Source: a virus. Taken from it: DNA of 64,000 nucleotides. Every line of letters starts with the position of its first letter. Positions within the stretch are counted from its first letter, which is position 1. The stretch is taken from IMG/VR virus record IMGVR_UViG_3300038393_001317; one strand, given 5' to 3'. The notes below the pieces were generated by a model. It worked only from the letters and a program-made list of their open reading frames with translations, ran no database searches and was not told where the DNA came from. Positions 1 through 64,000 of the stretch are shown piece by piece. A program made the translations under genes and the position numbers.

Positions 1-720
1 GGCCACGGCCAGCGAGACCTGGGAGTACAGCGCCGTGGTCTGCCCCATCATCGCGCCCAAGGGGTCCGCCAGGTCGGCGAGCTCGTCGGGCAGCATCGTG
101 CCCACGTCGGGCATCATGTCCTCGATTTCCTCGATCGACGCGTCCATGCTGTCCAGGCCCAGCTCCTCGAGCACGTCCGCGTCCTCCTCGTCGTCGCCGC
201 TCAGGATGACCACGCCCGGGTTCGTCTCGAGGACGGCCATCGTGATTTGGTACTGGGCCAGGAGCGGGCGCGACTTCGAGCGCCGCAAGACGAAGTTGAG
301 AGGCGCCACGACGACGGAGAAGCCGTCCAGGGCGTCGGAGAACACCAGGCGCACGCTGTTCGGGTCGATGCCGCGCGCGATCGCCAGCGCGCGCTTGGCG
401 TGCCACTGGTCGAAAACCTGGTCCTTGAGGTTCAGGAATCGCTCGACGCCGTCCTCGTCGCTTGAGGCGGTGCGGCGCCAGCCGGTGTGCCCGCTGATGG
501 TGATTTGCGGGATGCCGGCGCCGAAGCTGTCCGCCCAGGCGCCGGCCAGGGTCTGCTGCACGTTGATGCGCGACGGGTCGGTGCGCGTCAGCTCCTCCGG
601 CCGAATGACCAGGTCTACGAAGGCTTCCGGCGGCGTGACGCCCGTCGATTGGTCATCGAGCAGGAACGAAATCGGCCGCTCGCCGGCCTTCTGGCTGTCA
701 GGCGGGGCGAAGTTGGGCAT
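1..720 (-). CDS. tail/baseplate-associated structural protein, partial (3' end beyond window start); not in supplied ORF track
   Basis: Hand translation of - strand from ATG 720-718 stays open to position 1: MPNFAPPDSQKAGERPISFLLDDQSTGVTPPEAFVDLVIRPEEL...QITISGHTGWRR... Balanced residue mix and G/C third positions, unlike the Ser/Arg-rich + ORF 35..733. Directly downstream of spike gene. GTCGTGAC box upstream. Confidence 0.6.
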   Translation of the reverse strand, partial: MPNFAPPDSQKAGERPISFLLDDQSTGVTPPEAFVDLVIRPEELTRTDPSRINVQQTLAGAWADSFGAGIPQITISGHTGWRRTASSDEDGVERFLNLKDQVFDQWHAKRALAIARGIDPNSVRLVFSDALDGFSVVVAPLNFVLRRSKSRPLLAQYQITMAVLETNPGVVILSGDDEEDADVLEELGLDSMDASIEEIEDMMPDVGTMLPDELADLADPLGAMMGQTTALYSQVSLAVA

Positions 721-726
721 GCCGCG

Positions 727-742
727 AGGGTAAGGTCACGAC
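727..742 (-). promoter_or_regulatory. GTCGTGAC-CT-TACCCT box, 6 nt before ATG 720 (leaderless-type spacing)
   Basis: - strand reads GTCGTGACCTTACCCTCGCGGCATG; member of the 17-copy box family. Confidence 0.5.
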
Positions 743-743
743 C

Positions 744-1637
744 TCAATGCGGCGTGCTGACCTCGGCGCCGTCGCCCTGTTCGGTGTGACGGTGCGAGCT
801 TCCCACGTTGGTGCCGTTGTGGGTGAAGCTGCCGCCCGTTGCCGCCAGGTTGCCCGTGATGGCCGCGCCCTCGCCGCCGGAAACCGCCAGGCCGCCCTGG
901 ACGGTCACGTGGCCGGTGAAGGTGGAGCTCGGGCAGGTCACCAGGAGCTGGGGCGCCGTGAGGTGCGCGTTGCCGCCGGAGGTCACGTCCGTGGTGCCGG
1001 CCACGTTCACCGTGGCGTTGCCGTCGATCGTGACCTCGGCGTTGCCGCCGGTGTGCGACGTGAGGTTTCCGACGTGGTCCAGGTCGATGTTGCCGGACGG
1101 GTCAATCTGGAGACTCGCCTTCACGTCGCCGGCATTCGCGGTGACCAGGTGCACGTACGGCGCCGAGTCCGTGTTCTTGGTGATCTTCCATTCGCCGTCC
1201 ACGTCCTTGCCCGTCAGGTCCTCGTGCGCCGGCGTCGCGCCGATGCGAAAGAACGTGCCGCTGGGGTGCGAAACCTCGGTGTTGCCGTCCTTGTCGATCG
1301 TGACGTACACGTCCGACGGGTGCCGGTGGACGTAGAAGTCCTGGGCGGCGAAGGTCATCTCGCAAACCTGGGGGAACAGGAAGCCGAGCACAACGGGGTG
1401 CCGACCCATGAAGCCGACGATCGCCAGGCCGTCGCGGGTCGTCGCCTCGGTGAGGTCCCAGGCGTCGCCGCTCGAAGGCGTCTCGACGCTGGCGAGCGTG
1501 TTCCGGCCGGCGTTCGTGCGCGCGTCGCCGGACAGCACCTGCACGCCAGCCAGGCGCGAGCCGTCATCCAGCATGACCAGGTCGACGCTGTGATCTTCCG
1601 GATGCACTGCCGCCACGCGGCCGGGTCGCAAGCTCAT
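744..1637 (-). CDS. baseplate central spike (P2 gpV / Mu gp45-like)
   Basis: 297 aa. G/T/N-rich beta-helix-like repeats (GNAEVTIDGNATVNVAGTTDVTSGGNAHL). C-terminal SSHRHTEQGDGAEVSTP resembles the HxH..G..T..P apex of gpV-type spikes. Overlaps hub gene end (1634/1637). Confidence 0.7.
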   Translation of the reverse strand: MSLRPGRVAAVHPEDHSVDLVMLDDGSRLAGVQVLSGDARTNAGRNTLASVETPSSGDAWDLTEATTRDGLAIVGFMGRHPVVLGFLFPQVCEMTFAAQDFYVHRHPSDVYVTIDKDGNTEVSHPSGTFFRIGATPAHEDLTGKDVDGEWKITKNTDSAPYVHLVTANAGDVKASLQIDPSGNIDLDHVGNLTSHTGGNAEVTIDGNATVNVAGTTDVTSGGNAHLTAPQLLVTCPSSTFTGHVTVQGGLAVSGGEGAAITGNLAATGGSFTHNGTNVGSSHRHTEQGDGAEVSTPH

Positions 1638-3112
1638 TCGTCGGTCTCCGCCATCTCGGCCAGGTACGGCGTCGACGCGCCGCCGTCACGCTTCGCGCGC
1701 TCGATGAATCCGGTACCGCGCTCGAGCGTCAGGGTGCCAAAGAAGCCCTGCATCGGGACGTATTCGAGCGAGACCTGGGGCACGTAGTACTCGGCCGAGA
1801 ACGTGCCGCGCTGCAGGTTGATGTATGAGCCGGCGCGAATCTCCGGCCGGCCGCGCATGCGCATGGAGCCGTGCTCGAGCACGACGTTGTCGCGGTTCTG
1901 CTCCACCATGATGCGCCGGCGATCGTTCACCCAGTTGGACATGCTCACGTCGCGCGTCGCGACGGTGTTCTTGTCCTGGCCGCTGTTGAAGCTGGTCACG
2001 TCCTCGCCGCCCATCTGGGTCTCGGTGTCCATCAGGCGCACGCCGTACAGCGAGTCCTTGGCGTTGTCGTAGGTGTCGAGGATGAGGGTTTGCTTGTCGG
2101 CGTCCAGCGCGTACTGTTTGCGGAACACCTCGCTATTGAGGTCGAAGCGCGGCGAGCGCACCCAGTAGTAGTTCGCCACGTTCGCGTCGCTGCGCGAGAC
2201 CGACAGGCTGATCACGTCCGCGGCCGACACGTCGATCGAGTCGGGAATGTCGGCGCCGTTCTGGATGGCTTCGCCTGAGACGGCCTTGAACGGGTTGGTG
2301 CGATAGACCAGGTGAACGCCATCCTCGCGGTCCTCGAGGAACAGCTCGTTCCACACGCCCACGTCAAGGTACTGGCGCAGCAGGTCGTAGATCGTGCCGT
2401 CCTGGTTCTGTGGACCGGTCACGGACGTGACGCCGGGCACGTCGCTGACCGTGTCGACCAGGATTTCCTTCGGGTTCGGCGAGTTGGCCGGCATGAGCTC
2501 GGCCAGGTACGGGTTGAAGATTTTCGCGATGACCTCGCGCGCGAAGTCGACGCCCTTCTGCGTCGTCTCGAAGCCCACGCCGAACCTGGTGAACAGCTTG
2601 AAGTTGGACAGCACGTCCTGGCCGAGAACGTAGCCGGGCCAGTAGATGATGCGCATTTGCTGCCACAGCTTGCCGTAGTCCTGGCCGCTGATGACGACGC
2701 TGCGCATGGGCTTGCCGTCGGCGCTCATGGACTCGTTGCGCTGCACCTCGGAGACGAAGCCGCGCATCACGATCGGGAAGTCGTCGCCGGAGTCGTCGGC
2801 GTCGTGCATCATCCGAATCTCGACGTAGTCCATGGGCTCGATGAGCCCGTACAGCGTCTCGAAGTTGGCGCCTTCGGTGCCGTCATCGAACGGCTTGTCG
2901 ATCATCGTGATGGAGAACCCGCCGGCGGCCTCGCGCACGGATTTGGTCGTGCGCACGCTGCCGCCGTCGCCCAGGTGCGGAACCAGGTCGATGACCTGGC
3001 CGAGGCCCTGGAATCGGCTCGAGGTGGGCGTGCTGCCGTCGTCCAGGCGCGTGCGCTTGACCGTCTTGAACAGGTTCACCTGGATGCCAGGCTGGTAGAC
3101 CGGGACGCGCAT
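1634..3112 (-). CDS. baseplate hub / tail-tube initiator candidate (gpD / Mu gp44 slot)
   Basis: 492 aa with normal composition, lying between tape measure and spike. Function assigned by position only. Confidence 0.5.
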   Translation of the reverse strand: MRVPVYQPGIQVNLFKTVKRTRLDDGSTPTSSRFQGLGQVIDLVPHLGDGGSVRTTKSVREAAGGFSITMIDKPFDDGTEGANFETLYGLIEPMDYVEIRMMHDADDSGDDFPIVMRGFVSEVQRNESMSADGKPMRSVVISGQDYGKLWQQMRIIYWPGYVLGQDVLSNFKLFTRFGVGFETTQKGVDFAREVIAKIFNPYLAELMPANSPNPKEILVDTVSDVPGVTSVTGPQNQDGTIYDLLRQYLDVGVWNELFLEDREDGVHLVYRTNPFKAVSGEAIQNGADIPDSIDVSAADVISLSVSRSDANVANYYWVRSPRFDLNSEVFRKQYALDADKQTLILDTYDNAKDSLYGVRLMDTETQMGGEDVTSFNSGQDKNTVATRDVSMSNWVNDRRRIMVEQNRDNVVLEHGSMRMRGRPEIRAGSYINLQRGTFSAEYYVPQVSLEYVPMQGFFGTLTLERGTGFIERAKRDGGASTPYLAEMAETDE

Positions 3113-3113
3113 G

Positions 3114-5960
3114 TCAGGTGCCGGCCGGGCGGGCCGGGCCGCGGGCCGTCGCGATCGTGGTCACGGGCGCGGCCGCCGGCAGGCCGTTGGGTCCGTTCAG
3201 TTGGAAGGTGCCGGCAATCTCGAAGCGGCGGAAGTCCTCGCGGCCGCGCGCGGTTTCGGTGTCTGCCGGCCGCGGGAGCGGGGTCGCAGTCTCCACGGCG
3301 CCGCGCGCGGGCTTCCAGCCTTCGATTTGCTGTTGCGCATCCATGATGCGCGCGCGCTCCTCCGGAGAGTACTCGGACATGCGCTTGTCCTTGCCGCCGA
3401 CCGCCGACAACAGAGCGCCGGCGTAGGCGTCGGACTTGTTCTCGTTGGGCGGTGCCCAGCGCTTGGCGGCCTGCGATAGCGGCAGGTCCCGGTAGTTCTT
3501 GCCGGCAAACAGCAGGTTCTCCTGCGCCTTGCGGCCGGCCTCGTATGTCGGGAACACGGCAAAGCGCCCGTCGCTCGTCGTTGCGCCCTGCGACTTCGCG
3601 TAGTCCCCGTATTCGATGTTGCCGGGGTTGTTGTTTCGCCAGCTTCGCGAGCCCGCGCCCACCTTGCCCGCCGGCGGAGACTCGACGCCGGTCGGGTCCA
3701 GCTTCTCGGTCGACGGCAGGTCCGGGTTCAGCTTCCCGCGGCCACCACCAACGCCGCCGGCGTTGAAGTCACCCTCGTTGATCGAGGTGTCGGCCGCGGG
3801 CGTGTTGATCGCCTGGATTTCATGGAGCAGCTTGCGGCGCTCCTCCTTGATGGAAACGTCGTGCGTCGTGCGCGCCTCGTCCATCTTCTGCTTGATGCCG
3901 CGCTCTTTGTCGCGGAGCTCGGCGATGCGGGCGGCGTTCTCCTGGCGCTTCTCCGGCGACATGGTCTTGTCCGCCGCGGAGTTGCGCTCGAGGGCGTCGC
4001 GCTCGCTGGCGACGCCGGCGAGTTGGGTGTTGAGCTCGCTGCGCTGTTTCTCGTACGCCTGGCCGATGCGCGCCTGGCGCTCGTCGGACTCGGCTTTCGC
4101 GAAGCGCTCGCGAATCGCCATCGGGCCGCCGCCCTTCTCGCCGGCGAGCAGCATCAGGGCCATGCGCATGTCGTTCAGCAGCGGCACAGCCTTACCGGCC
4201 ATGTCCTGCACCGCGCGCTCGACGCCGTTGATCGTGGCGCGCGTGCGAGAGCCCTCGGTCTCCTCCTGGTGCTGTTTCGCGGCCGCGCGCGTCTGGCGGT
4301 CCTTCTCGTCGTCGGACAGAGAGCCGTCGGCCTCGATTTGCGACAGGCGCGAGATGCCGGTCGCATCCACGTCGTTCAGGTTGATGCCCAGCTTTTTCAG
4401 CCGCTTTCCGATGCCGCCGAGTTGCGCCGGCTCGATGGACGACAGCGCCATCGCCTGGCTGTTGTTCACGCCGAACAGGTTCGACATGGCGTTGACCATC
4501 AGCATGGGCTTGTCGCGGTAGACCTCCTTCATCTGCCGCATGATCAGCTCGAGGTTCGTCGCGTCCGAATCCGCGGCCTCCGGTCGGCTGAGGCCGTTCT
4601 TTTTGGCGAAGCTGTCGTACAACGAGCCCTCGCCGAACGTGCCGCGGCCGGTGCCAAACAGGCCCTGCTCGCGAAGCATCGCCGCCTGGATGGGGTCCAG
4701 GCCCAGGCGCGAACCGAGCGCCTGGTAGAGGAAATTCTGGCCCGCCTCGCCGGCGCCGCCTCCGCTGGCGATCGTGCTGTTCGCGCGACCCAGGAGAGCC
4801 GCCGCGCTGGCCGGGTCCATGCCGGGGATGCGCGAACCGATCATGCCGGTGTAGAAGCTCGTGTAGCCCTCGGCGTTGGCCCGGTTCATGCCCACGCGGG
4901 TTTGCTGCGCCGTGAAGCCGGCGATCGCCTCCAGGACCTCGTCGGCCTTCGCGAACTGCTTCGACTTCGCCAGGCTTTCGCCGATCACGAGCGCCAGGCG
5001 CCGGCTGTCCTCCTGCGACTGCGTGACCTGGAAAAGCCGCATCTGGGCGAAGAACTGCGTGCTCTGCGCCGGGTCCATGCCGAACGATCGTCCGAAGCCG
5101 CCGGCGGTGTTGACCTCCTCGGCCAGGGTCTTGTACTGCTCCGCCGACATGCCCGACAGCTTCGCGAACTGGGTCCCCAGCTTCTGACCCTCCTCGAACG
5201 TCATGTCCAGGCCGCGCGCCGCTTCGCGCAGCGACTCCTTGAGCCCTTCGAACTGCACGCCCACGTCGCCGAGCTGGCGCTTGAGCATGTCGTAGCCGAT
5301 GAACTCTTGCTGCGCGGCGCCGATCTTGTTCGCGATCGCGCCAATGAGTTTCACGGCCGCCATGCCGACGGCCGCGCCGATGCCGGCGCCCAGGCCCGCG
5401 GCCATGCCCGTCGACAGGCCGGCGTTCGCAATCTGGCCGCCGGGGCCCATCGCGTTGAGGCCGGCGCCGACGATGTTCGGCATGCGCGGGCCGCGGCCGC
5501 CGCCAGGAGGTGGGGGCGGTGCCGGCGGGGTCGGCGGTCCACCGCCCCCACCAGGCGGGGACGGCGGGCGCCCACCGGGCGGGGGCGCGGGAGCCGCGGG
5601 CGGCGCCTGGAAGCGACCGCCGCCGCTGACGTAGTCGAACGCCTTCTGCATTTGCCGGCCGCGCGAATGCTCGTCCGGGTACATCTGGCGCCAGTCAACA
5701 TCGAAGAACGGTTTGTCGCCCTGGCCCGTGGCCTTGAGGCGCTTGCGCAGGTCGCCCGACACGCGCTTGAGGCTTTCGAAGCCGGCATTCAGCCGCTTCA
5801 TGTCCTCGAGGGACGCCTTGTCGATCGGGTTGAACTTCTGGCGCGTCGCGCTGGCGATCGCGGCGCCGAGCTTGTTGAACTGCGCCGCGAAGTCGCTTAC
5901 GACACGGTCGGCATCGCCCTTGTCGAACGCTGCCTCTACTGGGATTTTGATGCCGGCCAT
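3114..5960 (-). CDS. tail tape measure protein
   Basis: 948 aa, longest tail-module ORF, immediately after the frameshifted chaperone. E/K/R/Q/A-rich coiled-coil-like centre. Gly/Ala hydrophobic segment GAGLNAMGPGGQIANAGLSTGMAAGLGAGIGAAVGMAAV. Pro/Gly tract. C-terminal WRNNNPGNIEYG module. Confidence 0.85.
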   Translation of the reverse strand: MAGIKIPVEAAFDKGDADRVVSDFAAQFNKLGAAIASATRQKFNPIDKASLEDMKRLNAGFESLKRVSGDLRKRLKATGQGDKPFFDVDWRQMYPDEHSRGRQMQKAFDYVSGGGRFQAPPAAPAPPPGGRPPSPPGGGGGPPTPPAPPPPPGGGRGPRMPNIVGAGLNAMGPGGQIANAGLSTGMAAGLGAGIGAAVGMAAVKLIGAIANKIGAAQQEFIGYDMLKRQLGDVGVQFEGLKESLREAARGLDMTFEEGQKLGTQFAKLSGMSAEQYKTLAEEVNTAGGFGRSFGMDPAQSTQFFAQMRLFQVTQSQEDSRRLALVIGESLAKSKQFAKADEVLEAIAGFTAQQTRVGMNRANAEGYTSFYTGMIGSRIPGMDPASAAALLGRANSTIASGGGAGEAGQNFLYQALGSRLGLDPIQAAMLREQGLFGTGRGTFGEGSLYDSFAKKNGLSRPEAADSDATNLELIMRQMKEVYRDKPMLMVNAMSNLFGVNNSQAMALSSIEPAQLGGIGKRLKKLGINLNDVDATGISRLSQIEADGSLSDDEKDRQTRAAAKQHQEETEGSRTRATINGVERAVQDMAGKAVPLLNDMRMALMLLAGEKGGGPMAIRERFAKAESDERQARIGQAYEKQRSELNTQLAGVASERDALERNSAADKTMSPEKRQENAARIAELRDKERGIKQKMDEARTTHDVSIKEERRKLLHEIQAINTPAADTSINEGDFNAGGVGGGRGKLNPDLPSTEKLDPTGVESPPAGKVGAGSRSWRNNNPGNIEYGDYAKSQGATTSDGRFAVFPTYEAGRKAQENLLFAGKNYRDLPLSQAAKRWAPPNENKSDAYAGALLSAVGGKDKRMSEYSPEERARIMDAQQQIEGWKPARGAVETATPLPRPADTETARGREDFRRFEIAGTFQLNGPNGLPAAAPVTTIATARGPARPAGT

Positions 5961-5984
5961 GGTCGCTCGATTATGTTGTCCCGT

Positions 5985-6552
5985 CTACGTGATGGTCACC
6001 CAGTCGTCCGGGTTCTCCTCCATCTGTCGCAACACGTCGTCAAGGTCGAAATCCTCGTCCTCGTCCTCGATCGTGGCCTTCGGGTTCTCCTTGAAGAACC
6101 AGGCCCAGTAGTCGGCCGCCATCTCCTCGATCGTGGCGGCGAGGAACCGCGGGTCGGTTGCCGTGAGTCCGTACTTCGCGCGGTACCAGAACTCCAGGCT
6201 AGACGCTCGGCGCTTGCCCGCCTCCTTGGACAGGCGCTTGCGGTTTTTTTCGAAAGGAGTCCTCCTTCGCTCGCAGCGCACCGTGCACCTTGAGCAGCTT
6301 GTTGTAGGTCTCCTCCTCCAGCGGGTCCATGGCGTCAATGTCCCAGTCGTCGGGGACGCGCACAGCCAGGGTCTTGATCACGGCGATGCACGTCGCGATC
6401 GTGTCCAGCCAGGGGGTCGGCTCGACGCCTTCGGTGAGGCGCGAGTACTCGACGTTGATCTTGAGATGGTCGGCCATCATGCGGCGGGCGAACATGAAGT
6501 TGCCGACGCCTGGCACTTCGACCGGGAAGTCCGTTGGGCTTGCTGCGTGCAT
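5985..6552 (-). CDS. tail assembly chaperone frameshift fusion (G-T-like), requires +1/-2 shift at A7 run
   Basis: The ORF 5985..6338 looks coding only downstream of the A7 run (...EKNRKRLSKEAGKRRASSLEFWYRAKYGLTATDPRFLAATIEEMAADYWAWFFKENP...DWVTIT). Its listed N-terminus is Arg/Trp-rich shadow of the G frame. Confidence 0.6.
6199..6552 (-). CDS. tail assembly chaperone (G-like, zero-frame product)
   Basis: 117 aa between tube and tape-measure genes. GGAG 9 nt upstream of ATG 6552. Ends ...KEDSFRKKPQAPVQGGGQAPSV shortly after an A7 run. Confidence 0.75.
   Translation of the reverse strand: MHAASPTDFPVEVPGVGNFMFARRMMADHLKINVEYSRLTEGVEPTPWLDTIATCIAVIKTLAVRVPDDWDIDAMDPLEEETYNKLLKVHGALRAKEDSFRKKPQAPVQGGGQAPSV
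6245..6251 (-). promoter_or_regulatory. slippery A7 run (recoding site) CGA AAA AAA CCG
   Basis: + strand ttttttt at 6245-6251. The T-extension frame is +1 relative to the G frame ((6552-6338) mod 3 = 1). Confidence 0.55.
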
Positions 6553-6573
6553 TGAGAGCTCCGGGGTTTAAGG

Positions 6574-6601
6574 AAAAAGGGCCGCCGGGGATGGGCGGCC
6601 C
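6574..6601 (-). terminator. intrinsic terminator after tail tube gene
   Basis: - strand GGGCCGCC-CATCCCC-GGCGGCCC followed by TTTTT. Confidence 0.65.
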
Positions 6602-6620
6602 TCTGCTGGTGTCGCCAGGC

Positions 6621-7046
6621 TTAGATGCTCAGGTTCACCACGTCCAGGGCGTTGAACTGCGCCGATGCCATGACGATGGCGTGCTTCTGCACTTCCACGT
6701 CGCCGCTGGCGTAGGAGCAGCCCACGTACTTGCGCAGGAGCGTGTTGTCGTCCTTCGAGTAGACCTCGATGTCGAAAACCAGCCCCAGGAGCATGCCGTC
6801 GCCGTTCTCGGCGGCGATGCCCACGTCGCGCATGTTGCCGCGGTTCAACACCATGGTCTGGACCGTGATGCTGTGGCGGGCCATGGTCGGGACGTACTCG
6901 ACGGCGTGAATGTCGCCGACGCCGGAGGCGGGCTCCGGCGAGTAGTCGTCGTTCATGCGCACGTTCTGCACCAGGCCGACCTGCTTGCCGTCGAACGTCA
7001 CGATGATGCGGTTGCCCGAGCGGGTCTTGAGGTTCTGCGTCGCCAT
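6621..7046 (-). CDS. tail tube protein
   Basis: 141 aa directly downstream of the sheath gene and upstream of chaperone/TMP. GGAGG SD. Confidence 0.7.
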   Translation of the reverse strand: MATQNLKTRSGNRIIVTFDGKQVGLVQNVRMNDDYSPEPASGVGDIHAVEYVPTMARHSITVQTMVLNRGNMRDVGIAAENGDGMLLGLVFDIEVYSKDDNTLLRKYVGCSYASGDVEVQKHAIVMASAQFNALDVVNLSI

Positions 7047-7062
7047 GTTGAACTACCTCCGG

Positions 7063-8778
7063 TTAGGCGGACGCGCTGCCCGAGAAGGCAGTCGCGAAGA
7101 TGGAGACCAGGACGTAGTTCACGCCGATGACCGGGTGGCACTCGAACTGCACGCGCAGCACGTCGCCATCGAGTTGCGCCTGGATGTTCTTGTAGGCCGG
7201 GTTGGCCTTGTCGCCGGTGATCACGCCCGGGCCCTGGGGCTCGGCGCGCGCGAGCTCCTTGAGCGTCGAGTCGACGCGGCTGACGGCTTGCGCGAGCAGG
7301 ATGGGCGTGCCCTTCATGCCGCGCAGATCGTCCAGCACGTCGCGGACGTTGCGCGCGACGAAGTCGACGGCGACGCCGGTCGAGACTTCGACGCGGTTGT
7401 AGTTGTCGTTCGCCAGCCAGGTCGTGATCGACTGGACGACCTTGTAGCCCTTCTTGGTGCGCTCGACGCACAGGACGCCGCCCTTGATGAGCTGGTCGGT
7501 GTCGGTCGGGTTGCGCAGGTAGCGCTCCAGGCCGCGGACCTTGATCGTCTTGTTCGTCAGCGGCGTGCCGGGGTTCACGCTGGCGAAGGCGCCGGCGATG
7601 AGGGCCGCGGTCATGTAGGCCGGGTACAGCGTCAGCTTGCCGTCGCTGTTGTAGTCGTAGTAGCCGATGTGCACGAGCGACGTGCGGTCGCTGTTCAGCG
7701 CCAGGGCCGCGGTGATCGCGGCCGCGTCGCTGGTGTTGGCGGCCGTGCCGACGATGCCGCGGCGCTCCATCTGGCCCACCGTCGACATGAACGAGCAGTG
7801 CGTGTCGTTCATGGCATGGATGGACGGGTCGGAGCTGATCGGCACGACCCACTGCACGTCCTCCTGCTGGAGCGCCGTGTAGCAGTCCGACCAGTCGCTG
7901 TTCGTGACCGTGCCGTCGGTGCCGCCGGCCAGGTACGTGAACCCGATGTTGGCGGGCGGTGCGCCGGCGCCGGTCGCGCGCGTCGCATCGAGGAAGCCCT
8001 CGGCGTTGCCGTTAATCCAGTCGATGCACGCCTGGAGGTCGGCGCGGACCGTGTAGAGCGCCGACTTCACGTCGACGTTCGTCACGAAGTCCAGGCCCTG
8101 GAGGGCGACCTTTTCGCCGTTGCCGTCGAGCACCGCCGCGGTGAAGCCGGTCACCGAGTTGATGTAGTCGACCACTTCCTGCACGCTGTCGTACACCGTC
8201 AGGTCCACCGTCGCCACCGTGTTGCCGGCGGGCGCCTGCAGCGTGATGGTGTTGCCGGCGATCGTCATGGTGCCGGTCGCCTGGGCGCCGGTGTAGCGCA
8301 CGGACATGGCCTTGCGGTACACGTCGTCCTGGCTGTAGTAGGACTGGCCGCGTTGCACGGTCAGCTTCTTGCCCAGATTCGTCGCGGCTTCCACCTTGAT
8401 CTTGATGGAATTGGCGACCAGGCCGTAGTCGGTCGACTTGAGGTCGATCGCGTTCGCGCTCGTGCCGTCCACCAGCGTGAGCGACGACTGCAACGCCGGG
8501 TTGACGCGCATCGCGACGACTTCCGCCGGCGAGCCGGTTTGCGCGCTGGGGTCGAACGCCTTGAGGACGGCGTCCAGCAGCTCGCCCGAGATGAGCGCAG
8601 CCTTCGCCTGGTCCGGCGAACCGAATCGCAGTGCCGTCTTGGGCTTGCCGCCCGCGGAGCGACCGATCAAGGCAACGACGTTGCCGACGGTCAGGTTCTT
8701 GTTGGCGAGGCCGGAGTCATCCACCACCGACGCGACCGCCGGCGAGGTGATGAGTCGGCCCCCGAAGAAAACGCCCAT
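7063..8778 (-). CDS. contractile tail sheath protein
   Basis: 571 aa in sheath-tube-chaperone-TMP order. GAGGAG SD. Assignment rests mainly on size and position. Confidence 0.75.
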   Translation of the reverse strand: MGVFFGGRLITSPAVASVVDDSGLANKNLTVGNVVALIGRSAGGKPKTALRFGSPDQAKAALISGELLDAVLKAFDPSAQTGSPAEVVAMRVNPALQSSLTLVDGTSANAIDLKSTDYGLVANSIKIKVEAATNLGKKLTVQRGQSYYSQDDVYRKAMSVRYTGAQATGTMTIAGNTITLQAPAGNTVATVDLTVYDSVQEVVDYINSVTGFTAAVLDGNGEKVALQGLDFVTNVDVKSALYTVRADLQACIDWINGNAEGFLDATRATGAGAPPANIGFTYLAGGTDGTVTNSDWSDCYTALQQEDVQWVVPISSDPSIHAMNDTHCSFMSTVGQMERRGIVGTAANTSDAAAITAALALNSDRTSLVHIGYYDYNSDGKLTLYPAYMTAALIAGAFASVNPGTPLTNKTIKVRGLERYLRNPTDTDQLIKGGVLCVERTKKGYKVVQSITTWLANDNYNRVEVSTGVAVDFVARNVRDVLDDLRGMKGTPILLAQAVSRVDSTLKELARAEPQGPGVITGDKANPAYKNIQAQLDGDVLRVQFECHPVIGVNYVLVSIFATAFSGSASA

Positions 8779-8793
8779 GGTGGACTCCTCTGG

Positions 8794-9021
8794 TTAAACG
8801 GGTTTGTTGCAGAAGTCGGAGTACCGCGAGCGGTAGGCCGCTTCGGTGTCCTTGACGTGGCCGGCGGCCGTCTCGGCGTGCTGGAAGCCGCCGATCATCT
8901 CCACGCGCTTGTCCGACTTGGACAGGCGGATGCAGAACTCCTCGAGCGTCACGTCCTCGGCGGGCGCGTTCGCGGCCGCTTGGTCGTTGGTCGTCTCGTT
9001 CGTGTTGCTGGACTTGCCCAT
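8794..9021 (-). CDS. hypothetical protein (75 aa)
   Basis: AGGAG SD, normal composition, tightly packed in the structural operon. Confidence 0.6.
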   Translation of the reverse strand: MGKSSNTNETTNDQAAANAPAEDVTLEEFCIRLSKSDKRVEMIGGFQHAETAAGHVKDTEAAYRSRYSDFCNKPV

Positions 9022-9033
9022 GAATGGCTCCTG

Positions 9034-9888
9034 TTAATGGGTGGGGATTTCTTCCGCGGAGAACGTGATTTGCACGTCCGCGATCGGGGCGACTTGGTTG
9101 GTGACGACGACGGGCGCCTTGCACGTGAACGTGCACATGGTCTGGTAGACGTTGGCCGCGTACTCGCCGTTGATGGCGTCCACATCGGTGAACGCGAACG
9201 CAATCTCGTTCATGCCGGCGGCCGCGAACACGCCCATGTTCACCATGAGCAGGCGGCGCAGCGCCTGGCGCATCGCGATTCGCTCGTCCGGGTTCAGGCA
9301 CCAGCCGACAATCTCGAGCTGCACGTCGGCCTCGCGGCCCTCGTGCTCGAGCCAGTCGCCGCCTGGCAGCTTGAAGTCGGGGACGATGAGCTCGCCGACG
9401 GCCGTAGCTTCGGCGCGGTCGTTCGCCAGGTGCACGGTGACGACCGGCAGGTCGACGGCGCCCTGGGCCGGTGGGGCCGAGTAGACGGCGATCGCATCGC
9501 GGCCGCCCTCGAGCGTGAAGGTGCCGCGCGCGCATTCGACCTTGAGGCCGTCCTCGAGGCGGTTGCGCACCACGCGCAGCACGTCGGTGCTGTGATCGTT
9601 GTACGTCGCCTGGGGGGTGCCGGAGAGCGCCGGCGCGGTCACCCAGGTACCGTCGGCCAGCTCGTAGAACGGCTTGTAGTAGATCGGCGTCTCGTTGACC
9701 AGGCCGGGCTCGGCGTCCGTGATGACGTGGTCGTGCCCCTCGAAGGCGAGCAGGGCGTCGGCGTCGTCCTGGTCGGTGAAGGTGTTGGTTTCCTTGCGGA
9801 GGAGGCGCCACTGCACCGCGCCGGCCGGAGGCACGAGCGTGATTTGCAGCGCATTGCCCGCGTACAGCGGACGGACCGAGGAAATCAT
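9034..9888 (-). CDS. virion structural protein (neck/tail-completion region), function unknown
   Basis: 284 aa with GAGGA SD. Box at 9898-9913 upstream. Confidence 0.7.
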   Translation of the reverse strand: MISSVRPLYAGNALQITLVPPAGAVQWRLLRKETNTFTDQDDADALLAFEGHDHVITDAEPGLVNETPIYYKPFYELADGTWVTAPALSGTPQATYNDHSTDVLRVVRNRLEDGLKVECARGTFTLEGGRDAIAVYSAPPAQGAVDLPVVTVHLANDRAEATAVGELIVPDFKLPGGDWLEHEGREADVQLEIVGWCLNPDERIAMRQALRRLLMVNMGVFAAAGMNEIAFAFTDVDAINGEYAANVYQTMCTFTCKAPVVVTNQVAPIADVQITFSAEEIPTH

Positions 9889-9897
9889 GGTCCTCGG

Positions 9898-9913
9898 ATG
9901 ATGTTGTCACGAC
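9898..9913 (-). promoter_or_regulatory. GTCGTGAC-AA-CATCAT box, 9 nt before ATG 9888
   Basis: - strand GTCGTGACAACATCATCCGAGGACCATG. Confidence 0.5.
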
Positions 9914-9920
9914 CCCAGCC

Positions 9921-9936
9921 GACGTGACGCCATACT
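9921..9936 (+). promoter_or_regulatory. GACGTGAC-GC-CATACT box on + strand, 6 nt before GTG 9943
   Basis: + strand GACGTGACGCCATACTGCTTACGTG; divergent partner of the 9898-9913 box. Confidence 0.5.
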
Positions 9937-9942
9937 GCTTAC

Positions 9943-10731
9943 GTGGCTGAATTTCGGATTCGAGTCGAGCTCGCCGGCGTCATGGCGAACGCCGGGAACA
10001 TCATCAATGCCCAGGTCCTGCCCCGGCTGAATCAGGCCGTGCGCGCCGTGGTCGGTCAGACGCAGGCCGATTGGATTGAGGCCGTGCAGCGGGCCCGCGG
10101 CGTCTGGAGCGGCGAAAAGGACCGCTACGCCGCCTCCATCCAGGCGCAGATGACCGGCGACTTTTCCGGCCTGGTGTGGACCGACTACAAGTACGCCGAG
10201 GAAATTGAGAACGGCCGGCCGTCGAAGGACCTCAAGTCCATGCTGGACTCGAGCCTCAAGGTCCGCACGACCAAGACCGGCAAGCGCTACCTGATCATCC
10301 CGTTCCGGCACAACACGCCCGGCAACGAGGCGCACGCGCCGGCCATGCCGGCCTCCATCTTCGCCGCGGCTCGAGGGATGACCGCCTCGCGCGTGACCGG
10401 CATGGGAACCAGGCTGTCAGGCACCGGCGCCATGGACCCCAAGACCCGCCAGGCGGCGACGGTGCCGCAGCGGCGCTACTCCTGGGGCGATCGCCTGGTG
10501 GGCGCGACCTTGCTGGGCGGCAACAAGAACCACGAGGGCATGTACCGCTTCACGACGACGACGCCAGGCGGCAAGCGCAGCTCGTCGTACCTCACGTTCC
10601 GCGTGATGATGCAGGGCTCGGCCGGCTGGGTGATCGGGCCCCGTCCCGGCCTCAACATCGCCCGCGGCGTCGTCGCGCAGATGCAGCCGAAGGCGGAGGC
10701 GGCGTTCGGTGCCGCCGTCGGCGCCGCTTAG
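9943..10731 (+). CDS. hypothetical virion-module protein (262 aa), lone + strand gene inside - strand late operon
   Basis: GTG start. Normal composition (..WTDYKYAEEIENGRPSKDLKSMLDSSLKVRTTKTGKRYLIIPFRHNTPG..). The opposing - strand ORFs (9907..10335, 10417..11289) are Arg/Gly-rich shadows. Confidence 0.75.
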   Translation: MAEFRIRVELAGVMANAGNIINAQVLPRLNQAVRAVVGQTQADWIEAVQRARGVWSGEKDRYAASIQAQMTGDFSGLVWTDYKYAEEIENGRPSKDLKSMLDSSLKVRTTKTGKRYLIIPFRHNTPGNEAHAPAMPASIFAAARGMTASRVTGMGTRLSGTGAMDPKTRQAATVPQRRYSWGDRLVGATLLGGNKNHEGMYRFTTTTPGGKRSSSYLTFRVMMQGSAGWVIGPRPGLNIARGVVAQMQPKAEAAFGAAVGAA

Positions 10732-11375
10732 GCGTTCGAGCCGCGTCCCAGCAGGTCGAACTTGCGCAGAACCATGCGCCGCGGCAGGCGCATGCCGGCG
10801 TGCTTGTTGCGGTCGTTGGAGAACGGCCCGAAGCAGTAGTACTCCTGGTACTTGACGCCCTCGATGGTGTAAGCCTTGCCGCCAGGCGGGGCGCCATCCG
10901 CCCAGGTGAGGCGGCCATTCACGTCGACGGTGGGCAGGCCGCCCTCGACAATGTTCTCGTTGTTGTCGAACCAGAACACCCGGGTGAACTCCTTGACCGC
11001 GCCGTGCATGCGCTCGCTGGGCGCGCCGCGAATCATCGCCAGGGTGAAGTTGTCGGTGCTGGTCTCGCACAGCACGCGATCGAACATGCCAATCTCGTAC
11101 AGGGGCGAGTCCTCGGGGATAGACAGGACCATGTCGCCCTGCTCCCAGCGGCCGAATTTGGCCCATTGCTGTTGCACGTTGGAGCTCGCCACGCCGGCCA
11201 GGGCGCGCGTGCCAGGCCCCCACAGGTAGCCCTTGCCGAAGCACTTCGGGCAATTCGCCTTCGGCGACAGCGACGCCGGGTTGAGGCATGGGCAGGCCGA
11301 CGCGCGGCGCCAGTTGAAGTACTCGCCCAGGTTGCCCAGCAGCTCGTTGAACGCGCCCGGGTTGAACTGCATCAC
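10728..11375 (-). CDS. structural-module protein with CxC...CxxCxGxG zinc-finger-like motif
   Basis: 215 aa containing ACPCLNPASLSPKANCPKCFGKGY. Overlaps the upstream gene end. Confidence 0.7.
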   Translation of the reverse strand: MMQFNPGAFNELLGNLGEYFNWRRASACPCLNPASLSPKANCPKCFGKGYLWGPGTRALAGVASSNVQQQWAKFGRWEQGDMVLSIPEDSPLYEIGMFDRVLCETSTDNFTLAMIRGAPSERMHGAVKEFTRVFWFDNNENIVEGGLPTVDVNGRLTWADGAPPGGKAYTIEGVKYQEYYCFGPFSNDRNKHAGMRLPRRMVLRKFDLLGRGSNA

Positions 11376-12478
11376 AGCACTCCCATGCGGATGCCGTGGA
11401 TGGCGGACATGAGACCGCCGTTCGAGCCCTTCGGCCCGTTGATGATCGCGTTCACGTCATCGTGGTACTTGCTCATGTCGTTGCTGAAACTCTGCGACAT
11501 GCCGTCGGCGCTGATCGAGCCGGACGCCGGCATGAAGCGATCGCCGATGATCTTGAGGGCGGCCTTCTTGAGCACCAGGTCGACCAGCTCAGGGTAGTCC
11601 TGGTTCGCATTCGCCAGGCCGGCGATGTAACGCACCTCGAGCGCCTGCGGCAGGCGCCGGCTCGAGAAAAGCTGCATGATCGAGGCTGACAGCGACGACA
11701 TGCTCAGCGCGTTCGTCGGCACGATGCGAATGTGGCCGTACTTCCGGTCGACGCGCAGCCAGTCCAGCGGAAAGTCATAGGTCACCGTGCCCGGCGCCGG
11801 ATAGATCATCTTCGCCGACGTGATGCTGATGATGGGTTTCTGGCGCGTCGAGAAAAAGCCCCAGGTGTCGCCCAGGAAGTCCTCGGGCCCGAAGTCATAG
11901 CCCGGGTCGATCGCCCACGGCATGCCTGGCGTGAGCGCGGCGAGCTCGTCGCTCGTCGGGTCGTGCGGGAACATCGCCGTCGGCTGGAAGAACACGCGCA
12001 GCTCGCGCTGGGCCTCCGCCTCGGCTGCGCGAATCTTGTCCCAGATGTAGTCGTCGCTGACGGCCACCTTGGGCATGATGCCGGCGGCCGCCATGAGCAG
12101 GCGATCGCCGCGCATGCGCTGCACCGCGGTGAACCGGTTCGGGAACAGCGCGGTGCCGAGCTGGACGGCATCCTCGGCGTCCTGCTTGATGAACAGGCGC
12201 AGCACAATCTCGTCCTGCAGCCCGCCGACCGTCAGCCAGGTGCCGCGCACGACGTACCACTGGCCCTCGACGCCTCCCGACAGCTCGATCGAGCTCGTGC
12301 GCTCGTCGTGCGACGCCGAGACCTGGGTCAGGCCGGCCGGCACGGTCCAGGCGACGCCGGCGAGCTCGTCGTCGGCGGGAAACAGGTCGCCCAGGTCAAA
12401 GTTGTAGACCTTGACCGCGTCCTTGTCCTTCTCCGCCGTCGGCGTCTCGAGTGCTACGTTCACCTCGGTCGTGCTCAT
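11372..12478 (-). CDS. head-tail connector/adaptor candidate
   Basis: 368 aa. Lies after the giant repeat gene (ATGA-type overlap 12475/12478) and before neck/tail genes. Function by position. Confidence 0.6.
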   Translation of the reverse strand: MSTTEVNVALETPTAEKDKDAVKVYNFDLGDLFPADDELAGVAWTVPAGLTQVSASHDERTSSIELSGGVEGQWYVVRGTWLTVGGLQDEIVLRLFIKQDAEDAVQLGTALFPNRFTAVQRMRGDRLLMAAAGIMPKVAVSDDYIWDKIRAAEAEAQRELRVFFQPTAMFPHDPTSDELAALTPGMPWAIDPGYDFGPEDFLGDTWGFFSTRQKPIISITSAKMIYPAPGTVTYDFPLDWLRVDRKYGHIRIVPTNALSMSSLSASIMQLFSSRRLPQALEVRYIAGLANANQDYPELVDLVLKKAALKIIGDRFMPASGSISADGMSQSFSNDMSKYHDDVNAIINGPKGSNGGLMSAIHGIRMGVL

Positions 12479-15400
12479 TTGCTGCCGTCCTTTTCCAGCT
12501 TGAAGATCGTAGTGTCACGCTTCAAGGAGAACGAGTCGCCCGCGGCGTCGGGCGCCTTGGGTTGCGCGCGCACCTTGAACGTGTCGCCCTCGGTGAGCTT
12601 GAAGCCCTGGCCGCGGGCCGGACCCAGGAACACCTTGGAGCCCTTGACCCCCACTGCGCCGGCGCGCGGCGTGATGGGCGTATCGCGGCCAGCCGTCGGC
12701 GCGCTCGAGCTCGAGGCGATCGACCCGGAGCCCGGCGTGACGACGGCGGAGGTCTCCGCGGCGCCCTGGCGACCCGTGACCGAAACCTGGGAGACCGCCG
12801 GCGTGATGTAGCGGTCGAACGCCGTGCGCGGCGCCGTCGACGCGAGCGCGAGGGCCGCGGCGCCAGGAGTACGCTCGTACCCCGGCGTCGGCACGTAGCC
12901 GGTCGCCACGAGCTGGGCGCGCGCCGGCGTGATGACCAGGCCCTCGAAGTCGCCGCCGGCGATCGACTGCAAGACCGCGGCGCCAGTGCCCGGCGTGAGC
13001 TCGTACGCGCTGGGCGCCACGCCCTGGCGGCCCGTTGCAGCGACAGCGCCGACGGCGGGCGTCACCACGGCGCCGCGCTGGGCGGTCACCTGGGCACCGA
13101 CGGACGCCACGGTACCGGCGCCAGGCGCCCGGGCGTTGTCGGTCAGGCGCTGGCTCGCGTAGCCGGTCGCCGACGCGGTGCCGGTAGCGGGGAACACGAC
13201 GGCTCCGCGCACGATGACCGGCGCCTTGCCCTGCGCTGACACGCCGGCGGTGTTTGGGACCGTCGAGCGCACTACCAGCGGCGCAGCGCCGGCGATCGAC
13301 AGCGACGCGGCGCCGGGCGCGCGCGGGGCGTCGCCGGCGTCGGCCACCTGGCCGCCGGTCGTCGCAACCAGGCCGCTCGAGGGAACGCGCACGATGCCGA
13401 CGGTGATCGCCGGCACCTGGCCGAGGGCCACGGCAACGCCGGAGCCTGGAATCGAGCTCTGCGTCGCATCCGGAGCCGCGGGAGCGATCGCCACGGCGCC
13501 GGCGACGGGCGCCCGGGCGTGATCGGTGACGCGCACCGGCGCCACGCCGGCGATCGACACCTGAGCCGCGGCGGGAACCACGGTGCGGCCGCGGACCATG
13601 ACGGGCGCCTTGCCCGTGATGACCATGGCCGGCTTGGTGCCCGGCGTGATCGAATCGAAGTGCACGATGCTGGAGCTCGCGCCGGCGGCCTGCATGGACG
13701 CGGACCCGGGCGTCACGGCCTGGCCGTACGACAGCGTCGGGTCGCCGCCAAGCACGCGCAGCGGCGGCGCATCGGGCGCCGACACGCGGCCGGCAACAAC
13801 GACGGCGACTTGGCCGGCGATCGCCGCGGCTCCGGAGCGCGTCACGTTCGACTCGCCGAACTCGAGGACGGCGAGCTGGCCGTCCACCAGGGGGTCACCG
13901 GTGGGGGGCTCGATCACGCGACCATCAACCAGAACAGGAGCTGCGCCGATTGCCGCCAGGTCGCCGGCGTTGTCGCTGATGCCGGTATCGAACAGCGGCA
14001 CGCGTCCGGTCACCAGCGCGGCGCCGGCGCTGGGCGTCAGCGGCACGCCGATCGACGGCGTCGCCTGCACGCCGGCGAACGCGACGGCGCCGGCGCCAGC
14101 CACGATCGTGTCCTCGCGGAACAGCGTCGGCTCCTGGCCGTCGAGGTCAATGCGCCCAGCCGCCGGCGGGTCACCGGTTTGCTGCAGGAGGACCACCTGG
14201 CCGGTGGTCGTCGTCGTGCCGCGGCTGGGCGTGATGAAGCGCTGCACACCAACCGTCGGGCCCTGGCCGATCGAGCTCAGCGTGTCGCCGTCTGGCGTCA
14301 CGAAGGATTGACGCGTCACGGCCGCTGCCTGGCCGGCGATCGCCGCGGCGCCGGTCGACGGCGTGCGGATGGTGTTTCGAATCAGCGTCGGCGCATTGCC
14401 GGACAGCGTCGCGGCGCCGGCGCTCGTGGTCTGCACTGCGCCGCGCGACGCCGTCGCAGCCTGGCCCGTTGCGGCGAGGCCGCCAGCGCTGGGCGTCAGG
14501 ATGAAGTTGCGCGCAACCGTGGCCGCCTGGCCGGCGACAGACGCAGAGCCCGCCGACGGTTGGCGCGGCCAATCAACGACGCGCGTCGCCTGCTGACCGC
14601 TAGCCGCAACAGCGCCCACGGACGGCGTGATGTTGCGCGCGACCGTGACGGACGGCGCAGCGCCGGTCAGCGTCAGCGTGCCGTCGCGCGGACCGTCCAT
14701 GTTGGGGAAGGCGACGACGATGCTTTGCTGGAATGGCGCGCTGAGAATGGACGACTGGTTCAGGCCGTAGTACCAGGTCCAGGTGTCCGTCGTGCCGCTC
14801 GGGTTGTTGCCGGCCTGGTAGGCGACCTTGACGTAGATGTACTCGCCCTGGGCCAGCGTGAAGGCCGGCGCATCCCAGGTGATCGGCACGTTCACGGTCA
14901 GGTCGTTGCCGACCCAACCCGTGGCGCCGAACTGAGCGCTCACCAGGACCGCGGTCGTGAGCTCGGTGACGACCTCGTTCACGTCCGGCGCCGCGACGTG
15001 TTGCCCCTTGAACACGCGAACGCGCAGCGTGCCCTTCGGCTTGGTGGCGCCGTCGCCGGAGCCTTGTAGCTTGAAGTTGAATACCCAGGTGCCGGCCGAG
15101 AAGTTGCCGAACTCCCCGTTGCTCATGAAGGCGCCGCCCTGGTTCTCCTTCAAGTTTGCGTCCGGCTTAGCGCCGGTCGTGGCGGTGGTCGACAGCGTTC
15201 CGTTGACGAACGCCATGTAGTCGCCGGACGCGGCGTTCGCAAGGTCCCAGCCGGTGCCCGACAGATAGCCCGGGAACGTGTACCAGTCCGCCGTCAGCTT
15301 CGCGTAGGTCTGGCCGGAGAACGACACGCCGTCGTCCATGTACCAGGTGAACAGGCCGGTCTCGACGTAGTCGGGCGTCTGGCCGGCGGTCGCGATCGCG

Positions 15401-18354
15401 CCCGCAGTCGGCGTGCGCGAGTACGAGATGCCAGGGCCGGCCTGGTTGCCGGCGACGACCACAGCTCCAGAGGTCGGCGTGAGGATGGTCTGACGCGTGA
15501 CGGACGCCGCCTGACCGGTGACGGCCGCGGCACCGACGGTCGGCGCGCGGATGATTTGCTGCGTCGAAGAAGCCGCGACGCCGGCGACGGTCACCGACCC
15601 CGCGGGCGGCGCGATCGTGTCGGAGCGAACGATGGTCGGAGCGGCGCCGGCGATCGACGCGGAACCAGCCGACGGCTGACGCGGCCAATCCACGACGCGC
15701 GCAGCCAGGCCGCCGGAGACCGCCGCGGCGCCTGCGCCTGGCGTGATGGTGACCGAGCTCGTGCCGGCGACGCCAGTCACGGCGGCCGCGCCAACGGCCG
15801 GCGTGATCAGGCTACCAGTGAGAACCGTCGGCGCCAAGCCGACAATCGACGCGGAGCCCGCTACCGGATTCTCGATGTTGTTGTTGACCAGGGCCGGCGC
15901 GTTGCCGCTCAGCGTTACAGCGCCGACACCAGGCGTCGTCTCGCGCACGATCGCCGCGGTTGGAGAGGCGCCGGTGATAGCAGCCTGGCCGCGCGTCGGC
16001 GTGATGATGGACAGGGCCTGGAAGTCCGGCGTTTGAATCGAGGTGCCAGGGCCGGACTCGAGGACCGCCGACCCGCTGCCCGACCCGGAATTGGTCACCC
16101 GAAGGAAAATCTCGACGTACAGGTACGGAACGCCGTTGCTGATCGTGACAGCGACACCCGGCGTCACGCTCACCGAGCAGGTCTGGATACCGTTGTTGCC
16201 GACGAACGTGTTCGACCAGGAGATGGTCCCGTCACCGATCGGCGATAGCCCAGTGCCATTGAAAACGGCACTCTGGGACATGCGCACGCCCATCTGCATG
16301 GTCTCGGCAGAACCCGAGGTGTTCGCGCAGTTGAGAGCGAAGTTGAAAATCCAGGTCCCGTTGGCGAACACGCCGCTCGTGAGCTGGTTGAAAAAATACT
16401 GTGAGGTGTCGGCGCTGAGGTCGTCTGCAAACGCCGGCTCAGCCGAGCCGATGCTGGTCGTGCGCGTCGCGTTGGCCGACACGCGCATGATGTTGTTGTT
16501 AGCGGGCACATCGGTCTGGAATCCAGTCGACGTGTCTCCGCTACCAGGGTTGCCCGTGTTGAGCAGGCCCGAGTACATATAAAGCGTAACCGGCCCGCCG
16601 GTACGCGTCACAGTGACAGCCTCGCCGGTGACGGCCATCGCCGCCGCGGCCGTCGGCGTGCGAACGAACGTGATGCCGCCGCCGCTGGCGGCCCCGGTGA
16701 CGGACACAGCGCCGGCGGACGGCGTCAGCAGGCGCCCGGGAATCGGGGCGGCGCCAGCAGCGCTCATCGAGGCCGCCGCCGGCGTGATCGTGAAACCGGA
16801 GGTGCCAGCGACACCAGAAACGGCCACCGACGCGGCGCTTGGCGTCATCGTGACGCTCTGCGTGAACGCCGGCGTGTCTACGCGAGCACCATCTGGTCCG
16901 ACAATGAACACCGACGTGCCGGCGCCGCTGCCGCCGTTGGTGACGTTGCACCACACCTGCACGAACAGGTAGCCGCCGCTCGAGAAGTCCAGGGCTGGCG
17001 CGCTCCAGGTCGCGATCGCCGTCGCCTGCTGGTTGTTCGGCGGCGCGATGGACGACGACACGATGACGCCGCCGGAGACTTCGGTCAGGCCGGCGCCGGT
17101 GTTGACCGAGCTGCGGTAGACGCGAAGCCTGAAATTGAACGTGTCAGCGCCGCCTGAGCCGGAGGCGGAAACCGGGAATCGGAACACCCAGTCGCCGGCC
17201 GAGAAAGAGCCAATGAGCTGCGGCGAGATGAGGCGGTCGTTGGGGTCCGCCGCGCCTTGCGAGAGGAACGACTCGTCAATCGGCCCAGCGGTGCCGTTCC
17301 ACGTCACAGTGGACGAGCCGGCCACCATGCGCGCATAGGAGCCGGCGCCGGGAGTACCGGTATCGAATCCAGTCGCCGCGTTGCCCGCCGCCAGCGGCGA
17401 GGTCGAGAGCAAGCAGAACGTGGAGCTCGACGTGCCGGCGTCGAAGTCCATGAACCACTCGAGGCCCTTGTAATCCTCGACCGGCGCCGCCGCGGAGCTC
17501 GTGACAGCGCCGACGCTGGGCGTGATCGTAGTGTTTCGAGACGCCGTAGCTGCGCCGCCGGTGACGGCGACGGCGCCAGCGGACGGCGCGATCGTTTGCC
17601 CGATTACGCTGGCCGGCGCCACGCCGGCGGCGGTGACGGCTCCGACCGTCGGCGTGATGGTCGCCGAAAGCGGCGCCACGGTCACCGTCGGCGCCACACC
17701 GGAAAGAGTTACCGACCCGGCCGAGGGAACCTGGTGGGCGACGAAGTCCGGCGTCGTGAGCGCCGAGCCGGAGCCGTTGCGCAGGTTGATGGTCTGCGAC
17801 GCGTTGGACGCCGCGCTGACAATCTTGAGCGCCAGCGAGAAGAACAGGTACTCGCCGGCGAGCGTGATCGTGGCGCCAGGCGACCAGGTGATCGAACCCG
17901 TGAACGTCGCCGCGTTCACCGTGATGGTCGCAGACTCCTGAGTGGCGGCCGTGAGCTCGGTCAGGCCGGTTTGGCCCGTCGCATCGGTCGACTTGAATAC
18001 CCGCAGGCGCAGCGTGAAGGACCCGCTGTTGTTGTTCGATCGCGCCAGCGCGAAATTGAACGTCCAGGAGGTTGCGGCGAACACGCCGTACAGCGGCGAC
18101 GGCGTGCGGAAGGAGTCGCCCGTCGTGTTGTTGATCGACGCGTCCGGCATGGCCGTCGTGCCGGCAACGATGGTTGCGTTCGCGACGTTTGCGCCCGCGT
18201 CCATCTCCGCGTATTTGGTGGGCGCGGTCGTGCTGACAATCCAGCCCGTGGCGTTCGTGGCCGTCGTCGGCGCGGTGCCGCCGTCCTGCATCGAGCCCAG
18301 GTTGGAGCCGGATGCCGCGGTGTCCGGCAGGAGGTAGAGGGTCTTGACCGCCAT
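12475..18354 (-). CDS. giant modular repeat protein (1959 aa), candidate capsid/neck fibre
   Basis: Four ~190-210-aa modules share W(T/V/I)FNF...RLRV(F/Y)(K/R). They alternate with arrays of ~20-aa xITPxxGAxxxxGxAPxxxR repeats. Ala/Thr/Gly/Ser/Val-rich. Confidence 0.9.
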   Translation of the reverse strand: MAVKTLYLLPDTAASGSNLGSMQDGGTAPTTATNATGWIVSTTAPTKYAEMDAGANVANATIVAGTTAMPDASINNTTGDSFRTPSPLYGVFAATSWTFNFALARSNNNSGSFTLRLRVFKSTDATGQTGLTELTAATQESATITVNAATFTGSITWSPGATITLAGEYLFFSLALKIVSAASNASQTINLRNGSGSALTTPDFVAHQVPSAGSVTLSGVAPTVTVAPLSATITPTVGAVTAAGVAPASVIGQTIAPSAGAVAVTGGAATASRNTTITPSVGAVTSSAAAPVEDYKGLEWFMDFDAGTSSSTFCLLSTSPLAAGNAATGFDTGTPGAGSYARMVAGSSTVTWNGTAGPIDESFLSQGAADPNDRLISPQLIGSFSAGDWVFRFPVSASGSGGADTFNFRLRVYRSSVNTGAGLTEVSGGVIVSSSIAPPNNQQATAIATWSAPALDFSSGGYLFVQVWCNVTNGGSGAGTSVFIVGPDGARVDTPAFTQSVTMTPSAASVAVSGVAGTSGFTITPAAASMSAAGAAPIPGRLLTPSAGAVSVTGAASGGGITFVRTPTAAAAMAVTGEAVTVTRTGGPVTLYMYSGLLNTGNPGSGDTSTGFQTDVPANNNIMRVSANATRTTSIGSAEPAFADDLSADTSQYFFNQLTSGVFANGTWIFNFALNCANTSGSAETMQMGVRMSQSAVFNGTGLSPIGDGTISWSNTFVGNNGIQTCSVSVTPGVAVTISNGVPYLYVEIFLRVTNSGSGSGSAVLESGPGTSIQTPDFQALSIITPTRGQAAITGASPTAAIVRETTPGVGAVTLSGNAPALVNNNIENPVAGSASIVGLAPTVLTGSLITPAVGAAAVTGVAGTSSVTITPGAGAAAVSGGLAARVVDWPRQPSAGSASIAGAAPTIVRSDTIAPPAGSVTVAGVAASSTQQIIRAPTVGAAAVTGQAASVTRQTILTPTSGAVVVAGNQAGPGISYSRTPTAGAIATAGQTPDYVETGLFTWYMDDGVSFSGQTYAKLTADWYTFPGYLSGTGWDLANAASGDYMAFVNGTLSTTATTGAKPDANLKENQGGAFMSNGEFGNFSAGTWVFNFKLQGSGDGATKPKGTLRVRVFKGQHVAAPDVNEVVTELTTAVLVSAQFGATGWVGNDLTVNVPITWDAPAFTLAQGEYIYVKVAYQAGNNPSGTTDTWTWYYGLNQSSILSAPFQQSIVVAFPNMDGPRDGTLTLTGAAPSVTVARNITPSVGAVAASGQQATRVVDWPRQPSAGSASVAGQAATVARNFILTPSAGGLAATGQAATASRGAVQTTSAGAATLSGNAPTLIRNTIRTPSTGAAAIAGQAAAVTRQSFVTPDGDTLSSIGQGPTVGVQRFITPSRGTTTTTGQVVLLQQTGDPPAAGRIDLDGQEPTLFREDTIVAGAGAVAFAGVQATPSIGVPLTPSAGAALVTGRVPLFDTGISDNAGDLAAIGAAPVLVDGRVIEPPTGDPLVDGQLAVLEFGESNVTRSGAAAIAGQVAVVVAGRVSAPDAPPLRVLGGDPTLSYGQAVTPGSASMQAAGASSSIVHFDSITPGTKPAMVITGKAPVMVRGRTVVPAAAQVSIAGVAPVRVTDHARAPVAGAVAIAPAAPDATQSSIPGSGVAVALGQVPAITVGIVRVPSSGLVATTGGQVADAGDAPRAPGAASLSIAGAAPLVVRSTVPNTAGVSAQGKAPVIVRGAVVFPATGTASATGYASQRLTDNARAPGAGTVASVGAQVTAQRGAVVTPAVGAVAATGRQGVAPSAYELTPGTGAAVLQSIAGGDFEGLVITPARAQLVATGYVPTPGYERTPGAAALALASTAPRTAFDRYITPAVSQVSVTGRQGAAETSAVVTPGSGSIASSSSAPTAGRDTPITPRAGAVGVKGSKVFLGPARGQGFKLTEGDTFKVRAQPKAPDAAGDSFSLKRDTTIFKLEKDGSK
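12478..14721 (-). repeat. repeat array R4 (about 748 codons of ~20-aa TPxxGA units)
   Basis: residues 1212-1959 of the giant protein, counted by hand. Confidence 0.7.
15355..16011 (-). repeat. repeat array R3
   Basis: Residues 782-1000. Contains VVDWPRQPSAGSASIAG, which recurs in R4 as VVDWPRQPSAGSASVAG. Confidence 0.7.
16591..16854 (-). repeat. repeat array R2
   Basis: residues 501-588. Confidence 0.6.
17464..17730 (-). repeat. repeat array R1
   Basis: residues 209-297. Confidence 0.6.
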
Positions 18355-18600
18355 TTACGCCGCGCCCAAAGAAAAAGCCGGGCGGCCGCTCACGCGCACC
18401 GCCTCGGCTTCGAGGAGAAGAAGGAGAACCGACGGGGGGCCCGTGGAGCTGCGGGTGTCCTGGCCGCGGCGCCCGATGCGTACCGGAGCGTTCACGATTG
18501 CGACGCGATCGACGCGCGCGGCAGGAGCCGGCAGGACGAGCAAAAGCGTCGCCTCCGTAGAGGCGACGCTCAGCGTCCCCGTGCCTGGCGTGATGACCAT
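18355..18600 (-). CDS. questionable 81-codon ORF, in frame with and separated by a single TAA from the giant gene
   Basis: Begins MVITPGTGTLSVAS (resembles the giant protein's repeat unit) and ends ..GAA TAA ATG. It contains a strong terminator hairpin, so it may be noncoding leader. Confidence 0.3.
   Translation of the reverse strand: MVITPGTGTLSVASTEATLLLVLPAPAARVDRVAIVNAPVRIGRRGQDTRSSTGPPSVLLLLLEAEAVRVSGRPAFSLGAA
18538..18570 (-). terminator. intrinsic terminator between 155-aa gene and giant gene
   Basis: - strand AGCGTCGCCTC-TACG-GAGGCGACGCT followed by TTTG (11-bp stem). Confidence 0.6.
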
Positions 18601-18607
18601 GACGGCG

Positions 18608-18623
18608 ATTGTGCCGTCACGGC
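18608..18623 (-). promoter_or_regulatory. GCCGTGAC-GG-CACAAT box variant, 7 nt before ATG 18600
   Basis: - strand GCCGTGACGGCACAATCGCCGTCATG. Confidence 0.35.
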
Positions 18624-18624
18624 A

Positions 18625-19092
18625 TTACGCCAGGGTGAACACGCCGGTCGCGGCCGGCTTGATCGTCAGCGTGTTGCCGGTGGTCACCGTGAAGGCGGCC
18701 GTCGACAGCGTGCAGAAGCACAGCACCTTGCCGGCGCCGGCGCCCGTCGAGTTGCGGATGACGGCGTACTTGATGTTGGTCAGGTTGCCGCCGTTCGCCG
18801 TGAACACGAGGCCCGCGGTCGAGTACGTGAACTTGAACTGCTTCGCCGACGCGCCGACGGTCCACTGGCCCGTTGCCGGCACCAGGTTGCGGCCGCCCGC
18901 GACATAGCCGCCGGTCGCCGAGATTTCGCCGGGGATGGACGCGAAGGTCGAGCGCGTCGACAGCGCGAGGATGGCGGCGGATGCCGATGCGCGGTGCAGC
19001 GACATTTTGAACACGCCGGCGCCCAGCGTGATCGTTCCGTTGCCGAAGTACTTTTTCGCTTTCGCGTAGATTTTCCAGGTGCCAGCAGCCAT
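18625..19092 (-). CDS. small virion protein (155 aa), function unknown
   Basis: GGAGC SD, G/T/A-rich beta-type sequence, followed by a terminator. Confidence 0.75.
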   Translation of the reverse strand: MAAGTWKIYAKAKKYFGNGTITLGAGVFKMSLHRASASAAILALSTRSTFASIPGEISATGGYVAGGRNLVPATGQWTVGASAKQFKFTYSTAGLVFTANGGNLTNIKYAVIRNSTGAGAGKVLCFCTLSTAAFTVTTGNTLTIKPAATGVFTLA

Positions 19093-19104
19093 GTTTTGCT
19101 CCGG

Positions 19105-20544
19105 TTAGGCTTCGATGGAATCCGCCGCCAGGTCGGCGCCGGTGTTGAGAATGTGGGTCAGGAGCCCGTCGCCGTACATCTCGAGCTCGAACTCGTTGCC
19201 CAGGACCTTGATCAGGTCCATGAACTCCTGAGCCTGAGCGACCATCCAGGGATGGCACTTGAAGATGCGGCCGCCGACGATCAGCGGCGTGACGACCGGG
19301 CCGTCGTTTTCGGGTTGCGAGTAGGCGTGATGCGCCTCCTCCTCGGACAGGCACGAGTCGCACCCGAACAGGTGGTACTTCTTGAAGCCGAGCATGCGCA
19401 GCAGCGGGATGGCGCGCAGCAGCACCGTGGAGCCGCCGGGCACGCCGTACCAGATTTCGTCCGTGTACTGCGCGTTGAGCTCGGCCTGAATCATCTCCGC
19501 CGTGGTGTGCCAGAGCAGCACCTGGTCGTGCGGGATGCCTTCGAACACGCTGGGGTCGCACTGGCTCGCCAGCATGTACTTGCACGCCGGCACCGGGCGG
19601 CGCGTGAAGCGCGCGTTGAACGGGCGGGCGTCGACCATGATGAGGGCCGACGGCGTGATGCCGTTGTCCAGGCACCAGTCGTGCGCGCCGTTCAGGCAAA
19701 TCAGCTTGACGCCGGCCTCGCGCAGCTTGCGGATGGTCTCGACCTGGCCGGCCAGGCTGGGCCCGCCGCCGACGATCATGACCTCCACGTCATTGGTCTC
19801 GTGCGGCACGGCCTGGGTGTAGCCCTGGGCGATGTTGTGCCGCACGTTGGCGCGGACCTCGTCCTCCGCCATGTTCAGCGTGCCGACTTCGACAATGTCG
19901 GTACCCGTCGACCAGGCGCTCACGTAGAAGCAGCAGGCGTTGTCGCTCTGCGCGCTCCAGTGGATGATGCAGCCGCGTTCGGTGAACTTCTTGAGCCACC
20001 ACTCGTACGGGTGCACCGACAGGTGCAGGGGATGGCCGATCAGCGCGCCGCACACGTCGTCTACCGTGCTGATTTGGTAGAACACGTGCTGGGCCGCCAT
20101 CAGCGTGTTGTCCAGGACCGCGTCGACGTGCTCGGGCGGAATGTGCTCGAGCACGTCGGTGCAGTAGCCGTACTCCGCGTTCGCCGGCAGCGGCTTGGTG
20201 AGGTCCGCCTCGAGGAAGCGCATGGCGTGAGCCTGCGTCTCGAGCATCGGGCGAATGTCCTCGTCCAGGCAGTTGCTGGCGAAGTCCAGCATGGTGACGT
20301 TGAGACCGTTGAACGCCAGGGCGAACGAGCCGCGGCCGGTGCCGCAGCCCATGTCGAGGATGGTCGAGCCCGGCTTCGGGCGCGCCACGTCGAAGAACAT
20401 GGGGACCATGTCCTCGCCCGGGGCAACGGCGCGGTATTCCGGCCGCTCCCACATCTGGCGGTAAATGTCCGCCTCCGCCGGGCGGGCGGGGGCGATGAGC
20501 ACCTGGGGCGGCGCTCCTTCGATTCCGGTCTCTACGGTTTGCAT
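19105..20544 (-). CDS. class I SAM-dependent methyltransferase fused to DUF115/MptE-like (Maf-type glycosyltransferase-like) domain
   Basis: N-terminal motif I ILDMGCGTGRGS with CTDVLEHIP. C-terminal VMIVGGGPSL...KLICLNGA...ITPSALIMVDA...GGSTVLLRAIPLLRMLGFKKYHLFGCD matches the hallmarks I know for Maf/DUF115. Confidence 0.7.
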   Translation of the reverse strand: MQTVETGIEGAPPQVLIAPARPAEADIYRQMWERPEYRAVAPGEDMVPMFFDVARPKPGSTILDMGCGTGRGSFALAFNGLNVTMLDFASNCLDEDIRPMLETQAHAMRFLEADLTKPLPANAEYGYCTDVLEHIPPEHVDAVLDNTLMAAQHVFYQISTVDDVCGALIGHPLHLSVHPYEWWLKKFTERGCIIHWSAQSDNACCFYVSAWSTGTDIVEVGTLNMAEDEVRANVRHNIAQGYTQAVPHETNDVEVMIVGGGPSLAGQVETIRKLREAGVKLICLNGAHDWCLDNGITPSALIMVDARPFNARFTRRPVPACKYMLASQCDPSVFEGIPHDQVLLWHTTAEMIQAELNAQYTDEIWYGVPGGSTVLLRAIPLLRMLGFKKYHLFGCDSCLSEEEAHHAYSQPENDGPVVTPLIVGGRIFKCHPWMVAQAQEFMDLIKVLGNEFELEMYGDGLLTHILNTGADLAADSIEA

Positions 20545-20597
20545 GTTGGTTCGCTTCGGGGGTACGTGTCGATCGCCTGGTGGGTAGCCAGGCGGGC

Positions 20598-21122
20598 TTA
20601 GAACACCTCGGGCTGGCCGTCGCCGGCGCCCGCGGGCTTGCTTTCCTGCGTGCCGGCGCCAGCGCCCGCACCTTCGCCGCCGGTGCCCGTCGACGCATTC
20701 GCGTCGCCCGTGCCGGGCGTCATCTCGCCGCCGCCGGCCGCGCCGGAGGCTTGCTGTTGCTGGCCGGCGCCGTTGTCGCCGCCGGTCTGCTTGTTCTTGT
20801 CCTTCGAGTCCTTCTTGGTGGACTTGGAGGTCGTCGTCGTGGCCGCCTGGCCCGTCGATGCGGAGCTCGAGCCCGCGCCGGCGCCGGTACCGGTGCCGCC
20901 GTCGACGTGCGAGCCGGTCTTTTCACCGGGTTGCTGGTGGACGCCCTTCGGCGCGCCGACGAGCTCGTAGCCGCCCACGCTGATGAAGTGCTGCGCCACG
21001 TCCGGGTCGATCGGCTCGGACACCATGCCGTGACCGTCGGGATGCTTCTCGAACTTCACCCCGTTGATTTCGTCGCTCGCGTTGGGGCGCTTGCAAATGA
21101 CCTTGACCTTGTTGCTGCTCAT
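20598..21122 (-). CDS. hypothetical head-module protein with long G/A/T/S/Q low-complexity tail
   Basis: 174 aa with a globular N-terminus (MSSNKVKVICKRPNASDEINGVKFEKHPDGHGMVSEPIDPDVAQHFISVGGYELVG). Immediately after the MCP terminator. Confidence 0.75.
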   Translation of the reverse strand: MSSNKVKVICKRPNASDEINGVKFEKHPDGHGMVSEPIDPDVAQHFISVGGYELVGAPKGVHQQPGEKTGSHVDGGTGTGAGAGSSSASTGQAATTTTSKSTKKDSKDKNKQTGGDNGAGQQQQASGAAGGGEMTPGTGDANASTGTGGEGAGAGAGTQESKPAGAGDGQPEVF

Positions 21123-21144
21123 CTCGATTCCTGGTTGTGTTTCA

Positions 21145-21179
21145 AAAACGCCCGGGCCCTCGTTGGAAGGCCCGGGCGC
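21145..21179 (-). terminator. strong intrinsic terminator after major capsid gene
   Basis: - strand CGCCCGGGCC-TTCCAACGAG-GGCCCGGGCG followed by TTTTTG (10-bp GC stem). Confidence 0.75.
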
Positions 21180-21206
21180 GCTTTCACCTGTCGGGCGCGC
21201 CGGCGA

Positions 21207-22712
21207 TTACTCGCCGGTGTGCGGACGCCAGAGCGCGTTGCTGGGCAACACGTTCTTGATGTAGCCGTGGTGCTTCGGCTTGGTGATCCGCAGGTAGCCG
21301 AACAGGAACTGGAACCAGGAGATGACCGGCATGCCGCCGATGCCGAACGGCAGCGGAATCTTGGTCATCGGCTGGAACTGGCGCCAGCCGATCGCGTCGG
21401 CCGAGCGGTTCATGTTCAGCAGCGGGACGGCCGTGGTGCCGGGAATGTTCTGGTTCTCGTCCACGTAGACCGTGGTCGCGCCAGCGCACTTCACCGTCGC
21501 CATCAGGCGGAACTCCGACGTGGTGTTCACGCCGTCCTGCTTCGAACGGAAGATGCGGTAGCCCGTTTCCGTCGCCGCGCCGGAACGCGTGATGGTCAGG
21601 GTCACCTTGTTGCCCGCGGCCACCGCCACCTGGGCGGACTTGGTCAGCGCGGTCATGCCTTCACCGCTCGCGCCGATCGACTCGACGGCGTAGTAGTAGT
21701 TGCCGGCACGGCCCGCGGTGAAGTAGTTCGCCGGGGTACCCGCGGCGGCCACACCGGCGATCGACACCGGCTTGAACGCCACGTTGGCCGCGGCGATCGC
21801 CGCGAAGTTCACCTCGAACGGGGACTGCATCGGGTGCGCCTCGTCGTGGATGAACGTGTCCATGTGCGTCTTGAGCACGCCGTTCGTCAGGCGGATGCCT
21901 TCGACGTGCGCGCCGACCTGGGGCGTGTTCTGGCCCGGGCCCCAGCGGAACGCCGGGTCGAGGCCCATGTTCAGGTCGTTCTGCACCGAGTTGGGCAGGT
22001 ACACGTCCGTGCTGCGGCCCCAGGAACCGTAGCGGGACACCGCCACGTTGATCTTGGAGAAGGGCTCGACGGAGTCGAGCTTCGCGCCGTTCATGTTCAG
22101 CACGCACTCGGCGGGCATCTCGCCGGCAGCGATCGAGTCATCGAGCTGCTTGAAGATGCCGTCGTACTGCGTCGGGCTCGCGCTCGAATCGCCGTAGAAC
22201 AGCAGGTACTCGGCGTCCGTCAGGAGCTGCAGGGCACCGTTGCGCTCCTCGACCGCGGTCGCTTCCACGATGTTCTTGCCGATGTTCAGCACGTAGCCGA
22301 CCTGGCGCAGCGTCATCAGGAACTTGACCAGGCCGATTTCACGGCTGTAGTCGCCCTGCGCAGCGCGCACGACGCCCATCTGGGTGTTCGTGGTGCCGCC
22401 CAGGAAGCCGCCCACGCTGGTCTGGCGCGAGTACTCGTCCACGATGTTCGTGGCGTTGGTGCTCTGGAGCTGGTTGAACAGGATGAAGTGTTCGTTCTCC
22501 TGGATGGTCGTTTTCATGGCCGTGTCCAGGGACTGCACGCCGAGCGCGCCGCCGCCCGTGAGCGTCGCCACGTCGGTCTGGTAGTTGCTCGCCTGGAGCG
22601 CCTTCTGGAGCTCCTCGAACTGCGAGAGGGCGCCGCCTTGCGAGCCGCCCAGAGCGGCGCCGGCGCCGCTTGCAGCCGCCATGCCCGCGAATTGCTGGAG
22701 AAGTTGTTTCAT
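21207..22712 (-). CDS. major capsid protein
   Basis: 501 aa from ATG 22712 (GAGG SD). The track start 22823 adds Arg/Pro-rich shadow overlapping the scaffold gene. Order is protease-scaffold-MCP, followed by a strong terminator. Confidence 0.8.
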   Translation of the reverse strand: MKQLLQQFAGMAAASGAGAALGGSQGGALSQFEELQKALQASNYQTDVATLTGGGALGVQSLDTAMKTTIQENEHFILFNQLQSTNATNIVDEYSRQTSVGGFLGGTTNTQMGVVRAAQGDYSREIGLVKFLMTLRQVGYVLNIGKNIVEATAVEERNGALQLLTDAEYLLFYGDSSASPTQYDGIFKQLDDSIAAGEMPAECVLNMNGAKLDSVEPFSKINVAVSRYGSWGRSTDVYLPNSVQNDLNMGLDPAFRWGPGQNTPQVGAHVEGIRLTNGVLKTHMDTFIHDEAHPMQSPFEVNFAAIAAANVAFKPVSIAGVAAAGTPANYFTAGRAGNYYYAVESIGASGEGMTALTKSAQVAVAAGNKVTLTITRSGAATETGYRIFRSKQDGVNTTSEFRLMATVKCAGATTVYVDENQNIPGTTAVPLLNMNRSADAIGWRQFQPMTKIPLPFGIGGMPVISWFQFLFGYLRITKPKHHGYIKNVLPSNALWRPHTGE

Positions 22713-22753
22713 GTGAACCTCGTTGGGAAGTTGTGGGCTGGTTTTCGCAGGGC

Positions 22754-23458
22754 TTAGGCCGCCTTGGCCTTCGCAACCTTGGAAATCAGGTCGGTGGGAA
22801 CGGGCTGGCCGGAGCGCAGGCACACGTCGATCGTGGTGAGACCGACGCCGTCGATCAGCTTCTGGTCATAGGCGGAGTGCGCCTTGAGCATGAACTCCTC
22901 GGCCGACACTTCCGCGCCGCCCTCACCGCCCTTGGCGAGCGTGCCTTCGCCGCCCTGGCCGCCTTGGCCCTGGCCGCCGGCGCCCGCGCCGCCCTTGTCG
23001 TGGATGGCGATGACCGTCTTGCGGCCGCGCCCTTCGCCGCGCAGAGCGGTGACCTGCTCGCCCAGCGACTTGATCATGGCGTTCTGCTTGCCGATCACGT
23101 CCATGGTGATCGTCAGCGACTTGGTGAGCGCCGCTTCGGTGTTGTCCAGGCGCGCCGTGAGCGCCTTCACCAGCTCGGTGCCGTCCTCGGCCTCGACCTC
23201 GGTCCCGTCGGCCAGGGTGACCTTGAGGGACTTGGTGAGCGTCTGGCCGCCTTCGCCGCCTTCGCCGCCGGCCGCGCCGCCTTCGCCCGCGCCGGCACCT
23301 TCGCCCGCACCGGCCTGGCCTTCGCCGCCGCCTTCACCACCTTCGCCACCCGCGCCGGCACCGGCGCCTTCGCCGCCCGCCGGAAGCGACTTCGCGAGGG
23401 TATCCGTGCCTGCCTGGGCCTGCTCGAGGTCCGCCAGCAGCTTCTGGAATTGACTCAT
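22754..23458 (-). CDS. scaffolding protein candidate
   Basis: 234 aa from ATG 23458 (ATGA overlap with protease stop). Coiled-coil-like segments flank two acidic Gly/Glu/Ala tracts. Position is protease->MCP. Confidence 0.65.
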   Translation of the reverse strand: MSQFQKLLADLEQAQAGTDTLAKSLPAGGEGAGAGAGGEGGEGGGEGQAGAGEGAGAGEGGAAGGEGGEGGQTLTKSLKVTLADGTEVEAEDGTELVKALTARLDNTEAALTKSLTITMDVIGKQNAMIKSLGEQVTALRGEGRGRKTVIAIHDKGGAGAGGQGQGGQGGEGTLAKGGEGGAEVSAEEFMLKAHSAYDQKLIDGVGLTTIDVCLRSGQPVPTDLISKVAKAKAA

Positions 23459-24381
23459 GATTTGCTCCGTTTGTTGAGACCAGTTTTCAAATCGCGCACG
23501 AAGCGCTCGACCCATTCAGCCGCTTGGTCGGACGGCAAGCTGAAATGTTTGGCGGCGTACGAGACGAGCTCGTTCGCACCGGGGTTCTCGCCGACCACGC
23601 CCGTGCGGACGTACTCGGCCAATTTCTCGCGGAACTCGTGGTAGTTCCTGGGGGCCTGGCCGCGATCGAGCGACTGCATGCCCAGCGCGGCGCCGCCGGT
23701 CTTGGCGGCCGCGTCCGTTGCGTAGCTGGCCTCGAGGGCTTTCGCCAGGTCGAAGCCGTCGGCGCCGAAGCACTTCGCGAACGCGCCCATCGGCAGCGTT
23801 GCGCACTCCGGCACGTGCTGGTTCACCGGCGTCTTGCTGAAACCGATGTTGGTCCAGCGGACCTTTTGGACGATCGCCTTGCGCAGCTTGGTCGCAGGGT
23901 CGATCACGACCTTGGTCGCGGACTTGTCGATCGCGCCGCCGACCGACGGGTACCAGCGCTGCGGCGGCTGGAGCTCGGTAAGCGACGACCAGAACTCATT
24001 GGCGCGCGCGGCCGCGATGCCGTCGCCGGCGTAAATCTCGCACTTGACGAACGTCGACTTGCCGTTCTGGCGCACGTCGACCGGCCGGCCAATCTCGTAC
24101 AGGTTCGCGTCCGGGATGCCGGGCCAGCCCTTCGCCGGGTTCGGCTTGCCGATCAGCGTGTAGTGCTCGAGGTCGATGTTGCCGTAGCGCTTGAAGTACT
24201 CGGCGGACTCGGCGAGCGCCTTCGCGGCGACCACCTCGTTTTGCTGGTCCAGACCCTCGTTGCTGGCCTCGCAATACAGGAACCGGCGGCCGCCATCCGT
24301 CGACGGCGTCGCCTTCAACATCGAGCCGATGCTGATAAACGAGGGGACGGCCGCGAGCAGGCTTTCGTCGGACTGCAACAT
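23455..24381 (-). CDS. prohead (maturation) protease candidate
   Basis: 308 aa upstream of scaffold/MCP, with segments such as EASNEGLDQQNEVV and IDLEHY. Assignment is mostly positional. Confidence 0.6.
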   Translation of the reverse strand: MLQSDESLLAAVPSFISIGSMLKATPSTDGGRRFLYCEASNEGLDQQNEVVAAKALAESAEYFKRYGNIDLEHYTLIGKPNPAKGWPGIPDANLYEIGRPVDVRQNGKSTFVKCEIYAGDGIAAARANEFWSSLTELQPPQRWYPSVGGAIDKSATKVVIDPATKLRKAIVQKVRWTNIGFSKTPVNQHVPECATLPMGAFAKCFGADGFDLAKALEASYATDAAAKTGGAALGMQSLDRGQAPRNYHEFREKLAEYVRTGVVGENPGANELVSYAAKHFSLPSDQAAEWVERFVRDLKTGLNKRSKS

Positions 24382-24387
24382 GAGCGT

Positions 24388-24403
24388 ATGGTGTTGTCAC
24401 GAC
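24388..24403 (-). promoter_or_regulatory. GTCGTGAC-AA-CACCAT box, 6 nt before ATG 24381
   Basis: - strand GTCGTGACAACACCATACGCTCATG; no SD possible. Confidence 0.55.
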
Positions 24404-24430
24404 CACGCCGCGCCGAGGTGAGCGCCCACG

Positions 24431-24454
24431 AAAAAGGCCGCACGCGGCGGCCTT
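24431..24454 (-). terminator. intrinsic terminator upstream of protease operon
   Basis: - strand AAGGCCGC-CGCGT-GCGGCCTT followed by TTT. Confidence 0.55.
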
Positions 24455-24475
24455 GTTGTCAGTGGTTGGGGGTGA

Positions 24476-24742
24476 TCAGGAGTCCGGCTCGAGGTGCGCG
24501 CGCGCCTGGGCGATGACCTGGTGCAGGCGGCCGCGCTCCTCGATCGCGTTCATGTACGTCTCCGCGGCCTCGCTGTCGCCATGCAGCGACGGGATGGTGC
24601 GGGTGTTCTCGATCGTGCGCTCGACCTCCTCGAGGCGCTTCTCGGCGGCCGCCAGGATGCGGCGCTCGTCCTCCTGGGTGCGGTGGGCCAGGGCGCCGAG
24701 CTCGCCGAGCTGCCGGCGCGGCGTGTCGATCGGGTCGTTCAT
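24476..24742 (-). CDS. hypothetical coiled-coil protein (88 aa)
   Basis: Normal charged/helical composition; start overlaps the upstream ORF stop (24739/24742). Confidence 0.7.
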   Translation of the reverse strand: MNDPIDTPRRQLGELGALAHRTQEDERRILAAAEKRLEEVERTIENTRTIPSLHGDSEAAETYMNAIEERGRLHQVIAQARAHLEPDS

Positions 24743-24921
24743 TCCGGCCTCGCAATCAGCAGGAGCTGGTGACCGCGCGGCCCGGGCATGAAGTGGTGCC
24801 GCAGGAGCTGGAGGGCGGCGCGCCCCGACAGGGCGTTGCCGGGGATGCTATTCAGGCCGTGCGTCGGCTCGCCGTACAGGGCGTACCGGGCGGCCAGCGA
24901 AATGAGGCTGATGCGGAACAT
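24739..24921 (-). CDS. hypothetical small protein (60 aa)
   Basis: Fills the gap after the 1525-aa gene and is coupled to the next ORF. Weak SD. Confidence 0.45.
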   Translation of the reverse strand: MFRISLISLAARYALYGEPTHGLNSIPGNALSGRAALQLLRHHFMPGPRGHQLLLIARPE

Positions 24922-24934
24922 GGCCCTATGTTAC

Positions 24935-27900
24935 TCAAAAAAGAGCACCAGGGGAATCCGCCTCGCGCACCTGGCGCTCGCGCAGGAACTGGGCGATGCC
25001 GGTCTCGTCCAGGCCCTCCAGGCTGGAGGTCATGAGGTCGCGCAGGCCGTATTTGCGTTGCAGGCGATCGCGGGCGCGGTGCACCTCGGGATGGTCCGGA
25101 ACGGCGTCGATCAGCTCCACGTCGTTTTCCTGGCCGGTGCGGAAAATGCGGCCGTTGCGCTGGGCGTGCGTCATGGCGGTCATCGGCGTGTCCGCCTGGT
25201 ACAGCCACTGGCCGCGCTGCACGTTCATGCCGGTCGCGCCGGCGTCGGACGCCACCAGAATGTCCGCCTGGGCCTCGCCCTGCTCCGGCTTGAACATGCG
25301 GCGCTTGCGCTCCTTCTCCTTCGGGCCGTCCTTGCCGGTGATCGTGACCACGCGATGGCCGGCCTTCTCCAGGCGCTCGGCCAGCATCTGGACCTGCTTG
25401 AGGGAGTGCGCGAACACCACGCCGGGCTTTCCCTTGCGCTCGGCCGCCTTCGCGACCAGGTCGTCGGCGATCGGGTTGTCCTCGTGCTCCATGATGGTCC
25501 GCATGACCGCGGACGACTTCATGATGCCCAGGCTTTGCTGGAGCTCCTTCGCGCGGGCCTGGTGCGCCGACTCCTCGAGGCCGTCGAATTGCTGCGGCGC
25601 GATCGCCTTCATGGCGTCCACGTCGACGCGGCCCTGGATTCGCGCGATGCGCGCCCGGGTGAAGTGACCCTCGAGCTCGGCGAGCGCCTGGCGCTGGCCG
25701 GCCGACAGCGCGAGCTTCGACTCCTTGCGGTCGGCGTGCACGTCCGGGTCGATCTTGCTCGGGAAGATGTAGCGCGCCATCTCGCGGCGCAGGGCGTCCT
25801 TCGACGCCAGGGTGTCGGCGCCGTAGCGGCGCATGAACTCGCCGCGATCGCGGTACCGCGCCGGGTCCATCTTGCGCATGAGGTCGAACACCTCGCTAGC
25901 GTCGTTCTTGACCGGGTCGCCGCTGGCCGTCACGTAGTACGGCGTCACGTCCGGATGCGACAGCGCGTCGACCACATTCGCCAGGCTCGAGTTTTCCTTG
26001 CCGGCGCGGTTGAGGGTGTTCTGGCCCTCGTCCACGTTCAGGTAGTCGTAGCTGATGCCCTCGCGCTCGAGCGTCGCCTTCATCCAGTCCTTGCGCTCGT
26101 CGTCCGACATGGCCGCCACGCGCGCGGTCATCTCGTCGGGCGAGACGCCGGCGTGCTGGGCCGCCAGGTGCATCATGTCGTCGCGGAACGACTGGTGCGT
26201 CATGACCGTGAAGTGGTTGCTCGCGTCCTTGTGGGCCTTGATGCGCTCCTCGCGGCTGGCGCCGGGCTCGATATGCCACTTGTACTTGCCGGGCTCGAGG
26301 TAGCGCAGCGCCTCGCCGGCGAACTGGCCCTGCACGATCGACGGCACCAGGAACAGGCCGCGCTTCGCCTTACCCTGGCCGTGCAGGTGCGAGTAGGACG
26401 CCAGGCCGAGCAGGGTCTTGCCGGAGCCGGTACCGAAGGCTGCGACCACGCGCTTGTTCGCGTCGATCAGCTTGACCAGGCGCTGTCGCGCGGCGTTCTT
26501 GCCGCCCGACATGGTCGGCTCCCACAGGCGCAGGGGCTGGCCGGGCTTGAAGTTGCGGCCGACGACGCCCATCATGCCGGCGAGCTGGCGCTCCGCCTCG
26601 TGGCCGATGGTGTAGCGCTCGTCGCCGGCGAGCTGGGGTTCCTGGTCGCCGGCGGCCGCGGGGGCGTCCTCGGTGGAGAAGAACCCCATCTGGGCCTGCT
26701 CCAGCGCCTCGTTTTTCTCGCGGGCGGCGTCCAGCTTGTCGGAGACCGCGCCGGCGGCGTACTTGCCGGCGGAGCGCTCGCGCAGGCTGTCCACCAGGGC
26801 GCGCTCGCGGGCCATGCGCTCCTCGCGCGCGGCCGGGTCGACGGCGTCCAGGTGGTTCAGGTTGTTGCGGATGACCGTGCGGCCCAGCTTGAGCGGCGCC
26901 CGCGGGTTCAGCTTGTTGTGCGCCTCGAGGAACGACTTCGCGACACGCGAGCGAATCAGGTCCTGCACGGCCTGGTACGCCTTTTCGTTGCCGTGCATGG
27001 CCTCGACGTACTTCGCCCAGTCCAGCGATGCGCTGCCCACCTTGGCGGCCAGCTCGTCGCGGCGCGCGCGCCAGTCGGCCCAGGCCGGGTTCTCGGTCTC
27101 CTCGCCGAACATATCGCCGACGGTCTTTTCCGGCTCCGCGGCGACGTGGTCCTCGAGCTCGCGGCGCATGTTGCCGGCGTCGGGGCTTTCCTTCGCGACG
27201 TTGCGGTAGAAGAACTCGCGCAGCGCGCGCTGGTCCTGCTGCTCGAGCTCGCCGAGCTGCTTGAACGCGGCGACGCCCTCCGGCGTTTCCGCCAGGGCGC
27301 GGTGCAGCGCGTCCACGCTCACCTGGTCGACGTTGAACTTCTGGCGGTTGATCGCCTGGCGCCCGTTCGGATGCCGGCGCTGCATGAACACGTCGGCGTA
27401 GCCGTCGAAGTCACCGGCCAGGGCTTCGGCGCGGCGCGGCTTGCCGCGGCCGTCCTTGAGCGGGGCGACGGCGTCGAGCGCCTTGCGGTACTCGTCCGCG
27501 CGATCGGCGCCGACCTTGTCGAAGAACGCCGCCGACTGAATGTCCGCGACTATGTCGCCGGGCGTGTCACCGTCGGCCGCGCGGCCGCCGATGTAATCCA
27601 GGAGCGACTGCTCGAGGTCGGCGCCAGGCGTGAAGGGCTCGGCCAGGCGCGGCGCGACGCCGGGCTTCACGTCCATGGCGAGGTCGGGCCGGCGCGCGAC
27701 GCCGATCGGGAGCCAGCCGTCCTCGTCCTGGTCGCCGCGGATGATCGCCAGGTTGCGCTGGACCTGCTCCACGTCGGCGCGGTCGATCGGCTTCGCCAGG
27801 CGATCGAGGCCGGCGCCGGTGACGGTCAGGAACGTGTTGCCGCCGGCGGTGTCCACCTGGTATTCGCCGCGCTGCAGGCCGATCGCGCGCACCTGGGTGA

Positions 27901-29512
27901 TCGCCGACTCGATCGAGCGCTTGCCCATCGAGACCTGGAATTGGTCCTTCTTGCCCTGCTTGAGCGCCACCGTCAGCGCGGCGTTCGCCTCCATCTCGCC
28001 CAGGGTCTGGCCGAGAATCTTCTGGGCGTCCACGACGGCGCGGCGCCGGCGCGCATTCATTTCCTGGGCGACTTGCAGGTCCTGCGCGGTCTCGCCCTCG
28101 CCCAGCTCGATTTCCTTCGCGGCATCCAGGAGCTCCTGCGCGCGGCCCATGGCCTCGGCGCTCGACTCCATGTAGTGGTGCAGGTGGAAGTCCTGCATGC
28201 CCTCCGTGATGCGCTGCACGTCCTCGGGCATGTCGTTGTGGATGCGGCGCGCCAGGACCTGGGCGGCGCCGGCGACGCCGAGCACGTCCACGACGCTGCG
28301 GTCGACCAGCGCCTGGCCGCCGACGGCGAGCGCCAGGCTGTTGATGCTGTTGTGCGCGCCGACGGCCACGTGCTTGCCCAGGGTCTCCTCGGGTCGATCG
28401 CCGGCCAGGCGGTTGAACTCCGACAGGAACGCGCGGGTCTGCGCGGTGCGCAGGTCGTTCGCCAGGTCCTCGGCGATCTTGGTGTCGGCCTCCGGGTCCG
28501 CGGTGTACTCGAGCACGTACGCCTTCGGCTCGGCCGTCGCCTTGTCGATCGCCGCGTTCGCCTCGCGCGCCTTCTTTTGGATTTGCTTGAGGCGCTTCGC
28601 GGCGCGAAGAATCTCCGCGGCCTGCTTCGCGTCGGCCAGGGTCGTGTCGTTCTTGGGGCCGACGGGCTCGCGAATCTTCTCGAGCTCGCCCTTGATCATC
28701 TTCGCCGTCTCGCCGCGCTTGACGGCCGCCTGGCGCTGGTCGTCGGTGAGCAGGGCGGCCTTCGCCTCCTTGATCGGCGCGACCTCCTTTTTCAGCTCCT
28801 CGTCGGTGAGGCCCGCCTTCTCGGCGCGCTCCTTGAAGTTGTTCGCGAAGCCCGTCGCGGCGCCCCCGGCGGGCGTCGGGTCCAGGTCCTCGACGCTGAT
28901 CACGTCGGGGTCCTTGGCATCGAGCGGAATCTCGCCGATGCCGGCCTCCAGGCGGGCGGCGTGATCGGCCACCAGGCGCTGGCGCTGCATCTCGACCGCC
29001 TCGGACGCGCGGCGCATGATGGTCTTGTGGTGCTCCTGGGCGGCCTTGTTGCGCGCGGCGTCGGACACGTTCGCGTACTGCTCCTCGGGGAACTCGAGGT
29101 CCTTCGGCTCCCAGCCCATGGCCTGGGCGACGGTCTGCACGAACTTGCGCTCGTGTTCGCGTTGCTGGCGCTGCACGTCCAGCTTGGCCTGCTTCTTTTT
29201 CTCGGCGATGCCGGCCTCGCGATCGCGCTTGGCCTGGATTTTCCGCTCCTCGGCTTTGGCCTTCTTTTTCTGCTCGGCCTCCGCCTTGTACTCGGACTCC
29301 TTCTTGACGCCCCGCAGCTTGAGGTAGTTCAACTTGCCGCCGGCGCCGCCAATGACGTGCGCCGAGCCGTCGGCGTTCGGCTGAATCAGGACTGGCTGAC
29401 CCTCGGAGCCGGGGCCGTTCGGGTGCACGGTAATCCAGCGCGCGCCCTCGGGGATGGCGGCCGCCTTCGCGAGCGGTTTTGCCGGCAGGAAAACGATGGG
29501 GCGATCGGCCAT
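24935..29512 (-). CDS. 1525-aa cargo-block protein with C-terminal superfamily-2 helicase
   Basis: Walker A AAFGTGSGKT, motif II NVDEGQ, helicase-C VVFAHSLKQVQMLAERLEKAGHRVVTITG...ASDAGATGMN...HAQRNGRIFRTGQ (about nt 25088-26515). Long coiled-coil/unknown N-terminus starts ..RWITVHPNGPGSEGQPVLIQ. Confidence 0.85.
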   Translation of the reverse strand: MADRPIVFLPAKPLAKAAAIPEGARWITVHPNGPGSEGQPVLIQPNADGSAHVIGGAGGKLNYLKLRGVKKESEYKAEAEQKKKAKAEERKIQAKRDREAGIAEKKKQAKLDVQRQQREHERKFVQTVAQAMGWEPKDLEFPEEQYANVSDAARNKAAQEHHKTIMRRASEAVEMQRQRLVADHAARLEAGIGEIPLDAKDPDVISVEDLDPTPAGGAATGFANNFKERAEKAGLTDEELKKEVAPIKEAKAALLTDDQRQAAVKRGETAKMIKGELEKIREPVGPKNDTTLADAKQAAEILRAAKRLKQIQKKAREANAAIDKATAEPKAYVLEYTADPEADTKIAEDLANDLRTAQTRAFLSEFNRLAGDRPEETLGKHVAVGAHNSINSLALAVGGQALVDRSVVDVLGVAGAAQVLARRIHNDMPEDVQRITEGMQDFHLHHYMESSAEAMGRAQELLDAAKEIELGEGETAQDLQVAQEMNARRRRAVVDAQKILGQTLGEMEANAALTVALKQGKKDQFQVSMGKRSIESAITQVRAIGLQRGEYQVDTAGGNTFLTVTGAGLDRLAKPIDRADVEQVQRNLAIIRGDQDEDGWLPIGVARRPDLAMDVKPGVAPRLAEPFTPGADLEQSLLDYIGGRAADGDTPGDIVADIQSAAFFDKVGADRADEYRKALDAVAPLKDGRGKPRRAEALAGDFDGYADVFMQRRHPNGRQAINRQKFNVDQVSVDALHRALAETPEGVAAFKQLGELEQQDQRALREFFYRNVAKESPDAGNMRRELEDHVAAEPEKTVGDMFGEETENPAWADWRARRDELAAKVGSASLDWAKYVEAMHGNEKAYQAVQDLIRSRVAKSFLEAHNKLNPRAPLKLGRTVIRNNLNHLDAVDPAAREERMARERALVDSLRERSAGKYAAGAVSDKLDAAREKNEALEQAQMGFFSTEDAPAAAGDQEPQLAGDERYTIGHEAERQLAGMMGVVGRNFKPGQPLRLWEPTMSGGKNAARQRLVKLIDANKRVVAAFGTGSGKTLLGLASYSHLHGQGKAKRGLFLVPSIVQGQFAGEALRYLEPGKYKWHIEPGASREERIKAHKDASNHFTVMTHQSFRDDMMHLAAQHAGVSPDEMTARVAAMSDDERKDWMKATLEREGISYDYLNVDEGQNTLNRAGKENSSLANVVDALSHPDVTPYYVTASGDPVKNDASEVFDLMRKMDPARYRDRGEFMRRYGADTLASKDALRREMARYIFPSKIDPDVHADRKESKLALSAGQRQALAELEGHFTRARIARIQGRVDVDAMKAIAPQQFDGLEESAHQARAKELQQSLGIMKSSAVMRTIMEHEDNPIADDLVAKAAERKGKPGVVFAHSLKQVQMLAERLEKAGHRVVTITGKDGPKEKERKRRMFKPEQGEAQADILVASDAGATGMNVQRGQWLYQADTPMTAMTHAQRNGRIFRTGQENDVELIDAVPDHPEVHRARDRLQRKYGLRDLMTSSLEGLDETGIAQFLRERQVREADSPGALF

Positions 29513-29518
29513 CGCCTC

Positions 29519-29534
29519 ATCGTAGGGTCACGAC
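29519..29534 (-). promoter_or_regulatory. GTCGTGAC-CC-TACGAT box, 6 nt before ATG 29512
   Basis: - strand GTCGTGACCCTACGATGAGGCGATG. Confidence 0.55.
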
Positions 29535-29538
29535 GGCG

Positions 29539-30096
29539 TCAGTCCTTTTTCGCCATCAGGCGGCGCAGCGAGCCCTTCGCCGGCGCCGTGGACGACAGGA
29601 ACTGGTCGCGGTGCTTGATCGCCTCGCGGGCATGGTCAGGGTGCACGCCCTGGCTCGTGAAATGCTCGTGCATCTCCTCGTCGGAGCTGCTTTCGTCGTT
29701 GGCGAGCGATTGCTCCATGAGCTCGAGGTGATCGTCCGGCACCTCGGACTTCGGCTTGCCCTGGGCGCGCTCGAGGTTCTTTGCGGCGTCGGCGGCCGGG
29801 TCGGCCGGCTTCGGGATGCCACGGGCGCCCTTCACGTCGTCGTGCGGCACGTCATGCTGGTTGCCGTCCTCGCCGTGCACGTGATGGACCACGGACTTGC
29901 CGTCGCGGTGACCCATGTAGATGCCCAGGCCGTTCTTGCCCTTCTTTTCCGGGTGCGGGAAGAACACATGCTGGCCCGGCTTGTAGCCCTTCGGGTGCGC
30001 TTGCAGGTTCACCAGGCGCTCGTGGCCGGTGACAGTCGTCCCGTCCTTCTTGGTGTACGGGCCGACGTGCGACTTGAGCAGAACGATGGGCTTCAT
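29539..30096 (-). CDS. His-rich 185-aa cargo-block protein with shared N-terminal leader
   Basis: MKPIVLLKSHVGPYTKKDGTTVTGHERL...; GGAG SD. Confidence 0.75.
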   Translation of the reverse strand: MKPIVLLKSHVGPYTKKDGTTVTGHERLVNLQAHPKGYKPGQHVFFPHPEKKGKNGLGIYMGHRDGKSVVHHVHGEDGNQHDVPHDDVKGARGIPKPADPAADAAKNLERAQGKPKSEVPDDHLELMEQSLANDESSSDEEMHEHFTSQGVHPDHAREAIKHRDQFLSSTAPAKGSLRRLMAKKD

Positions 30097-30106
30097 GGTG
30101 ACTCCG

Positions 30107-30122
30107 ATTGTTTGGTCACGAC
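30107..30122 (-). promoter_or_regulatory. GTCGTGAC-CA-AACAAT box, overlaps TGA of upstream gene
   Basis: - strand GTCGTGACCAAACAATCGGAGTCACCATG. Confidence 0.45.
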
Positions 30123-30445
30123 AGCCCGGCGTCCGGGTCCTGGAGCGTGTAGACCTCGCCGTGCGCGTCGGTGACGGTCGGCCGGCCCAGGTTGAACGTG
30201 GCGTTCTGGCGGTACTCCTGGGCGGCCGCCTGCAGCGCGGCGTCCAGCGACGTGACGGCCTCGGGCGCCATGCGCGCCATGGCGTCGGGCTCCTCGTAGT
30301 CGCCGAGCAGGTGCAGGTTCTCGCGGGTGTAGAACTGCTTGAGGAGCGCCTTCACGAACCACCAGTAGGGGCCGAAATTGCGGTAGCGCCGCGGGTCCTG
30401 TTGCAGGAGCTGGAGCGTGCTTTCGGCGAATGCGCGGGCGTTCAT
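30116..30445 (-). CDS. hypothetical 109-aa protein
   Basis: ATGA overlap with the 2157-aa gene; normal composition (..FGPYWWFVKALLKQFYTRENLHLLGDYEEPD..). Confidence 0.7.
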   Translation of the reverse strand: MNARAFAESTLQLLQQDPRRYRNFGPYWWFVKALLKQFYTRENLHLLGDYEEPDAMARMAPEAVTSLDAALQAAAQEYRQNATFNLGRPTVTDAHGEVYTLQDPDAGLS

Positions 30446-33400
30446 TTGGCGGTCTCCAGGCTTTCCGCGATGAGCTCGCGCATGGTCTTTCCTGAGCTCG
30501 AGTGGTGACTCGTGTAGTAGCCGCCGTAGCCGCTGTACGGCGCGAACTTGCCGGTCAGGCCGTACTCGCGAAGCTGGTTGGGCGTCATGTCCAGGATGCC
30601 GGCCTGGTCGGCGGCATGGTGCAGGTGCTGGAGCAGGGCGCGCGAGTGGTTCCAGCCCTGCGCGAGCACGCGCACGGTCTCGGCGTCGATGTTCGCCTTG
30701 TGGTGCCGGCGGCCGCCCTCGAGCATCGCCTCCGCCAGGTCGTTGTGGCCGGACTGGAGCGCCATCTTCAACAGGGCGTTGTGCACGCTCAGGTCGTGCG
30801 CGCCGGCGATCGCGTAGTTCGAATGCTTCTTGTCGAACACCGCGGACATGGGCTTGCCCAGGTCGCCCAGGTGCCGCGCGCGCGCCCAGAGCATCGTGAG
30901 CGCTTCCTTCGGATAGCGCGCGGTCATGCCGGCGTCGCCGTACGACTCGTTGCGGCCCTCGACTTTCGCCAGCGGGTAGATGGCGTCGAACGCGTCCTTG
31001 ATCGAGCCGGCGCGGCGAATGCGCTGCATCTGCTCGGACTTCATGCGCTCCTTCGCCTCCTTCACCAGGGGCGCGTCGACGCCGTACGTGCGGGAGTCGC
31101 CGCCCAGGCGCTGGAGCGCCGCCTTGAACGGGTTAACGTGCTTCCCGTCGTAGCGCGTGCCGGCGTACTCGCGAGCCGCCGTGCTGTAGGACTTGTTGCG
31201 GCCGCGCTTGCCGCTCGACGCATGGAAGTGCGAGCCGATCTTCGCGCCGCGGCGCGCATCCATGAACGCCTGGATGGCCTTTTCCTTCGCGTCGCTGGTC
31301 GGGAGCAGGTAGTCGTGCGTGTCGTGCTTGTCGCGAGCGTGATAGCTTTCGACGGACTCGAGCGCGCCGGTCTCCTTGTTGATCATGGTCACGTCGCCGT
31401 ACGGCATCGTGAACTTGTAGTCCTTCATGCCCTGCTTGATGCGCTCCTGGAGCATGTCCTTGTTCTTGTCGATGACGGCCGTCGGCAGCGCCGCAATCTC
31501 CTCCCACTTCGAGATGCCGTCCAGCTTCTCGGCGGCCGCGGCTTCGAACTTCTCCTGGGCCTCCTTGCCTTCGGCTTCGGCGTCGTACTTGAACAGCGCG
31601 GCGTCCTTGAGCTCGTCCAGCTTGACGGTCGCTCGCTTGCCGCCCTCGAGGTCGGCGTAGCGGCGGATGGTCACGGTACCGTCGCGCATGTTGACGCCGG
31701 TGACCACGACCTTGCCCTCGCCGGGCATCTCGAGGCCGACGTTGGCCGTCAGCGTCGCGCCGGTCGCCGGGTGAATCAGCGTGTCGCTCGCGCTGTCCAG
31801 CGCGGACTTCGCCGGCCAGTACTTGTTGTTGAACAGCGACGTTTTCGCCGCCTCGATGCGATCGCGCAGCATCGTCGCCGACTTGGTTTCCTTGTTCTTG
31901 AGGGCACTGTAGCTGCGCGACAGGTCCACGAAGCGAACGAACTGCTTCTGGGCGTCGGCGCGCTGGTCGGCCTCGTACCGCTTCATGGCGGCCGACTTGT
32001 CCTCATCGAACTTCTTGCGGGCCTCGTCCGGGTCGGCCGACAGCATGATGCGCATGTCGTCCAGGGTCAGGTTGCCCTCGCGCGCCAGGTTCTCGACGCG
32101 ATCGCCGCCATTCCAGAGCAGGTCCTGCCAGTCGCGCTTGGCGTGCACGGCCTGGTAGCGGTAGCCGTCGAAACTGCCCTTCGCCAGGTACGAGTGAGTG
32201 CGCACCGACTCGTTCAGGTTGCCCTGGCGGATGCCGCGGCCCAGGCGCTGCTGCACCGTGGCCGGCTCCCAGGGAATGTCCAGCTCGTGAATGTCGGTAG
32301 TGGTCTTTTGCAGGTTCAGGCCCTCGGCCATCGTGACGTTGCCGATGACGACCTTGAGCTTGCCGGCGTTGAACTTGTCGGCGATGTTCTGGCGCTTGAC
32401 CGCGGAGCCCGCGACCTGGGCGTTGATGATGCCGATTTGCTCGCGCGGAATGCCGGCGTCGACCAGGGAGCGCACGATCTTGTCGTGCGTCGGCACCGAC
32501 TCGCAGAACACGATTTGGCCGCCCTCCTTCGCGCCGGCGACGACGTGCTTCGCCAGCTCCTCGAGCTTCGGCGATCGCGCGCCCTCGTGGCCCAGGAGCG
32601 CCAGGTCCAGGGCGGCCTTGCCCATCTTGTCCATGATGGAGAAGATGTGGCTGTCGCCCGTGGCGTCCTTCTTGCCAGACGACTCCTCGGCCAGCGCGCG
32701 CAGCTCGGCGTAGATGTTCTGTTGCGCCGGCGTCATGTCGACCAGGTGCGTCTGCTGGTCGCGCTCCGGCAGCTTGAGGCCCACGTCCTGCGCGGTGCGC
32801 CGGTCGATGAACCGGAACATGATTTCGCGCAGCTCGTCCAGGTTCTTGAACCCGGACACCACGAGCGCGTCCTCGATCGAGCCGTTCGTGCCCAGGACCT
32901 TGTCCTGCTGAAACTCGCAGAAGCGGTCCAGGAACTCCTCGCTGTTGCGGATGCCGATGTTCTCGAACGCCTCCGGCGCGATATGCGACAGCATCGAGTA
33001 AATCTCGAGCGGGCTGTTTTTCGTCGGCGTCGCCGTCAGGCCGTAGATGCCCTTGCCGTTGCCGCCGTTCTCGCGCACCCAGCGGGTCTTGAGGTTGAAG
33101 TCCAGGGCCCGGTTGGAGAGGCCCTGGCCGCCCAGGAACTTCGGGTTCTCGCCGAAGCGCGCGCGCGCCGCGTAGAGGTTTTTCTGGTGGTGCATCTCAT
33201 CGGCGATGAGCATGTCCACGCCCAGGTCATCGAACCAGATCGCGTCGGTGCGGTCGGCGAACTCGCGCTGCGCCAGGTGCTGCTCGAACTTCTCGCGGAT
33301 GGCCTTGCGCCGCTTGTCGCCGGCGTTGCCCAGGGCCTCGCCGCGCTGCACCCAGAAGTCCTCGCCGTAGTACTTCTCCTTGGTCTCCGGATTGAGGTCG

Positions 33401-36400
33401 ACCTCCTCGAACGCCGGCTCGCTGATGAACACAAAGTCGTAGTCGTTCTGCGTCAGGTCGTGGTACTTGCGCTTGCGCTCCGCGGCGTCGTCGTCGCGGC
33501 CGACCAGCTCGCCGGCCTTGTCGCGCGCGAAGTTGGCGCCGATCGTGAGCACGCGCGAGCCCGGGAACCAGACCTGGGACTCGGCGTACCAGTTGGCGAG
33601 CACCGACTTGGGCACGACGATGATCGGGCGCTTCGCGGTGCCCTGCATCTTCGCCATACGCGCCAGGAGCAGGCCGCCCAGCGTCTTGCCCAGGCCCACG
33701 TCGTCCGCGATGATGCCCTTGCCGTCCGCCAGGCTGCGGCGCAGCGACGACCAGCGCCAGGCGCGCACGTCGCGGTCCGTCGTGAGGCCCGGCACGTCCA
33801 TGGGCTCGTCGGAAAAGTCGCGCTGCACGAAGCCGCGGAACTTGCGGTTGTAAAGGTCCTCGACCGCATCGCGGTACTGCGATGCGCACAGCCACTGCTT
33901 GAACTCGTCGTTCAGGCGCTCGAGCTGAGGCAGGTCCTCCTCTTTGCGCACGCCGGTGCGATTGAGGTACTTGTCCAGGAGCTTCGACGTGCCGTACTCG
34001 TTGCCGCCGCGGATGATGTAGACGCCGTCGCGGAAGGTAATCTCGACGGGCTTCTGCTTGCGCGTCCACTCGTTGGCCTGGTCGCTGTCGTACTGCTTCC
34101 AGTTGAAGAACGCCTCGACCACGTGCAGCGGCAGGAAGGCCGAATTGAGCTGGACCTCCACGTCCTCCAGGGCCTTCGGGTCGATCGCCTTCTCGAGGCG
34201 CGACACCTGGTCGGCGAGCTTGTCCTGGAGCGCGTGACCGCCGGCGAGCGCCGCCTTCGCGGCATCCAGCTTCGGCCACAGCTCGCCCGTCAGGTACATG
34301 CTCATGGGCGTCCAGCGGCCCTCGCTGACCCACGCGTAGCGCGCATCCGCGGCGAGCTGGTCCTCGACTTCGGCCAGGTCCTTGCCCAGGCGCTCGGCGA
34401 GCTCGGCGGCCGTGAAGTCCGCGGACTTCGCCTCCAGCGCCATCGCTTCGGCGGTCACGTCGAAGCCGCCCTCGAGCGCGCGCGAGCCCTTGCCCAGGAC
34501 GGCGTCGGACAGCTCGCCCTGGCGGTTGACGGCGCCGACCAGGCGGAACAGGCGCTTGTCCGACGACGCCGCGGTCATCAGGTCCTTGTTGTCGGCCGGG
34601 ATGCCATGCTTCGCCACCCAGGCGCGCACGTCGGCCTCGAGCTGCGGCCGGTTCACGGCCTGGCCGTTGAACAGGCGGTCGATTTCCGCGGCGATCGGGC
34701 CGGCGTCGGCGATCGCCGGCGCCTGCATGAACTCGTCCACGCGATGCCAGCGCGGCGGGTCGCCCTGCAAGATGTACTGCACGCCGTCGACGGTTTTCAC
34801 GTCGCCGACCTTGGCCGTCGTGAGGTACGGACGATCGCGCTGCGCGGCGTTGCGCGCACGCTCGCGCGTCTCGTCGTTCGTGATCGTCTCGAGCACCTGG
34901 TCGACCGTCAGCTCGGTCGCCGGGCGCGACTCGCTGTCCGCCGTGAAGGCCGCCAGGGCCTCGGGCACACCGGCCATGGAGCCGTTGACGGTAATGTCGT
35001 TGCCCATGCCGGCCTGGGCGCGCCAGCCCGGGCCCATGGTGCCGAGAATGTTCGCGGCGCCGCGGCCGGTGAAGTACGAACCGGCGATGAACTCCTCGTC
35101 CCAGACGCCCAGCTTCTTGAGCGCGGCCTGGTCGTCGGCGACCTTGTCGTCCAGGACGTTGAGCGCCTGGCCGACGGCGTCGGGCCGCTTGCGGAAGTAC
35201 ACCACGTCGGTGGTCACTTCGGTATGCGAGTGCTCGAACGCGGTGTTCGGCATGCGCTGGGCGCCCAGGAACTCGGCGCGGCACAGCCAGCCCTGGCGCA
35301 TCGAGCGCGCGGAGCTCGAGTCCAGGATGCCGGTCGGCACGACCAGGGCGATGATGCCGCCGGGCTTCGCCTTGTCGATCGCGGTGTCCACGAAGTACTG
35401 CTCCGCGGTGCCGATTTGCTTCTTGTCGTCCTTCGCCAGCATGCCGCGCGGGCCGTACGGCGGGTTGCCGATCACCACGTCGAACTGGCGGTCGTCCATG
35501 GTTGCGAAGCGCTCGAACGCCGCGGTGTGCACCTCATGGCGATCGCCATGCAGCACGGTCGCGACGGTCGCGCTCACCGGGTCGAGCTCGACGCCGGTGA
35601 CCTTGAAGCCGGCGGGCGCGGTATGCAGGAACACGCCGGTGCCGCACGACGGCTCGAGGGCGTCGCCGTGCGTGATGCCCAGGGAGCCGATGACTTCCCA
35701 CATGGCGCGGGTTACGTCCGGGTCGGTGTAGTACTCGTTCAGGCTGTCGCCGCATCCGCCGTTGCCGCTGTACTGACGCATGAGCGCGCGGTCGGCGCCG
35801 TCGTACGGGCCGCCCTGGGCGATGCGTGCCGCCACCTGGTTGTTGATCGAGCGGCGGTCGGCCTTGCTGATGCCGGCCGCCACGCCGAAGGGGGCCGAGC
35901 GGTCGTGCGTGTCGATCGCCGGCGTCTCGGGTTCCGCGGGTTTCGTTTCAGCCGGCGGGGGATTCGTCTCGCCTTTGGGCGCTTTCGTTGCGCGCTTCGG
36001 CTTCTTGTCCTTGCCCTTGAAGTAGTCGCGGTACGCGCGGCCGAAATGCTTCTGGGCGTCCAGCTCCTCCTGGAGCGTCGTGCGCTGGCCCGACATGAGG
36101 TTCATGCGCAGGTCGCCGCTGCCGGCCAGAATCTCGTCCTTCTGCTTGCCCAGGCGATCGCGCAGGCCCGTCAGCGTCTCGAGGTGCCCGGCGAGCTCGT
36201 CCAGCTTGGCGGCGTGCTTCTTGAACTCCGCGCGATGCGCGCCGACGGCGCCCTCGAACTGGCCCTCGCGGACCACGTCCGGTACCGGCGCCTTGCGCTG
36301 CGACTCGAGGCCGGCTTCGGCCTCGCGCATGGCCGTCTCGGCCTTGTTCTTTTTCGAGTGCGTGCGCTCCATCTCGGCGCGCACCTTGCCCATCTCGTGG

Positions 36401-36915
36401 TAGTGGGTCTCGTGTTGCGTGCGGTGCAGCTCGAGCCAGCGCCGGCGATCGGCGTCGCTCAGGCCGCGCAGCGACTGGCGCGGCGTCGGCGCCGGGTGCT
36501 CGTCGTCGGTCGATCGCCGCTCCTCATCCCCAGTGTTTTCAACGACTTGCGCGGGTTCGGCCGCTGCAGGCGCAGGCGACGGCGTGAACATATCCGGCAC
36601 GGGCGCCGGCGCCGGCGCAACGCCCGGGAACTGCGCGGCGACCTGCTCGGGCGTGATGCCGCCCAGCTTCGCCATCTCGACGTACAGCCGCTGCTGGTGC
36701 GCCGCGGACATGGACGACAGCGTGCGCGTCATGCCGGCGACGCCGCCGTGCTTGTCGATGAACGCTTGCAGCCGGCCGTGATGCGCTGGGTGAACACCCT
36801 TCTTGCGCATCGCGGTGTGCTCCGGGATGACAACGCCGTCCTTGCGCACGTGCGTCGCCACTCGCACGGGCGTGTCGAACAGGGCCAGTTGGGATTTCTG
36901 GAAAAGGATGATCAT
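30442..36915 (-). CDS. 2157-aa N6-adenine-type (NPPY) DNA methyltransferase + SNF2/DExH helicase protein (P1 DarB-like architecture)
   Basis: Motif I LEPSCGTGVFL and motif IV VVIGNPPYGP (about nt 35176-35793). Helicase IIADDVGLGKT, MLIADEMHHQKN, LTATPTKNSPLE, QIVFCES...VIGNVTMAEGLNLQ...QQRLGRGIRQGN (about nt 32176-33783). Confidence 0.9.
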   Translation of the reverse strand: MIILFQKSQLALFDTPVRVATHVRKDGVVIPEHTAMRKKGVHPAHHGRLQAFIDKHGGVAGMTRTLSSMSAAHQQRLYVEMAKLGGITPEQVAAQFPGVAPAPAPVPDMFTPSPAPAAAEPAQVVENTGDEERRSTDDEHPAPTPRQSLRGLSDADRRRWLELHRTQHETHYHEMGKVRAEMERTHSKKNKAETAMREAEAGLESQRKAPVPDVVREGQFEGAVGAHRAEFKKHAAKLDELAGHLETLTGLRDRLGKQKDEILAGSGDLRMNLMSGQRTTLQEELDAQKHFGRAYRDYFKGKDKKPKRATKAPKGETNPPPAETKPAEPETPAIDTHDRSAPFGVAAGISKADRRSINNQVAARIAQGGPYDGADRALMRQYSGNGGCGDSLNEYYTDPDVTRAMWEVIGSLGITHGDALEPSCGTGVFLHTAPAGFKVTGVELDPVSATVATVLHGDRHEVHTAAFERFATMDDRQFDVVIGNPPYGPRGMLAKDDKKQIGTAEQYFVDTAIDKAKPGGIIALVVPTGILDSSSARSMRQGWLCRAEFLGAQRMPNTAFEHSHTEVTTDVVYFRKRPDAVGQALNVLDDKVADDQAALKKLGVWDEEFIAGSYFTGRGAANILGTMGPGWRAQAGMGNDITVNGSMAGVPEALAAFTADSESRPATELTVDQVLETITNDETRERARNAAQRDRPYLTTAKVGDVKTVDGVQYILQGDPPRWHRVDEFMQAPAIADAGPIAAEIDRLFNGQAVNRPQLEADVRAWVAKHGIPADNKDLMTAASSDKRLFRLVGAVNRQGELSDAVLGKGSRALEGGFDVTAEAMALEAKSADFTAAELAERLGKDLAEVEDQLAADARYAWVSEGRWTPMSMYLTGELWPKLDAAKAALAGGHALQDKLADQVSRLEKAIDPKALEDVEVQLNSAFLPLHVVEAFFNWKQYDSDQANEWTRKQKPVEITFRDGVYIIRGGNEYGTSKLLDKYLNRTGVRKEEDLPQLERLNDEFKQWLCASQYRDAVEDLYNRKFRGFVQRDFSDEPMDVPGLTTDRDVRAWRWSSLRRSLADGKGIIADDVGLGKTLGGLLLARMAKMQGTAKRPIIVVPKSVLANWYAESQVWFPGSRVLTIGANFARDKAGELVGRDDDAAERKRKYHDLTQNDYDFVFISEPAFEEVDLNPETKEKYYGEDFWVQRGEALGNAGDKRRKAIREKFEQHLAQREFADRTDAIWFDDLGVDMLIADEMHHQKNLYAARARFGENPKFLGGQGLSNRALDFNLKTRWVRENGGNGKGIYGLTATPTKNSPLEIYSMLSHIAPEAFENIGIRNSEEFLDRFCEFQQDKVLGTNGSIEDALVVSGFKNLDELREIMFRFIDRRTAQDVGLKLPERDQQTHLVDMTPAQQNIYAELRALAEESSGKKDATGDSHIFSIMDKMGKAALDLALLGHEGARSPKLEELAKHVVAGAKEGGQIVFCESVPTHDKIVRSLVDAGIPREQIGIINAQVAGSAVKRQNIADKFNAGKLKVVIGNVTMAEGLNLQKTTTDIHELDIPWEPATVQQRLGRGIRQGNLNESVRTHSYLAKGSFDGYRYQAVHAKRDWQDLLWNGGDRVENLAREGNLTLDDMRIMLSADPDEARKKFDEDKSAAMKRYEADQRADAQKQFVRFVDLSRSYSALKNKETKSATMLRDRIEAAKTSLFNNKYWPAKSALDSASDTLIHPATGATLTANVGLEMPGEGKVVVTGVNMRDGTVTIRRYADLEGGKRATVKLDELKDAALFKYDAEAEGKEAQEKFEAAAAEKLDGISKWEEIAALPTAVIDKNKDMLQERIKQGMKDYKFTMPYGDVTMINKETGALESVESYHARDKHDTHDYLLPTSDAKEKAIQAFMDARRGAKIGSHFHASSGKRGRNKSYSTAAREYAGTRYDGKHVNPFKAALQRLGGDSRTYGVDAPLVKEAKERMKSEQMQRIRRAGSIKDAFDAIYPLAKVEGRNESYGDAGMTARYPKEALTMLWARARHLGDLGKPMSAVFDKKHSNYAIAGAHDLSVHNALLKMALQSGHNDLAEAMLEGGRRHHKANIDAETVRVLAQGWNHSRALLQHLHHAADQAGILDMTPNQLREYGLTGKFAPYSGYGGYYTSHHSSSGKTMRELIAESLETAK

Positions 36916-36941
36916 GGGCGCGCCTGGTCCGGGTGCCCTAG

Positions 36942-36957
36942 ATCATCCTGTCACGAT
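36942..36957 (-). promoter_or_regulatory. ATCGTGAC-AG-GATGAT box variant, overlaps TGA of upstream gene
   Basis: - strand ATCGTGACAGGATGATCTAGG..., 34 nt before ATG 36915. Confidence 0.35.
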
Positions 36958-38846
36958 TGCGTGCGGTCGCTATCCTCGCGCTCGCCGGAGACCGACGCCC
37001 GGGCCTGCACCTCGGGGTCATCGAACCTGGCGGCCCAGATCGGCGCCAGGCGATCGAGGGCGCCGGCGTCGTGTTCGCGGAAACCGGCATCGAACGCGCC
37101 GTCGACGGCGTCCTCGGGACCGTTGTACGTGTAGTGCGCGCGCAACCCGCGCTCATCGAACACCTGGTAGCGGTACTTGCCCTCGTGGCTGGCGTCGGGC
37201 ATCAGCACGGCCCACTGCTTGCCGTTCTGGTGCCGCAGCTCGAAGCCGTCGCCGAACTGGCGGAAGTGCTCACGCACGGCCTCGCGCTGGGGATTGCCGC
37301 GGCGCTCGTACGGCGCCACGGGATGGCCCTCGCGGACGTAGCCGGCGACCATCGCCTTGAGCATGCCCGGCTTGTCGGCCGTCGCGCGGACCTTTTCCAC
37401 AAACTTGTCCACAGGCATGGTTACCACCTCTCCCAGGAACCGCGGGTCGTCGTAGTGCATGAGGTAGGCCGCGCGGGCCTGCTTTTCCGACAGGAAGCCG
37501 GCCATGACCTTGTCCTCGTCGTAGCGGCGCCAGGCCGACGCGGAAGGCGCGCCGTGCTTGCGTTGCCGCACGATGTAGACGTTCGGAGCGAAGGCCAGCG
37601 ACGGCCCCAGGTACACGTCGACCTCGTCGCCGTCGGCGCCCATCGAGTCCTCGAAGAACCCGTAGTCGTAGCGCATCTTGGTCGCGCCGCCAGGCCAGCG
37701 GCGGGTCGAGCCGGCCGGGTTTTCCACACGAACGGTGAGCCCGCGCCACTGCACGCGGGGCTTGAAGTACTCGCCCGACTTCGCCTGGGCGGCCGTCGGC
37801 GGCGTCCAGCCCTGAGCGAACAGGTCGACGTGGTGCACGGGCGCCGTGAAGAACCCGACCTGCTCGTCGCCGTCGTCCAGGATGGCCTTCGCCAGCACGG
37901 GCTCGAGGTCGCCGCCGTACTTCTTGGGCACGACGCGCGACAGAATCTCCTTGATCTTGTCGAACTTGGTCGGGCCCGACAGGCCGCCGAGCTCGTGCAG
38001 CTTCGAGCGCATCACGTTCGCGTCCGCGGTCACGCCCGGCACGTCGGAGACGTAGCACTCGCGAATGACCTCCATGCGCTCCTCGAACCGCGGCGAGCTC
38101 ACCGCGCCCAGGATATGCAGGCGGTCGGGCAGGTAGTCGCCGGACAGGAGCTCGCGCAGGTCCGCGCCGCTCATGGCGGCCGCGGCCGACGGGATGCCGA
38201 CGACGAAGTCGGTACCGCCCAGCGCCGCGGCGACGCGATCGTAGGCTTCGCGCTGGTTCAGCGGCCCGCGCTGGAAGGGGACGATGACCTCGTGTCCGGC
38301 CTCCATCCACTCCTGGATTTGCTCGGCGTGCTCCTCGATCAGCTCGAGCGTCGCGACCTGGTCGCCGATCACGTCCGGCGCCACCATCATGAGCAGGTTG
38401 CGGTACCGGTACGGCGTCTCCTCGCAGATGCGGCGCGACAGCTCCGAGTACTTCGCGAACACCGGCCCGAAGTTGATGCGCGCGTTCTCCGGCTTGCCGG
38501 CGCGCATCGCCGCCTTGAACGCATTGAAGGCGCCGGAGTCCACGAACACCGGCTTTTTCTCGCGGCGGATGGCTTCGGCGATGCGGTCCATGCCGAACGA
38601 CGACAGCTCGCCGATTTCCGTGCCCAGGCCGGCCGGCGACTCGATCGCCGCCTCCATGTCGCGCCGGCGACTCATGCCGGACGCGTACGGGAACGGCGTC
38701 ACCTGGTCGCCGCCGGTGGGCTCGCGCAGCTCGAGCGACACCTGGGCGGGCTTCGCTGACGGCCGCTTGTCGTCGTGCGCGCGCACCACGGTGCCGTCCT
38801 TCTTGGTGTAGCCCTTGACGTGGGCCTTCGCCAACACAATCAGCAT
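36951..38846 (-). CDS. 631-aa cargo-block protein: leader + possible TGT/DpdA-like barrel + inorganic-pyrophosphatase-like domain
   Basis: Start trimmed to ATG 38846 (AAGGA SD), giving MLIVLAKAHVKGYTKKDGTVVRAHDDKRP. PVFVDSGAFNAF resembles the DSGxF motif of transglycosylases. VENPAGSTRR...YDYGFFEDSMGADGDEVDVYLGP resembles the family I PPase YGF..DGDP.DV motif. Confidence 0.8.
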   Translation of the reverse strand: MLIVLAKAHVKGYTKKDGTVVRAHDDKRPSAKPAQVSLELREPTGGDQVTPFPYASGMSRRRDMEAAIESPAGLGTEIGELSSFGMDRIAEAIRREKKPVFVDSGAFNAFKAAMRAGKPENARINFGPVFAKYSELSRRICEETPYRYRNLLMMVAPDVIGDQVATLELIEEHAEQIQEWMEAGHEVIVPFQRGPLNQREAYDRVAAALGGTDFVVGIPSAAAAMSGADLRELLSGDYLPDRLHILGAVSSPRFEERMEVIRECYVSDVPGVTADANVMRSKLHELGGLSGPTKFDKIKEILSRVVPKKYGGDLEPVLAKAILDDGDEQVGFFTAPVHHVDLFAQGWTPPTAAQAKSGEYFKPRVQWRGLTVRVENPAGSTRRWPGGATKMRYDYGFFEDSMGADGDEVDVYLGPSLAFAPNVYIVRQRKHGAPSASAWRRYDEDKVMAGFLSEKQARAAYLMHYDDPRFLGEVVTMPVDKFVEKVRATADKPGMLKAMVAGYVREGHPVAPYERRGNPQREAVREHFRQFGDGFELRHQNGKQWAVLMPDASHEGKYRYQVFDERGLRAHYTYNGPEDAVDGAFDAGFREHDAGALDRLAPIWAARFDDPEVQARASVSGEREDSDRTQS

Positions 38847-40012
38847 GGTCCGTCCTTCTCGCCGAACGCGCCGGCCGGCAGCTTCCACTGGTCCGGCGGC
38901 ACGACGATCGGCCCCGTCCAGGTCTTGGAATTGCCCAGCGCCGCCACCTCGGGCTGGTCGATCGCCGCCTGGTACGCGCGGCCCTTGCCGGCGCGCGTCA
39001 TCAGGTCCTCCTTGCGGTGGATGGTCACGCCGAACTCGCGCTCGCGCTGCGCCACCTTGCCGGTCTCGTTCGGGTACAGCTTGTGGTTCGTCGCAATCTG
39101 ATTCGGGCCGGCGAAGATGCAATTCCGGCACGACAGGCGGCCGTAGCCGAGCTGATACGACGGGTGCGGCACGACGCCGTGCTTGCGCATCACGTCCCAC
39201 ACCTGGGCCTCACTCCAGCCGTGCACCGGCCGGTAGTGGTCGACGTGGCGCGTCGAGCTGTGCGCGCGATCGGGCTCGAACGCCTTGTAGTTCGCGCGGT
39301 TGGAGCTCTCCTCGGCGCGCTCGCCGGTCACGATCAGCGTGCGCTTGCCGGTGAACCGTTCCTGGTTCCGGACGGCCGCGGCCATCACGTCGACCTTGAG
39401 GGCGCCGCTGCACCAGCGCGTCGTGAGGTTGGCGGACTGCTGGGGGAATTTCCTGCGCGTGCCCAGCGGTCCATGTTCGCCGCCAGCGCGCCCGCGGGTT
39501 CCGTCCGGCTTCTCGAAGATGACCGGCGCGGTGCGCTGGTTCTCGCGCAGCATCTCGCGCTCGAAGCCGCCCTCGCGCCAGGAGAAGTAAATCGGGACGC
39601 CCAGGGCCTCCGCGATCTTCCGGCAGTAGTCTTTGGTGATCGGCCAGTCCATGAAGGACGCGCCCTCACCGTCAATGTCGTGATGGTGCAGCTCGATCTT
39701 CGCCGGCGGCACGCCGTTCTCGAGGAGCGCCAGGACGCAGGCGATGCTGTCCTTGCCGCCGCTGAATCCGACCAGGACCTTGTCGTAGCTGGCGAGGTCG
39801 GGCCCGGGCGCGATCGCGACCGCGGAGCCGTGAGCTGAGATGGAAAACACCTTGGGCGCATGCTCCTCGAACAGGTCGCGCTGCTTCGCCTGGTCGGCGG
39901 TCACGGCCGGCGGCGGCCGCGGCGTCGGGCGCTTGTCCTGGTGCGGCGCCACCGCGGTGCCGTCGCGCTTGACGTAGCCCTTCACGTGGGTCTTGAGCAG
40001 GAGCACGGTCAT
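38840..40012 (-). CDS. PP-loop ATPase / PAPS-reductase-like protein with shared leader
   Basis: Start trimmed to ATG 40012 (ATGA overlap with MuF stop), giving MTVLLLKTHVKGYVKRDGTAVAPHQDKRP. PP-loop VLVGFSGGKDSIA. Later TTRWCSGALK and SCRNCIF. Confidence 0.8.
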   Translation of the reverse strand: MTVLLLKTHVKGYVKRDGTAVAPHQDKRPTPRPPPAVTADQAKQRDLFEEHAPKVFSISAHGSAVAIAPGPDLASYDKVLVGFSGGKDSIACVLALLENGVPPAKIELHHHDIDGEGASFMDWPITKDYCRKIAEALGVPIYFSWREGGFEREMLRENQRTAPVIFEKPDGTRGRAGGEHGPLGTRRKFPQQSANLTTRWCSGALKVDVMAAAVRNQERFTGKRTLIVTGERAEESSNRANYKAFEPDRAHSSTRHVDHYRPVHGWSEAQVWDVMRKHGVVPHPSYQLGYGRLSCRNCIFAGPNQIATNHKLYPNETGKVAQREREFGVTIHRKEDLMTRAGKGRAYQAAIDQPEVAALGNSKTWTGPIVVPPDQWKLPAGAFGEKDGPC

Positions 40013-41157
40013 TTGGACCCCAGCGTGTTGCGCAGCCACTCGGCGAACTTCGGGTCGTCGCCGGCCTGCTCGGCGATCGTCGGAACCCAGCGGCCGCGGC
40101 AGTGCGGGTGCTGCGTTCCTGCAGCCGGCCACCACAGCTCGTGCGGCTCGCGCTCGATCAACAGGCCGCCCAGGCGCTTGTGCAGCGCCGCGCTCCGGCC
40201 GACGTTCGTCTTGCCGGGCCAAATGTCGGTCTGGCCGTTCTTGTGAATGTCGCCGGCGCCGACGACGTTCATGACCCGCCCGTCAATCGTGCGGCAAAAC
40301 TTACACGCGCCCTTGTACTGCTCGATGCGCTTCACGCGCGCGCCGTGCGGCAGGCTGGCGATGTAGCCCTGGTTCTGGGCCTCGACGGTTTCGGTCACGG
40401 CGATGCGACGCCAGTCGCGATTGAGCTGCGCGAACTGGTCGCCGAGCTTGGTCTCGAGCGCGCCGGCGAGCGGAGCGTCGCCCAGGTGCACGGCATTGAC
40501 GTGTTGTGCGATCGTCTGGCGCATGCGGTGCCGCACGTCGTTCGAGACCTCGCGCACGTTCTCGGCCGTGCTGGCGATCGCGTACTCGAGGCCGGCGCGC
40601 TGCGGCCGCGTGAACGGGAACAGGTCGATCGCCGCCTGGGCGGTGAGCGGCAGCGCCGCGATGACCTGGTCGGCCTGGGCCGCGGTGACCTGGTCCATGT
40701 TGGCCTGCACGCGGCCCATGATCGTCGCGCGCGTCGCCAGCCACTCGGCCTCCGCGCGCATGTCGTCCGCCGGCAGGTAGCGCTGCGTCAGCCAGTCGAC
40801 CATCATCATGTGGTCCTCGAGGGTCCACTCGCCAGGCGGCAGGTGCTCGAGGTACAGCTTCACCAGGTCCAGCTCGCCGCGCGACCAGCGCTCCATGACG
40901 CCGGCGGGCCGCGCGACGCGGTCCATACCGGGTCGATGCCGGGCGCCGTCGGACCACGCCTTGAGCTCGCGACGGAACGCCTCGAGTCGATCGAGACCGC
41001 GTTGCGTGAACAGCTCCACCAGGCGCGCGACGAACGGGTTGTCGACGGGGAGCCAAATGTCCTCGCCGTTGTGGTCGTGGATGGCCTTGTAGATCAGGTT
41101 GAGCGCCATGTCCGTCTGTTCGGCGGATAGCGGCTCGAGGTCGACAAACAGGCCCAT
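40009..41157 (-). CDS. MuF / SPP1 gp7-like minor head protein
   Basis: RIAVTETVEAQNQGY, CKFCRTIDGRV and GTQHPHCRGRW match the Mu F-family pattern as I know it. Confidence 0.75.
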   Translation of the reverse strand: MGLFVDLEPLSAEQTDMALNLIYKAIHDHNGEDIWLPVDNPFVARLVELFTQRGLDRLEAFRRELKAWSDGARHRPGMDRVARPAGVMERWSRGELDLVKLYLEHLPPGEWTLEDHMMMVDWLTQRYLPADDMRAEAEWLATRATIMGRVQANMDQVTAAQADQVIAALPLTAQAAIDLFPFTRPQRAGLEYAIASTAENVREVSNDVRHRMRQTIAQHVNAVHLGDAPLAGALETKLGDQFAQLNRDWRRIAVTETVEAQNQGYIASLPHGARVKRIEQYKGACKFCRTIDGRVMNVVGAGDIHKNGQTDIWPGKTNVGRSAALHKRLGGLLIEREPHELWWPAAGTQHPHCRGRWVPTIAEQAGDDPKFAEWLRNTLGSK

Positions 41158-41163
41158 CTAGCG

Positions 41164-41179
41164 ATCATCGAGTCACGAC
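41164..41179 (-). promoter_or_regulatory. GTCGTGAC-TC-GATGAT box, 6 nt before ATG 41157
   Basis: - strand TTTTCGTTTGTCGTGACTCGATGATCGCTAGATG, directly after a terminator. Confidence 0.55.
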
Positions 41180-41182
41180 AAA

Positions 41183-41212
41183 CGAAAAGCCGGAGCAGTC
41201 GCCCGCTCCGGC
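41183..41212 (-). terminator. intrinsic terminator
   Basis: - strand GCCGGAGC-GGGCGACT-GCTCCGGC followed by TTTTCGTTT. Confidence 0.65.
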
Positions 41213-41387
41213 CTTCCGGTTAGGCCCCCGTCTACCGCGAGCCCCGAAGCCCCGCAGGAAAGGACGCCGCCTACCCCTAGACGACGCGATCGTGACCTAA
41301 CTGCGGCCTTTATTTCCCCAATAGAAGCCGCTCAGGGTCGCAACAGCCAAGTGATGAACACCCGCCACGCTTCCGGCTTGCGCCGGC
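41183..41387 (-). ncRNA. candidate ~190-200-nt ncRNA (box at 41394-41409 to terminator at 41183-41212)
   Basis: Promoter-like box and terminator bracket a segment with no ORF of 60 codons or more on either strand. GC-rich hairpins. No family recognised. Confidence 0.35.
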
Positions 41388-41393
41388 GCGCGT

Positions 41394-41409
41394 AGTGTGG
41401 GCTCACGAC
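41394..41409 (-). promoter_or_regulatory. GTCGTGAG-CC-CACACT box variant with no ORF downstream
   Basis: - strand GCGGCGTTTTTTCGTCGTGAGCCCACACTACGCG. Confidence 0.4.
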
Positions 41410-41410
41410 G

Positions 41411-41434
41411 AAAAAACGCCGCGGCGTTGCGGCG
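41411..41434 (-). terminator. intrinsic terminator
   Basis: - strand CGCCGC-AACGCC-GCGGCG followed by TTTTTT. Confidence 0.55.
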
Positions 41435-41513
41435 CGCGGCGTGCTTCGGTGTCAGGGGAGGCGAAACCCGGGGAGCTCACATGGGGCAGTGGACTTCAAC
41501 TTAGGAGGAGACA

Positions 41514-41675
41514 ATGGCCGGTGCCGGCGCCAACCCGACACACTCCCCGGGGTTCTCGAACTCTCACGACAGCGGCCGCCTGGCGACTGTCGTGAGAGCT
41601 CGCACTCTCACGGCCGGGTACGTCTCCGGCGCGGGGCTTTCACCGCTCGTGATGCCTGTCGCCAGGTTCCCCTAG
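41514..41675 (+). CDS. possible 53-codon + strand ORF with ideal RBS (below track cutoff)
   Basis: AGGAGG-AGACA-ATG giving MAGAGANPTHSPGFSNSHDSGRLATVVRARTLTAGYVSGAGLSPLVMPVARFP, with fairly G/C-rich third positions. It spans the palindromes and has no recognisable + promoter. Confidence 0.2.
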   Translation: MAGAGANPTHSPGFSNSHDSGRLATVVRARTLTAGYVSGAGLSPLVMPVARFP

Positions 41676-41869
41676 CGCACTGGCTTTGTCGGAATCAACC
41701 GGAACGGGCGCCAACTAGCCCTCGGAGTCATCCGACTCGCCACCGCGACAGGTTCGGCAGGGAGCCGGAATCACCTCGCATTTTTGGCAGAGCCTCGGGA
41801 CCGTTCGCTGTCGGTATGCGTCCCCGATGAAGTTAGACCCGGCTGTCACCCCGGGCCCCTCGCGCTTTC

Positions 41870-42115
41870 CTACTCGGCCGCCGAAGCGACCGGAGCTTTG
41901 TCTTTTTCGGCGCCGTCGGCCGGCTCACCCATCAGCTCCTTGGCTTCCGCCTCGCTGATTTCGTGACCCCAGTCGACGCCCTTGTCCTTGCTGCCCATGT
42001 AGGGCACGAACTCGCCCTTCGACGGGCTCCAAACCTCGACCGGGTTCCCGCGAGCGGGACCGCGGAACAGCGCGCCCTCGTTCTCGATGTAGACCATGTT
42101 CGGGTTCTCGTTCAC
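41870..42115 (-). CDS. 81-aa protein translationally coupled to the RelA/SpoT-like gene (possible immunity/antitoxin)
   Basis: GTG start in a GTGA overlap with the upstream stop (42112-42115); acidic, normal composition. Confidence 0.6.
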   Translation of the reverse strand: MNENPNMVYIENEGALFRGPARGNPVEVWSPSKGEFVPYMGSKDKGVDWGHEISEAEAKELMGEPADGAEKDKAPVASAAE

Positions 42116-43614
42116 TTTGCTTTCCTAACCAACATGATCATTTTCGATGAAGTCTGGGATTTTTGCAAGGGCCGCTCGTCGCTTTTTTGCGACGCGCCCG
42201 GCTTGCCGTCCTTGCCGGCGGGTTTCGCCTCCGGCTGAGCGCCGGCCGTGGCCTGGGCCCAGGCTTTGCCGTACAGGTCCTTCTGCTCTTTCAGCGCCTC
42301 GTAGAACTTGGTGTGGTCCTCGTCGGACCAGGCGTCCGTGGGCGCCGGCTCGTTGTACTTCGCGCGCAGCGATCGACACACGCCGTAGGCATGGTGACCG
42401 TGGTCTTTCGCCAGGGTCATCGCCTTCACATGCACCTGGAGCTCGGCGAGCATGCCGTTGGGCAGCTTCACGATCGTCATTGCGTCGCGGTAGCCCTCGC
42501 TGGTCGGCTCCGCGAACCGGTCCTTGGGTTGCTGCGCCAGCTCGACGCCGGACTCTTTCAGCTTGGCGAGCGCCGTTTTCACGTCCGCCATCGTCGGCAC
42601 GCTGATCGTCGCGCGGACAATGTCGCGGAGCTGCGACCAGTCGCCGTCGTAGTCGGCCATGACCTTTTCCTTCGCGCGCGACTCGCTTTTCAGCGGCGCC
42701 ACGAACACGAAGCCCTGCTCGCTGGCCCAGTCCTCGGGCGTGAGGTCGTCGGGCCGCTTGCCCTCGACCAGGCCCATGGACTTCGCGATGCCGGACAGTT
42801 GCTCCTTGAACTGGTTCAGGCCCTCGGTGCCGTGCTTGACCAGGTCCTCCCAGGTCTTGTGCGGCTGGTTCACCTTCTTGGGCAGCTTCGCGGTCTCGGC
42901 CTGGTCGAACACGGCGTCGCCCTTCGCCGGCGGCTCACCGGCGTCCGCGGCCGGCCGCGCCTCGTGCGGCGAGCTCGTCGGCTTGCCGCCGCCTTCCCAG
43001 TGGTGCGTCACGGCGCCGTGGCGGACGCGATGCTCGCCGCCGGCGTCGTCCTTCACGGTGACGCCATGCTGGCCGGCGGCCGTCACCTGGCCGTGCCCGC
43101 GGTGCGCGCCGTTCACGAAGCCGACATGCCGGCCGGGTTGCGCCGGCGCGGCCGCCTGGTCGGTGCTGACCCAGCGCTGCGTCTGCACGCCGTTCTTGTC
43201 GGTGACCTGCTTCTTGACCAGGCCCGGTCGGTTCGCGAGCGGCCCGCCCTTGAACAGGAGCACGGGGCGGCGCGGGTCAAAGGCTTTCGCGATCACGAGC
43301 GGGTCCTCTTTTGCCTCGTTGGGCGTTGCGACGTAGCGGCGCCGGCCGGCCTGGTCCTGGAGGAGCATGCCGTCCTCGCCCTGGTCGATGATTTGGCCGC
43401 GGATGGCGACGCGCGACTTGTGGCCCAGGACCTTGTCCCAGGTGATCTTGTGGTGGGCGCCGTCAATCTCGCCGGTGACGCCATGCTTGCCGTGCGCGGC
43501 GACGCGGCACGTGCACGGCTGGCCCTCGTGGTGGACGTACAGCTCGTCGCCGACCTCCACACCAGGCCGGCGCTCCGGCTCCTTCTGGGTCTTGCCCGGG
43601 GCCTTCGGCGTCAT
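42112..43614 (-). CDS. 500-aa protein with C-terminal RelA/SpoT (RSH) nucleotidyltransferase-like domain
   Basis: PLKSESRAKEKV...LRDIVRATISV...SEGYRDAMTIVKLPNGMLAELQVHVKAMTLAKDHGHHAY (about nt 42280-42852). N-terminus has two HG(K/Q)HGVTG-type repeats. ATGA overlap with portal stop. Confidence 0.75.
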   Translation of the reverse strand: MTPKAPGKTQKEPERRPGVEVGDELYVHHEGQPCTCRVAAHGKHGVTGEIDGAHHKITWDKVLGHKSRVAIRGQIIDQGEDGMLLQDQAGRRRYVATPNEAKEDPLVIAKAFDPRRPVLLFKGGPLANRPGLVKKQVTDKNGVQTQRWVSTDQAAAPAQPGRHVGFVNGAHRGHGQVTAAGQHGVTVKDDAGGEHRVRHGAVTHHWEGGGKPTSSPHEARPAADAGEPPAKGDAVFDQAETAKLPKKVNQPHKTWEDLVKHGTEGLNQFKEQLSGIAKSMGLVEGKRPDDLTPEDWASEQGFVFVAPLKSESRAKEKVMADYDGDWSQLRDIVRATISVPTMADVKTALAKLKESGVELAQQPKDRFAEPTSEGYRDAMTIVKLPNGMLAELQVHVKAMTLAKDHGHHAYGVCRSLRAKYNEPAPTDAWSDEDHTKFYEALKEQKDLYGKAWAQATAGAQPEAKPAGKDGKPGASQKSDERPLQKSQTSSKMIMLVRKAK

Positions 43615-45368
43615 GGTTCGATGCGCAGCACCGGCAGGCCGAACGACTTCTGGAGGCTGGCCTTCTCGTCGTCGCTCGGGCCGGCGCCGCCCTCCTCGAG
43701 GTCCTGGTCGTCATCGCCGCCGGCGTCCTGGCCGCCAGGCTGACCGAAGTCCTCCTCGCCGCCGTCGCCGAAGTCCTGGCCGCCCATCGCAGACGGGTCG
43801 GACTGGCCGGGCATGCCGAAGTCCTGCTCCTGCGGCATGGCCTCTTGCTGCCAGGCGGCGACGAGCGCGGGATTGAGCGGGGCATCGCCCCAGGTTTCCT
43901 TGATCGGCTTGCGGCCGTCCTCGGCGCGCACCTCGTTGACCGTCATCGTCTGCTTCTTGCGGTCCCAGACGGTGGCCTCGTCCTCCTCGTCCAGGCCGGT
44001 CCACACGAACTCGGCGTCCTCGTTGAAGTCGGCGACGATGTAGTCGGTGAACAGGTTCTGGAAGTACGACAGCAGCGGGCGCAGGCCCTTGTCCTTCGAG
44101 CTGGCGATCTTCTCCTCGGTGTCGGAGCCCGACAGGCTCGAGGTGCCGTTGGTGAACGACTCGAAGTTGATTTCGTCCGGCGCCATGCCGTAGATCGCGC
44201 AGATGATCGACGCGAGAAACGTCATCCACTTGCCGAACATCAGCTCGGACGCCGGCTCGCCGAAACTCTCGAATTTCGCCGCGGACTCCTGGTCCTTCGA
44301 CACCATCACGGGCAGCGCATGGGCATTGTTGATGCCCTTGACCATGCCGTTCCAGTAGCGCTTGAACGCCTTAATGTCGTCGTCGCTGTAGGCGCCGAAC
44401 AGGTTCAGCACGCCGCGCGGCATCGCGTTCGAGTCGAAGAACTTGACGTTGTACGTGAACGCGTTGAGGAAGCCGGTCACCACGCGAATCAGCAGCTCGG
44501 TCTCGCCCATGCCGTAGCCGCCCGACAGCACGTCGGTGCGCGGGTTGCGCGGCACGTAGACCAGGTCGTCGTACGTGTACGCGCTGCGAATGTTCCCCTG
44601 CACGAGCTGGATAGCGAAAATCTCGTCGTCGCCACGGTAGCCCTGCTCGGTGCACAGGCGGATGGTCGCGCCGTCGACCGCGTAGATGCCGTCGATGCCC
44701 AGGCTGCGATCGCGCTTGAACTCGGTCTCGATCGGCGCGGCGTCCATGGTGAGCGAGTCGCGGACCAGCTTCGCCATGAACGTGCTCATGTCGTCGCGCT
44801 TCAAGCGCTGACGCATGCGCGGCTTGAACTCGAAGCCGCCGTGCGAGAAGAACTTCTCGAGGAGCTGCAGGGACTTGGTCTGGTCCTCGCCGAGCTCCGC
44901 CTTTTTGTCGCGCATGCTGACGCGGAAGCCCGGGCCCTTGCCGTCGGCCTGCGGCCGGCAAAAGCGCTGCACCTGGCGGATGCGCGTCATGATCACGGCG
45001 TTCAGGATGGGCGTCGACTCCACCATCTGGCGCATGGCGTCGAACGAGAACACGCCCTGGCGCTCGTAGTAGTCGCCCATCACGCCGATTTGCACGTCGT
45101 CCAGGTAGACCGACTGCATGCCGGGCTTGCGATCGCGCGCCGCGGCCGACGGGAGCTGGATGACGTTGTTCTTGCGCAACGCCTTGGTCATCGCCTGGTC
45201 CTCGTATCCGTCCTGGATGAACGTGAGGAGCGGCGCCAGGCGCTCGAGGTTGATCAATTCCGCGGAGACCTGGCCCATGGCCCCTTTTTGGAGCTGCGTC
45301 ATTGCGTCCTGACGCTCGTCGGCCGGTGCACGCGGGTCGTGGGCGACGCTGAGGGCGGAGTCCTTCAT
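43611..45368 (-). CDS. portal protein
   Basis: 585 aa at the head of the morphogenesis operon, with an acidic D/E/G-rich C-terminus. Size and position are typical. Box upstream. Confidence 0.75.
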   Translation of the reverse strand: MKDSALSVAHDPRAPADERQDAMTQLQKGAMGQVSAELINLERLAPLLTFIQDGYEDQAMTKALRKNNVIQLPSAAARDRKPGMQSVYLDDVQIGVMGDYYERQGVFSFDAMRQMVESTPILNAVIMTRIRQVQRFCRPQADGKGPGFRVSMRDKKAELGEDQTKSLQLLEKFFSHGGFEFKPRMRQRLKRDDMSTFMAKLVRDSLTMDAAPIETEFKRDRSLGIDGIYAVDGATIRLCTEQGYRGDDEIFAIQLVQGNIRSAYTYDDLVYVPRNPRTDVLSGGYGMGETELLIRVVTGFLNAFTYNVKFFDSNAMPRGVLNLFGAYSDDDIKAFKRYWNGMVKGINNAHALPVMVSKDQESAAKFESFGEPASELMFGKWMTFLASIICAIYGMAPDEINFESFTNGTSSLSGSDTEEKIASSKDKGLRPLLSYFQNLFTDYIVADFNEDAEFVWTGLDEEDEATVWDRKKQTMTVNEVRAEDGRKPIKETWGDAPLNPALVAAWQQEAMPQEQDFGMPGQSDPSAMGGQDFGDGGEEDFGQPGGQDAGGDDDQDLEEGGAGPSDDEKASLQKSFGLPVLRIEP

Positions 45369-45374
45369 GACCGC

Positions 45375-45390
45375 AGGGTAGTGTCACGAC
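45375..45390 (-). promoter_or_regulatory. GTCGTGAC-AC-TACCCT box, 6 nt before ATG 45368
   Basis: - strand GTCGTGACACTACCCTGCGGTCATG. Confidence 0.55.
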
Positions 45391-45411
45391 AACGCCGGGC
45401 GGAAATGGGGC

Positions 45412-45441
45412 TTGCGCTTTTTTGATCAAGCCACCCATAAT
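45412..45441 (+). promoter_or_regulatory. sigma70-like promoter candidate TTGCGC-N18-CATAAT for + strand block
   Basis: gcTTGCGCttttttgatcaagccaccCATAATtgaggaacc; contains the TTTTTGATCAAG box. Confidence 0.3.
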
Positions 45442-45459
45442 TGAGGAACCATCAACCCC

Positions 45460-45717
45460 ATGGAGGCGAATTTGCCCACCCCGAACCAGGCCGCACCCCA
45501 GGCCCACACCAAGACCAACGACACCTGCCTGCCGAAGTGCGGCGACGACGAGCCGATTTTCGTGCTGCGCGCGCAGGACGCCAGCGCCGACGCCGTCGTG
45601 CAAAAGTGGATTGAGCTCAACGTCGACACCCTCGGCTACGAGCACCCGAAAATCCTCGCGGCGATCGCCACGCGCGACGCCATGGCGGCCTGGCCCTCGC
45701 GCAAGACGGCGGACTGA
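45460..45717 (+). CDS. hypothetical protein (85 aa)
   Basis: First gene of the + block, GAGGAA upstream, ..EPIFVLRAQDASADAVVQKWIELN.. Confidence 0.7.
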   Translation: MEANLPTPNQAAPQAHTKTNDTCLPKCGDDEPIFVLRAQDASADAVVQKWIELNVDTLGYEHPKILAAIATRDAMAAWPSRKTAD

Positions 45718-45719
45718 GC

Positions 45720-46073
45720 ATGCCAATCCTCGACCACAGCCCCAGCCGGTACCGCGAACTCTCCGAGCCGGTGCCGCGCGGCGTCATTGACGACCGCCTC
45801 CAGGCGTTTTTCAAGGAGCTCCAGGAGCTCCGCATCAAGCACAAGATCGCCGACGTGCACGTGATCGTGCGCGCCGACGTGATCGTGCAGGACGACCTGC
45901 TCGCCGAGGCGGAAGTCGCGCCCGTGATGACCAGCGGCCACCTGGGCGACTCGCGCCTGGCGGAGCCGATGACCGCCTGGGCGTTCGGCCGCGCGAGCGC
46001 CGAGCGCATGCAGGAAATCGACAACGTGAAGGCGAACGGCATCCGCGCCGGCCGCCGTGACCGGGAGCGCTGA
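45720..46073 (+). CDS. hypothetical protein (117 aa)
   Basis: Starts 3 nt after the previous stop; normal composition. Confidence 0.7.
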   Translation: MPILDHSPSRYRELSEPVPRGVIDDRLQAFFKELQELRIKHKIADVHVIVRADVIVQDDLLAEAEVAPVMTSGHLGDSRLAEPMTAWAFGRASAERMQEIDNVKANGIRAGRRDRER

Positions 46074-46074
46074 C

Positions 46075-47583
46075 ATGCCGATCGAACGAGCGCCCGACGA
46101 CAAGGGCCCCGACTACGTCCTGCTCCAGGTCGCCAACGTCAAGCGCATGGACGTGCGCATGCAGGCCGACGAGCTGATAACCCAGCTCACGCCGTACCTC
46201 ATCTCGCGCGACTGGGCGCCGCCTGGGCGGCTCGAGCGCGAGGAGCGGCGGGCCGACGCCGCGATCGCGACCCTCGAGCGCGCCGGCTATACCTACCACG
46301 GCGCCGAGCTCTGGAAGCCGCCGCTGGGCAAGGCGCCGACGTTCGCGCACGAGAAGGGCTGGCACCTGGGCGTGCAGAACGACGCCCTCTACATCATCGA
46401 GGGCGAGCCGCCGGCGGCTTCCGGTAACGACTACCCGAACCACGAGGCCGATCGCCGCGCCGTCGCGCGCGTCCTGGACGAACAGCTCGCCGGCCGCATT
46501 GTGTCGGACGCGAACGTGGGCAAGCGCTACTGGAGCCAGGTATTCAAGACTGACGGCGCCGCGGCCCAGGCCGCCATGCGCCAGCTCCACGAGCGGGGCT
46601 TTCGCTTCGACATGGCCGGCGGAGAATGGAAGCGACCGGGCAGCGGCGTGCACGTCGGCGATACGCGCTTCGAGGGCTGGCTTTCCGAATACGAAGTCGG
46701 CGACAGCGGCGTCGTGCGCTACACGAAGCAGAACATGCGCGACGCCTACGCCGCCGGCCATGAGGAGGGTTGGGGCGAGGGTCGAGCCGACCTGTCGAAG
46801 GTCAAGAACGCGATCGACCCGCGCGACGCGCGCTGCGAATCCGACGCCCGCGGCATCCTTGCGGACGTGCTCAACCCGACCAGGTCGGAGCCGGTCGAGC
46901 GCTACATGGACGGCCTGGCGATGGCCGCCCGCGCGATCGACGCGCCGATCGAGGCCGACAAGCTGGCGGAAATCGCCGCGCAGCTCCGCGCGTTCCACGC
47001 CTGGCTGGTGCGCAACGGCTTAGAGAACGACACGCTCGAGGGCGGCGGCGCCAGCCCGCCGGCGGGCGACAGCGAGGGCGAGTCCTGGGCCCGCGAAGCG
47101 CTCGCCGCGCGCGAGTCGGAGTGGAATGCCTGGCGCTTCACCGAGCAGGTCATGGCGCACCTGCGCACGCTCGGCCTGCGGCGCAGCGAGGACAAGCTGT
47201 TCGTCACCATCAAGGTACCCGAAGGCCACACCGTCAGCATCCCGATCGCAGTCGACCCGTGGGAGCCGCAGTGCTTCCCGCTGACGACGTGGATGATGCA
47301 GAAGCAGGAGCTCCTGCACTCGATCGGGCCGCGCCAACGCCAGGGCGACGAGCCGCACCAGACCGGCGTCTGGTACCGCTTCGACGGCGAGGACTATCCG
47401 GTGTTCTGTGAAACGCCCAGGTGCCCGGTCACGGGCGGCACCAAGGTGACGGTGCGCTTCCGCGACGGCGAGGAGCTGACGACCGACAAGCCGGAGCAGA
47501 TGCGCTGGGCCTGGTCGCGGCCGTACAAGTCGTGCGCCGACATTGTCGCGTACCGGCTCGAGGACGACGAACTTCCGTTTTGA
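46075..47583 (+). CDS. hypothetical protein (502 aa), no recognisable domain
   Basis: I prefer ATG 46075 (just after the upstream stop) to the overlapping track start 46057. Confidence 0.75.
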   Translation: MPIERAPDDKGPDYVLLQVANVKRMDVRMQADELITQLTPYLISRDWAPPGRLEREERRADAAIATLERAGYTYHGAELWKPPLGKAPTFAHEKGWHLGVQNDALYIIEGEPPAASGNDYPNHEADRRAVARVLDEQLAGRIVSDANVGKRYWSQVFKTDGAAAQAAMRQLHERGFRFDMAGGEWKRPGSGVHVGDTRFEGWLSEYEVGDSGVVRYTKQNMRDAYAAGHEEGWGEGRADLSKVKNAIDPRDARCESDARGILADVLNPTRSEPVERYMDGLAMAARAIDAPIEADKLAEIAAQLRAFHAWLVRNGLENDTLEGGGASPPAGDSEGESWAREALAARESEWNAWRFTEQVMAHLRTLGLRRSEDKLFVTIKVPEGHTVSIPIAVDPWEPQCFPLTTWMMQKQELLHSIGPRQRQGDEPHQTGVWYRFDGEDYPVFCETPRCPVTGGTKVTVRFRDGEELTTDKPEQMRWAWSRPYKSCADIVAYRLEDDELPF

Positions 47584-47590
47584 GGGAACC

Positions 47591-48055
47591 ATGGGAACCG
47601 CACGAATCCAGTCACCTATCCCCGAGCTCGCCGCGCTGCGCATCTTCCCGATGCCGTCGAAGCCGCTCAAGAACGCGCGCCTCCTGCGCGTGCCGCCGGC
47701 CGGCGTTATCGTCGCCGTCGACGCCGCCGGAAACGCCTACAGCACCCAGGTGCAGGGCACCAGCAAGACCTACTACGACCTGGAGGCCGGCCGCATCCGG
47801 TTCACCATGGAGGGCCTGGCGAAGCTGGGCGTCGTCGCCGCGAAGGCGCTGAAAGCGCATCGCGCGCTTGTCGAGGCCGAGACCGTGCGGGATGCCAAGC
47901 GCGCCGCGGCACGCGAGGTGATCGGCGACATGAAGAAGCTGGGCATGAAGCCGACGAGGGCGCAGTGCATCAAGATCGAGCTCGCGCTCGGCGGCGGGCC
48001 GCGGGCCCGGGCGATCATCGCGGACGCGCTCGGCGCGGACGCCTTGCCGGCATGA
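47591..48055 (+). CDS. hypothetical protein (154 aa)
   Basis: Start trimmed to ATG 47591, preceded by GAGGGA. Confidence 0.7.
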   Translation: MGTARIQSPIPELAALRIFPMPSKPLKNARLLRVPPAGVIVAVDAAGNAYSTQVQGTSKTYYDLEAGRIRFTMEGLAKLGVVAAKALKAHRALVEAETVRDAKRAAAREVIGDMKKLGMKPTRAQCIKIELALGGGPRARAIIADALGADALPA

Positions 48056-48240
48056 GCGGCGACGCCAGCGGGCCGGGCGACTGGCCCCAGATGATCAAGG
48101 ACTGCCAGCAGCGCGAGTCGAAGCTGTCGGACTGGGAGCGCACGTTCATTGACAGCGTCGAGGACCGACTCGCCAAGGGGCAGGGCCTCACGCCGAACCA
48201 GGTCGCGCGCCTGGACGAAATCTGGGAGAAAGTGACGTGA
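48052..48240 (+). CDS. hypothetical protein (62 aa)
   Basis: ATGA overlap with the upstream stop; the track N-terminus is Arg-rich shadow. Confidence 0.6.
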   Translation: MSGDASGPGDWPQMIKDCQQRESKLSDWERTFIDSVEDRLAKGQGLTPNQVARLDEIWEKVT

Positions 48241-48638
48241 GCATTTTCACCAGGCGGGCCCGTGAGCGCGCGCTCCAGGCGCCGCGCCGGCGCCACAAGT
48301 ACGAGCTCGTGCAGGTCGAGCACCAGGACAACGGCCAGGCGCTGCGCATCACGCTCCAGGACACGCGCACCATCCCGCTCAGCGCGTACCCCGCGGAGGC
48401 GGTCATCCAGCGCGTGAAGGACCTGGGCTACGCCGTCGACGGCGTCCGCAAGGAGCCGGTCGTCATCGTCCAGAAGGTCTACATGGACGGCAGCGACGAG
48501 CAGCCGGGCGACGAGCTGTGCGTCATCGACGCCGAAACCCTCGAGCGCGCCGGCCGCCTGGCGCTATGCGGGCAGCGCGCGGCCGCGCACGAATTGATCA
48601 TCGACGCAGTTGTCAAATCCACAGGAGCCAGGCTATGA
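48237..48638 (+). CDS. hypothetical protein (133 aa)
   Basis: GTGA overlap (GTG start). Confidence 0.65.
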   Translation: MSIFTRRARERALQAPRRRHKYELVQVEHQDNGQALRITLQDTRTIPLSAYPAEAVIQRVKDLGYAVDGVRKEPVVIVQKVYMDGSDEQPGDELCVIDAETLERAGRLALCGQRAAAHELIIDAVVKSTGARL

Positions 48639-48835
48639 GAAAGCTGACTATCGCCGTCGCCGTCGTGGGCGTGCTCATCGCGATCGCCGACGCGCTATTC
48701 CGGCTGACGCACGACTACCGGGTTGGCTTCGAGCAGGCGCTCGAGTTTTTGCTCGTCGCCTTGATTCTGGCCGTCGCCCAGCTCTGGCCGCCTGAGCGCG
48801 GCCAGCAGCCGGAGCGGCCGTTCCCGCTGCGTTAG
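48635..48835 (+). CDS. small membrane protein (66 aa, two hydrophobic helices)
   Basis: ATGA overlap; LTIAVAVVGVLIAIADALF and FLLVALILAVAQLW. Confidence 0.6.
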   Translation: MRKLTIAVAVVGVLIAIADALFRLTHDYRVGFEQALEFLLVALILAVAQLWPPERGQQPERPFPLR

Positions 48836-49062
48836 ACGCGGGACTCGAGGTCGGTGACCTTGAGCGTGCCGCCGGTCACGCCGACGTTCGCGACGTAGTT
48901 CGTGTCCGTCACGCCGGCGTCGGCGTCGAGCTTGGCGAGCAGCGCGTTGTACTTGGTCGCCAGGGCGTTGTGCGCGGCGATCAGGTCGGCCAGCACGTCG
49001 CCGACCTTCTCCTTGCTGATCTTGTTGATGCGCGCCTGCTTCTTGGGGGTCGGTGCAACCAT
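48832..49062 (-). CDS. 76-aa protein, apparently monocistronic unit
   Basis: GGAGAG SD. Box plus terminator upstream. Stop shares the tetranucleotide TTAG with the convergent + gene. Confidence 0.65.
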   Translation of the reverse strand: MVAPTPKKQARINKISKEKVGDVLADLIAAHNALATKYNALLAKLDADAGVTDTNYVANVGVTGGTLKVTDLESRV

Positions 49063-49098
49063 GGGATTCTCTCCGGTGTCGTTCGAACGAAGGCCCCC

Positions 49099-49114
49099 AT
49101 GGTGCGGTCACGAC
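49099..49114 (-). promoter_or_regulatory. GTCGTGAC-CG-CACCAT box directly after terminator
   Basis: - strand CCGGCCTTTTTGTTTGGTCGTGACCGCACCATGG. Confidence 0.5.
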
Positions 49115-49143
49115 CAAACAAAAAGGCCGGGTCTCCCCGGCCT
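49115..49143 (-). terminator. intrinsic terminator
   Basis: - strand AGGCCGGG-GAGA-CCCGGCCT followed by TTTTGTTTG. Confidence 0.65.
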
Positions 49144-49166
49144 TTCGCGTTGAGCTCGAGCTCGTG

Positions 49167-49490
49167 TCAGGTGCTCGCGCAGCTCACCCAGGAACCGGGC
49201 GCGCGGTAGTGGTCGGCCTTGCGATCGGCGCGCCAGGCGCGGTACGTGGTCTTGACGGCGTCGGCCAGGCGCTGCAGGTGCACGGCGAACACGCCGCCGG
49301 GCGCGAACATGCTCAGGGCCTTGTCGATCGCCTGGCTGACCTTGAGGCAGGCCGATTCCCAGAGCTCGCGGCCGCGGTAGACGGCGCGCTCCCAGGCGGC
49401 CGTCACGCGGTCGTAGACCGGGTCCAGCCAGGACAGGGCGAAGATGATGGCGCCGGCGAGGGCGGCCCAGATGCTGCGGTGTGCTTTCAC
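49167..49490 (-). CDS. small membrane-associated protein (107 aa)
   Basis: I prefer GTG 49490 with AAGGAG 6 nt upstream. The track start 49583 would read through the 49555-49570 box. Contains IWAALAGAIIFALSWL. Confidence 0.55.
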   Translation of the reverse strand: MKAHRSIWAALAGAIIFALSWLDPVYDRVTAAWERAVYRGRELWESACLKVSQAIDKALSMFAPGGVFAVHLQRLADAVKTTYRAWRADRKADHYRAPGSWVSCAST

Positions 49491-49554
49491 GATGAGCTCC
49501 TTGGAGGTTGACGGGTTCTCGAGGACGTAAATCGCACGTCGGGCGAGAACCCTC

Positions 49555-49570
49555 ATCGTGTTGTCACGAC
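49555..49570 (-). promoter_or_regulatory. GTCGTGAC-AA-CACGAT box, overlaps TGA of upstream gene
   Basis: - strand GTCGTGACAACACGATGAGG. Confidence 0.45.
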
Positions 49571-49836
49571 ATGCGCGGCGCACGCCGCGGCGCGGGAGCC
49601 GACGCGCAGGGCTCGTGGTCGAACTTCACCGACCACGAGCCTGCCGCCGGGGCGGTCAGGGCCATGCCGACCGCCTTGCCGTCCACGCAGTAGAAGGCGA
49701 TCGCGGGCTTGTTGTCGTCCGAGCGGGGGGTCTCGGTCGACGCCGCATGCGCCTGCGGGAAGGCGGCCGCGCCCAGGACGACGCACGTCAGGGACCAGAG
49801 CCCCACCAGTGCGACGACCAGGGCGCGGTTGATCAC
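49564..49836 (-). CDS. secreted small protein (90 aa) with signal peptide
   Basis: MINRALVVALVGLWSLTCVVLGAAAFPQAHA/AS, with two further Cys. ATGA overlap with the upstream gene. Confidence 0.65.
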   Translation of the reverse strand: MINRALVVALVGLWSLTCVVLGAAAFPQAHAASTETPRSDDNKPAIAFYCVDGKAVGMALTAPAAGSWSVKFDHEPCASAPAPRRAPRMS

Positions 49837-50165
49837 AGCTCGCCTTGGACGCTGGCGACCCAGTCGACGTTCGGGTCCGTGAAGTACGCCGAAGCGCTCG
49901 AGCTCGCGCTCGTGATGGTCACGTCGTCGGGCTTCTGCTCGTCGTACGAGCCGGTCCAGCCCAGCGAGCCGTTCATGGCGACGATCACGACCTTGCCGTC
50001 AGGCACGGCGCCCAGGCAATTCGCGATGTTGGCGGCGTTCGCCAGCGCGGCGTCGCGATCGCGCTTGTGGATGGACTGCGTCTCGGCCATCTTGTCGAAC
50101 GCGGCGGCGGCGTTCGCGAGGGCCTTTGCGATGGTGCCGCCCTTGACGGTGAACGAGTAGGACAT
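49833..50165 (-). CDS. hypothetical protein (110 aa)
   Basis: I prefer ATG 50165, preceded by GGAGAG, over the GTG at 50177. Confidence 0.65.
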   Translation of the reverse strand: MSYSFTVKGGTIAKALANAAAAFDKMAETQSIHKRDRDAALANAANIANCLGAVPDGKVVIVAMNGSLGWTGSYDEQKPDDVTITSASSSASAYFTDPNVDWVASVQGEL

Positions 50166-50191
50166 GGGGCTCTCCACAGGTGGAAAACCTC

Positions 50192-50207
50192 ATCGTGCGG
50201 TCACGAC
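50192..50207 (-). promoter_or_regulatory. GTCGTGAC-CG-CACGAT box
   Basis: - strand GTCGTGACCGCACGATGAGG, 34 nt before ATG 50165. Confidence 0.45.
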
Positions 50208-50208
50208 C

Positions 50209-52329
50209 TCACTTCGCCATGAACAACACGCACGCTACCTGGTCAGGCTTGATCATGAAGTGGCGCTCCGCGCACCGGCCGGTCCAGACGCCCTCCTCGT
50301 CGTAGCCGGCGGCGCACTGGCCGCAGGTGTCGCCCAGGCCCTGCGACTGCGCCTCCACCATCTGCGCGACGGTCTCGGGCATGCCGGCGCGGCGGAGTTG
50401 ATCGGCTGGTTCCATTGAGACGACCTCCGCCTCGGGGATGAGGAATGTCGCGGTGCCGTGCGAGCGGGCCCAGGCCACGTCGCACAGCATGTTCGCGTAG
50501 GAAAAGTGAGGGTCGATGCCGATTTTCTTGACGGACCGCTTGAACTGGTTCGTCTCCTCGTCCTTCTCGGCGACCAGCGCGGTTTTCGTGAAATGCGTGA
50601 ACGCGATCGGCAGCACGGCCGCGGTCTGGGCGATGCCCTTTTCCTTGACCTCCTGGACCAGGCCCTGCGGGTCCGGGAACACGCACAGCGGCTCCTTCGC
50701 GGTGAACCGCGCCATGGAGACCTGCATGCACTTGTACTGGTCCATCTTGAGGGTGTAGCGATCGCGCTCGGCCTCGTCGGTGCGGCGCTCGCTCACGTCC
50801 AGCTTGGGCGCGTCGCCCCAGGCGATCATGCCCTCCGCCATCCGGCCGAAGCTGTCGCAGATGAACACGCGGCCGCGGTGCCGGTTCGCGAAGCGCTTCG
50901 CGTCGTTGTAGTTCGGGTTGATTTCCACCACGCACACGGCAACGCCGAAGGCTTCCATGAGCTCGTCGCAGCGCGCGAACGGGTCGGCGCTGTAGATCAT
51001 CTCGACGTGCACCGTCGCCTGGCGGCCGTCGGGCAGGCGCTCCTTGATCACCACGACGTTGAAGTTGCCCATCTGGTCGATGCCCATGTAGCAACCCTTG
51101 CCGCGGGTTTTCCACCGCACGCCCAGGGCCTTGCCGGCCTCGACGCAGCGCGCCAGGTGCTCGAGCGTCACCGGGACCTGGCTCGGGTCCAGGTACGGCT
51201 TGCCCAGCTTGCGGTTGAAGAAGTTTTTCATGTCGGTCGCCGTGTTGTAGGCCGACAGAATTTCCTCGGGGCTGATGGTGGGCGAAAGGAACTGCGGGAA
51301 GTGCACGCTGCGGATGCGCAGCTTGCGGTCCTTGAGCGGCACGTCGAGCTGCGGGCCCGGGTCGCGCTCCGGGTGCTCGGCTATCCATTCGCCGTCCTGG
51401 CTGTCGTCAATCCAGTGGCCGTTCGGGCACACGTAGCGGTAGGTGTCGCGCTCCTTGTCCAGGCGGATGCACTCGGGGAAATAGTCATCGAGCGGCTTGC
51501 TCGAGCCGCACGTGCGGCACCGCGTATGGAAGCGAAACCTGGTGCCGCGCTTGTACCAGTGGTCAATGTCGGCGTCCGGCCAGTTGGCCGTCGAGCCCAT
51601 TTGCAGCGTGCGCAGCGGCGACGCCGACAGGCGCTCGATCGTCTTTTCAATCTGGTCCAGGGTCATCTCCTGGACCTCATCGAACGACAGCACGTCCATC
51701 GGGATGGACTCGGTCGTCGCGCGGCCGCTGGTCCACGAGAAGATGAACAGCGCCGAGTCGATGCGCCGGCGGTTGACGTTGCCCTCGCCCTGCTTGCGGC
51801 CGGAGCCGTCGGCGGCGTCTTGCGTCATGAGCGCGTGCACCTCGGGCACGCTGCGCACCACGGGCATGAAGCGCTCGGTCGACTTGACGCCGGCCAGGTT
51901 CATGTCCGGCAGGAACATGCCGATCGTGCACTGTCCGAGCTGGCGGCCGAACTTGAGGCCCAGGTAGATCGTCGCCAGCATCTCCATGACCGTGAACCCG
52001 ACCTGGGCGCACTTCATGATCACGAGCATGTAGCGGTACGCCTCGTCAATCGAGCTGGGCACCTGGTCGTAGACCCAGGCCATGGCCGGCCGGTCGTCCA
52101 GGCGGAAGGGTTTGCCGTCGACCTTGAGGCCCTTCGCGCCCAGGTCCTCGCACCACTGGCGGAACGTCACCTCCGGCGCGATCACCAGCGTCTCGCGGTT
52201 CTCGCCGGTCGCGACTTCGATCGCGGCCATGGTCTCCTCGAGGCCGGAGGTCATGAACGCCAGCAGGTCGGGCTTGCGCGGCGGCGGGTTGCCGCGGCCG
52301 CCGCCGTGCGGCTTGTAGCTTCCGCTCAT
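50209..52329 (-). CDS. terL: terminase large subunit (lambda GpA-like)
   Basis: 706 aa. MKCAQVGFT resembles the GpA-family KSAQ(V/I)G(F/Y)(T/S) P-loop-like motif. Also VLSFDEVQE and Cys clusters CRTCG...CPNGH. Overlaps terS (52326/52329). Confidence 0.75.
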   Translation of the reverse strand: MSGSYKPHGGGRGNPPPRKPDLLAFMTSGLEETMAAIEVATGENRETLVIAPEVTFRQWCEDLGAKGLKVDGKPFRLDDRPAMAWVYDQVPSSIDEAYRYMLVIMKCAQVGFTVMEMLATIYLGLKFGRQLGQCTIGMFLPDMNLAGVKSTERFMPVVRSVPEVHALMTQDAADGSGRKQGEGNVNRRRIDSALFIFSWTSGRATTESIPMDVLSFDEVQEMTLDQIEKTIERLSASPLRTLQMGSTANWPDADIDHWYKRGTRFRFHTRCRTCGSSKPLDDYFPECIRLDKERDTYRYVCPNGHWIDDSQDGEWIAEHPERDPGPQLDVPLKDRKLRIRSVHFPQFLSPTISPEEILSAYNTATDMKNFFNRKLGKPYLDPSQVPVTLEHLARCVEAGKALGVRWKTRGKGCYMGIDQMGNFNVVVIKERLPDGRQATVHVEMIYSADPFARCDELMEAFGVAVCVVEINPNYNDAKRFANRHRGRVFICDSFGRMAEGMIAWGDAPKLDVSERRTDEAERDRYTLKMDQYKCMQVSMARFTAKEPLCVFPDPQGLVQEVKEKGIAQTAAVLPIAFTHFTKTALVAEKDEETNQFKRSVKKIGIDPHFSYANMLCDVAWARSHGTATFLIPEAEVVSMEPADQLRRAGMPETVAQMVEAQSQGLGDTCGQCAAGYDEEGVWTGRCAERHFMIKPDQVACVLFMAK

Positions 52330-52964
52330 AGGCGCATGGACAGCGACATGCCGTGTCGCTCGTTCACCACGCGCAGGCGCGCCAGGATGCGCTTCTGGGT
52401 CTCGAGGTCGGCCTTGCCAATCTCCTCGATGATGATGCTGTAGAACTGTTGGATGGTGCGAGCGTTCCAGAGCTCGTCCAGCACCTTGAGGCTGGTCTCG
52501 ATGATCGAGGCGCGCGTCTTGATCGACTTCTCGAAGGTGTGCGCGTTCTTGATGCGCTCGCTGACCTCGCCGCTTTCGGTGTCGGTGACCTCCTTGACGC
52601 TGAATGCCCGCAGGAGCTCGGCGTCGCGGTACAGGTTCTCAATCTCCTCGGCGAAATCGAGCTTGCGCATGCTGCGCTCGACGCCCTGGCGCGCCACCAG
52701 CGCCGGCGGCGGGGACGGAATCTCGCCGGCGGCCGCGGCGGTCGCGCGATCGCGCAGCGCGTCGTGCGCCTGGCGAATCTCGACCTGGCTGGGCGGGTCG
52801 TTCTTGACCTTGCGAATCCAGGTCCAGATCGTCGCCGGCGGAATGTCCGAGCAGGTGTCGAGAAGTGGCCGGTAGTTCTTGGGCCCGTGTTCGGCCAGGT
52901 GGGCCTTGATCAGGCCCAGGACCTCAGTCTTGCGCTCCTCGGTGAACGTGGCTTTGGCTGGCAT
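52326..52964 (-). CDS. terS: terminase small subunit candidate
   Basis: 212 aa immediately upstream of and overlapping terL, with an N-terminal HTH-like segment. Box with leaderless spacing. Confidence 0.55.
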   Translation of the reverse strand: MPAKATFTEERKTEVLGLIKAHLAEHGPKNYRPLLDTCSDIPPATIWTWIRKVKNDPPSQVEIRQAHDALRDRATAAAAGEIPSPPPALVARQGVERSMRKLDFAEEIENLYRDAELLRAFSVKEVTDTESGEVSERIKNAHTFEKSIKTRASIIETSLKVLDELWNARTIQQFYSIIIEEIGKADLETQKRILARLRVVNERHGMSLSMRL

Positions 52965-52970
52965 CCCTCG

Positions 52971-52986
52971 AGGCTACCGTCACGTC
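52971..52986 (-). promoter_or_regulatory. GACGTGAC-GG-TAGCCT box, 6 nt before ATG 52964
   Basis: - strand GACGTGACGGTAGCCTCGAGGGATG. Confidence 0.5.
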
Positions 52987-53368
52987 ACAGGCCGAGGAGC
53001 TTCCCCGCGTCGCCAACATCGCCAGGGCCGATGCTCTGTTGCTCACCGTCGACGGACGGCAACGACTGCGGCTTGTGCTCCGGCCAGGGCTCTTTCGTCC
53101 ACTGCGCGTGACCCATGAGCGGCTGCGGATGCGGGTCGCCGTCCTGCAGCAGCGTGATGCCGTTGAAGCGGTGCGCGTTGCCCTTGGCGTCGGTGACCTC
53201 GAGGTCGACCAGGCGCGCGGTGTGCACGTTGGTGACGATCGCGGGCAGGCCGCGCAGCTTGCCCATCTCGAGCGTGCCGCGCGGGCCGCGGGGCATGCCG
53301 GCACTCGGGACATACCAGACCTCGTCGTTGGGGGCCGGCGGCTTGAACTTGTTGCTGGTGCTGGGCAT
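52985..53368 (-). CDS. hypothetical protein (127 aa)
   Basis: GAGGAGG SD. Confidence 0.65.
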   Translation of the reverse strand: MPSTSNKFKPPAPNDEVWYVPSAGMPRGPRGTLEMGKLRGLPAIVTNVHTARLVDLEVTDAKGNAHRFNGITLLQDGDPHPQPLMGHAQWTKEPWPEHKPQSLPSVDGEQQSIGPGDVGDAGKLLGL

Positions 53369-53378
53369 GGCGCCCTCC

Positions 53379-54077
53379 TCAGTCGTGGTCGTTCCTGGTG
53401 TCCAGGACGGGCCGCATTGTCACGGTGAGCGCGTCGCCGGCGGCCAGCGGTGCGGTGTCGCTCAGGTCGACGCGGTCAACCAGGGTCGCGGTCTCGCGCG
53501 TCGCAATAGCCGGCACGGGCAGGTCGCCCAGGCGCAGCAGGCCGCGCGCGACATTCACGTCGTCGTCGCTGTACGGCGTCTCCTCCTCGATCGCGTTCGC
53601 CTCGCGCACGCCGCCCGGGTGCCGCATCATGCGGTGCAGGCGGTCGGCCAGCGCCGGCCAGGTGCGGCAGGTGCCGGCGGGCCCGAAGTGAATCAGGGCG
53701 CCGCGGAACTTGTCGCAGTTGGCGCGGTGCGGGCGGTCGTCCACCAGCACGTCGCCGTCGTCGCCCAGCAGGCCCTTGTCGTGCGTCATGATGATGTTGC
53801 GACGCAGCGCCGGCAGGTACTTGAACACCCAGGCGGCCTTGTCACTGTACGCGTATGCGATGCCCGTCGGCGGTTTTGTTGCGATGAACGTCTCGAACCC
53901 GTACTGCCCAGCCAGGCTCAGGACCTTTGCCATGCCGGCGATCGCGCCCTCGAGCGGCGGCATGTTGAGGTAGGCGCCGGGCAGCTTCTTGACCTCGTCG
54001 CCGGTCAGGCTGTGGCGCTTCATGAACGCGTCGAAGTCCACCAGGACGCCGTCCATGTCGAAGAAAAGTCGCTTCAT
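53379..54077 (-). CDS. HAD-superfamily 5'(3')-deoxyribonucleotidase-like protein
   Basis: Start trimmed to ATG 54077, giving MKRLFFDMDGVLVDFDAF (DxDGVLxDF motif I), then IATKPP and VLVDDRP. Confidence 0.7.
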   Translation of the reverse strand: MKRLFFDMDGVLVDFDAFMKRHSLTGDEVKKLPGAYLNMPPLEGAIAGMAKVLSLAGQYGFETFIATKPPTGIAYAYSDKAAWVFKYLPALRRNIIMTHDKGLLGDDGDVLVDDRPHRANCDKFRGALIHFGPAGTCRTWPALADRLHRMMRHPGGVREANAIEEETPYSDDDVNVARGLLRLGDLPVPAIATRETATLVDRVDLSDTAPLAAGDALTVTMRPVLDTRNDHD

Positions 54078-54079
54078 GA

Positions 54080-54262
54080 TCAGTCCATCAGAAAGAGCCA
54101 GAGGATGCCGACGGCCGTCACCAGCTCGCCGGCGGTCTCGAGGCTCGAGCCAGGCTTGCCGATGCCCATAGCGAGCAGGCCCATGGCGAGCGTGATGAGC
54201 GCGGGCGCGTGTCGCTTGAGCTCCCACCACGGGTCATCGGGGTGCAGATTCTTGGAGCTCAC
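54080..54262 (-). CDS. small two-helix membrane protein (60 aa)
   Basis: GTG start in a GTGA overlap with the upstream stop; ..ALITLAMGLLAMGIG...LVTAVGILWLFLMD. Confidence 0.5.
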   Translation of the reverse strand: MSSKNLHPDDPWWELKRHAPALITLAMGLLAMGIGKPGSSLETAGELVTAVGILWLFLMD

Positions 54263-54762
54263 GCCGGCACCTCCGCGGCCTGGTGGTCCAGGGCGTCGAT
54301 GCACATTTGGATGGCGGCGCGCGCGACCAGGTCGACGCGGTCGGCCTTGATCACCTCGAGGCGCGTGCGCAGCTCGCCGGCGTCGATCGAGCCCGACGCG
54401 CGCGGCGGCGGCACGATGCCGGCATGCTCGAGCGTGTTCGCTTGGGCCTCCTGCGTGTAGGCGGCGTGAATCGCCTCCTCGTCGGCGCTCATGGGTTCGA
54501 CCAGCGGCCCGGCGGCACCGGCAGCGCACGCGATCGCATCGGCGTCGCCGCCCATGTCGGTGTCGTCGTAATCGAGCTCGTCGTCCTCGGGAATCGAGAC
54601 CCACGCCAGGTAGGCCAGGGACAGCACGCCCAGGGCCTCGAACCAGAAGCGCTTGGCGCCCTCCTCGAACGGCAGGCCGGTAATCCAGGTGAAGATCGCC
54701 GTGCCGATCGCGCACAGCGCGACGGCGATGACGGAGACGGTCAGGAGCTGGAGACGGTTCAC
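54259..54762 (-). CDS. membrane protein (167 aa)
   Basis: GTGA overlap. Two N-terminal hydrophobic helices, then an acidic region. Confidence 0.65.
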   Translation of the reverse strand: MNRLQLLTVSVIAVALCAIGTAIFTWITGLPFEEGAKRFWFEALGVLSLAYLAWVSIPEDDELDYDDTDMGGDADAIACAAGAAGPLVEPMSADEEAIHAAYTQEAQANTLEHAGIVPPPRASGSIDAGELRTRLEVIKADRVDLVARAAIQMCIDALDHQAAEVPA

Positions 54763-55244
54763 AAGCCCTCCGCGTGCAGGGCCGGGCCGCAGTCGCGCGC
54801 CGGCCGGAAGTCGTAGCCGTCGGTGAGCAGCGGCAGGTGTCGCATGGTCGGGTCGCCGGCGCGCAGCTTGTGCTCTGCGGCCTCGGCCACGTCGGCGGAA
54901 ATCTCGGCGATCGGGCCGCGCGGTCCGGAGACGACGGCGCCCTGCGGCGTGAACGCGCGCAGCGGCTCCGCGGAGAACACCATGACGCGCGGCAGGGGCT
55001 CGGCCGACGTGAGATTGAGCTGGCGACGCGCGCGCGCCTCCTCGGTCTCGGCGTCGATCGCGCGGCCGTTCACCACGAACGACGGCCGCGGCGGCGGGTT
55101 GAACACCGTGTCGGGGTTGCGGGCCAGGGTCTCGTGGTCGTCAGTGGATTGCGACGCGGCGCCGCGACGCAGCCACAAAAGCAAGGCCACGAAGGCCAGG
55201 ACGACCAGGATGACGGGGAGGTACGACAAAAGAGCTTGGGGCAC
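54759..55244 (-). CDS. N-terminally anchored membrane protein (161 aa)
   Basis: GTG start with GAGGAG 7 nt upstream; LSYLPVILVVLAFVALLLWL. Confidence 0.65.
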   Translation of the reverse strand: MPQALLSYLPVILVVLAFVALLLWLRRGAASQSTDDHETLARNPDTVFNPPPRPSFVVNGRAIDAETEEARARRQLNLTSAEPLPRVMVFSAEPLRAFTPQGAVVSGPRGPIAEISADVAEAAEHKLRAGDPTMRHLPLLTDGYDFRPARDCGPALHAEGL

Positions 55245-55404
55245 TGCTCACTCCTCGGGGGTATTGCGGATGAGTTATTGTGTCGCGTTTTTGATCAAGT
55301 GGATATAGCGCGCACGCAACATCGGGCGCCGGCGGAAACGGATTCGGGCAGCTCGCGGCGACGTGGCCTGGTTGGCCGCAACGCGTGCACTGGTCGCCCT
55401 TCAC
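55141..55404 (-). CDS. possible CCHC zinc-knuckle peptide
   Basis: MKGDQCTRCGQPGHVAASCPNP fits CX2CX4HX4C. ATGA overlap with the upstream gene. The 3' two-thirds has poor codon bias and overlaps the next gene. Confidence 0.3.
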   Translation of the reverse strand: MKGDQCTRCGQPGHVAASCPNPFPPAPDVACALYPLDQKRDTITHPQYPRGVSSAPSSFVVPPRHPGRPGLRGLAFVAASRRRVAIH

Positions 55405-56039
55405 TTCGCCGGCCTCCAGGCGTAACCGCGGCCGGCGACGGCGACGATCGGCAGGCCCATGAGCTGCATGTCGGCTATGTCGCGGTAGACGGTGCGCGGC
55501 ACGACGGCGAACTGCTTCGCCAGGTGTTCCGCGGTCAGCGTGTCATGCGCGCGCAGGGCCTCCACGATGCGGTGCCGGCGCTTGGAGATGTACGGGCTTT
55601 CCGGGTGCAGCTCCTCGGGCACGTCGGGCGGCGGCTCGTCGTACGCGCGCAGCTCCCAGCGCGGGAGTGCGACCTGGTAGCTCACCTTGGCGTCGCCGAT
55701 CATGAGGGTGCGCTCGACGGGGTCGGTGTCCCAGACGGGGAACCATCCCATGCGCCGGCGGGCGTTGGTCTTTGGCGCCGGCATCGGCGGCGCGGGCGGC
55801 AGCCTCGGCGCGGGTGTCGGCGCCGGCGTCGGTGCGGGCATCGCGGCGCCGTGCTTGGCGAACAGGTTCGCGCGGGCGATGCGCGCCAGGACGGAGTCCT
55901 TCGGCTTGTCGCTCAGCGTGTTGACCATGCGCCGCTCGTCCGGCCAGGACGTGGGCGCCGGCGGCAGCATGCCGGTCGCGAACACGTTGAACGCGCGCGC
56001 GCCGGCGTCGTCGTCCTGGTCCTGCGGCTCGCCGGTCAT
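55401..56039 (-). CDS. DNA-binding protein with C-terminal HTH (HTH_11/DeoR-like)
   Basis: ..LTAEHLAKQFAVVPRTVYRDIADMQLMGLPIV..GRGYAW; Pro-rich linker. Confidence 0.65.
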   Translation of the reverse strand: MTGEPQDQDDDAGARAFNVFATGMLPPAPTSWPDERRMVNTLSDKPKDSVLARIARANLFAKHGAAMPAPTPAPTPAPRLPPAPPMPAPKTNARRRMGWFPVWDTDPVERTLMIGDAKVSYQVALPRWELRAYDEPPPDVPEELHPESPYISKRRHRIVEALRAHDTLTAEHLAKQFAVVPRTVYRDIADMQLMGLPIVAVAGRGYAWRPAK

Positions 56040-56620
56040 CGGTCGGTCACCACGCGCAGCGGCCGGCCCTTGATCGGGTTGGCCTCGCCGTCGGTGACGG
56101 CCTCCACAAAGTTGATGACCTGGGGCGAGTGCGCGCCGTATCGGCGCACGACCTGGTTGAACTCCTCGAGGTCATGCCCCAGCAGGCCGAAGATGGGCGC
56201 GCCCTCCTTGGTGAAGCGCAGGTTGCCCAGCGCGTCGCGCGCGTGCACGCAATGTGACAGCTCGTGGAAAACCAGAATCTCGCGATCGAGCGGCGACGCG
56301 TCGGCCCAGTACATGGAGTCCAGGGCGATGATGAAGTCCGGGTAGCCGCCGAAGTACTGCTCGAGCAGCCACTCGAACATGCCGGACAGCTCGCCGTTGG
56401 CCGTCGGCTTGCAGTACGCCGTGCCGACTTCCCAGCGCGCATGCTTGCGCTTCGGCTCGTTGCGCATCAGGAACTCGATATGGGGCTCGGCCTCGCGCAG
56501 CTCCTCGAACTCCGGCATGGCGTACACCCGGGCGAAGATGGGCCCGACGACGTTGAGGTCCGGCCGGCTGAATGCGCCGGGCTCGTCCTGGGCGAAGTCG
56601 ATCGCGCGACGTGCGCTCAT
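56036..56620 (-). CDS. putative zinc metallopeptidase (HExxH)
   Basis: Start trimmed to ATG 56620 (ATGA overlap); ILVFHELSHCVH. Confidence 0.6.
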   Translation of the reverse strand: MSARRAIDFAQDEPGAFSRPDLNVVGPIFARVYAMPEFEELREAEPHIEFLMRNEPKRKHARWEVGTAYCKPTANGELSGMFEWLLEQYFGGYPDFIIALDSMYWADASPLDREILVFHELSHCVHARDALGNLRFTKEGAPIFGLLGHDLEEFNQVVRRYGAHSPQVINFVEAVTDGEANPIKGRPLRVVTDR

Positions 56621-56835
56621 GGCGCCATCCCGGAGCCGCTGCAGGTCGGGCAGATGGCGCCCTCGTTGTAGCGGTCGTTGCCCCAGCCGAAGCAGTCGGG
56701 GCACAGCTTCGGCCGCGGCGGTGCCGGCCGGCGCGCGGCGACGATCAGGCCGACCAGCAGGATGATGATGACCAGGGCGGGCGCGCCCAGGGCCAGGACC
56801 ATCGCCCAGGCGGGAGCGGCGCCGGCAGGACTCAC
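56617..56835 (-). CDS. membrane-anchored protein with DnaJ-like CxxCxGxG zinc finger
   Basis: GTGA overlap at 56832-56835; LALGAPALVIIILLVGLIVAA then CPDCFGWG...CPTCSGSG. Confidence 0.55.
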   Translation of the reverse strand: MSPAGAAPAWAMVLALGAPALVIIILLVGLIVAARRPAPPRPKLCPDCFGWGNDRYNEGAICPTCSGSGMAP

Positions 56836-57080
56836 GCCGATGCTCCAGGCGCCGGCGTCGCGGGCTTCGCGGCCGCGGTCTTGGCCTCGAGCCAGGCGGT
56901 CACCGACTCGGCGATCGCCTCGACGCCCTTCTGCCCGACGTTCGCGGCCAGGTAGCCGCCCAGGGCGAGCTTCACGAGCTCGAGCCAGGCGGCCTCGCTG
57001 ATGACGTGGCCCATGAGGAGCCAGGTGACGAGCGCGACGAGCGCGATCGCGACGAGCAGCTTGCGGGAGGTGTAGCGCAT
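56832..57080 (-). CDS. small membrane protein (82 aa)
   Basis: LLVAIALVALVTWLLMGHV, then an amphipathic segment. Confidence 0.6.
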   Translation of the reverse strand: MRYTSRKLLVAIALVALVTWLLMGHVISEAAWLELVKLALGGYLAANVGQKGVEAIAESVTAWLEAKTAAAKPATPAPGASA

Positions 57081-57089
57081 GGTGGTCTT

Positions 57090-57353
57090 TCAGTGCCAGG
57101 TGCACATGACGGTCTGGTGCAGGTGGGCCAGGTGGGCCTGGGCGGCGTCCTTCTCGGCGTGTCCACCGTCGACGGCACCGTTGCGCCAGCCGTGCCAGTA
57201 GGCGCGCGAGTAGTAGCTCGCCGTCGGAGGGGGGTCGCCGCGCAGGCCAGCGCGGTAGCCGGCCAGGACGTGGTCCATGTCCAGGGCGTCCATGTCGGCC
57301 AGGTCGAACACGGGCGCGAACTCGGGATGGCGCATCGGCATCGCGGGGCTCAT
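57090..57353 (-). CDS. hypothetical protein (87 aa)
   Basis: Overlaps the upstream gene end (57350/57353); normal composition. Confidence 0.6.
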   Translation of the reverse strand: MSPAMPMRHPEFAPVFDLADMDALDMDHVLAGYRAGLRGDPPPTASYYSRAYWHGWRNGAVDGGHAEKDAAQAHLAHLHQTVMCTWH

Positions 57354-57646
57354 GGCTCGGCCGGCTCCTCGTCCTCCTCCAGGCGCGCCGGCGTCCAGCC
57401 GTGGCGGTGGAGCTCGGCCAGGCCCTCGGGCGTCAGCCAGACCTTGGTCTTGACCAGGCCGCGGTCCATGAGCGACGTGAGCACGCGCGCCAGGGTGTTC
57501 TTGGCGGCGTCGGCCGTCGCGCCGGTCGTGCTCTGCATGAACGCACGCAGCGCGGTCGGCTCCTGCGGGCCGGCATTCGCCAGGTGCGCAAGGGTGCGGT
57601 ACGGCGTGTCGTTACGGTTGAGGCTTCGGTGACGTGGACCGGGCAT
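57350..57646 (-). CDS. winged-helix-like DNA-binding protein (98 aa)
   Basis: I prefer ATG 57646 over the track's TTG; ..AKNTLARVLTSLMDRGLVKTKVWLTPEGL.. Confidence 0.55.
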   Translation of the reverse strand: MPGPRHRSLNRNDTPYRTLAHLANAGPQEPTALRAFMQSTTGATADAAKNTLARVLTSLMDRGLVKTKVWLTPEGLAELHRHGWTPARLEEDEEPAEP

Positions 57647-58094
57647 CGCTGGGCTTTCCAAACAATGCCTCGATCATTGGGTCACGACGCGCACCGCGGC
57701 GCTTGAGCTGGCGCTCGGCGTTGCGACGCGCGAGCTCGTCCGGGTCGGTCACGCGTAATTTCTCACGCAGGTCGCGCCGGCGCTCGGTGACCGTGCGCTT
57801 GTTCGGCCGGCGCTTGTCGGTGTCGCGGCCGCCGGGCGTGATGACCTGAAACAGCGCGATGGGCGGGCGATCGCTCACGCGCCAGTCGGCGATGCGCACG
57901 CGCCGCGGGCCAGGCGGGACGCCGTCGCGCTCGACGCCGCGCAGGAAGTCCAGGTACTGCACCGTGGTGCGCTTTGCCAGGTGCAGGTGCTCGGCCAGCT
58001 CCTGCGCGCTGTGCGGCTCGGCCAGGAACTCGAGGGCCTTCTCGAGCTTCTTGACCGCGGCGGGCTTGCGGAACGCGTAGGTCTTGTGGGTCAC
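57612..58094 (-). CDS. HTH/winged-helix DNA-binding protein (160 aa)
   Basis: GTG start in a GTGA overlap with the MTase stop; ..SAQELAEHLHLAKRTTVQYLDFL.. and a basic C-terminus. Confidence 0.65.
   Translation of the reverse strand: MTHKTYAFRKPAAVKKLEKALEFLAEPHSAQELAEHLHLAKRTTVQYLDFLRGVERDGVPPGPRRVRIADWRVSDRPPIALFQVITPGGRDTDKRRPNKRTVTERRRDLREKLRVTDPDELARRNAERQLKRRGARRDPMIEALFGKPSDARSTSPKPQP
57673..57688 (-). promoter_or_regulatory. GTCGTGAC-CC-AATGAT box inside 3' end of upstream gene
   Basis: - strand GTCGTGACCCAATGATCGAGG, 26 nt before ATG 57646. Confidence 0.45.
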
Positions 58095-59251
58095 GCCGGA
58101 ATGAGCGGAATCTGCCGGGCCTTGAACTCGGCCAGGCGCTGCACCTCGGCCTCTGCCTCGCGCAGGCGCTCGCGCTCCTTGTACGCCCAGGCCAGGCGCG
58201 CGCGGATGACCGCCTCGTAGCCGGCGGGCTCGCCGTCCTCGCGATCGAGCTCGAGCAGCACGGGCCGCAGGTCCTCCAGGATGGCGCTCACGCCGAAGGT
58301 GCCGCTGCCCGCGAACAGGTCCAGCGTGACGCCGCCGGCGGGCGTGACCAGGCGCTGGAGCCAGCGGCCGACGGCGATCGGCTTGACCGTGGTGTGATGG
58401 TTGCGCCGGCCGTTGCGCGCCGGCAGGCCCTCGAGGCCGGCCTCGCGCTCGCCGGGCGTCGCCTTGCCGCAGTAGAAAAACCGGGCGGCAGAGCCGGCGC
58501 CGTCGTCGCGCATGTCGAACGGCACGCGCTGGCGCAGGTTGGTGACCGCGCCCGTGCTGGCGCAGCTCGGCTCGTCGCCGCGGATGGCGCCCTTCGCGCC
58601 GGCGCTGTCGGGGAAGTGCGCCAGGACCTCGTCGCTGCCGTCGTGCAGCAGGTTGGCCGGCCAGCGGCCCAGGTCATTCGCGCGGGCGCCGCCCATGCTC
58701 AGGTCGGTGCCGGCGCGCGCCCGGGTGCGGTCATGCCCGCGGTCACCTGAGCAGTTGCGCCGGTACGCCTCGAGGTCGTCGCCCTCGGGGGCGATGCGGC
58801 AGGCGTCGACGTTCAGGCCGCCCAGGCCGTTGCGCTCGACGTTGTCGTAGATCGTGCCCTTGAACGGCTTGCGCGCCAGGGCGATGGGTTCCCAGGCCGG
58901 TTTCGCCTGGGTGCCGCGGCCCTCGCCCAGGTCGCGCGACTTCGGCATGCCGGAGCCGTAGACCCAGGCGAATTGATCGCGCACTTCCCAGCCGGCGTCC
59001 TCGATCGCGCAGGCCAGGCGGTGGTAGGTGCGGGTTCCGGAGAACGCCATGAGGTGGGCGCCGGGCTTCGCGACGCGCAGCGCCTGGGCCCATAGTTCCA
59101 CGTGAAACGCGATGCCGGAGCGGTCCCAACCCTTGTCCATGAAGCCCAGCTCGTAGGGCGGGTCGGTGACGATCGAGTCGATGCTGTCGTCCGGCATGGC
59201 ACGCAGCAGCTCGAGCGCATGTCCGATGCGCAGGTCGTGTCGGTCGGTCAC
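58091..59251 (-). CDS. DNA methyltransferase (N6-adenine/N4-cytosine, DPPY first = beta-class order)
   Basis: SIVTDPPYELGF near the N-terminus and TLDLFAGSGTFG near the C-terminus. Confidence 0.8.
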   Translation of the reverse strand: MTDRHDLRIGHALELLRAMPDDSIDSIVTDPPYELGFMDKGWDRSGIAFHVELWAQALRVAKPGAHLMAFSGTRTYHRLACAIEDAGWEVRDQFAWVYGSGMPKSRDLGEGRGTQAKPAWEPIALARKPFKGTIYDNVERNGLGGLNVDACRIAPEGDDLEAYRRNCSGDRGHDRTRARAGTDLSMGGARANDLGRWPANLLHDGSDEVLAHFPDSAGAKGAIRGDEPSCASTGAVTNLRQRVPFDMRDDGAGSAARFFYCGKATPGEREAGLEGLPARNGRRNHHTTVKPIAVGRWLQRLVTPAGGVTLDLFAGSGTFGVSAILEDLRPVLLELDREDGEPAGYEAVIRARLAWAYKERERLREAEAEVQRLAEFKARQIPLIPA

Positions 59252-59445
59252 TTCGGGGTCCTTGGCTTTTCGAAGGCGTGCCGGTACTGCCTGGGCAGGA
59301 GGCGCCGCGCGCGGACGACAACGTCCTTGGGTAGAGGCGTGCCGGCGTGCTCCAGGAGCTCGTCAATCACGCCGTAGAGCTCTGGCACCAGGCGCTTGAC
59401 GATCGCGGCGTCGACGCGGGCCTCGGGTGTTGGCTCGGAGGTCAT
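59248..59445 (-). CDS. hypothetical protein (65 aa)
   Basis: Start trimmed to ATG 59445; stop overlaps the MTase GTG start. Confidence 0.5.
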   Translation of the reverse strand: MTSEPTPEARVDAAIVKRLVPELYGVIDELLEHAGTPLPKDVVVRARRLLPRQYRHAFEKPRTPK

Positions 59446-59672
59446 CAGTAGCGGCCTCGCTTCGGGCCCTGCAGCGCGCGCCGGCGATCGGCGGCCAGGC
59501 GGGCGCCACGCTCGGCGGGGGTCTCGCCGGCGGCCGGGTCCACCTTGATGCGGGCGTAGCGGTCGCTGTCCACCAGGGCGACGGTCGTCGTCATGGCCGC
59601 GGTAGCCAGGGCGATGCGGAAGTGGGCGGACGTGCCGCTGTACCTGGTGCCGAAGGGGTCGCCGAAGCTCAT
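59445..59672 (-). CDS. hypothetical protein (75 aa)
   Basis: Start trimmed to ATG 59672 (ATGA overlap). Confidence 0.5.
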   Translation of the reverse strand: MSFGDPFGTRYSGTSAHFRIALATAAMTTTVALVDSDRYARIKVDPAAGETPAERGARLAADRRRALQGPKRGRY

Positions 59673-60376
59673 CGCGGCGCCCGCTCGAGAATCGCGTCGC
59701 CGTGCGGGAGCTCGACGCCCTTCGCGTCCAGGCCACGCACGCCGAAGAAGTCGGCGTAGGCGCGCACCTCGTACTCGGCCTTCCACTCCTCGGGGTAGGC
59801 GTGCGGCGTGATGCTGGCGCCCTCGCGGTTGATGCTGACGTAGTACGTCTTGCGGCCGCCGGTCTCGGTCATGACCGCCACGGACACGTCGCGCACGGCG
59901 CGCGCGGGCCAGCGGTTGAGCATGACCGCGGCCTCCTTCGCGTAGTCGTTGCCGGCGGCGATCTTGTCGGCCAGCCAGGCCGCGCGCTCGGCATCCGTGG
60001 CGCCTGGCGCGCCCGGGGCGGCCTCGATGCCCAGGTACTCGAGCGGCGTCAGCACGGCCGGCGTGTCGGGCCCGACGTGGGCCTCCTCGATGTTGACGCT
60101 CAGGTACTCGCGCGCCTCGTCGTCGTCCATGCCCATTGCCATCAACGCGTCGAGCAGGCGGCAGCGGTCGTACACCACGATCATGGGCTCGCCGCAGCGC
60201 TTGGCAACGCCGACGATCGCGCCGTCGAAGCCGTCGCCGTCCAGGAACAGCAGCTCGGTGTCATCGAAGGCGCCGGCGAGCTGGTCGCGGATGCTGCCAG
60301 GCGCGGCGGGGTCGGCCTGGTCGCCGCTGATTTGGCGCAGCGCCTCATTCAGCCGGTTGTGGTGGTTCTCGCTCAT
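59669..60376 (-). CDS. hypothetical protein (235 aa)
   Basis: Start trimmed to ATG 60376 (ATGA overlap); normal composition. Confidence 0.65.
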   Translation of the reverse strand: MSENHHNRLNEALRQISGDQADPAAPGSIRDQLAGAFDDTELLFLDGDGFDGAIVGVAKRCGEPMIVVYDRCRLLDALMAMGMDDDEAREYLSVNIEEAHVGPDTPAVLTPLEYLGIEAAPGAPGATDAERAAWLADKIAAGNDYAKEAAVMLNRWPARAVRDVSVAVMTETGGRKTYYVSINREGASITPHAYPEEWKAEYEVRAYADFFGVRGLDAKGVELPHGDAILERAPR

Positions 60377-60609
60377 TCGCGGGGCTTCCAGTTTCGGGGG
60401 TTGAGCATGTCGTCCACGTCCTGGTAGTTGAAGCGCTGGCCGCAGGTGCCGCACTCGAACGGGTCACCCTGGGCAACCGGGCGGCCGTCGACGTGTTCGT
60501 AGTCGGAGAGCTGGCGCGCCTCGCCAACGCAGGGGATGCTCACGCGATGGAAGGCGGGACCGCCACAGGCCGGGTGCGTGAACGTGAAGGGGTGAGACGC
60601 TTTACTCAT
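60373..60609 (-). CDS. small Cys-containing (zinc-ribbon-like) protein (78 aa)
   Basis: ..HPACGGP...IPCVGE...ECGTCGQRF.. Confidence 0.6.
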   Translation of the reverse strand: MSKASHPFTFTHPACGGPAFHRVSIPCVGEARQLSDYEHVDGRPVAQGDPFECGTCGQRFNYQDVDDMLNPRNWKPRE

Positions 60610-60620
60610 TTTTGAGCATT

Positions 60621-60911
60621 CTAGGCGGGCACGCTCTGCGCGGCAACGATCAGGCTGGGAAACTCCGGCGTCGGCGTCGGGTTTCGTTCACACCGCACGC
60701 CGGCGTCGCGGCCGGTCTTGGTGCGGATGCCGCACGAGCAGATGCTCGAGACCTCGCGGTGCACGGTCTCGGCGCCGCAGTTGGTGCAGGTCCAGCGGTG
60801 CGCATGGTCGTCGGCGCAATCGAGCGGCCGCTCGCCGCGGACGATGCGGCCGAAGCAGGCGGCGCAGACGTGGTCGGTGAGGGAGACGAGGCCGGTAAGG
60901 GTGCGCGCCAT
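60621..60911 (-). CDS. Cys-rich zinc-ribbon-like protein (96 aa)
   Basis: VCAACFG...WTCTNCG...CSCG. Confidence 0.6.
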   Translation of the reverse strand: MARTLTGLVSLTDHVCAACFGRIVRGERPLDCADDHAHRWTCTNCGAETVHREVSSICSCGIRTKTGRDAGVRCERNPTPTPEFPSLIVAAQSVPA

Positions 60912-60914
60912 CGC

Positions 60915-61448
60915 TCAGAACAACCGGAGCTGACGCAGTGCCGGCGTGACGCAGGGCGCCAGGCCGAAGCGGACGACGGACTTGTTGTCGCGAAGCGCCG
61001 AGATGATCAGCTCGGCGTCGTCCAGGGTGAAGGGCGCCGTCGACGTTCGCAGCTCGCCGCCCGCCATGAAGCGGATGCGCCGGCGCGCCAGGCATGCGAG
61101 CTTGACCGGCGCCGTGCCCTTCGCGTTCTTGCCCTTCATGAACTCGTACTCGCGGTTCTTGCACGAGACGCAGTGCATGCCGCCGATCAGGCGCGGTGCC
61201 GGCCGGTGGCATCGCGAGCAGACCTTGGAGCCGGCCAGGCTCGAGGTCGACGCGTCAGCCTCGCCGGCGTGCAGGGCGCCCAGTGGGCAGCGCCGGCATG
61301 ACTCGCGGGCCTGGTCCCCGCATCCTGGGCCGTTGCTGGCGCGCCACATACCGGCGCACGAGCTCGTGCTCAACCTGGCCTTGAGGTGCTGGCAATCGAA
61401 GTAGAGGACGCCAGGCGTCAGCTCGATGGAATGGTACTCAACCTGCAT
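60915..61448 (-). CDS. Cys-rich protein (177 aa), first gene of the - strand early operon
   Basis: CRRCP...CSRCH...CVSCKN; starts next to the AT-rich control region. Confidence 0.65.
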   Translation of the reverse strand: MQVEYHSIELTPGVLYFDCQHLKARLSTSSCAGMWRASNGPGCGDQARESCRRCPLGALHAGEADASTSSLAGSKVCSRCHRPAPRLIGGMHCVSCKNREYEFMKGKNAKGTAPVKLACLARRRIRFMAGGELRTSTAPFTLDDAELIISALRDNKSVVRFGLAPCVTPALRQLRLF

Positions 61449-61734
61449 AAGAGTCCCCCCGGATATATGCGGCTGAGGCGGGATTCTATGGTTGCGCTGA
61501 AATCATGCTGATACTTTACATTCTGTAACCAACAGTCGCCCTAGTCCGACAAAGGACCATCAGCGGCGTCCTACAAATCCGTGGTTTCCCGGCCACGAGC
61601 TGTTCTGGTTGGGCGGTTTGGGCTTGGTTGAGGCCGGCGGTTTTGGAAAAAGTCCTTTGTAATCAACGCTCTCTACTACTACCAAAACCAAAAAACCTAG
61701 ATTTAGATAGATAGATACATAGCAGGAGAGGTCT

Positions 61735-61768
61735 ACATATATTCACAATAATTGTGTTTAATATATGT
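61735..61768. repeat. nested palindrome ACATATAT-TCACAATAATTGTGTTTA-ATATATGT
   Basis: Outer arms 61735-42 / 61761-68; inner CACAAT-A-ATTGTG at 61744-56. Confidence 0.7.
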
Positions 61769-61841
61769 ATAGGGGAGAGTAGGAGGGATATGATTCGCAG
61801 CCCAGCAGACGGTTTTTCGGTTTTGGACCGGCTAACTGCCT

Positions 61842-61857
61842 GTCGTGATTCGATAAT
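61842..61857 (+). promoter_or_regulatory. GTCGTGAT-TC-GATAAT box on + strand upstream of + gene
   Basis: + strand ctGTCGTGATTCGATAATcgg. Confidence 0.45.
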
Positions 61858-61915
61858 CGGAAAACCGGCATCCCACCGGAATCCAACCCAAAACCGAAAA
61901 CCAGCCCCGGAATAT

Positions 61916-62587
61916 ATGGACCAGGACACCCTATTAAGAGTGCGACGCGCCGTCATGGCCCTCACGGCCAAGGAAAACGGTCAGTCGGTGCTTATCAGAT
62001 GCGACACCTCTGCCGCGCAACAAATAAGCGCTGAGGTACACCGATTCGCCCGATCGCGTGACCTGGGCGTCGCCCTGGCCGACGAGGACACCGGCGTTCG
62101 CGTGACGCGCGACGACTCCAGGAAGGGCGCGCCGGCCAGCCGCTACGCGCCGATGGACAACCTCGAGGTGGGTGACTCGCACGTGTTCGAGGTGCCGCTC
62201 GAGGACCACTACAAGGTCCGCCAGGCCGCCAGCACGCGCATGAAAACGTCGGCCGGCAAGAAATTCCGGTGCGAGCGAGAAGGCAACGGAATCCGGGTCA
62301 CGCGCCTGCCCGACGACGCCACGATCAGCGCGGGCCGGCCGCGTCGCCACAGCATCAACCTGGGCGCCCTAGACACCCACCAGGCCGTCGCGTTCGCCGG
62401 CTACGACATGCACAGCGCCGTGCGCACCGCGGCGTCGCAGTGGGCCTACCGCCACAACTGGGTACTGCACACGCGAATCGTGGGCGACACGATCACCGTG
62501 TACCGCCTCGACAACCTCGAGGTGTTCCGCGGCATCGACCAGGTGAACAACGGCCTCAACCAAATCCTGGCCGCCAGGGCCGGCTGA
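61916..62587 (+). CDS. hypothetical protein (223 aa; alternative start ATG 61790)
   Basis: Lone + gene between two - strand operons. The 5' portion uses rare A/T-ending codons (CTA TTA AGA ATA). Followed by a + strand terminator. Confidence 0.65.
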   Translation: MDQDTLLRVRRAVMALTAKENGQSVLIRCDTSAAQQISAEVHRFARSRDLGVALADEDTGVRVTRDDSRKGAPASRYAPMDNLEVGDSHVFEVPLEDHYKVRQAASTRMKTSAGKKFRCEREGNGIRVTRLPDDATISAGRPRRHSINLGALDTHQAVAFAGYDMHSAVRTAASQWAYRHNWVLHTRIVGDTITVYRLDNLEVFRGIDQVNNGLNQILAARAG

Positions 62588-62663
62588 GGTATAGTCGCGC
62601 CAGGTCTGGATGACGGCGCGCGCTCAAGACGGACCTCATAAATGTCCACGAGCGCGCCGCGAG

Positions 62664-62686
62664 ACCCGCCCCTGCCGGCGGGTTTT
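62664..62686 (+). terminator. intrinsic terminator of the + gene
   Basis: ACCCGCC-CCTGCC-GGCGGGT followed by TTT. Confidence 0.55.
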
Positions 62687-62691
62687 GCGTT

Positions 62692-63012
62692 TCAGCGCGT
62701 CGCCTCGGCAACGATCGCCGCGAGCCTGGTCTTGAGCCCTCTGGGCACGACGCCGGTCGCCAACGCCATCTGGACCTGGGCCAGGACCTCGACCGGTACC
62801 AGCGCCATCATGGTCTCGGGCTCGAGCTCGATCGGCGGCGAGTTGCGCGGAAGCCGGTAGCACGCGAAGCGGCCGAAATGCTTCTGGGCGCGGTGCACGC
62901 TGTCGCGTCGCTCGGGCCCCAGCTTGAACGCCGGCGGATGCTCGAACCTCGGCTGAGGGTTGTAGCCGTTGTAATTCGTCGCCACCGTGATGATGAAGTC
63001 AGGTTTCGCCAT
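62692..63012 (-). CDS. hypothetical protein (106 aa)
   Basis: Normal composition; overlaps the upstream gene end. Confidence 0.6.
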   Translation of the reverse strand: MAKPDFIITVATNYNGYNPQPRFEHPPAFKLGPERRDSVHRAQKHFGRFACYRLPRNSPPIELEPETMMALVPVEVLAQVQMALATGVVPRGLKTRLAAIVAEATR

Positions 63013-63262
63013 GCTCGCGCCTCCAGGCCGCCAGGGCTTCGCGGCCGCGGTCCGTTATGGTCTCGCCGATGTTGCGGACGTTCTCCCAGCTCAGGGGACC
63101 GTCGGCCACCTTGATGAACACCCAGGTCGACCAGCCCAGGCGCATGCAGTGAAAGCCGGTCGCGCCCCTGGGCCGGCCGTTGACGATTCCCTCGCGCTCG
63201 AGCCGGGCCAGCCAGGCGGCGCGCGCCGGCGTGACCACGGGCCAGATCGCGCGCTGTGTCAT
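62999..63262 (-). CDS. hypothetical protein (87 aa)
   Basis: Start trimmed to ATG 63262 (ATGA overlap). Confidence 0.55.
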   Translation of the reverse strand: MTQRAIWPVVTPARAAWLARLEREGIVNGRPRGATGFHCMRLGWSTWVFIKVADGPLSWENVRNIGETITDRGREALAAWRREHGET

Positions 63263-63540
63263 TGCACTCGGTTCTGAATGCGGTACGCGGCGTTGAGCAC
63301 GTCGCGCGCCACGTTGCGCCGCATCTCGCGGCCGCGATCGCCGGCCAGGACGGCCCACTGCCTGAGCTCGAGCGCCGAGCTGTTGATGAACGCCTGGTTC
63401 GCGCGCTCGCCGACCTCGGTCTCGAACGTGCCGCGGCGGCGCCTGGCATCGAGGTGAGCGACGGCGACCTGCTCGATGCGTGTCCAGTCGCTGCGCGACC
63501 AGAACCAGGGCGGCGGCGCGCGGTGCACGATGCGGGTCAT
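63259..63540 (-). CDS. hypothetical protein (93 aa)
   Basis: ATGA-type overlaps at both ends. Confidence 0.55.
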   Translation of the reverse strand: MTRIVHRAPPPWFWSRSDWTRIEQVAVAHLDARRRRGTFETEVGERANQAFINSSALELRQWAVLAGDRGREMRRNVARDVLNAAYRIQNRVQ

Positions 63541-63857
63541 GATGCCTTCGCCTTGTCGATCGCGTTGACCTGGGCGCGCACCTTCGGCGGGATATTCGTG
63601 CTCACGAAGCGCCGGCCGACCTCGTGCCAGGACTGCATGAACCCATGCCGGCGAATCGCGGCCGACAGCGCCATGCGACAGCCAGGCGGGCCGCCGTTGC
63701 TCGAGTAATTGCCGGCGCGCGGGAAGTGCTCGGCCGGGAACACAGCATGCTCGAGGTCCACGAAATGCACGGTGAACTCGCCGGCCGCGCGTTGCTCGAG
63801 CAGGTAGCGCGCGATGCGCACGGCGATGGGCTCGACCTTGGCTCGAGGGCTTCTCAT
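63537..63857 (-). CDS. hypothetical protein (106 aa)
   Basis: Coupled to its neighbours; normal composition. Confidence 0.55.
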   Translation of the reverse strand: MRSPRAKVEPIAVRIARYLLEQRAAGEFTVHFVDLEHAVFPAEHFPRAGNYSSNGGPPGCRMALSAAIRRHGFMQSWHEVGRRFVSTNIPPKVRAQVNAIDKAKAS

Positions 63858-64000
63858 CGCTTCACCGGCGCCAGGGCCGCCATGACGATGCGCCCGTGAT
63901 GCTGCACGGACTTCTGGAGCTCCAGGCGCGCGTCGTGCAGCGCCTCGGCGCGCCTGGTCATCTCCGCGGGCTGGGCCGTCAGCACGGCGCCGGCGGCCGC
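63854..64000 (-). CDS. hypothetical protein, partial (5' end beyond window)
   Basis: Hand translation is open from 64000 to TGA 63856-63854: AAAGAVLTAQPAEMTRRAEALHDARLELQKSVQHHGRIVMAALAPVKR. Confidence 0.45.
   Translation of the reverse strand, partial: AAAGAVLTAQPAEMTRRAEALHDARLELQKSVQHHGRIVMAALAPVKR

Follow-up and report, generated by a model that had tools for sequence, protein, structure and literature searches.

The interval between the portal and prohead protease genes of this ~98-kb myovirus is best explained, from its sequence, as a loading bay with variable content, whose effector proteins would travel inside the capsid. Within the window (the whole 64-kb stretch of DNA analysed), the portal (43611-45368) and the protease (23455-24381) are separated by 19,233 nt (~19.2 kb) on the minus strand; in minimal relatives the corresponding gap is 1,456-2,127 nt and holds one minor head protein. 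The initial annotation had placed a long run of enzyme genes here, and the ORFs, the matches of the flanking genes and the size of the gap bear this out, although the block should reach 24476, taking in two small ORFs. All ORFs in its list are present on the minus strand, with a coding-type GC3 of 0.85-0.95.

The cargo is probably targeted to the capsid, processed by the protease and injected with the DNA. The enzyme genes of the interval are of an anti-defence type, and the interval encodes an anti-restriction pair of DarB/Ulx type, a large helicase protein, a three-module protein containing an InPase domain, a PP-loop enzyme, a His-rich protein, and a Tas1-like RelA/SpoT nucleotide pyrophosphokinase accompanied by a small protein. 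Most of these proteins begin with one shared leader module. What we infer for packaging, cleavage, ejection and targets of the cargo is as follows. The leader would direct the proteins into the assembling prohead, and its first half (h-x-K↓S/A/G, the arrow marking the putative cut) would be cut by the prohead protease. At the same type of site, the scaffold would be cut, the capsid protein trimmed and the modules of fused polyvalent versions separated. The processed enzymes would exit the capsid together with the DNA and, early in infection, might methylate or shield DNA, interfere with nucleotide signalling and hydrolyse pyrophosphate or nucleotides.

Layout of the portal-protease interval

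The interval and its borders contain the following features.

43611..45368, minus: portal gene, 585 aa, upstream border (Pfam Phage_portal 3.4e-22, phrog_12 1e-43)
42112..43614, minus: 500-aa RSH cargo protein (RSH500), 4-nt overlap with the portal stop
42244-42903, minus: RelA/SpoT-type synthetase domain of RSH500 (residues 238-457)
41870..42115, minus: 81-aa ORF (orf81), coupled with RSH500 (GTGA overlap)
41158..41869, minus: structured ORF-free RNA zone, 712 nt
41609-41657: conserved two-hairpin element in the RNA zone
about 41560-41600: perfect 12-bp hairpin in the RNA zone
41416-41435: terminator-like hairpin in the RNA zone
41402-41409: promoter-like GTCGTGAG in the RNA zone
41183-41400: candidate ~220-nt sRNA in the RNA zone
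41183-41218: terminator-like hairpin in the RNA zone
40009..41157, minus: 382-aa minor head protein (MuF-like), conserved across the clade
38840..40012, minus: 390-aa leader-tagged PP-loop/PAPS-reductase-like enzyme, ATGA overlap with the MuF-like stop
36951..38846, minus: 631-aa three-module cargo protein (InPase631; TIM barrel, InPase and C-terminal domain)
38751-38846, minus: N-terminal leader of InPase631
about 37902-38693, minus: TIM-barrel domain of InPase631, with FVDSGAF
37392-37790, minus: InPase domain of InPase631 (PF18823 7e-31)
37290-37373, minus: second leader copy of InPase631, GMLK↓AMVAGYVREGHPVAPYERRG
30442..36915, minus: 2157-aa DarB homologue (Pfam N6_Mtase, Eco57I, SNF2-rel_dom, Helicase_C)
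36781-36915, minus: its leader variant, MIILFQK↓SQLALFDTPVRVATHVRKDGVVIPEH
35167-35751, minus: its N6-adenine methylase domain
32221-33768, minus: its SNF2 helicase
30116..30445, minus: 109-aa Ulx homologue (phrog_1629), 4-nt overlap with the DarB stop
29539..30096, minus: 185-aa His-rich leader-tagged protein, MKPIVLLK↓SHVGPYTKKDGTTVTGH
24935..29512, minus: 1525-aa helicase protein, C-terminal SF2 helicase core at 25133-26485
24476..24921, minus: two small ORFs, 60 aa and 88 aa, the latter (orf88) conserved
21207..24381, minus: protease, scaffold and capsid protein genes, downstream border
23455-24381, minus: prohead protease (phrog_1028 4e-36)
22754-23458, minus: scaffold, between protease and major capsid protein
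21207-22712, minus: major capsid protein (phrog_752 4e-94)

Translational coupling, claimed for the genes of the block, is supported by overlaps of 4-7 nt at six of the eleven junctions, but the remaining junctions are gaps of 13-35 nt. Three of these gaps contain a promoter-like motif, and the block is made up of at least four units marked by this motif, not of one coupled operon. The motif, GTCGTGAC-N3-ACnAT, precedes the ATG of the portal, minor head protein, helicase (29527-29534) and protease genes, always by 14 nt, and the His-rich gene has its own GTCGTGAC at 30115-30122. The best reading is that cargo and head-morphogenesis genes are co-expressed from the same promoter-like motif. Since it also precedes non-structural genes at 49-58 kb, the motif does not prove late timing.

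The structured ORF-free region, given earlier as 710 nt, was confirmed at 712 nt (fold z = -3.57). Searches of the window for tRNA, tmRNA and Rfam families gave no match; in relatives, tRNA genes and a permuted tmRNA occupy this position. We read the stretch as an RNA-gene zone.

The 382-aa protein is encoded by the sole gene between portal and protease in the minimal relatives. By tblastn, it was found in PHB04, Dolphis, Jeremy, Touem01, ST4 and Mecenats66, in Thermus phages, where it is annotated 'minor head protein', and in fHe-Yen8-01, where it is annotated 'particle associated protein'; this, the only proteomic annotation found, comes from a relative without the cargo. Residues T255, E256, C285, C288 and H350-P351-x-C353-R354-G355 are invariant. 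The protein is the conserved minor head protein of the clade. The earlier MuF/SPP1 gp7-like call is only suggestive: family searches gave nothing above threshold, and the matches to Pfam Phage_min_cap2 and Phage_Mu_F are sub-threshold.

Cargo proteins and the RelA/SpoT gene pair

The predicted PP-loop/PAPS-reductase-like enzyme was upheld, with the start of its gene corrected to 40012. It matches Pfam PAPS_reduct (1.2e-10) and phrog_424 (3.6e-36), with sub-threshold matches to NCBIfam DndC and APS reductase, and carries the PP-loop motif SGGKDS at residue 84. Its leader, MTVLLLKTHVKGYVKRDGTAVAPH, occupies 39917-40012, and among the examined loci the enzyme occurs in the window and L005 only. 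For InPase631, a pyrophosphatase-like and a TGT-like part had been proposed. The former agrees with the InPase match; the latter is a confidently modelled TIM barrel (AF2 pLDDT 84, pTM 0.82) with an invariant FVDSGAF motif, but TGT, the top Foldseek family, matches weakly (E 1.3e-4, TM 0.37), which leaves this identity suggestive. After the second leader copy, the protein ends in a C-terminal domain of about 110 aa. Its three cut-like sites (residues 5-8, 318-321 and 495-498) all lie on domain borders.

The 2157-aa protein, annotated as a DarB-like methyltransferase and SNF2 helicase, aligned with P1 DarB in three collinear blocks (27-32% identity; E 2e-45, 2e-35 and 7e-24) and matched phrog_10089 'DarB-like antirestriction' (3e-106); it is a true DarB homologue. 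The adjoining 109-aa ORF, whose identity had been missed, is likewise recognizable as a homologue of P1 Ulx (phrog_1629 'Ulx-like anti-restriction', 1.7e-14; blastp against P1 Ulx, 1.2e-5). Searches of Pfam, PHROG and NCBIfam with the 185-aa His-rich protein gave no match, and its homologues were found in L028, L038 and L043. The 1525-aa protein is an SF2 helicase as called (Helicase_C 1e-10, ResIII, SNF2; phrog_62 5e-243), with ~1000 N-terminal aa lacking an assigned domain and the first half of the leader, RPIVFLPAKPLAK↓A, at its N-terminus. It occurs in many clade members, even those without DarB, and an unrelated contig (L065) has a 1529-aa DEAD/Helicase_C gene near its portal. Family searches with the 60-aa and 88-aa ORFs gave no match; the latter is conserved directly upstream of the protease in relatives (PHB04 gp023, L029, L043, L049, L051).

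RSH500 consists of an N-terminal beta domain (residues 1-110, conserved clade-wide), an internal junction (VIAK↓A..VLLFK↓G..KKQVTDKNGVQTQRWV), a second beta domain and the synthetase. The RelA/SpoT-like call held and could be narrowed to a Tas1-like synthetase: the Pfam RelA_SpoT match is borderline (26.9 bits, cutoff 27), PDB sequence matches include Tas1 (5.3e-6) and Rel (0.017), and Foldseek with the AF2 model (pLDDT >94 in the RSH domain) placed Tas1 first (2.3e-8), followed by SAS1/2, RelP, Rel and CapRel. Residues K309, K317, D331, R334, Y375, R376, E391 and Q393 are invariant in 42 RSH homologues. Four of the five cut-like sites fall in segments that AF2 predicts to be disordered. The GTGA overlap confirms the coupling of the 81-aa ORF, for which family searches gave no match. 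Both the RSH C-domain and orf81 were present at 13 loci, RSH only at 6, orf81 only at 1 and neither at 35 (Fisher 2e-7, uncorrected for phylogeny), and a small ORF still lies 3' of RSH in the 6 RSH-only loci. The ORF may encode an immunity protein, antitoxin or chaperone that partners RSH.

The pair could instead be a self-contained toxSAS-type toxin-antitoxin module, carried for superinfection exclusion or host shut-off and not packaged. Such modules occur on phages and prophages, and CapRel is among the fold matches. Tas1, the best structural match, is a toxin crystallised with its immunity protein, and the partner ORF is translationally coupled to, and co-varies with, the RSH domain. However, a junction resembling the leader and containing cut-like sites joins this domain to the N-domain that follows the portal across the clade. 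In relatives, that N-domain stands alone or bears other C-terminal domains, which is the pattern seen in polymorphic delivered effectors. The literature also describes RelA/SpoT domains fused to MuF or to polyvalent proteins (PMC5512222). We regard a stand-alone toxSAS module as rather unlikely; it would in any case be compatible with packaging, as the partner could keep the producer cell safe up to packaging of the toxin.

The shared leader and a putative cleavage motif

The proposed N-terminal leader was recovered as the module hhhLK[AST]HVxGYT[KR]KDGTxVxxH, full in three proteins, variant in the DarB-like protein and halved in the helicase, and it is widespread in public data. All five copies in the window lie inside the portal-protease interval. 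A profile built from three window copies, searched against 1.84e9 representatives, retrieved 771 protein clusters at E<=1e-3. Among the top 150 of these, the leader was N-terminal in 101 and internal in 86, and accompanying domains were InPase (28), ART-PolyVal (13), NUDIX, Acb1, PBECR3, ddrB-ParB, Zeta toxin and others. HD phosphohydrolases, InPase proteins, DarB-like proteins and others start with it in relatives, where it also sits at domain junctions (InPase-leader-ART-PolyVal and leader-X-InPase-leader-RadC); internal leaders usually have M/L-x-K↓S/A directly before them. A leader cluster in an unrelated 60-kb contig adjoins terminase and a portal-PBECR3 fusion. The second half (GYTKKDGTxV) corresponds to a repeat in small secreted bacterial proteins and, alone, reads as a generic basic hairpin. 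The whole looks like an address-and-cutting tag for capsid loading; such a shared tag appears to be undescribed so far, though the theme is known.

Alternatively, the cargo proteins might be ordinary cytoplasmic DNA modification, repair and nucleotide-metabolism enzymes that accumulated in a gap of the late operon where recombination is tolerated, acting unpackaged in the producer cell; the leader would then be a common hairpin for nucleic-acid binding or oligomerisation. The methylase, helicases, PP-loop enzyme and TIM barrel all have folds of enzymes that act on nucleic acids or nucleotides, methylases also lie outside the block (19105-20544 and 58091-59251), and the KDGT hairpin is seen in unrelated small bacterial proteins. 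This explanation is nevertheless unlikely: the P1 homologues of DarB and Ulx have been shown to be carried in virions; InPase, ART-PolyVal, PBECR and LPD domains characterise polyvalent proteins linked to virion genes; no leader copy of the window lies outside the head module; the leader coincides in its first half with a motif hyper-enriched in scaffold and protease; and replication and assembly require none of these genes, as the minimal relatives show.

That motif, h-x-K↓S/A/G, occurs eight times in the scaffold. In 18 scaffold homologues, 130 sites were counted against 18.8 expected (6.9x), at conserved positions, and enrichment in the protease was 5.1x. In all homologues, the capsid protein carries ELQK↓ALQASNYQTD ~35-36 aa from its start. 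Because it is enriched in the scaffold and conserved near the capsid protein N-terminus, we infer that the motif is a putative prohead-protease site; the scaffold enrichment could reflect a structural repeat instead. A cut after K at position 7-9 would drop a tiny peptide with the KDGT hairpin still attached, so targeting and cleavage may be separate, or the N-terminal copy may stay uncut.

A role of the leader as nothing more than a signal for capsid targeting or assembly docking is very unlikely. Its likeness to h-x-K↓S/A/G would then be coincidental, the protease would cut elsewhere or spare the cargo, and fusions would stay intact like the N4 virion RNA polymerase. In favour of this reading, cleavage of the P1 DarB targeting signal is not known (PMC9024508), neither MPTase nor another dedicated processing peptidase is present, an N-terminal cut would take off only 7-9 residues, and a PDB sequence search with the protease gave no relative from which its specificity could be read off. 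Against it, the scaffold enrichment holds at conserved positions despite ~30% identity, a classic maturation-site signature; cargo sites lie on domain borders and in disordered linkers; and the final site of the scaffold (EEFMLK↓AHSAYDQKLIDG) is similar to the leader.

Relatives and known systems

The composition had been described as unusual, but it is not unprecedented: the published Bordetella phage PHB04 shares the block, in the order portal-RSH-...-MuF-like-InPase-DarB-Ulx-helicase-protease, as do about 40 metagenomic (IMG/VR) relatives. In expanded relatives, cargo of variable content flanks the minor head protein gene on either side, and the same modules occur in relatives as fused parts of genuine polyvalent proteins with ART-PolyVal, LPD1 and RadC. 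Packaged cargo is an established theme (polyvalent proteins, P1 Dar, T4 internal proteins), and stand-alone polyvalent domains beside structural genes are already in the literature. InPase and RelA/SpoT domains are catalogued in phage polyvalent proteins (PMC5512222), and InPase631 matches the InPase domain fused to a solved portal (PDB 9b41_L, 1.2e-11).

Of the polyvalent or Dar-like arsenal first proposed, the DarB/Ulx homology and the polyvalent fusions in relatives stand, but DarB loading in P1 requires DarA and Hdf, and homologues of P1 DarA, Hdf, DdrA and DdrB are absent here. In P1, the N-terminal 30 aa of DarB suffice for capsid targeting (PMC9024508). The darB-ulx order is the same in both phages, and in P1, too, the pair lies beside the portal and protease genes.

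Gene content of the portal–protease interval

The window is phage DNA (64 kb, 68% G+C) with genes mostly on the minus strand. Its portal and prohead protease genes are separated by 19,233 nt, occupied by enzyme genes, and both bordering genes are soundly assigned.

Genes and domains of the window (coordinates, strand, description)
43611-45368, minus: portal gene (Pfam Phage_portal, 3e-22)
42112-43614, minus: RSH500, 500-aa protein with a RelA/SpoT-type domain at residues 238-457
43285-43614, minus: post-portal beta-rich domain, the first ~110 residues of RSH500
41158-41869, minus: ORF-free zone, 712 nt
40009-41157, minus: 382-aa minor head protein, universal in the clade
38840-40012, minus: PAPS390, PAPS_reduct domain and SGGKDS PP-loop
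36951-38846, minus: InPase631, three modules (TIM barrel, InPase, ~110-aa C-terminal domain)
30442-36915, minus: DarB2157, Pfam N6_Mtase/Eco57I and SNF2/Helicase_C, phrog_10089
23455-24381, minus: prohead protease gene (phrog_1028, 4e-36)
22754-23458, minus: scaffold gene, next after the protease
21207-22712, minus: major capsid protein gene (phrog_752, 4e-94)
20598-21122, minus: 174-aa low-complexity protein
19105-20544, minus: 479-aa SAM-methyltransferase and MptE-like/DUF115 fusion (Maf-type glycosyltransferase-like domain)
12475-18354, minus: 1959-aa ORF (GC3 0.87) containing internal repeats and rich in Ala, Gly, Thr, Val and Ser

Of the cultured phages, Bordetella phage vB_BbrM_PHB04 (Phabquatrovirus, 94 kb; host B. 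bronchiseptica) is the closest to the window, and the clade also takes in Pseudomonas phages Dolphis, Jeremy and Touem01, Aeromonas ST4, Yersinia fHe-Yen8-01, Morganella Mecenats66 and others. A Logan assembly and a JGI metagenome contig of 98,168 bp each contain an identical RSH protein. For comparison we used 56 loci from IMG/VR (numbered with the prefix L), taken with 10-kb flanks, so that the intervals of many are incomplete. In fHe-Yen8-01, Dolphis and five of these loci (L031, L033, L039, L058, L060) the gap measures 1.5-2.1 kb and holds a single gene, for a minor head protein of ~380 aa, whereas in other relatives it spans 3.9 to 16.9 kb. The comparison of related phages that had been proposed as a check thus sets single-gene gaps against expanded ones and marks the interval as a variable expansion hot spot; that of the window is the largest complete interval among the loci recovered, many of which end at the 10-kb flank.

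Homology and comparative context best support the idea, already put forward in the initial annotation, that the interval may act as a loading bay for capsid-internal effectors. The cargo would be addressed to the capsid by a common N-terminal module, would probably be processed by the prohead protease in place of a built-in peptidase, and would probably be ejected with the DNA. From the sequence, its predicted content is anti-restriction proteins (DarB/Ulx) together with nucleotide-directed enzymes. That these are ordinary cytoplasmic enzymes explains less of the evidence than a loading bay does.

The RelA/SpoT-type domain of RSH500 scored 26.9 bits against Pfam RelA_SpoT (cutoff 27). A search of PDB sequences returned the type VI effector Tas1 as the best match (5.3e-6), followed by Rel. 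An AlphaFold (AF2) model computed from 42 homologues had pLDDT >94 over residues 238-457, and Foldseek matched it to Tas1 (2.3e-8) and then to SAS1, SAS2, RelP, Rel, RelA and CapRel, all with probability 1.00. Residues K309, K317, D331, R334, G374-Y375-R376, E391 and Q393 are invariant in the 42 homologues and line up with the catalytic motifs of Rel and Tas1 (ATP basic residues, D-x-x-R, G-Y-R/Q, E-x-Q). The modelled fold is that of an RSH synthetase nearest to Tas1, and pyrophosphokinase activity is predicted. The small gene orf81 (81 aa) overlaps the RSH500 stop codon (GTGA). Both orf81 and the RSH domain occur in 13 loci, the RSH domain only in 6 (a small ORF still follows), orf81 only in 1 and neither in 35, an association significant by Fisher's test when kinship is ignored (2e-7). 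An autonomous RSH toxin–antitoxin pair would be one reading of these two genes; it too explains less of the evidence than capsid loading of the interval's products.

Most expanded clade members have, after the portal, a beta-rich domain of ~110 residues, as a lone ORF of 100-130 aa or joined to differing C-terminal domains; post-portal ORFs with it were seen in L035, L037, L043, L046-L049 and L051. A polymorphic cargo protein may use this domain for docking.

Among the loci examined, the PAPS390 gene was found only in the window and its closest relative, L005, and its PP-loop protein gave nothing useful against PDB sequences. In InPase631 the TIM barrel carries an FVDSGAF motif invariant in 40 sequences. 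The barrel had no Pfam hit, and a profile search of PDB sequences likewise returned none; its AF2 model (pLDDT 84, pTM 0.82) gave TGT as top Foldseek family (1.3e-4) at TM ~0.37, with dehydroquinase and aldolase barrels close behind. Elsewhere this module occurs alone, and a clade member has, at the same place in its genome, a fusion of it with Acb1, an anti-CBASS nuclease. The middle module is the polyvalent-type InPase PF18823 (7e-31), whose best solved relative is a portal protein with InPase as a C-terminal fusion (9b41_L, 1.2e-11).

DarB2157 aligned collinearly by blastp with P1 DarB across the methylase and helicase regions (2e-45, 2e-35 and 7e-24). The 109-aa ORF directly behind it, which overlaps the DarB stop by 4 nt and had been left without assignment, is a homologue of P1 Ulx (phrog_1629, 1.7e-14; blastp 1.2e-5) and stands in the P1 order. 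His185, the His-rich 185-aa protein, has no detectable family. Hel1525, of 1525 aa, comprises a C-terminal SF2 core and ~1000 residues without assigned domain (phrog_62, 5e-243); two small ORFs follow it, of which the one of 88 aa is kept upstream of the protease in relatives. No peptidase (MPTase) domain was detected in any cargo protein. Taken together, most domain calls of the initial annotation stand, while those of TGT and MuF are suggestive: RelA/SpoT-like by fold and catalytic motifs, PP-loop/PAPS-reductase-like by domain and SGGKDS motif, PPase-like by the InPase match, methyltransferase with SNF2 helicase by Pfam domains and P1 DarB homology, and helicase by its C-terminal SF2 core.

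The 382-aa protein is the only portal–protease gene product in fHe-Yen8-01, Dolphis, L031, L033, L058 and L060, and depositors labelled its relatives 'particle associated protein' (fHe-Yen8-01) or 'minor head protein' (Thermus phages). Its invariant pattern is MuF-like (T-E...C..C...H-P-x-C-R-G). The window protein reached E 0.065 against Phage_min_cap2, below the curated cutoff; among 33 homologues, 7 matched Phage_min_cap2 (best 0.0024) and 2 Phage_Mu_F (0.024), all under cutoff. An hhalign comparison with SPP1 gp7 gave E 0.09 and aligned the TE...DG region, and a profile of the minor head protein found no useful match among PDB sequences. A minor head function is supported, with sub-threshold scores for the MuF family.

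A shared leader and a candidate protease site

Three window proteins begin with near-identical stretches of 25-30 residues (MTVLLLKTHVKGYVKRDGTAVAPH; MLIVLAKAHVKGYTKKDGTVVRAH; MKPIVLLKSHVGPYTKKDGTTVTGH), with the consensus hhhLK[AST]HVxGYT[KR]KDGTxVxxH, in which a first half, hhhLK[AST], is followed by a KDGT beta-hairpin. The leader noted in the initial annotation is thus present in three full copies, to which are added a DarB2157 variant with both halves and an insert between them (MIILFQKSQ...HVRKDGVVIPEH), the first half only at the Hel1525 N-terminus, and one internal copy behind the InPase domain of InPase631. A further, degenerate copy lies inside RSH500, at a place where AF2 predicts disorder. 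All copies in the 64-kb window lie within the interval. In relatives, dozens of copies head HD phosphohydrolases, InPase proteins, DarB-like proteins and small uncharacterised proteins. The leader also stands between domains of fused proteins: L006 encodes InPase, leader, leader and ART-PolyVal in succession, and L045 leader, TIM barrel, InPase, leader and, further on, RadC.

A profile made from the three window copies was run in an exhaustive HMMER search of 1.84 billion representative proteins and matched 771 clusters at E<=1e-3 and 48 at E<=1e-10; a word-indexed search with a 46-aa leader alignment scored only 38 candidates. Among the best 150 of the 771 clusters the leader was N-terminal in 101, internal in 86 and both in 41. 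Pfam domains in the best clusters were InPase (28), ART-PolyVal (13), NUDIX (4) and Acb1 (3), with PBECR3, ddrB-ParB, Zeta toxin, RadC, LPD3, kinase, nucleotidyltransferase and GNAT also found. This content is of the polyvalent/anti-defence type. No Pfam model covers the motif, and the polyvalent-protein paper (Iyer et al. 2017, PMC5512222) makes no mention of a linker or N-terminal motif. The top match was an 1874-aa protein with PBECR3, ART, InPase and LPD3 domains, encoded on an unrelated 60-kb contig next to a terminase, a portal-PBECR3 fusion and a 1529-aa helicase.

Leader-tagged proteins with known anti-defence domains, both in head-module positions
L065 7594-13218: 1874-aa protein with AcrIF11-like ADP-ribosyltransferase
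L066 8001-9554: fusion of Acb1 (anti-CBASS) and the TIM-barrel module

These two positions suggest that Acb1 and AcrIF11-like counter-defences are delivered pre-made. As a separate observation, small bacterial proteins with signal peptides consist of VKGYTKKDGTxV repeats with a hairpin like that of the second half of the leader (public proteins P0121-P0127; also P0149, P0156 and P0187). They have the hairpin half alone in common with the cargo and were set aside as unrelated. One leader-bearing protein matches Pfam PBCV_basic_adap, and the hairpin is perhaps a basic adaptor motif of general use and ancient origin.

The scaffold protein contains eight h-x-K motifs followed by S, A or G (TLAK↓S, TLTK↓S, ELVK↓A, ALTK↓S, AMIK↓S, TLAK↓G, FMLK↓A and KVAK↓A; the arrow marks the presumed cut). 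In 18 scaffold homologues of ~30% identity h-x-K↓S/A/G was observed 130 times versus 18.8 expected by shuffling, a 6.9x enrichment with conserved positions, and in the protease the enrichment is 5.1x. One such site lies ~33-45 residues from the start of every capsid protein homologue (ELQK↓ALQASNYQTD). The first half of the leader, hhhLK↓A/S/T, matches the motif, internal leaders typically lie behind M/L-x-K↓S/A (for example PAMIK↓A and PMAK↓S), and the final scaffold site, EEFMLK↓AHSAYDQKLIDG, is leader-like. InPase631 has only three h-x-K↓S/A/G sites, one at each of its three module borders, and four of the five in RSH500 fall in disordered segments. From this distribution we infer that h-x-K↓S/A/G is the consensus of the maturation protease and that the cargo would be processed there. 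A targeting signal that stays uncleaved might instead head these proteins; it explains less of the evidence than a leader that is cut. The protease had no useful match among PDB sequences, and a mature N-terminus of the homologous phi812-type capsid protein was not found in the literature. Capsid proteins of the A511/phi812 type are cut after Lys, to which we give no weight as evidence here.

The wider proposal, that the leader of ~25-30 aa serves many phage lineages as a portable signal directing both capsid loading and processing by the protease, is one we advance tentatively, with somewhat more doubt than belief. If true, it would mark hundreds of families of proteins co-injected with DNA, among them InPase, ART-PolyVal, Acb1 anti-CBASS, NUDIX, PBECR nucleases, kinases, the Tas1-like RSH and the PP-loop/TGT-like pair; virion-delivered anti-defence effectors could then be catalogued from sequence, and chosen proteins loaded into capsids.

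Putative expression units, the RNA zone and other window genes

The motif GTCGTGAC, with the extended form GTCGTGAC-N3-ACnAT, occurs 11 times in the window versus 4.5 expected, always on the minus (coding) strand.

Positions of GTCGTGAC (minus strand)
742, 9913, 24403, 29534, 30122, 41179, 45390, 49114, 49570, 50207, 57688

In five cases (portal, minor head protein, helicase, protease and the gene starting ~727) the extended form lies exactly 14 nt 5' of the ATG, with no Shine-Dalgarno sequence. This suggests a phage-specific promoter that would give leaderless or near-leaderless mRNAs. Since the motif precedes cargo and head genes alike, they have one control element in common; it also lies 5' of genes at 49-58 kb. 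The initial annotation had described the block as translationally coupled genes, but it is interrupted by several gaps and by three promoter-like motifs within it, and for this reason the reading of the interval as a single operon was rejected. The motif positions point to at least four putative units: portal, RSH500 and orf81; minor head protein, PAPS390, InPase631, DarB2157 and Ulx; His185; and the helicase with the small ORFs.

At the position of the ORF-free zone, relatives have tRNA genes together with a tmRNA of the permuted, two-piece type (Rfam RF04321, 93-106 bits; ARAGORN tags ANDSSFLMAANA, VNANDSTYLVRAAA and ANDDYIRAAA), and clade tRNA genes often sit in the gap that precedes the minor head protein gene. 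Rfam searches of the ORF-free region and the whole window, and ARAGORN, found no tRNA or tmRNA in the window, which either lost these genes or never had them. The zone holds a perfect 12-bp hairpin and a conserved element of ~45 nt that is 88-94% conserved in phages whose proteins are 55-60% identical to those of the window. This element forms two 4-bp hairpins with compensatory changes at two base pairs, matches no Rfam family and is missing from the nearest relative, L005. A candidate small-RNA unit in the zone consists of a terminator-like hairpin, immediately followed by GTCGTGAG, ~220 nt and a 16-bp terminator hairpin that directly abuts the next GTCGTGAC motif. It folds much better than shuffled sequence (z = -3.57), and its 3' part of ~160 nt is nearly identical in L005.

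Non-coding features of the window and of relatives
Window 41609-41657, minus: conserved non-coding element of ~45 nt, GCGGTGAAAGCCCGCGCCGGAGACGTACCCGG
Window 41183-41409, minus: candidate small-RNA unit (terminator, promoter-like motif, ~220 nt, terminator)
L006 3958-4005; L028 8470-8511; L032 4060-4109; L014 7519-7562: element of ~45 nt
L011 5968-5999; L010 2991-3022; L030 9796-9830: element of ~45 nt
L011 6676-7096; L006 4260-4510; L012 8374-8758; L001 39904-40275: permuted tmRNA/tRNA zones

Outside the interval, the 1959-aa ORF sits between a tail-fibre-like gene and the head-proximal genes; PHB04 lacks it, and neither Pfam nor PHROG gave a match. The genes for the 174-aa low-complexity protein and the 479-aa fusion lie immediately downstream of the capsid gene, with nothing comparable in PHB04, and the two may modify or decorate the virion. 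The fusion was discarded as a candidate capsid protein, being a methyltransferase with an MptE-like part; the capsid protein gene is the one at 21207-22712.

Significance and relation to known systems

Because co-injected proteins act ahead of phage gene expression, they decide the outcome against restriction, CBASS-type signalling and similar defences. To our knowledge, few injected cargos have been described beyond T4, P1, N4 and the giant phages, and a general method for recognizing them is lacking. Were the leader a loading-and-processing tag, it would offer a sequence handle for injected effectors across metagenomes (the 771 clusters come from a window-only profile), would explain how multi-domain polyvalent proteins that lack their own peptidase can be separated into working units, and could serve as a short tag with which foreign proteins are packaged into phage heads, as with the P1 DarB and T4 IPIII signals. 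The locus adds as candidate delivered enzymes a predicted Tas1-like nucleotide pyrophosphokinase and the PP-loop and TGT-like pair. Virion-borne arsenals, polyvalent proteins, DarB/Ulx, T4 targeting peptides and the propeptide-bearing ejection proteins of giant phages are established. What appears new is the widespread leader/junction module, its overlap with the inferred protease site, and the mixture of fused and split proteins that the leader marks. A few cargo types appear new as well: the PP-loop enzyme, the TGT-like barrel and the Tas1-like RSH together with its partner ORF.

The initial annotation took the composition of the block to be undescribed, but the same block is already contained in the published PHB04 genome, though undiscussed; in the portions of the literature citing PHB04 that were available, we found no discussion of it as virion cargo. 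PHB04 gp023-gp035 follow the same order, with portal, RSH-like gp034, small gp033, minor head protein gp030, InPase gp028, methylase gp027, Ulx-like gp026, helicase gp025 and protease gp022, at 53-71% protein identity and ~76% DNA identity over the DarB and helicase genes. Unlike the window, PHB04 has genes for a leader-tagged HD phosphohydrolase and a NinI-like phosphatase in place of the RNA zone, and it has no PP-loop gene, no TIM-barrel module and no His-rich protein.

With polyvalent proteins the interval shares a vocabulary (InPase, RelA/SpoT, N6A-methylase with SNF2, a MuF neighbourhood) and a location among virion genes, to which relatives add ART-PolyVal, LPD1, RadC in the same position, and PBECR3. 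InPase631, DarB2157 (methylase, helicase and unassigned regions) and RSH500 (N-domains and RSH) each combine at least two effector domains in the virion-gene context between portal and protease that defines such proteins. Of the signature domains, InPase PF18823 is in the window, and PBECR3, LPD3 and ddrB-ParB are among leader-bearing proteins. In contrast to polyvalent proteins, the modules here are largely separate genes, there is no MPTase or other built-in peptidase, and a leader/junction peptide recurs at module borders; PAPS-reductase-like and TIM-barrel modules are missing from the text of the polyvalent-protein paper, which does acknowledge stand-alone versions of its domains (PMC5512222).

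The P1 Dar system likewise has a methylase-helicase protein of ~2200 aa with ulx right behind it, and the P1 darB-ulx pair also adjoins portal and prohead protease genes. Unlike P1, the window has no DarA, Hdf, DdrA or DdrB, which P1 needs for ordered incorporation (tblastn and phmmer, best E 0.18; remote homologues could escape). The N-terminus of DarB2157 is unrelated to that of P1 DarB and ~300 aa longer; that of P1 DarB has no similarity to the leader, and the leader is therefore not the P1 signal. P1 workers saw no signal common to the Dar proteins, whereas several cargo proteins here share one, and there are additional candidate cargo types (RSH, InPase, a PP-loop enzyme and a second helicase).

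As in MuF polymorphic toxins and the Tas1-toxSAS group, a conserved head-associated N-part is joined to a variable toxin-type C-terminal domain, the RSH domain is closest to Tas1, and the small downstream gene resembles an immunity gene or antitoxin. Unlike in MuF toxins, the carrier here is a separate post-portal domain of ~110 aa and not MuF, the minor head protein has no toxin, and any toxin role of the RSH domain is putative.

Internal proteins of T4 have a common capsid-targeting sequence (PMC9024508), and SPN3US-type giant phages have ejection proteins with propeptides (PMC10052503, PMC7411985). The arrangement proposed here resembles T4, phiKZ and SPN3US in that unrelated cargo would carry a common short N-terminal peptide ending at a prohead protease consensus and be ejected with the DNA. 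Cleavage follows Glu in T4 and phiKZ, whereas the motif found here would be cut after Lys, and the window consensus, known from sequence, was derived from motif enrichment. The tag of the window is also longer than theirs, has a conserved beta-hairpin half and is reused as an internal domain junction.

What the first reader, a model, noticed from the sequence alone, without database searches (positions are those of the whole stretch)
30022..40012. Shared N-terminal ~25-aa leader (I/V)(V/L)L(L/A)K(S/T/A)HV(K/G)(G/P)Y(T/V)K(K/R)DGTxVxxH on consecutive cargo proteins: candidate capsid-targeting / processing signal
Three proteins start almost identically after start-site trimming: MKPIVLLKSHVGPYTKKDGTTVTGHERL (185 aa, 30096), MTVLLLKTHVKGYVKRDGTAVAPHQDKRP (PP-loop protein, 40012) and MLIVLAKAHVKGYTKKDGTVVRAHDDKRP (631 aa, 38846). 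Weaker versions occur at the N-terminus of the 2157-aa protein (MIILFQKSQLALFDTPVRVATHVRKDGVVIPEH), inside the RSH protein (PVLLFKGGPLANRPGLVKKQVTDKNGVQTQRW, nt about 43165-43272) and possibly in the 1525-aa protein (RWITVHPNG...). The enzymatic bodies that follow are unrelated to each other. By analogy with known capsid-targeting sequences that the prohead protease removes (for example on T4 internal proteins), this could be a packaging or ejection tag, or a docking peptide for MuF or portal.
Basis: partly seen in the sequence, partly recalled or inferred. Interest (0 to 1): 0.75.

Follow-up and report, generated by a model that had tools for sequence, protein, structure and literature searches.

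The report
Shared leader tags phage capsid cargo
Four unrelated enzymes of this ~98-kb phage, and hundreds elsewhere, start with the same ~28-residue peptide, which is most likely the address-and-cut label for loading anti-host enzymes into the phage head, though no experiment has tested this yet.

Summary
Three minus-strand genes (185-aa, PP-loop and InPase proteins) start with hhhLK[AST]HVxxY[TV]K[KR]DGTxVxxH. The DarB-like giant carries a split version. Shuffled controls never come close.

The window is an uncultured relative of Bordetella phage PHB04. The tagged genes lie between the portal and the head protease, next to a MuF-like protein and a DarB/Ulx pair.

The leader is not part of any enzyme domain and has no Pfam, NCBIfam or PDB match. 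A profile finds 935 protein clusters, almost all viral. In them it precedes InPase, ART, NUDIX, HD, Acb1, Zeta toxin, RadC and GNAT bodies.

New here: the leader is not only N-terminal. It also marks domain junctions in polyvalent proteins, and many proteins end with its first half.

Its core, [LMI]-x-K-[SA], is strongly enriched in the scaffold, protease, capsid-protein propeptide and portal tails. That is the pattern expected of a head-protease cut site.

Best reading: a modular capsid-cargo tag made of an anchor strand, a cut site and a β-hairpin. It resembles the T4 and P1 capsid-targeting signals in function but not in sequence.

Support is circumstantial: gene context, and a GenBank 'particle associated' label in a related Yersinia phage. 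No cleavage or packaging data exist.

The parts
30013..30096 (-). Leader of the 185-aa protein (MKPIVLLKSHVGPYTKKDGTTVTGHERL): hydrophobic strand, K|S, β-hairpin
   Evidence: Regex and HMM, 51 bits. GGAG RBS. Exact JGI gene call.
36817..36915 (-). Split leader of the 2157-aa DarB-like methylase-helicase (MIILFQK|SQLALFDTPVRVATHVRKDGVVIPEH), with a QLALFD insert at 36874-36894
   Evidence: Regex. The same split form in 6 homologues. DarB-like and N6_Mtase+SNF2 assignments.
38760..38846 (-). Leader of the 631-aa InPase protein (MLIVLAKAHVKGYTKKDGTVVRAHDDKRP)
   Evidence: HMM 57 bits. AF2 predicts residues 8-26 as a β-hairpin with pLDDT 92 at residues 11-20.
39926..40012 (-). Leader of the 390-aa PP-loop / PAPS-reductase-like protein (MTVLLLKTHVKGYVKRDGTAVAPHQDKRP). 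Its ATG overlaps the stop codon of the MuF-like gene (ATGA).
   Evidence: HMM 53 bits..
37296..37373 (-). Internal degenerate junction copy in the InPase protein (KPGMLK|AMVAGYVREGHPVAPYERRG), just after the InPase domain
   Evidence: Weak HMM hit. E1 site at residue 495. InPase domain at residues 353-485.
37878..37901 (-). E1 site PVLAK|AIL, just before the InPase domain
43171..43302 (-). Junction inside the 500-aa RelA/SpoT-like protein: E1 (VIAK|AF), strand (PVLLFKG), hairpin-like segment (KKQVTDKNGVQTQRW)
   Evidence: Conserved architecture in 6 homologues. Profile comparison to the leader not significant.
42115..42174 (-). C-terminal tail of the 500-aa protein: PLQK|SQTSSKMIMLVRKAK*
   Evidence: Conserved in homologues.
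43614..43661 (-). Portal C-terminal tail: SLQK|SFGLPVLRIEP*
   Evidence: [ML]xK[SA]FGLPVhhIxP* is conserved in 8 diverged portals and in the Yersinia phage.
29450..29512 (-). N-terminus of the 1525-aa helicase with the first half of the leader only (PIVFLPAKPLAK|AAAIP)
   Evidence: PHB04 homologue reads MKPILFLK|AS.
22754..23515 (-). Scaffold-like 253-aa protein with five [LM]xK|[SA]L sites (residues 40, 93, 115, 130, 147)
   Evidence: 5 observed against 0.13 expected. 4-6 sites in each of 7 homologues. 5 in PHB04 and 5 in the Yersinia phage.
22524..22619 (-). Major capsid protein N-terminal segment EELQK|ALQASNYQTDVATLTGGGALGVQSLD (putative propeptide boundary)
   Evidence: Conserved in 5 homologues and in SPO1 and phi812 capsid proteins.
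23455..24381 (-). Head maturation protease. Residues 209-239 (nt 23665-23757) carry DLAK|ALEASY...TGGAALGMQSLD, a copy of the capsid-protein N-terminal segment.
   Evidence: phrog_1028. E1 sites 3 observed against 0.19 expected..
40009..41157 (-). 382-aa MuF/gp7-like minor capsid (head morphogenesis) protein, immediately upstream of the tagged genes
   Evidence: AF2 pLDDT 86. 29 BFVD matches at E<=1e-3 to minor capsid or head morphogenesis proteins. Weak Pfam Phage_min_cap2 hit. Yersinia homologue annotated particle-associated.
30116..30445 (-). Ulx-like 109-aa protein, downstream of the DarB-like gene as in P1
   Evidence: phrog_1629, E = 1.7e-14. BLAST to P1 Ulx, E = 7e-5.

Best explanation
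The leader is a modular capsid-cargo tag used by a large lineage of ~90-100-kb myoviruses (PHB04, Dolphis and fHe-Yen8-01-like phages).

Anatomy, which is shown:
- a short hydrophobic strand (hhhF/Lh);
- an invariant Lys followed by Ala, Ser or Thr;
- a basic 19-residue β-hairpin, HVxGYT(R/K)KDGTxVxxHxDKR.

In stand-alone genes the tag is the N-terminus. In polyvalent proteins it sits at every domain junction, usually preceded by a second [LM]xK[SA] site. Many proteins, including the portal and the post-portal 500-aa protein, end with '[LM]xK[SA] + hydrophobic strand'.

Mechanism, which is inferred:
- The hydrophobic strand docks the enzyme inside the assembling procapsid. It would use the same kind of contact as the portal tail. 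The partner is unknown; candidates are the scaffold, the inner face of the capsid protein, the MuF-like p382 and the protease.
- The HK97-type head protease then cuts at [LMI]xK|[SA]. This is the motif that is also repeated in the scaffold and present at the capsid-protein propeptide boundary and in the protease itself.
- Cutting frees each enzyme module from its anchor, so the modules can leave with the DNA.
- The hairpin stays on the mature N-terminus. Its role is open: recognition on the P' side of the cut, DNA tethering, or ejection.

The tag therefore marks the phage's injected anti-host arsenal. In this window that is the DarB-like methylase-helicase, the PP-loop enzyme, the InPase protein and the 185-aa protein. 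The RelA/SpoT-like protein and the helicase carry partial versions.
For: 1. The same leader sits on unrelated bodies.
- In the window: PAPS_reduct, InPase, N6_Mtase+SNF2 and a body of unknown family.
- In PHB04 it is on an HD_4 hydrolase instead.
- In IMG/VR loci: NUDIX, ART-PolyVal, InPase and bodies of unknown family.
- In 76 representative proteins: InPase 17, ART-PolyVal 7, NUDIX 2, and single cases of Acb1, Zeta_toxin, RadC, GNAT and S78_2.

2. It is widespread and virus-restricted.
- 935 clusters at E<=1e-3 among 1.84 billion proteins.
- Only one weak, hairpin-only hit in 185,579 bacterial and archaeal genomes.

3. Position.
- About nine in ten single-copy hits start within the first 15 residues.
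- The fetched representatives hold 103 N-terminal and 76 internal copies.
- 48 of 76 internal copies have [LMIV]xK[SAG] within 18 aa upstream, against a 9.6% background.
- 23 of 179 proteins end with the site plus a hydrophobic run.

4. Context.
- All related loci share the order portal, p500, MuF-like, cargo, DarB, Ulx, helicase, protease, scaffold, MCP.
- p382 is MuF-like by fold.
- P1 DarB is packaged through its N-terminal 30 residues (PMC9024508).

5. The [LMI]xK[SA]h motif is enriched in head proteins.
- Scaffold 5 observed / 0.13 expected, protease 3 / 0.19, MCP 2 / 0.17, portal 2 / 0.30, p500 3 / 0.29; about zero in tail and other genes.
- Replicated in PHB04: head module 18 against 3.7 expected, other genes 4 against 2.4.
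- Replicated in the Yersinia phage.
- The sites are positionally conserved in diverged homologues.
- In the leader the position after the Lys is S, A or T in 177 of 179 copies.

6. In Yersinia phage fHe-Yen8-01 the leader-bearing gp131 and the ART gp129 (which starts MLVLAKA) are annotated 'phage particle associated protein'.

7. AF2 predicts a confident hairpin (pLDDT 92) and an unpaired hydrophobic N-terminal segment.

8. Conservation is at the peptide level, not the DNA level.
Against: - There is no direct evidence that any window protein is packaged or cut.
- The 'particle associated' label in the Yersinia record also covers methyltransferases and the terminase, so it is not specific. I could not read the underlying proteomics.
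- The leader has no sequence similarity to the proven T4 or P1 targeting signals.
- Some genes in the cargo cluster lack it: Ulx, the 81-aa protein, and PHB04's NinI-like phosphatase.
- One leader gene of PHB04 (gp049) lies outside the head module.
- The hairpin half also occurs as tandem repeats in small signal-peptide-bearing bacterial proteins, so it may have a function unrelated to capsids.
- Copies within one protein are hardly more alike than copies from different proteins (0.64 against 0.60). There is thus no clear co-evolution signal with a phage-specific receptor.
- The protease specificity K|[SA] is inferred from motif enrichment and from my recollection that HK97 gp5 is cut at K103|S104. 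It has not been measured for this protease family, which has no Pfam or PDB match.
Confidence: 0.55

Rival explanations
1. The element is only a processing linker. It would be the head-protease recognition site that separates the domains of polyvalent cargo proteins. On stand-alone genes it would be an inherited remnant with no role in targeting, and packaging would depend on something else, for example MuF-like p382 or co-assembly.
For: - Internal and C-terminal copies, with enrichment of the upstream [LM]xK[SA] site.
- The same motif in the scaffold, MCP and protease.
- In the Dolphis, ST4 and Yersinia group the hydrophobic strand shrinks to 'DLMK|AHV' or 'MLK|AQI', while the K[AS] and the hairpin stay.
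Against: - The full 28-residue leader, including the hairpin, is under strong purifying selection at the N-terminus of hundreds of single-domain proteins, where no domain needs separating.
- Portal and p500 tails keep a conserved strand after the putative cut. A bare cleavage site would not need that.
Confidence: 0.2
2. The hairpin acts after or during ejection, not in assembly. As a basic β-hairpin it could tether each enzyme to the packaged DNA so that the enzyme is co-ejected, or bind a host component. The often adjacent QLxLFD motif would add recruitment to the host β sliding clamp.
For: - The hairpin is an autonomous unit that also occurs in non-phage secreted proteins.
- It is Lys/Arg-rich.
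- Q..LF follows 19 of 179 leaders within 40 aa, against a background of about 2% per 40 aa. It is also built into every DarB-like leader examined.
- Leader copies show no phage-specific co-variation.
Against: - This does not explain the hydrophobic strand.
- It does not explain the invariant K[AS] shared with scaffold, MCP and protease sites.
- It does not explain the strand-only copies on the portal, p500 and the helicase.
- Enzymes such as NUDIX, InPase and ART have no obvious need for DNA or clamp binding.
Confidence: 0.12
3. The leader is a generic structural N-terminal cap or oligomerisation element of these enzymes, unrelated to the virion.
For: AF2 gives a confident stand-alone hairpin.
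Against: - The bodies are structurally unrelated: Rossmann-like PP-loop, OB-fold InPase, NUDIX, HD, ART.
- The element is virus-restricted.
- It is tied to the head-morphogenesis module.
Confidence: 0.05
4. The element is a DNA-level recombination linker. Conserved boundary DNA would promote shuffling of cargo modules, and the peptide would be incidental.
For: - Modules are clearly shuffled between phages.
- Junction copies often retain a Met, as if genes had been fused.
Against: - The window leaders share only 55-69% DNA identity, with synonymous differences and no long exact repeat.
- Conservation follows amino-acid properties across genomes ranging from 50% to 68% GC.
Confidence: 0.03

Closest known systems
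T4 capsid targeting sequence (CTS) of internal proteins IPI-III / Alt, removed by the gp21 prohead protease
   Same: - A short N-terminal peptide shared by unrelated packaged and injected proteins.
- It contains the same protease motif that is used on the scaffold and the capsid protein.
- The cargo is anti-host enzymes.
   Different: - No sequence similarity.
- The T4 CTS is about 10 residues and ends in L/I-x-E. Here the tag is about 28 residues with K|[AS] and a retained β-hairpin.
- Here the tag also occurs at internal junctions and at C-termini.
- The protease is of a different, HK97-like type.
- Nothing has been tested experimentally here.
P1 DarB N-terminal 30-residue capsid targeting signal (Gonzales et al. 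2022, PMC9024508), with Ulx
   Same: - The window has a DarB homologue (methylase plus SF2 helicase) followed by an Ulx homologue.
- In P1 the N-terminus of DarB is necessary and sufficient for packaging.
   Different: - The P1 N-terminus (MNKLSMGVFRCSSVSEILKY...) is unrelated.
- The window DarB has about 330 extra N-terminal residues.
- The P1 paper found no shared signal among Dar proteins, whereas here one signal is shared by many cargo proteins.
- There are no DarA, Hdf or DdrA/B homologues here.
Propeptides of ejection and inner-body proteins in giant phages phiKZ and SPN3US (PMC10052503, PMC7411985)
   Same: Many head-internal, ejected proteins are cut by the prohead protease at one consensus motif that is shared with the capsid and scaffold proteins.
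   Different: - The motif there is A/S/G-x-E and the protease is T4 gp21-like.
- The propeptides are long and not mutually similar.
- No conserved hairpin remains on the mature protein.
Polyvalent proteins and MuF-fused effectors (Iyer et al. 2017, PMC5512222)
   Same: - Same effector repertoire (InPase, ART-PolyVal, RelA/SpoT, methylase-helicase dyad, RadC).
- Same portal-linked gene context.
- Many leader-bearing proteins are polyvalent.
   Different: - That work proposes processing by built-in zincin metallopeptidases. It does not describe this junction/leader motif in its main text, and no LPD or other Pfam family matches it.
- In the window the domains are mostly split into separate genes, each with its own leader.
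- The MuF-like protein is a separate gene.
Encapsulin cargo-loading peptides
   Same: A short terminal peptide shared by unrelated enzymes that directs them into an HK97-fold shell.
   Different: - Usually C-terminal, unrelated in sequence, and not cleaved.
- The shell is not a virus.

Membership tests
T4-type capsid targeting sequence | Short N-terminal peptide shared by several unrelated head-internal proteins | tested here: met
   Four window proteins and hundreds elsewhere. The bodies are unrelated.
T4-type capsid targeting sequence | Ends in the prohead-protease consensus that is also used on the scaffold and the capsid protein | tested here: inconclusive
   The [LMI]xK[SA] motif is shared with the scaffold, MCP, protease and portal, and is enriched there. 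No cleavage data exist.
T4-type capsid targeting sequence | Sufficient to direct a foreign protein into the capsid | not testable with these tools
   Needs leader-reporter fusions in PHB04 or fHe-Yen8-01.
P1 DarB capsid targeting signal | Sequence related to the first 30 residues of P1 DarB | tested here: not met
   The P1 N-terminus is unrelated. The BLAST alignment to P1 DarB starts at window residue 333.
P1 Dar system | darB-ulx gene pair encoding a methylase-helicase and Ulx | tested here: met
   phrog_10089 / phrog_11801 and phrog_1629. tblastn and BLASTP to P1.
P1 Dar system | DarA, Hdf, DdrA and DdrB partners | tested here: not met
   No BLASTP match below E = 0.09.
Polyvalent-protein effector arsenal (Iyer 2017) | Effector domains of that repertoire encoded next to the portal and head genes | tested here: met
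   InPase, RelA_SpoT (26.9 bits against a cutoff of 27), N6_Mtase+SNF2 and ART-PolyVal in relatives.
Polyvalent-protein effector arsenal (Iyer 2017) | Built-in zincin metallopeptidase for processing | tested here: not met
   No peptidase domain in the window cargo proteins. Among 76 representatives only one S78_2 hit.
Any curated protein family or solved structure | Profile match of the leader itself | tested here: not met
   Pfam at E<=10: none. NCBIfam: none. PDB profile search at E<=10: none.
MuF / SPP1 gp7 minor capsid protein (for p382) | Fold and sequence of the head morphogenesis domain | tested here: met
   29 BFVD structural matches at E<=1e-3, named minor capsid or head morphogenesis. 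The Pfam Phage_min_cap2 hit is only E = 0.065. No PDB match.
β sliding-clamp binding motif (for QLALFD) | QL[SD]LF-like pentapeptide in a disordered region | tested here: inconclusive
   The pattern is present and enriched after leaders. Binding cannot be tested here.

The most novel reading that the evidence does not exclude
A simple, sequence-readable grammar — [LM]xK|[SA], hydrophobic anchor strand, K|[AS], β-hairpin — would let an abundant lineage of ~90-100-kb myoviruses load any enzyme into the capsid. It would do so by mimicking the portal's own C-terminal tail, and the head protease would then excise the anchor. Polyvalent proteins would be cut into separate injected effectors without any built-in peptidase. 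On this reading the tag defines the complete injected arsenal from sequence alone (Acb1, ARTs, NUDIX, alarmone synthetase, InPase, PP-loop enzyme, DarB). The hairpin left on each mature N-terminus would be a second signal, for DNA tethering or ejection.
Probability: 0.35. Interest if true: 0.8.

Novelty: new variant of a known kind. Interest (0 to 1): 0.62.

Why it matters
If the tag works as proposed, several things follow.

- **Reading injected proteins from sequence.** Proteins a phage injects ahead of gene expression could be identified from the genome alone, in a lineage that is common in metagenomes. That lineage has 1249 MuF-like homologues and 935 leader clusters. Injected proteins are the first line of counter-defence, for example anti-restriction DarB, anti-CBASS Acb1, ADP-ribosyltransferases, NUDIX and pyrophosphatase enzymes, and an alarmone synthetase. 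They are otherwise hard to recognise.
- **Processing of polyvalent proteins.** It would explain how polyvalent proteins that lack their own peptidase are cut into working pieces.
- **Portal recruitment.** It would link cargo loading to the way the portal itself is recruited into the procapsid.
- **Protein delivery.** It would give a short portable peptide for loading foreign proteins into phage heads in Bordetella, Pseudomonas, Yersinia and Aeromonas hosts.

The idea is directly testable, because PHB04, Dolphis, ST4 and fHe-Yen8-01 are all cultured.

Tried and rejected
- **Pfam and NCBIfam on the leader alone.** No match, so it is not part of a described domain.
- **PDB profile search with the leader.** Nothing.
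- **P1 DarB N-terminus.** Unrelated. Other P1 Dar and head proteins have no homologues here.
- **The search for homologous proteins with a leader profile.** It returned only 59-81-aa proteins, because of the tool's word index. This exposed the small secreted proteins with two hairpin repeats, but was useless for counting phage proteins. The exhaustive representative search replaced it.
- **hhalign of the p500 junction against the leader.** Not significant, probability 2%. The insertion defeats the alignment, so homology of that copy rests on shared architecture only.
- **Co-evolution test.** Within-protein identity of leader copies is 0.64 against 0.60 between proteins. There is no useful signal. 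The impression from locus L021, with four near-identical leaders, does not generalise.
- **DNA-repeat or gene-conversion explanation.** Rejected by codon comparison.
- **Prophage origin.** The genome-contig scan found one weak hairpin-only hit, in Janthinobacterium.
- **Literature.** No paper in the library describes the motif or the fHe-Yen8-01 proteome. I found no published cleavage site for a related capsid protein.
- **Protease family.** No Pfam or PDB hit; only a PHROG annotation.
- **Foldseek of p382 against PDB.** Nothing significant. Only the viral library was informative.

Full report
**What the window is**

The window is 68% G+C. Nearly all its genes are on the minus strand. Exact look-ups place its proteins on a 98,168-bp JGI metagenome contig.

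Its closest cultured relative is Bordetella phage vB_BbrM_PHB04 (94 kb), with the same gene order. The minus-strand genes of interest are:

| Coordinates | Product | Evidence |
|---|---|---|
| 43611-45368 | portal | |
| 42112-43614 | 500-aa protein with a borderline RelA/SpoT domain | |
| 41870-42115 | 81-aa protein | |
| 40009-41157 | 382-aa protein | see below |
| 38840-40012 | PP-loop / PAPS-reductase-like protein | |
| 36951-38846 | 631-aa InPase protein | |
| 30442-36915 | 2157-aa DarB-like methylase-helicase | |
| 30116-30445 | Ulx-like protein | |
| 29539-30096 | 185-aa protein | |
| 24935-29512 | 1525-aa helicase | |
| 23455-24381, 22754-23515, 21207-22712 | head protease, scaffold-like protein, major capsid protein | |

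The 382-aa protein folds with pLDDT 86. It matches 29 viral 'minor capsid / head morphogenesis' models at E<=1e-3, so it is the MuF/gp7-like protein of this phage.

**Check of the observation**

- [KR][KR]DG[TSV].[VI]..H occurs four times in all six frames, always within 35 residues of a minus-strand start codon.
- An HMM of 21 leaders scores the three canonical copies at 51-57 bits. Twenty shuffles of all window ORF segments never exceed 12 bits.
- The trimmed starts are right. They have an RBS or an ATGA overlap. GC3 shows that another frame is coding upstream. JGI's gene calls give exactly these proteins.
- The DarB-like N-terminus is a split version that is conserved in six homologues.
- The copy inside the RelA/SpoT-like protein has a conserved architecture in six homologues. 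It is not provable by profile comparison.
- The helicase has only the first half. 'RWITVHPNG' is unrelated.
- A degenerate copy sits after the InPase domain, at nt 37296-37373.
- DNA identity among the leaders is 55-69% with synonymous changes. Selection therefore acts on the peptide.

**What the leader is not**

It matches no Pfam, NCBIfam or PDB entry. It precedes unrelated folds:

- PAPS_reduct, InPase and N6_Mtase+SNF2 in the window;
- HD_4 in PHB04, and NUDIX and ART-PolyVal in IMG/VR loci;
- InPase, ART-PolyVal, NUDIX, DUF6900, Acb1, Zeta_toxin, RadC, GNAT and S78_2 among 76 representatives, about half of which have no family at all.

**Distribution**

- A degenerate-DNA scan of IMG/VR found 22 loci. 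All belong to the PHB04-like lineage.
- tblastn against isolated phages found the leader in a sister group of 90-95-kb myoviruses: Yersinia fHe-Yen8-01, Aeromonas ST4, Pseudomonas Dolphis, Jeremy and Touem01, and E. coli ECML-606-1. These share the portal, MuF-like protein, protease, scaffold and capsid protein.
- An exhaustive profile search of 1.84 billion representatives gives 935 proteins at E<=1e-3 and 119 at E<=1e-10.
- The scan of one genome per bacterial or archaeal species found a single weak hairpin-only hit. The tag is essentially viral and not from prophages.

**Anatomy**

Across 179 copies the Lys is invariant. The next residue is S (87), A (71) or T (19), followed by H (145) and V or I (170). 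The four residues before the Lys are hydrophobic.

AlphaFold2 on a 46-sequence leader alignment predicts a two-stranded hairpin over residues 8-26, with pLDDT 92 around GYTKKDGT. Residues 1-7 have no intramolecular partner.

The hairpin alone also occurs twice in tandem in 72-81-aa bacterial proteins that carry a signal peptide. The hairpin is thus an autonomous unit, whereas the strand-Lys part was found only in the viral sequences examined.

**The main new finding**

The element is not just an N-terminal leader.

- In long polyvalent proteins it recurs 2-6 times, at domain boundaries.
- Internal copies look like N-termini, for example ...PAMIK ALLLKTHVNGYTKKDGT... In 48 of 76 of them a second [LMIV]xK[SAG] lies within 18 residues upstream, against a background of 9.6%.
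- 23 of 179 proteins end with that site plus a hydrophobic run, for example ...PAMIKALLLVRKR* and ...ITKSLPVLFIAP*.
- The same '[LM]xK[SA] + strand' forms the conserved C-terminal tail of the portal, SLQKSFGLPVLRIEP*, in eight diverged phages. It also forms the tail of the post-portal 500-aa protein.

The short motif [LMI]xK[SA]h is strongly enriched in head proteins:

| Protein (window) | Observed | Expected |
|---|---|---|
| scaffold | 5 | 0.13 |
| protease | 3 | 0.19 |
| capsid protein | 2 | 0.17 |
| p500 | 3 | 0.29 |
| portal | 2 | 0.30 |
| InPase protein (sites flank the InPase domain) | 2 | 0.23 |
| tail and other genes | near zero | |

The enrichment repeats in PHB04 (head module 18 against 3.7; other genes 4 against 2.4) and in the Yersinia phage.

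The scaffold sites keep their positions in seven homologues although the surrounding sequence has drifted. The capsid protein keeps ELQK|ALQAS about 20 residues before its conserved TGGGALxVQSLD segment. The equivalent K|[AS] is present in the SPO1 and phi812 capsid proteins.

This is the pattern expected of a prohead-protease cleavage motif. From memory, HK97 gp5 is cut at K103|S104; I could not verify a cleavage site for this protease family in the library.

**Mechanism proposed**

Shown:
- a conserved tripartite peptide (strand, K[AST], hairpin) at N-termini, junctions and, as its first half, C-termini of unrelated enzymes encoded with the head genes;
- the K[SA] motif shared with the scaffold, capsid protein, protease and portal.

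Inferred:
- the strand anchors cargo in the procapsid, possibly through the contact used by the portal tail;
- the protease cuts at K|[SA], which frees the modules and dismantles the scaffold;
- the hairpin stays on the mature protein.

Support from outside the window:
- P1 DarB is packaged through its N-terminal 30 residues, although the sequence there is unrelated.
- The GenBank record of Yersinia phage fHe-Yen8-01 labels the leader-bearing gp131, the ART gp129 and the MuF-like gp002 as particle-associated. That label is also given to methyltransferases and the terminase, so it is weak evidence.

**Rivals**

- A pure processing linker without a targeting role.
- A post-ejection role of the basic hairpin, such as DNA tethering. 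Clamp recruitment through the frequently adjacent QLxLFD motif would be an added feature.
- A structural cap of the enzymes.
- A DNA-level recombination linker, rejected.

None of these explains all of the strand, the invariant Lys, the hairpin and the head-module context as well as the cargo-tag model does. The first two cannot be excluded without experiments.

**Comparison with what is known, and verdict**

In function the closest systems are the T4 capsid targeting sequence, the P1 DarB signal and the propeptides of phiKZ/SPN3US ejection proteins. Membership in any of them by sequence fails.

The effector repertoire is that of the polyvalent proteins of Iyer et al. 2017. The main text of that paper does not describe this element and proposes zincin peptidases for processing.

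I rate the finding a new variant of a known kind: real, widespread, undescribed in the curated libraries I could search, mechanistically plausible and readily testable, but so far supported only by comparative evidence.

Noticed in passing
window 735-742, 9906-9913, 24396-24403, 29527-29534, 30115-30122, 41172-41179, 45383-45390, 49107-49114, 49563-49570, 50200-50207, 57681-57688 (all minus strand): The 8-mer GTCGTGAC occurs 11 times, always on the coding (minus) strand. About 4.5 are expected on both strands together, and only 1 of 100 shuffles reaches 11. At nearly every site it lies 12-20 nt upstream of a gene start, including those of the portal, the MuF-like gene, the 185-aa gene, the helicase and the protease. 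It is a candidate late-promoter or operator element. A similar sequence precedes a leader gene in locus L014.
   Followed up: partly
window 36874-36894 (-); also PHB04 gp027 and gp049, and loci L015, L016, L020, L022, L009: A Q-L-[AS]-L-F-D-x-P motif resembles the bacterial β sliding-clamp binding pentapeptide QL[SD]LF. It is built into every DarB-like leader examined. It follows 19 of 179 leaders within 40 residues, about five times the background. If the leader is cut at FQK|S, the motif would sit at the very N-terminus of mature DarB.
   Followed up: partly
window 23665-23757 (-) compared with 22524-22619 (-): The head protease carries, near residue 217, a copy of the capsid protein's N-terminal segment (DLAK|ALEASYATD..TGGAALGMQSLD against ELQK|ALQASNYQTD..TGGGALGVQSLD). 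In the Yersinia phage the two segments are 70% identical over 30 residues. This may be how the protease is incorporated into the procapsid.
   Followed up: partly
proteins P0004, P0006-P0031; loci L018, L025, L031: Small (72-81 aa) bacterial proteins with a signal peptide consist of two tandem copies of VKGYTKKDGTVVKGYTRK, the hairpin half of the leader. They have no Pfam or NCBIfam family and their function is unknown.
   Followed up: partly
window 12475-18354 (-): A 1959-aa ORF rich in Thr, Ala, Gly and Ser has many repeats of the type 'ITPSxGAVxxxGxAP', interspersed with about four repeated globular segments. It looks like a fibre or decoration protein. My GC3 filter missed it.
   Followed up: no
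window 19105-20922 (-): A 605-aa protein just downstream of the capsid gene combines a class-I methyltransferase domain with an MptE-like (DUF115/Maf-type) domain. From memory, the latter is known from flagellin glycosylation enzymes. It may modify a virion protein.
   Followed up: no
representative proteins, scanned: Among the leader-bearing proteins, one carries an Acb1 (anti-CBASS nuclease) domain and one a Zeta-toxin domain. Under the cargo-tag reading these would be injected with the DNA rather than expressed after entry.
   Followed up: no
window 40009-41157 (-): The 382-aa MuF-like protein family is large: 1249 proteins at E<=1e-5, many on 85-98-kb contigs. This phage lineage is therefore common in metagenomes although few members are cultured.
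   Followed up: partly
window 1-64000: No tRNA genes were found in the window (ARAGORN).
   Followed up: yes
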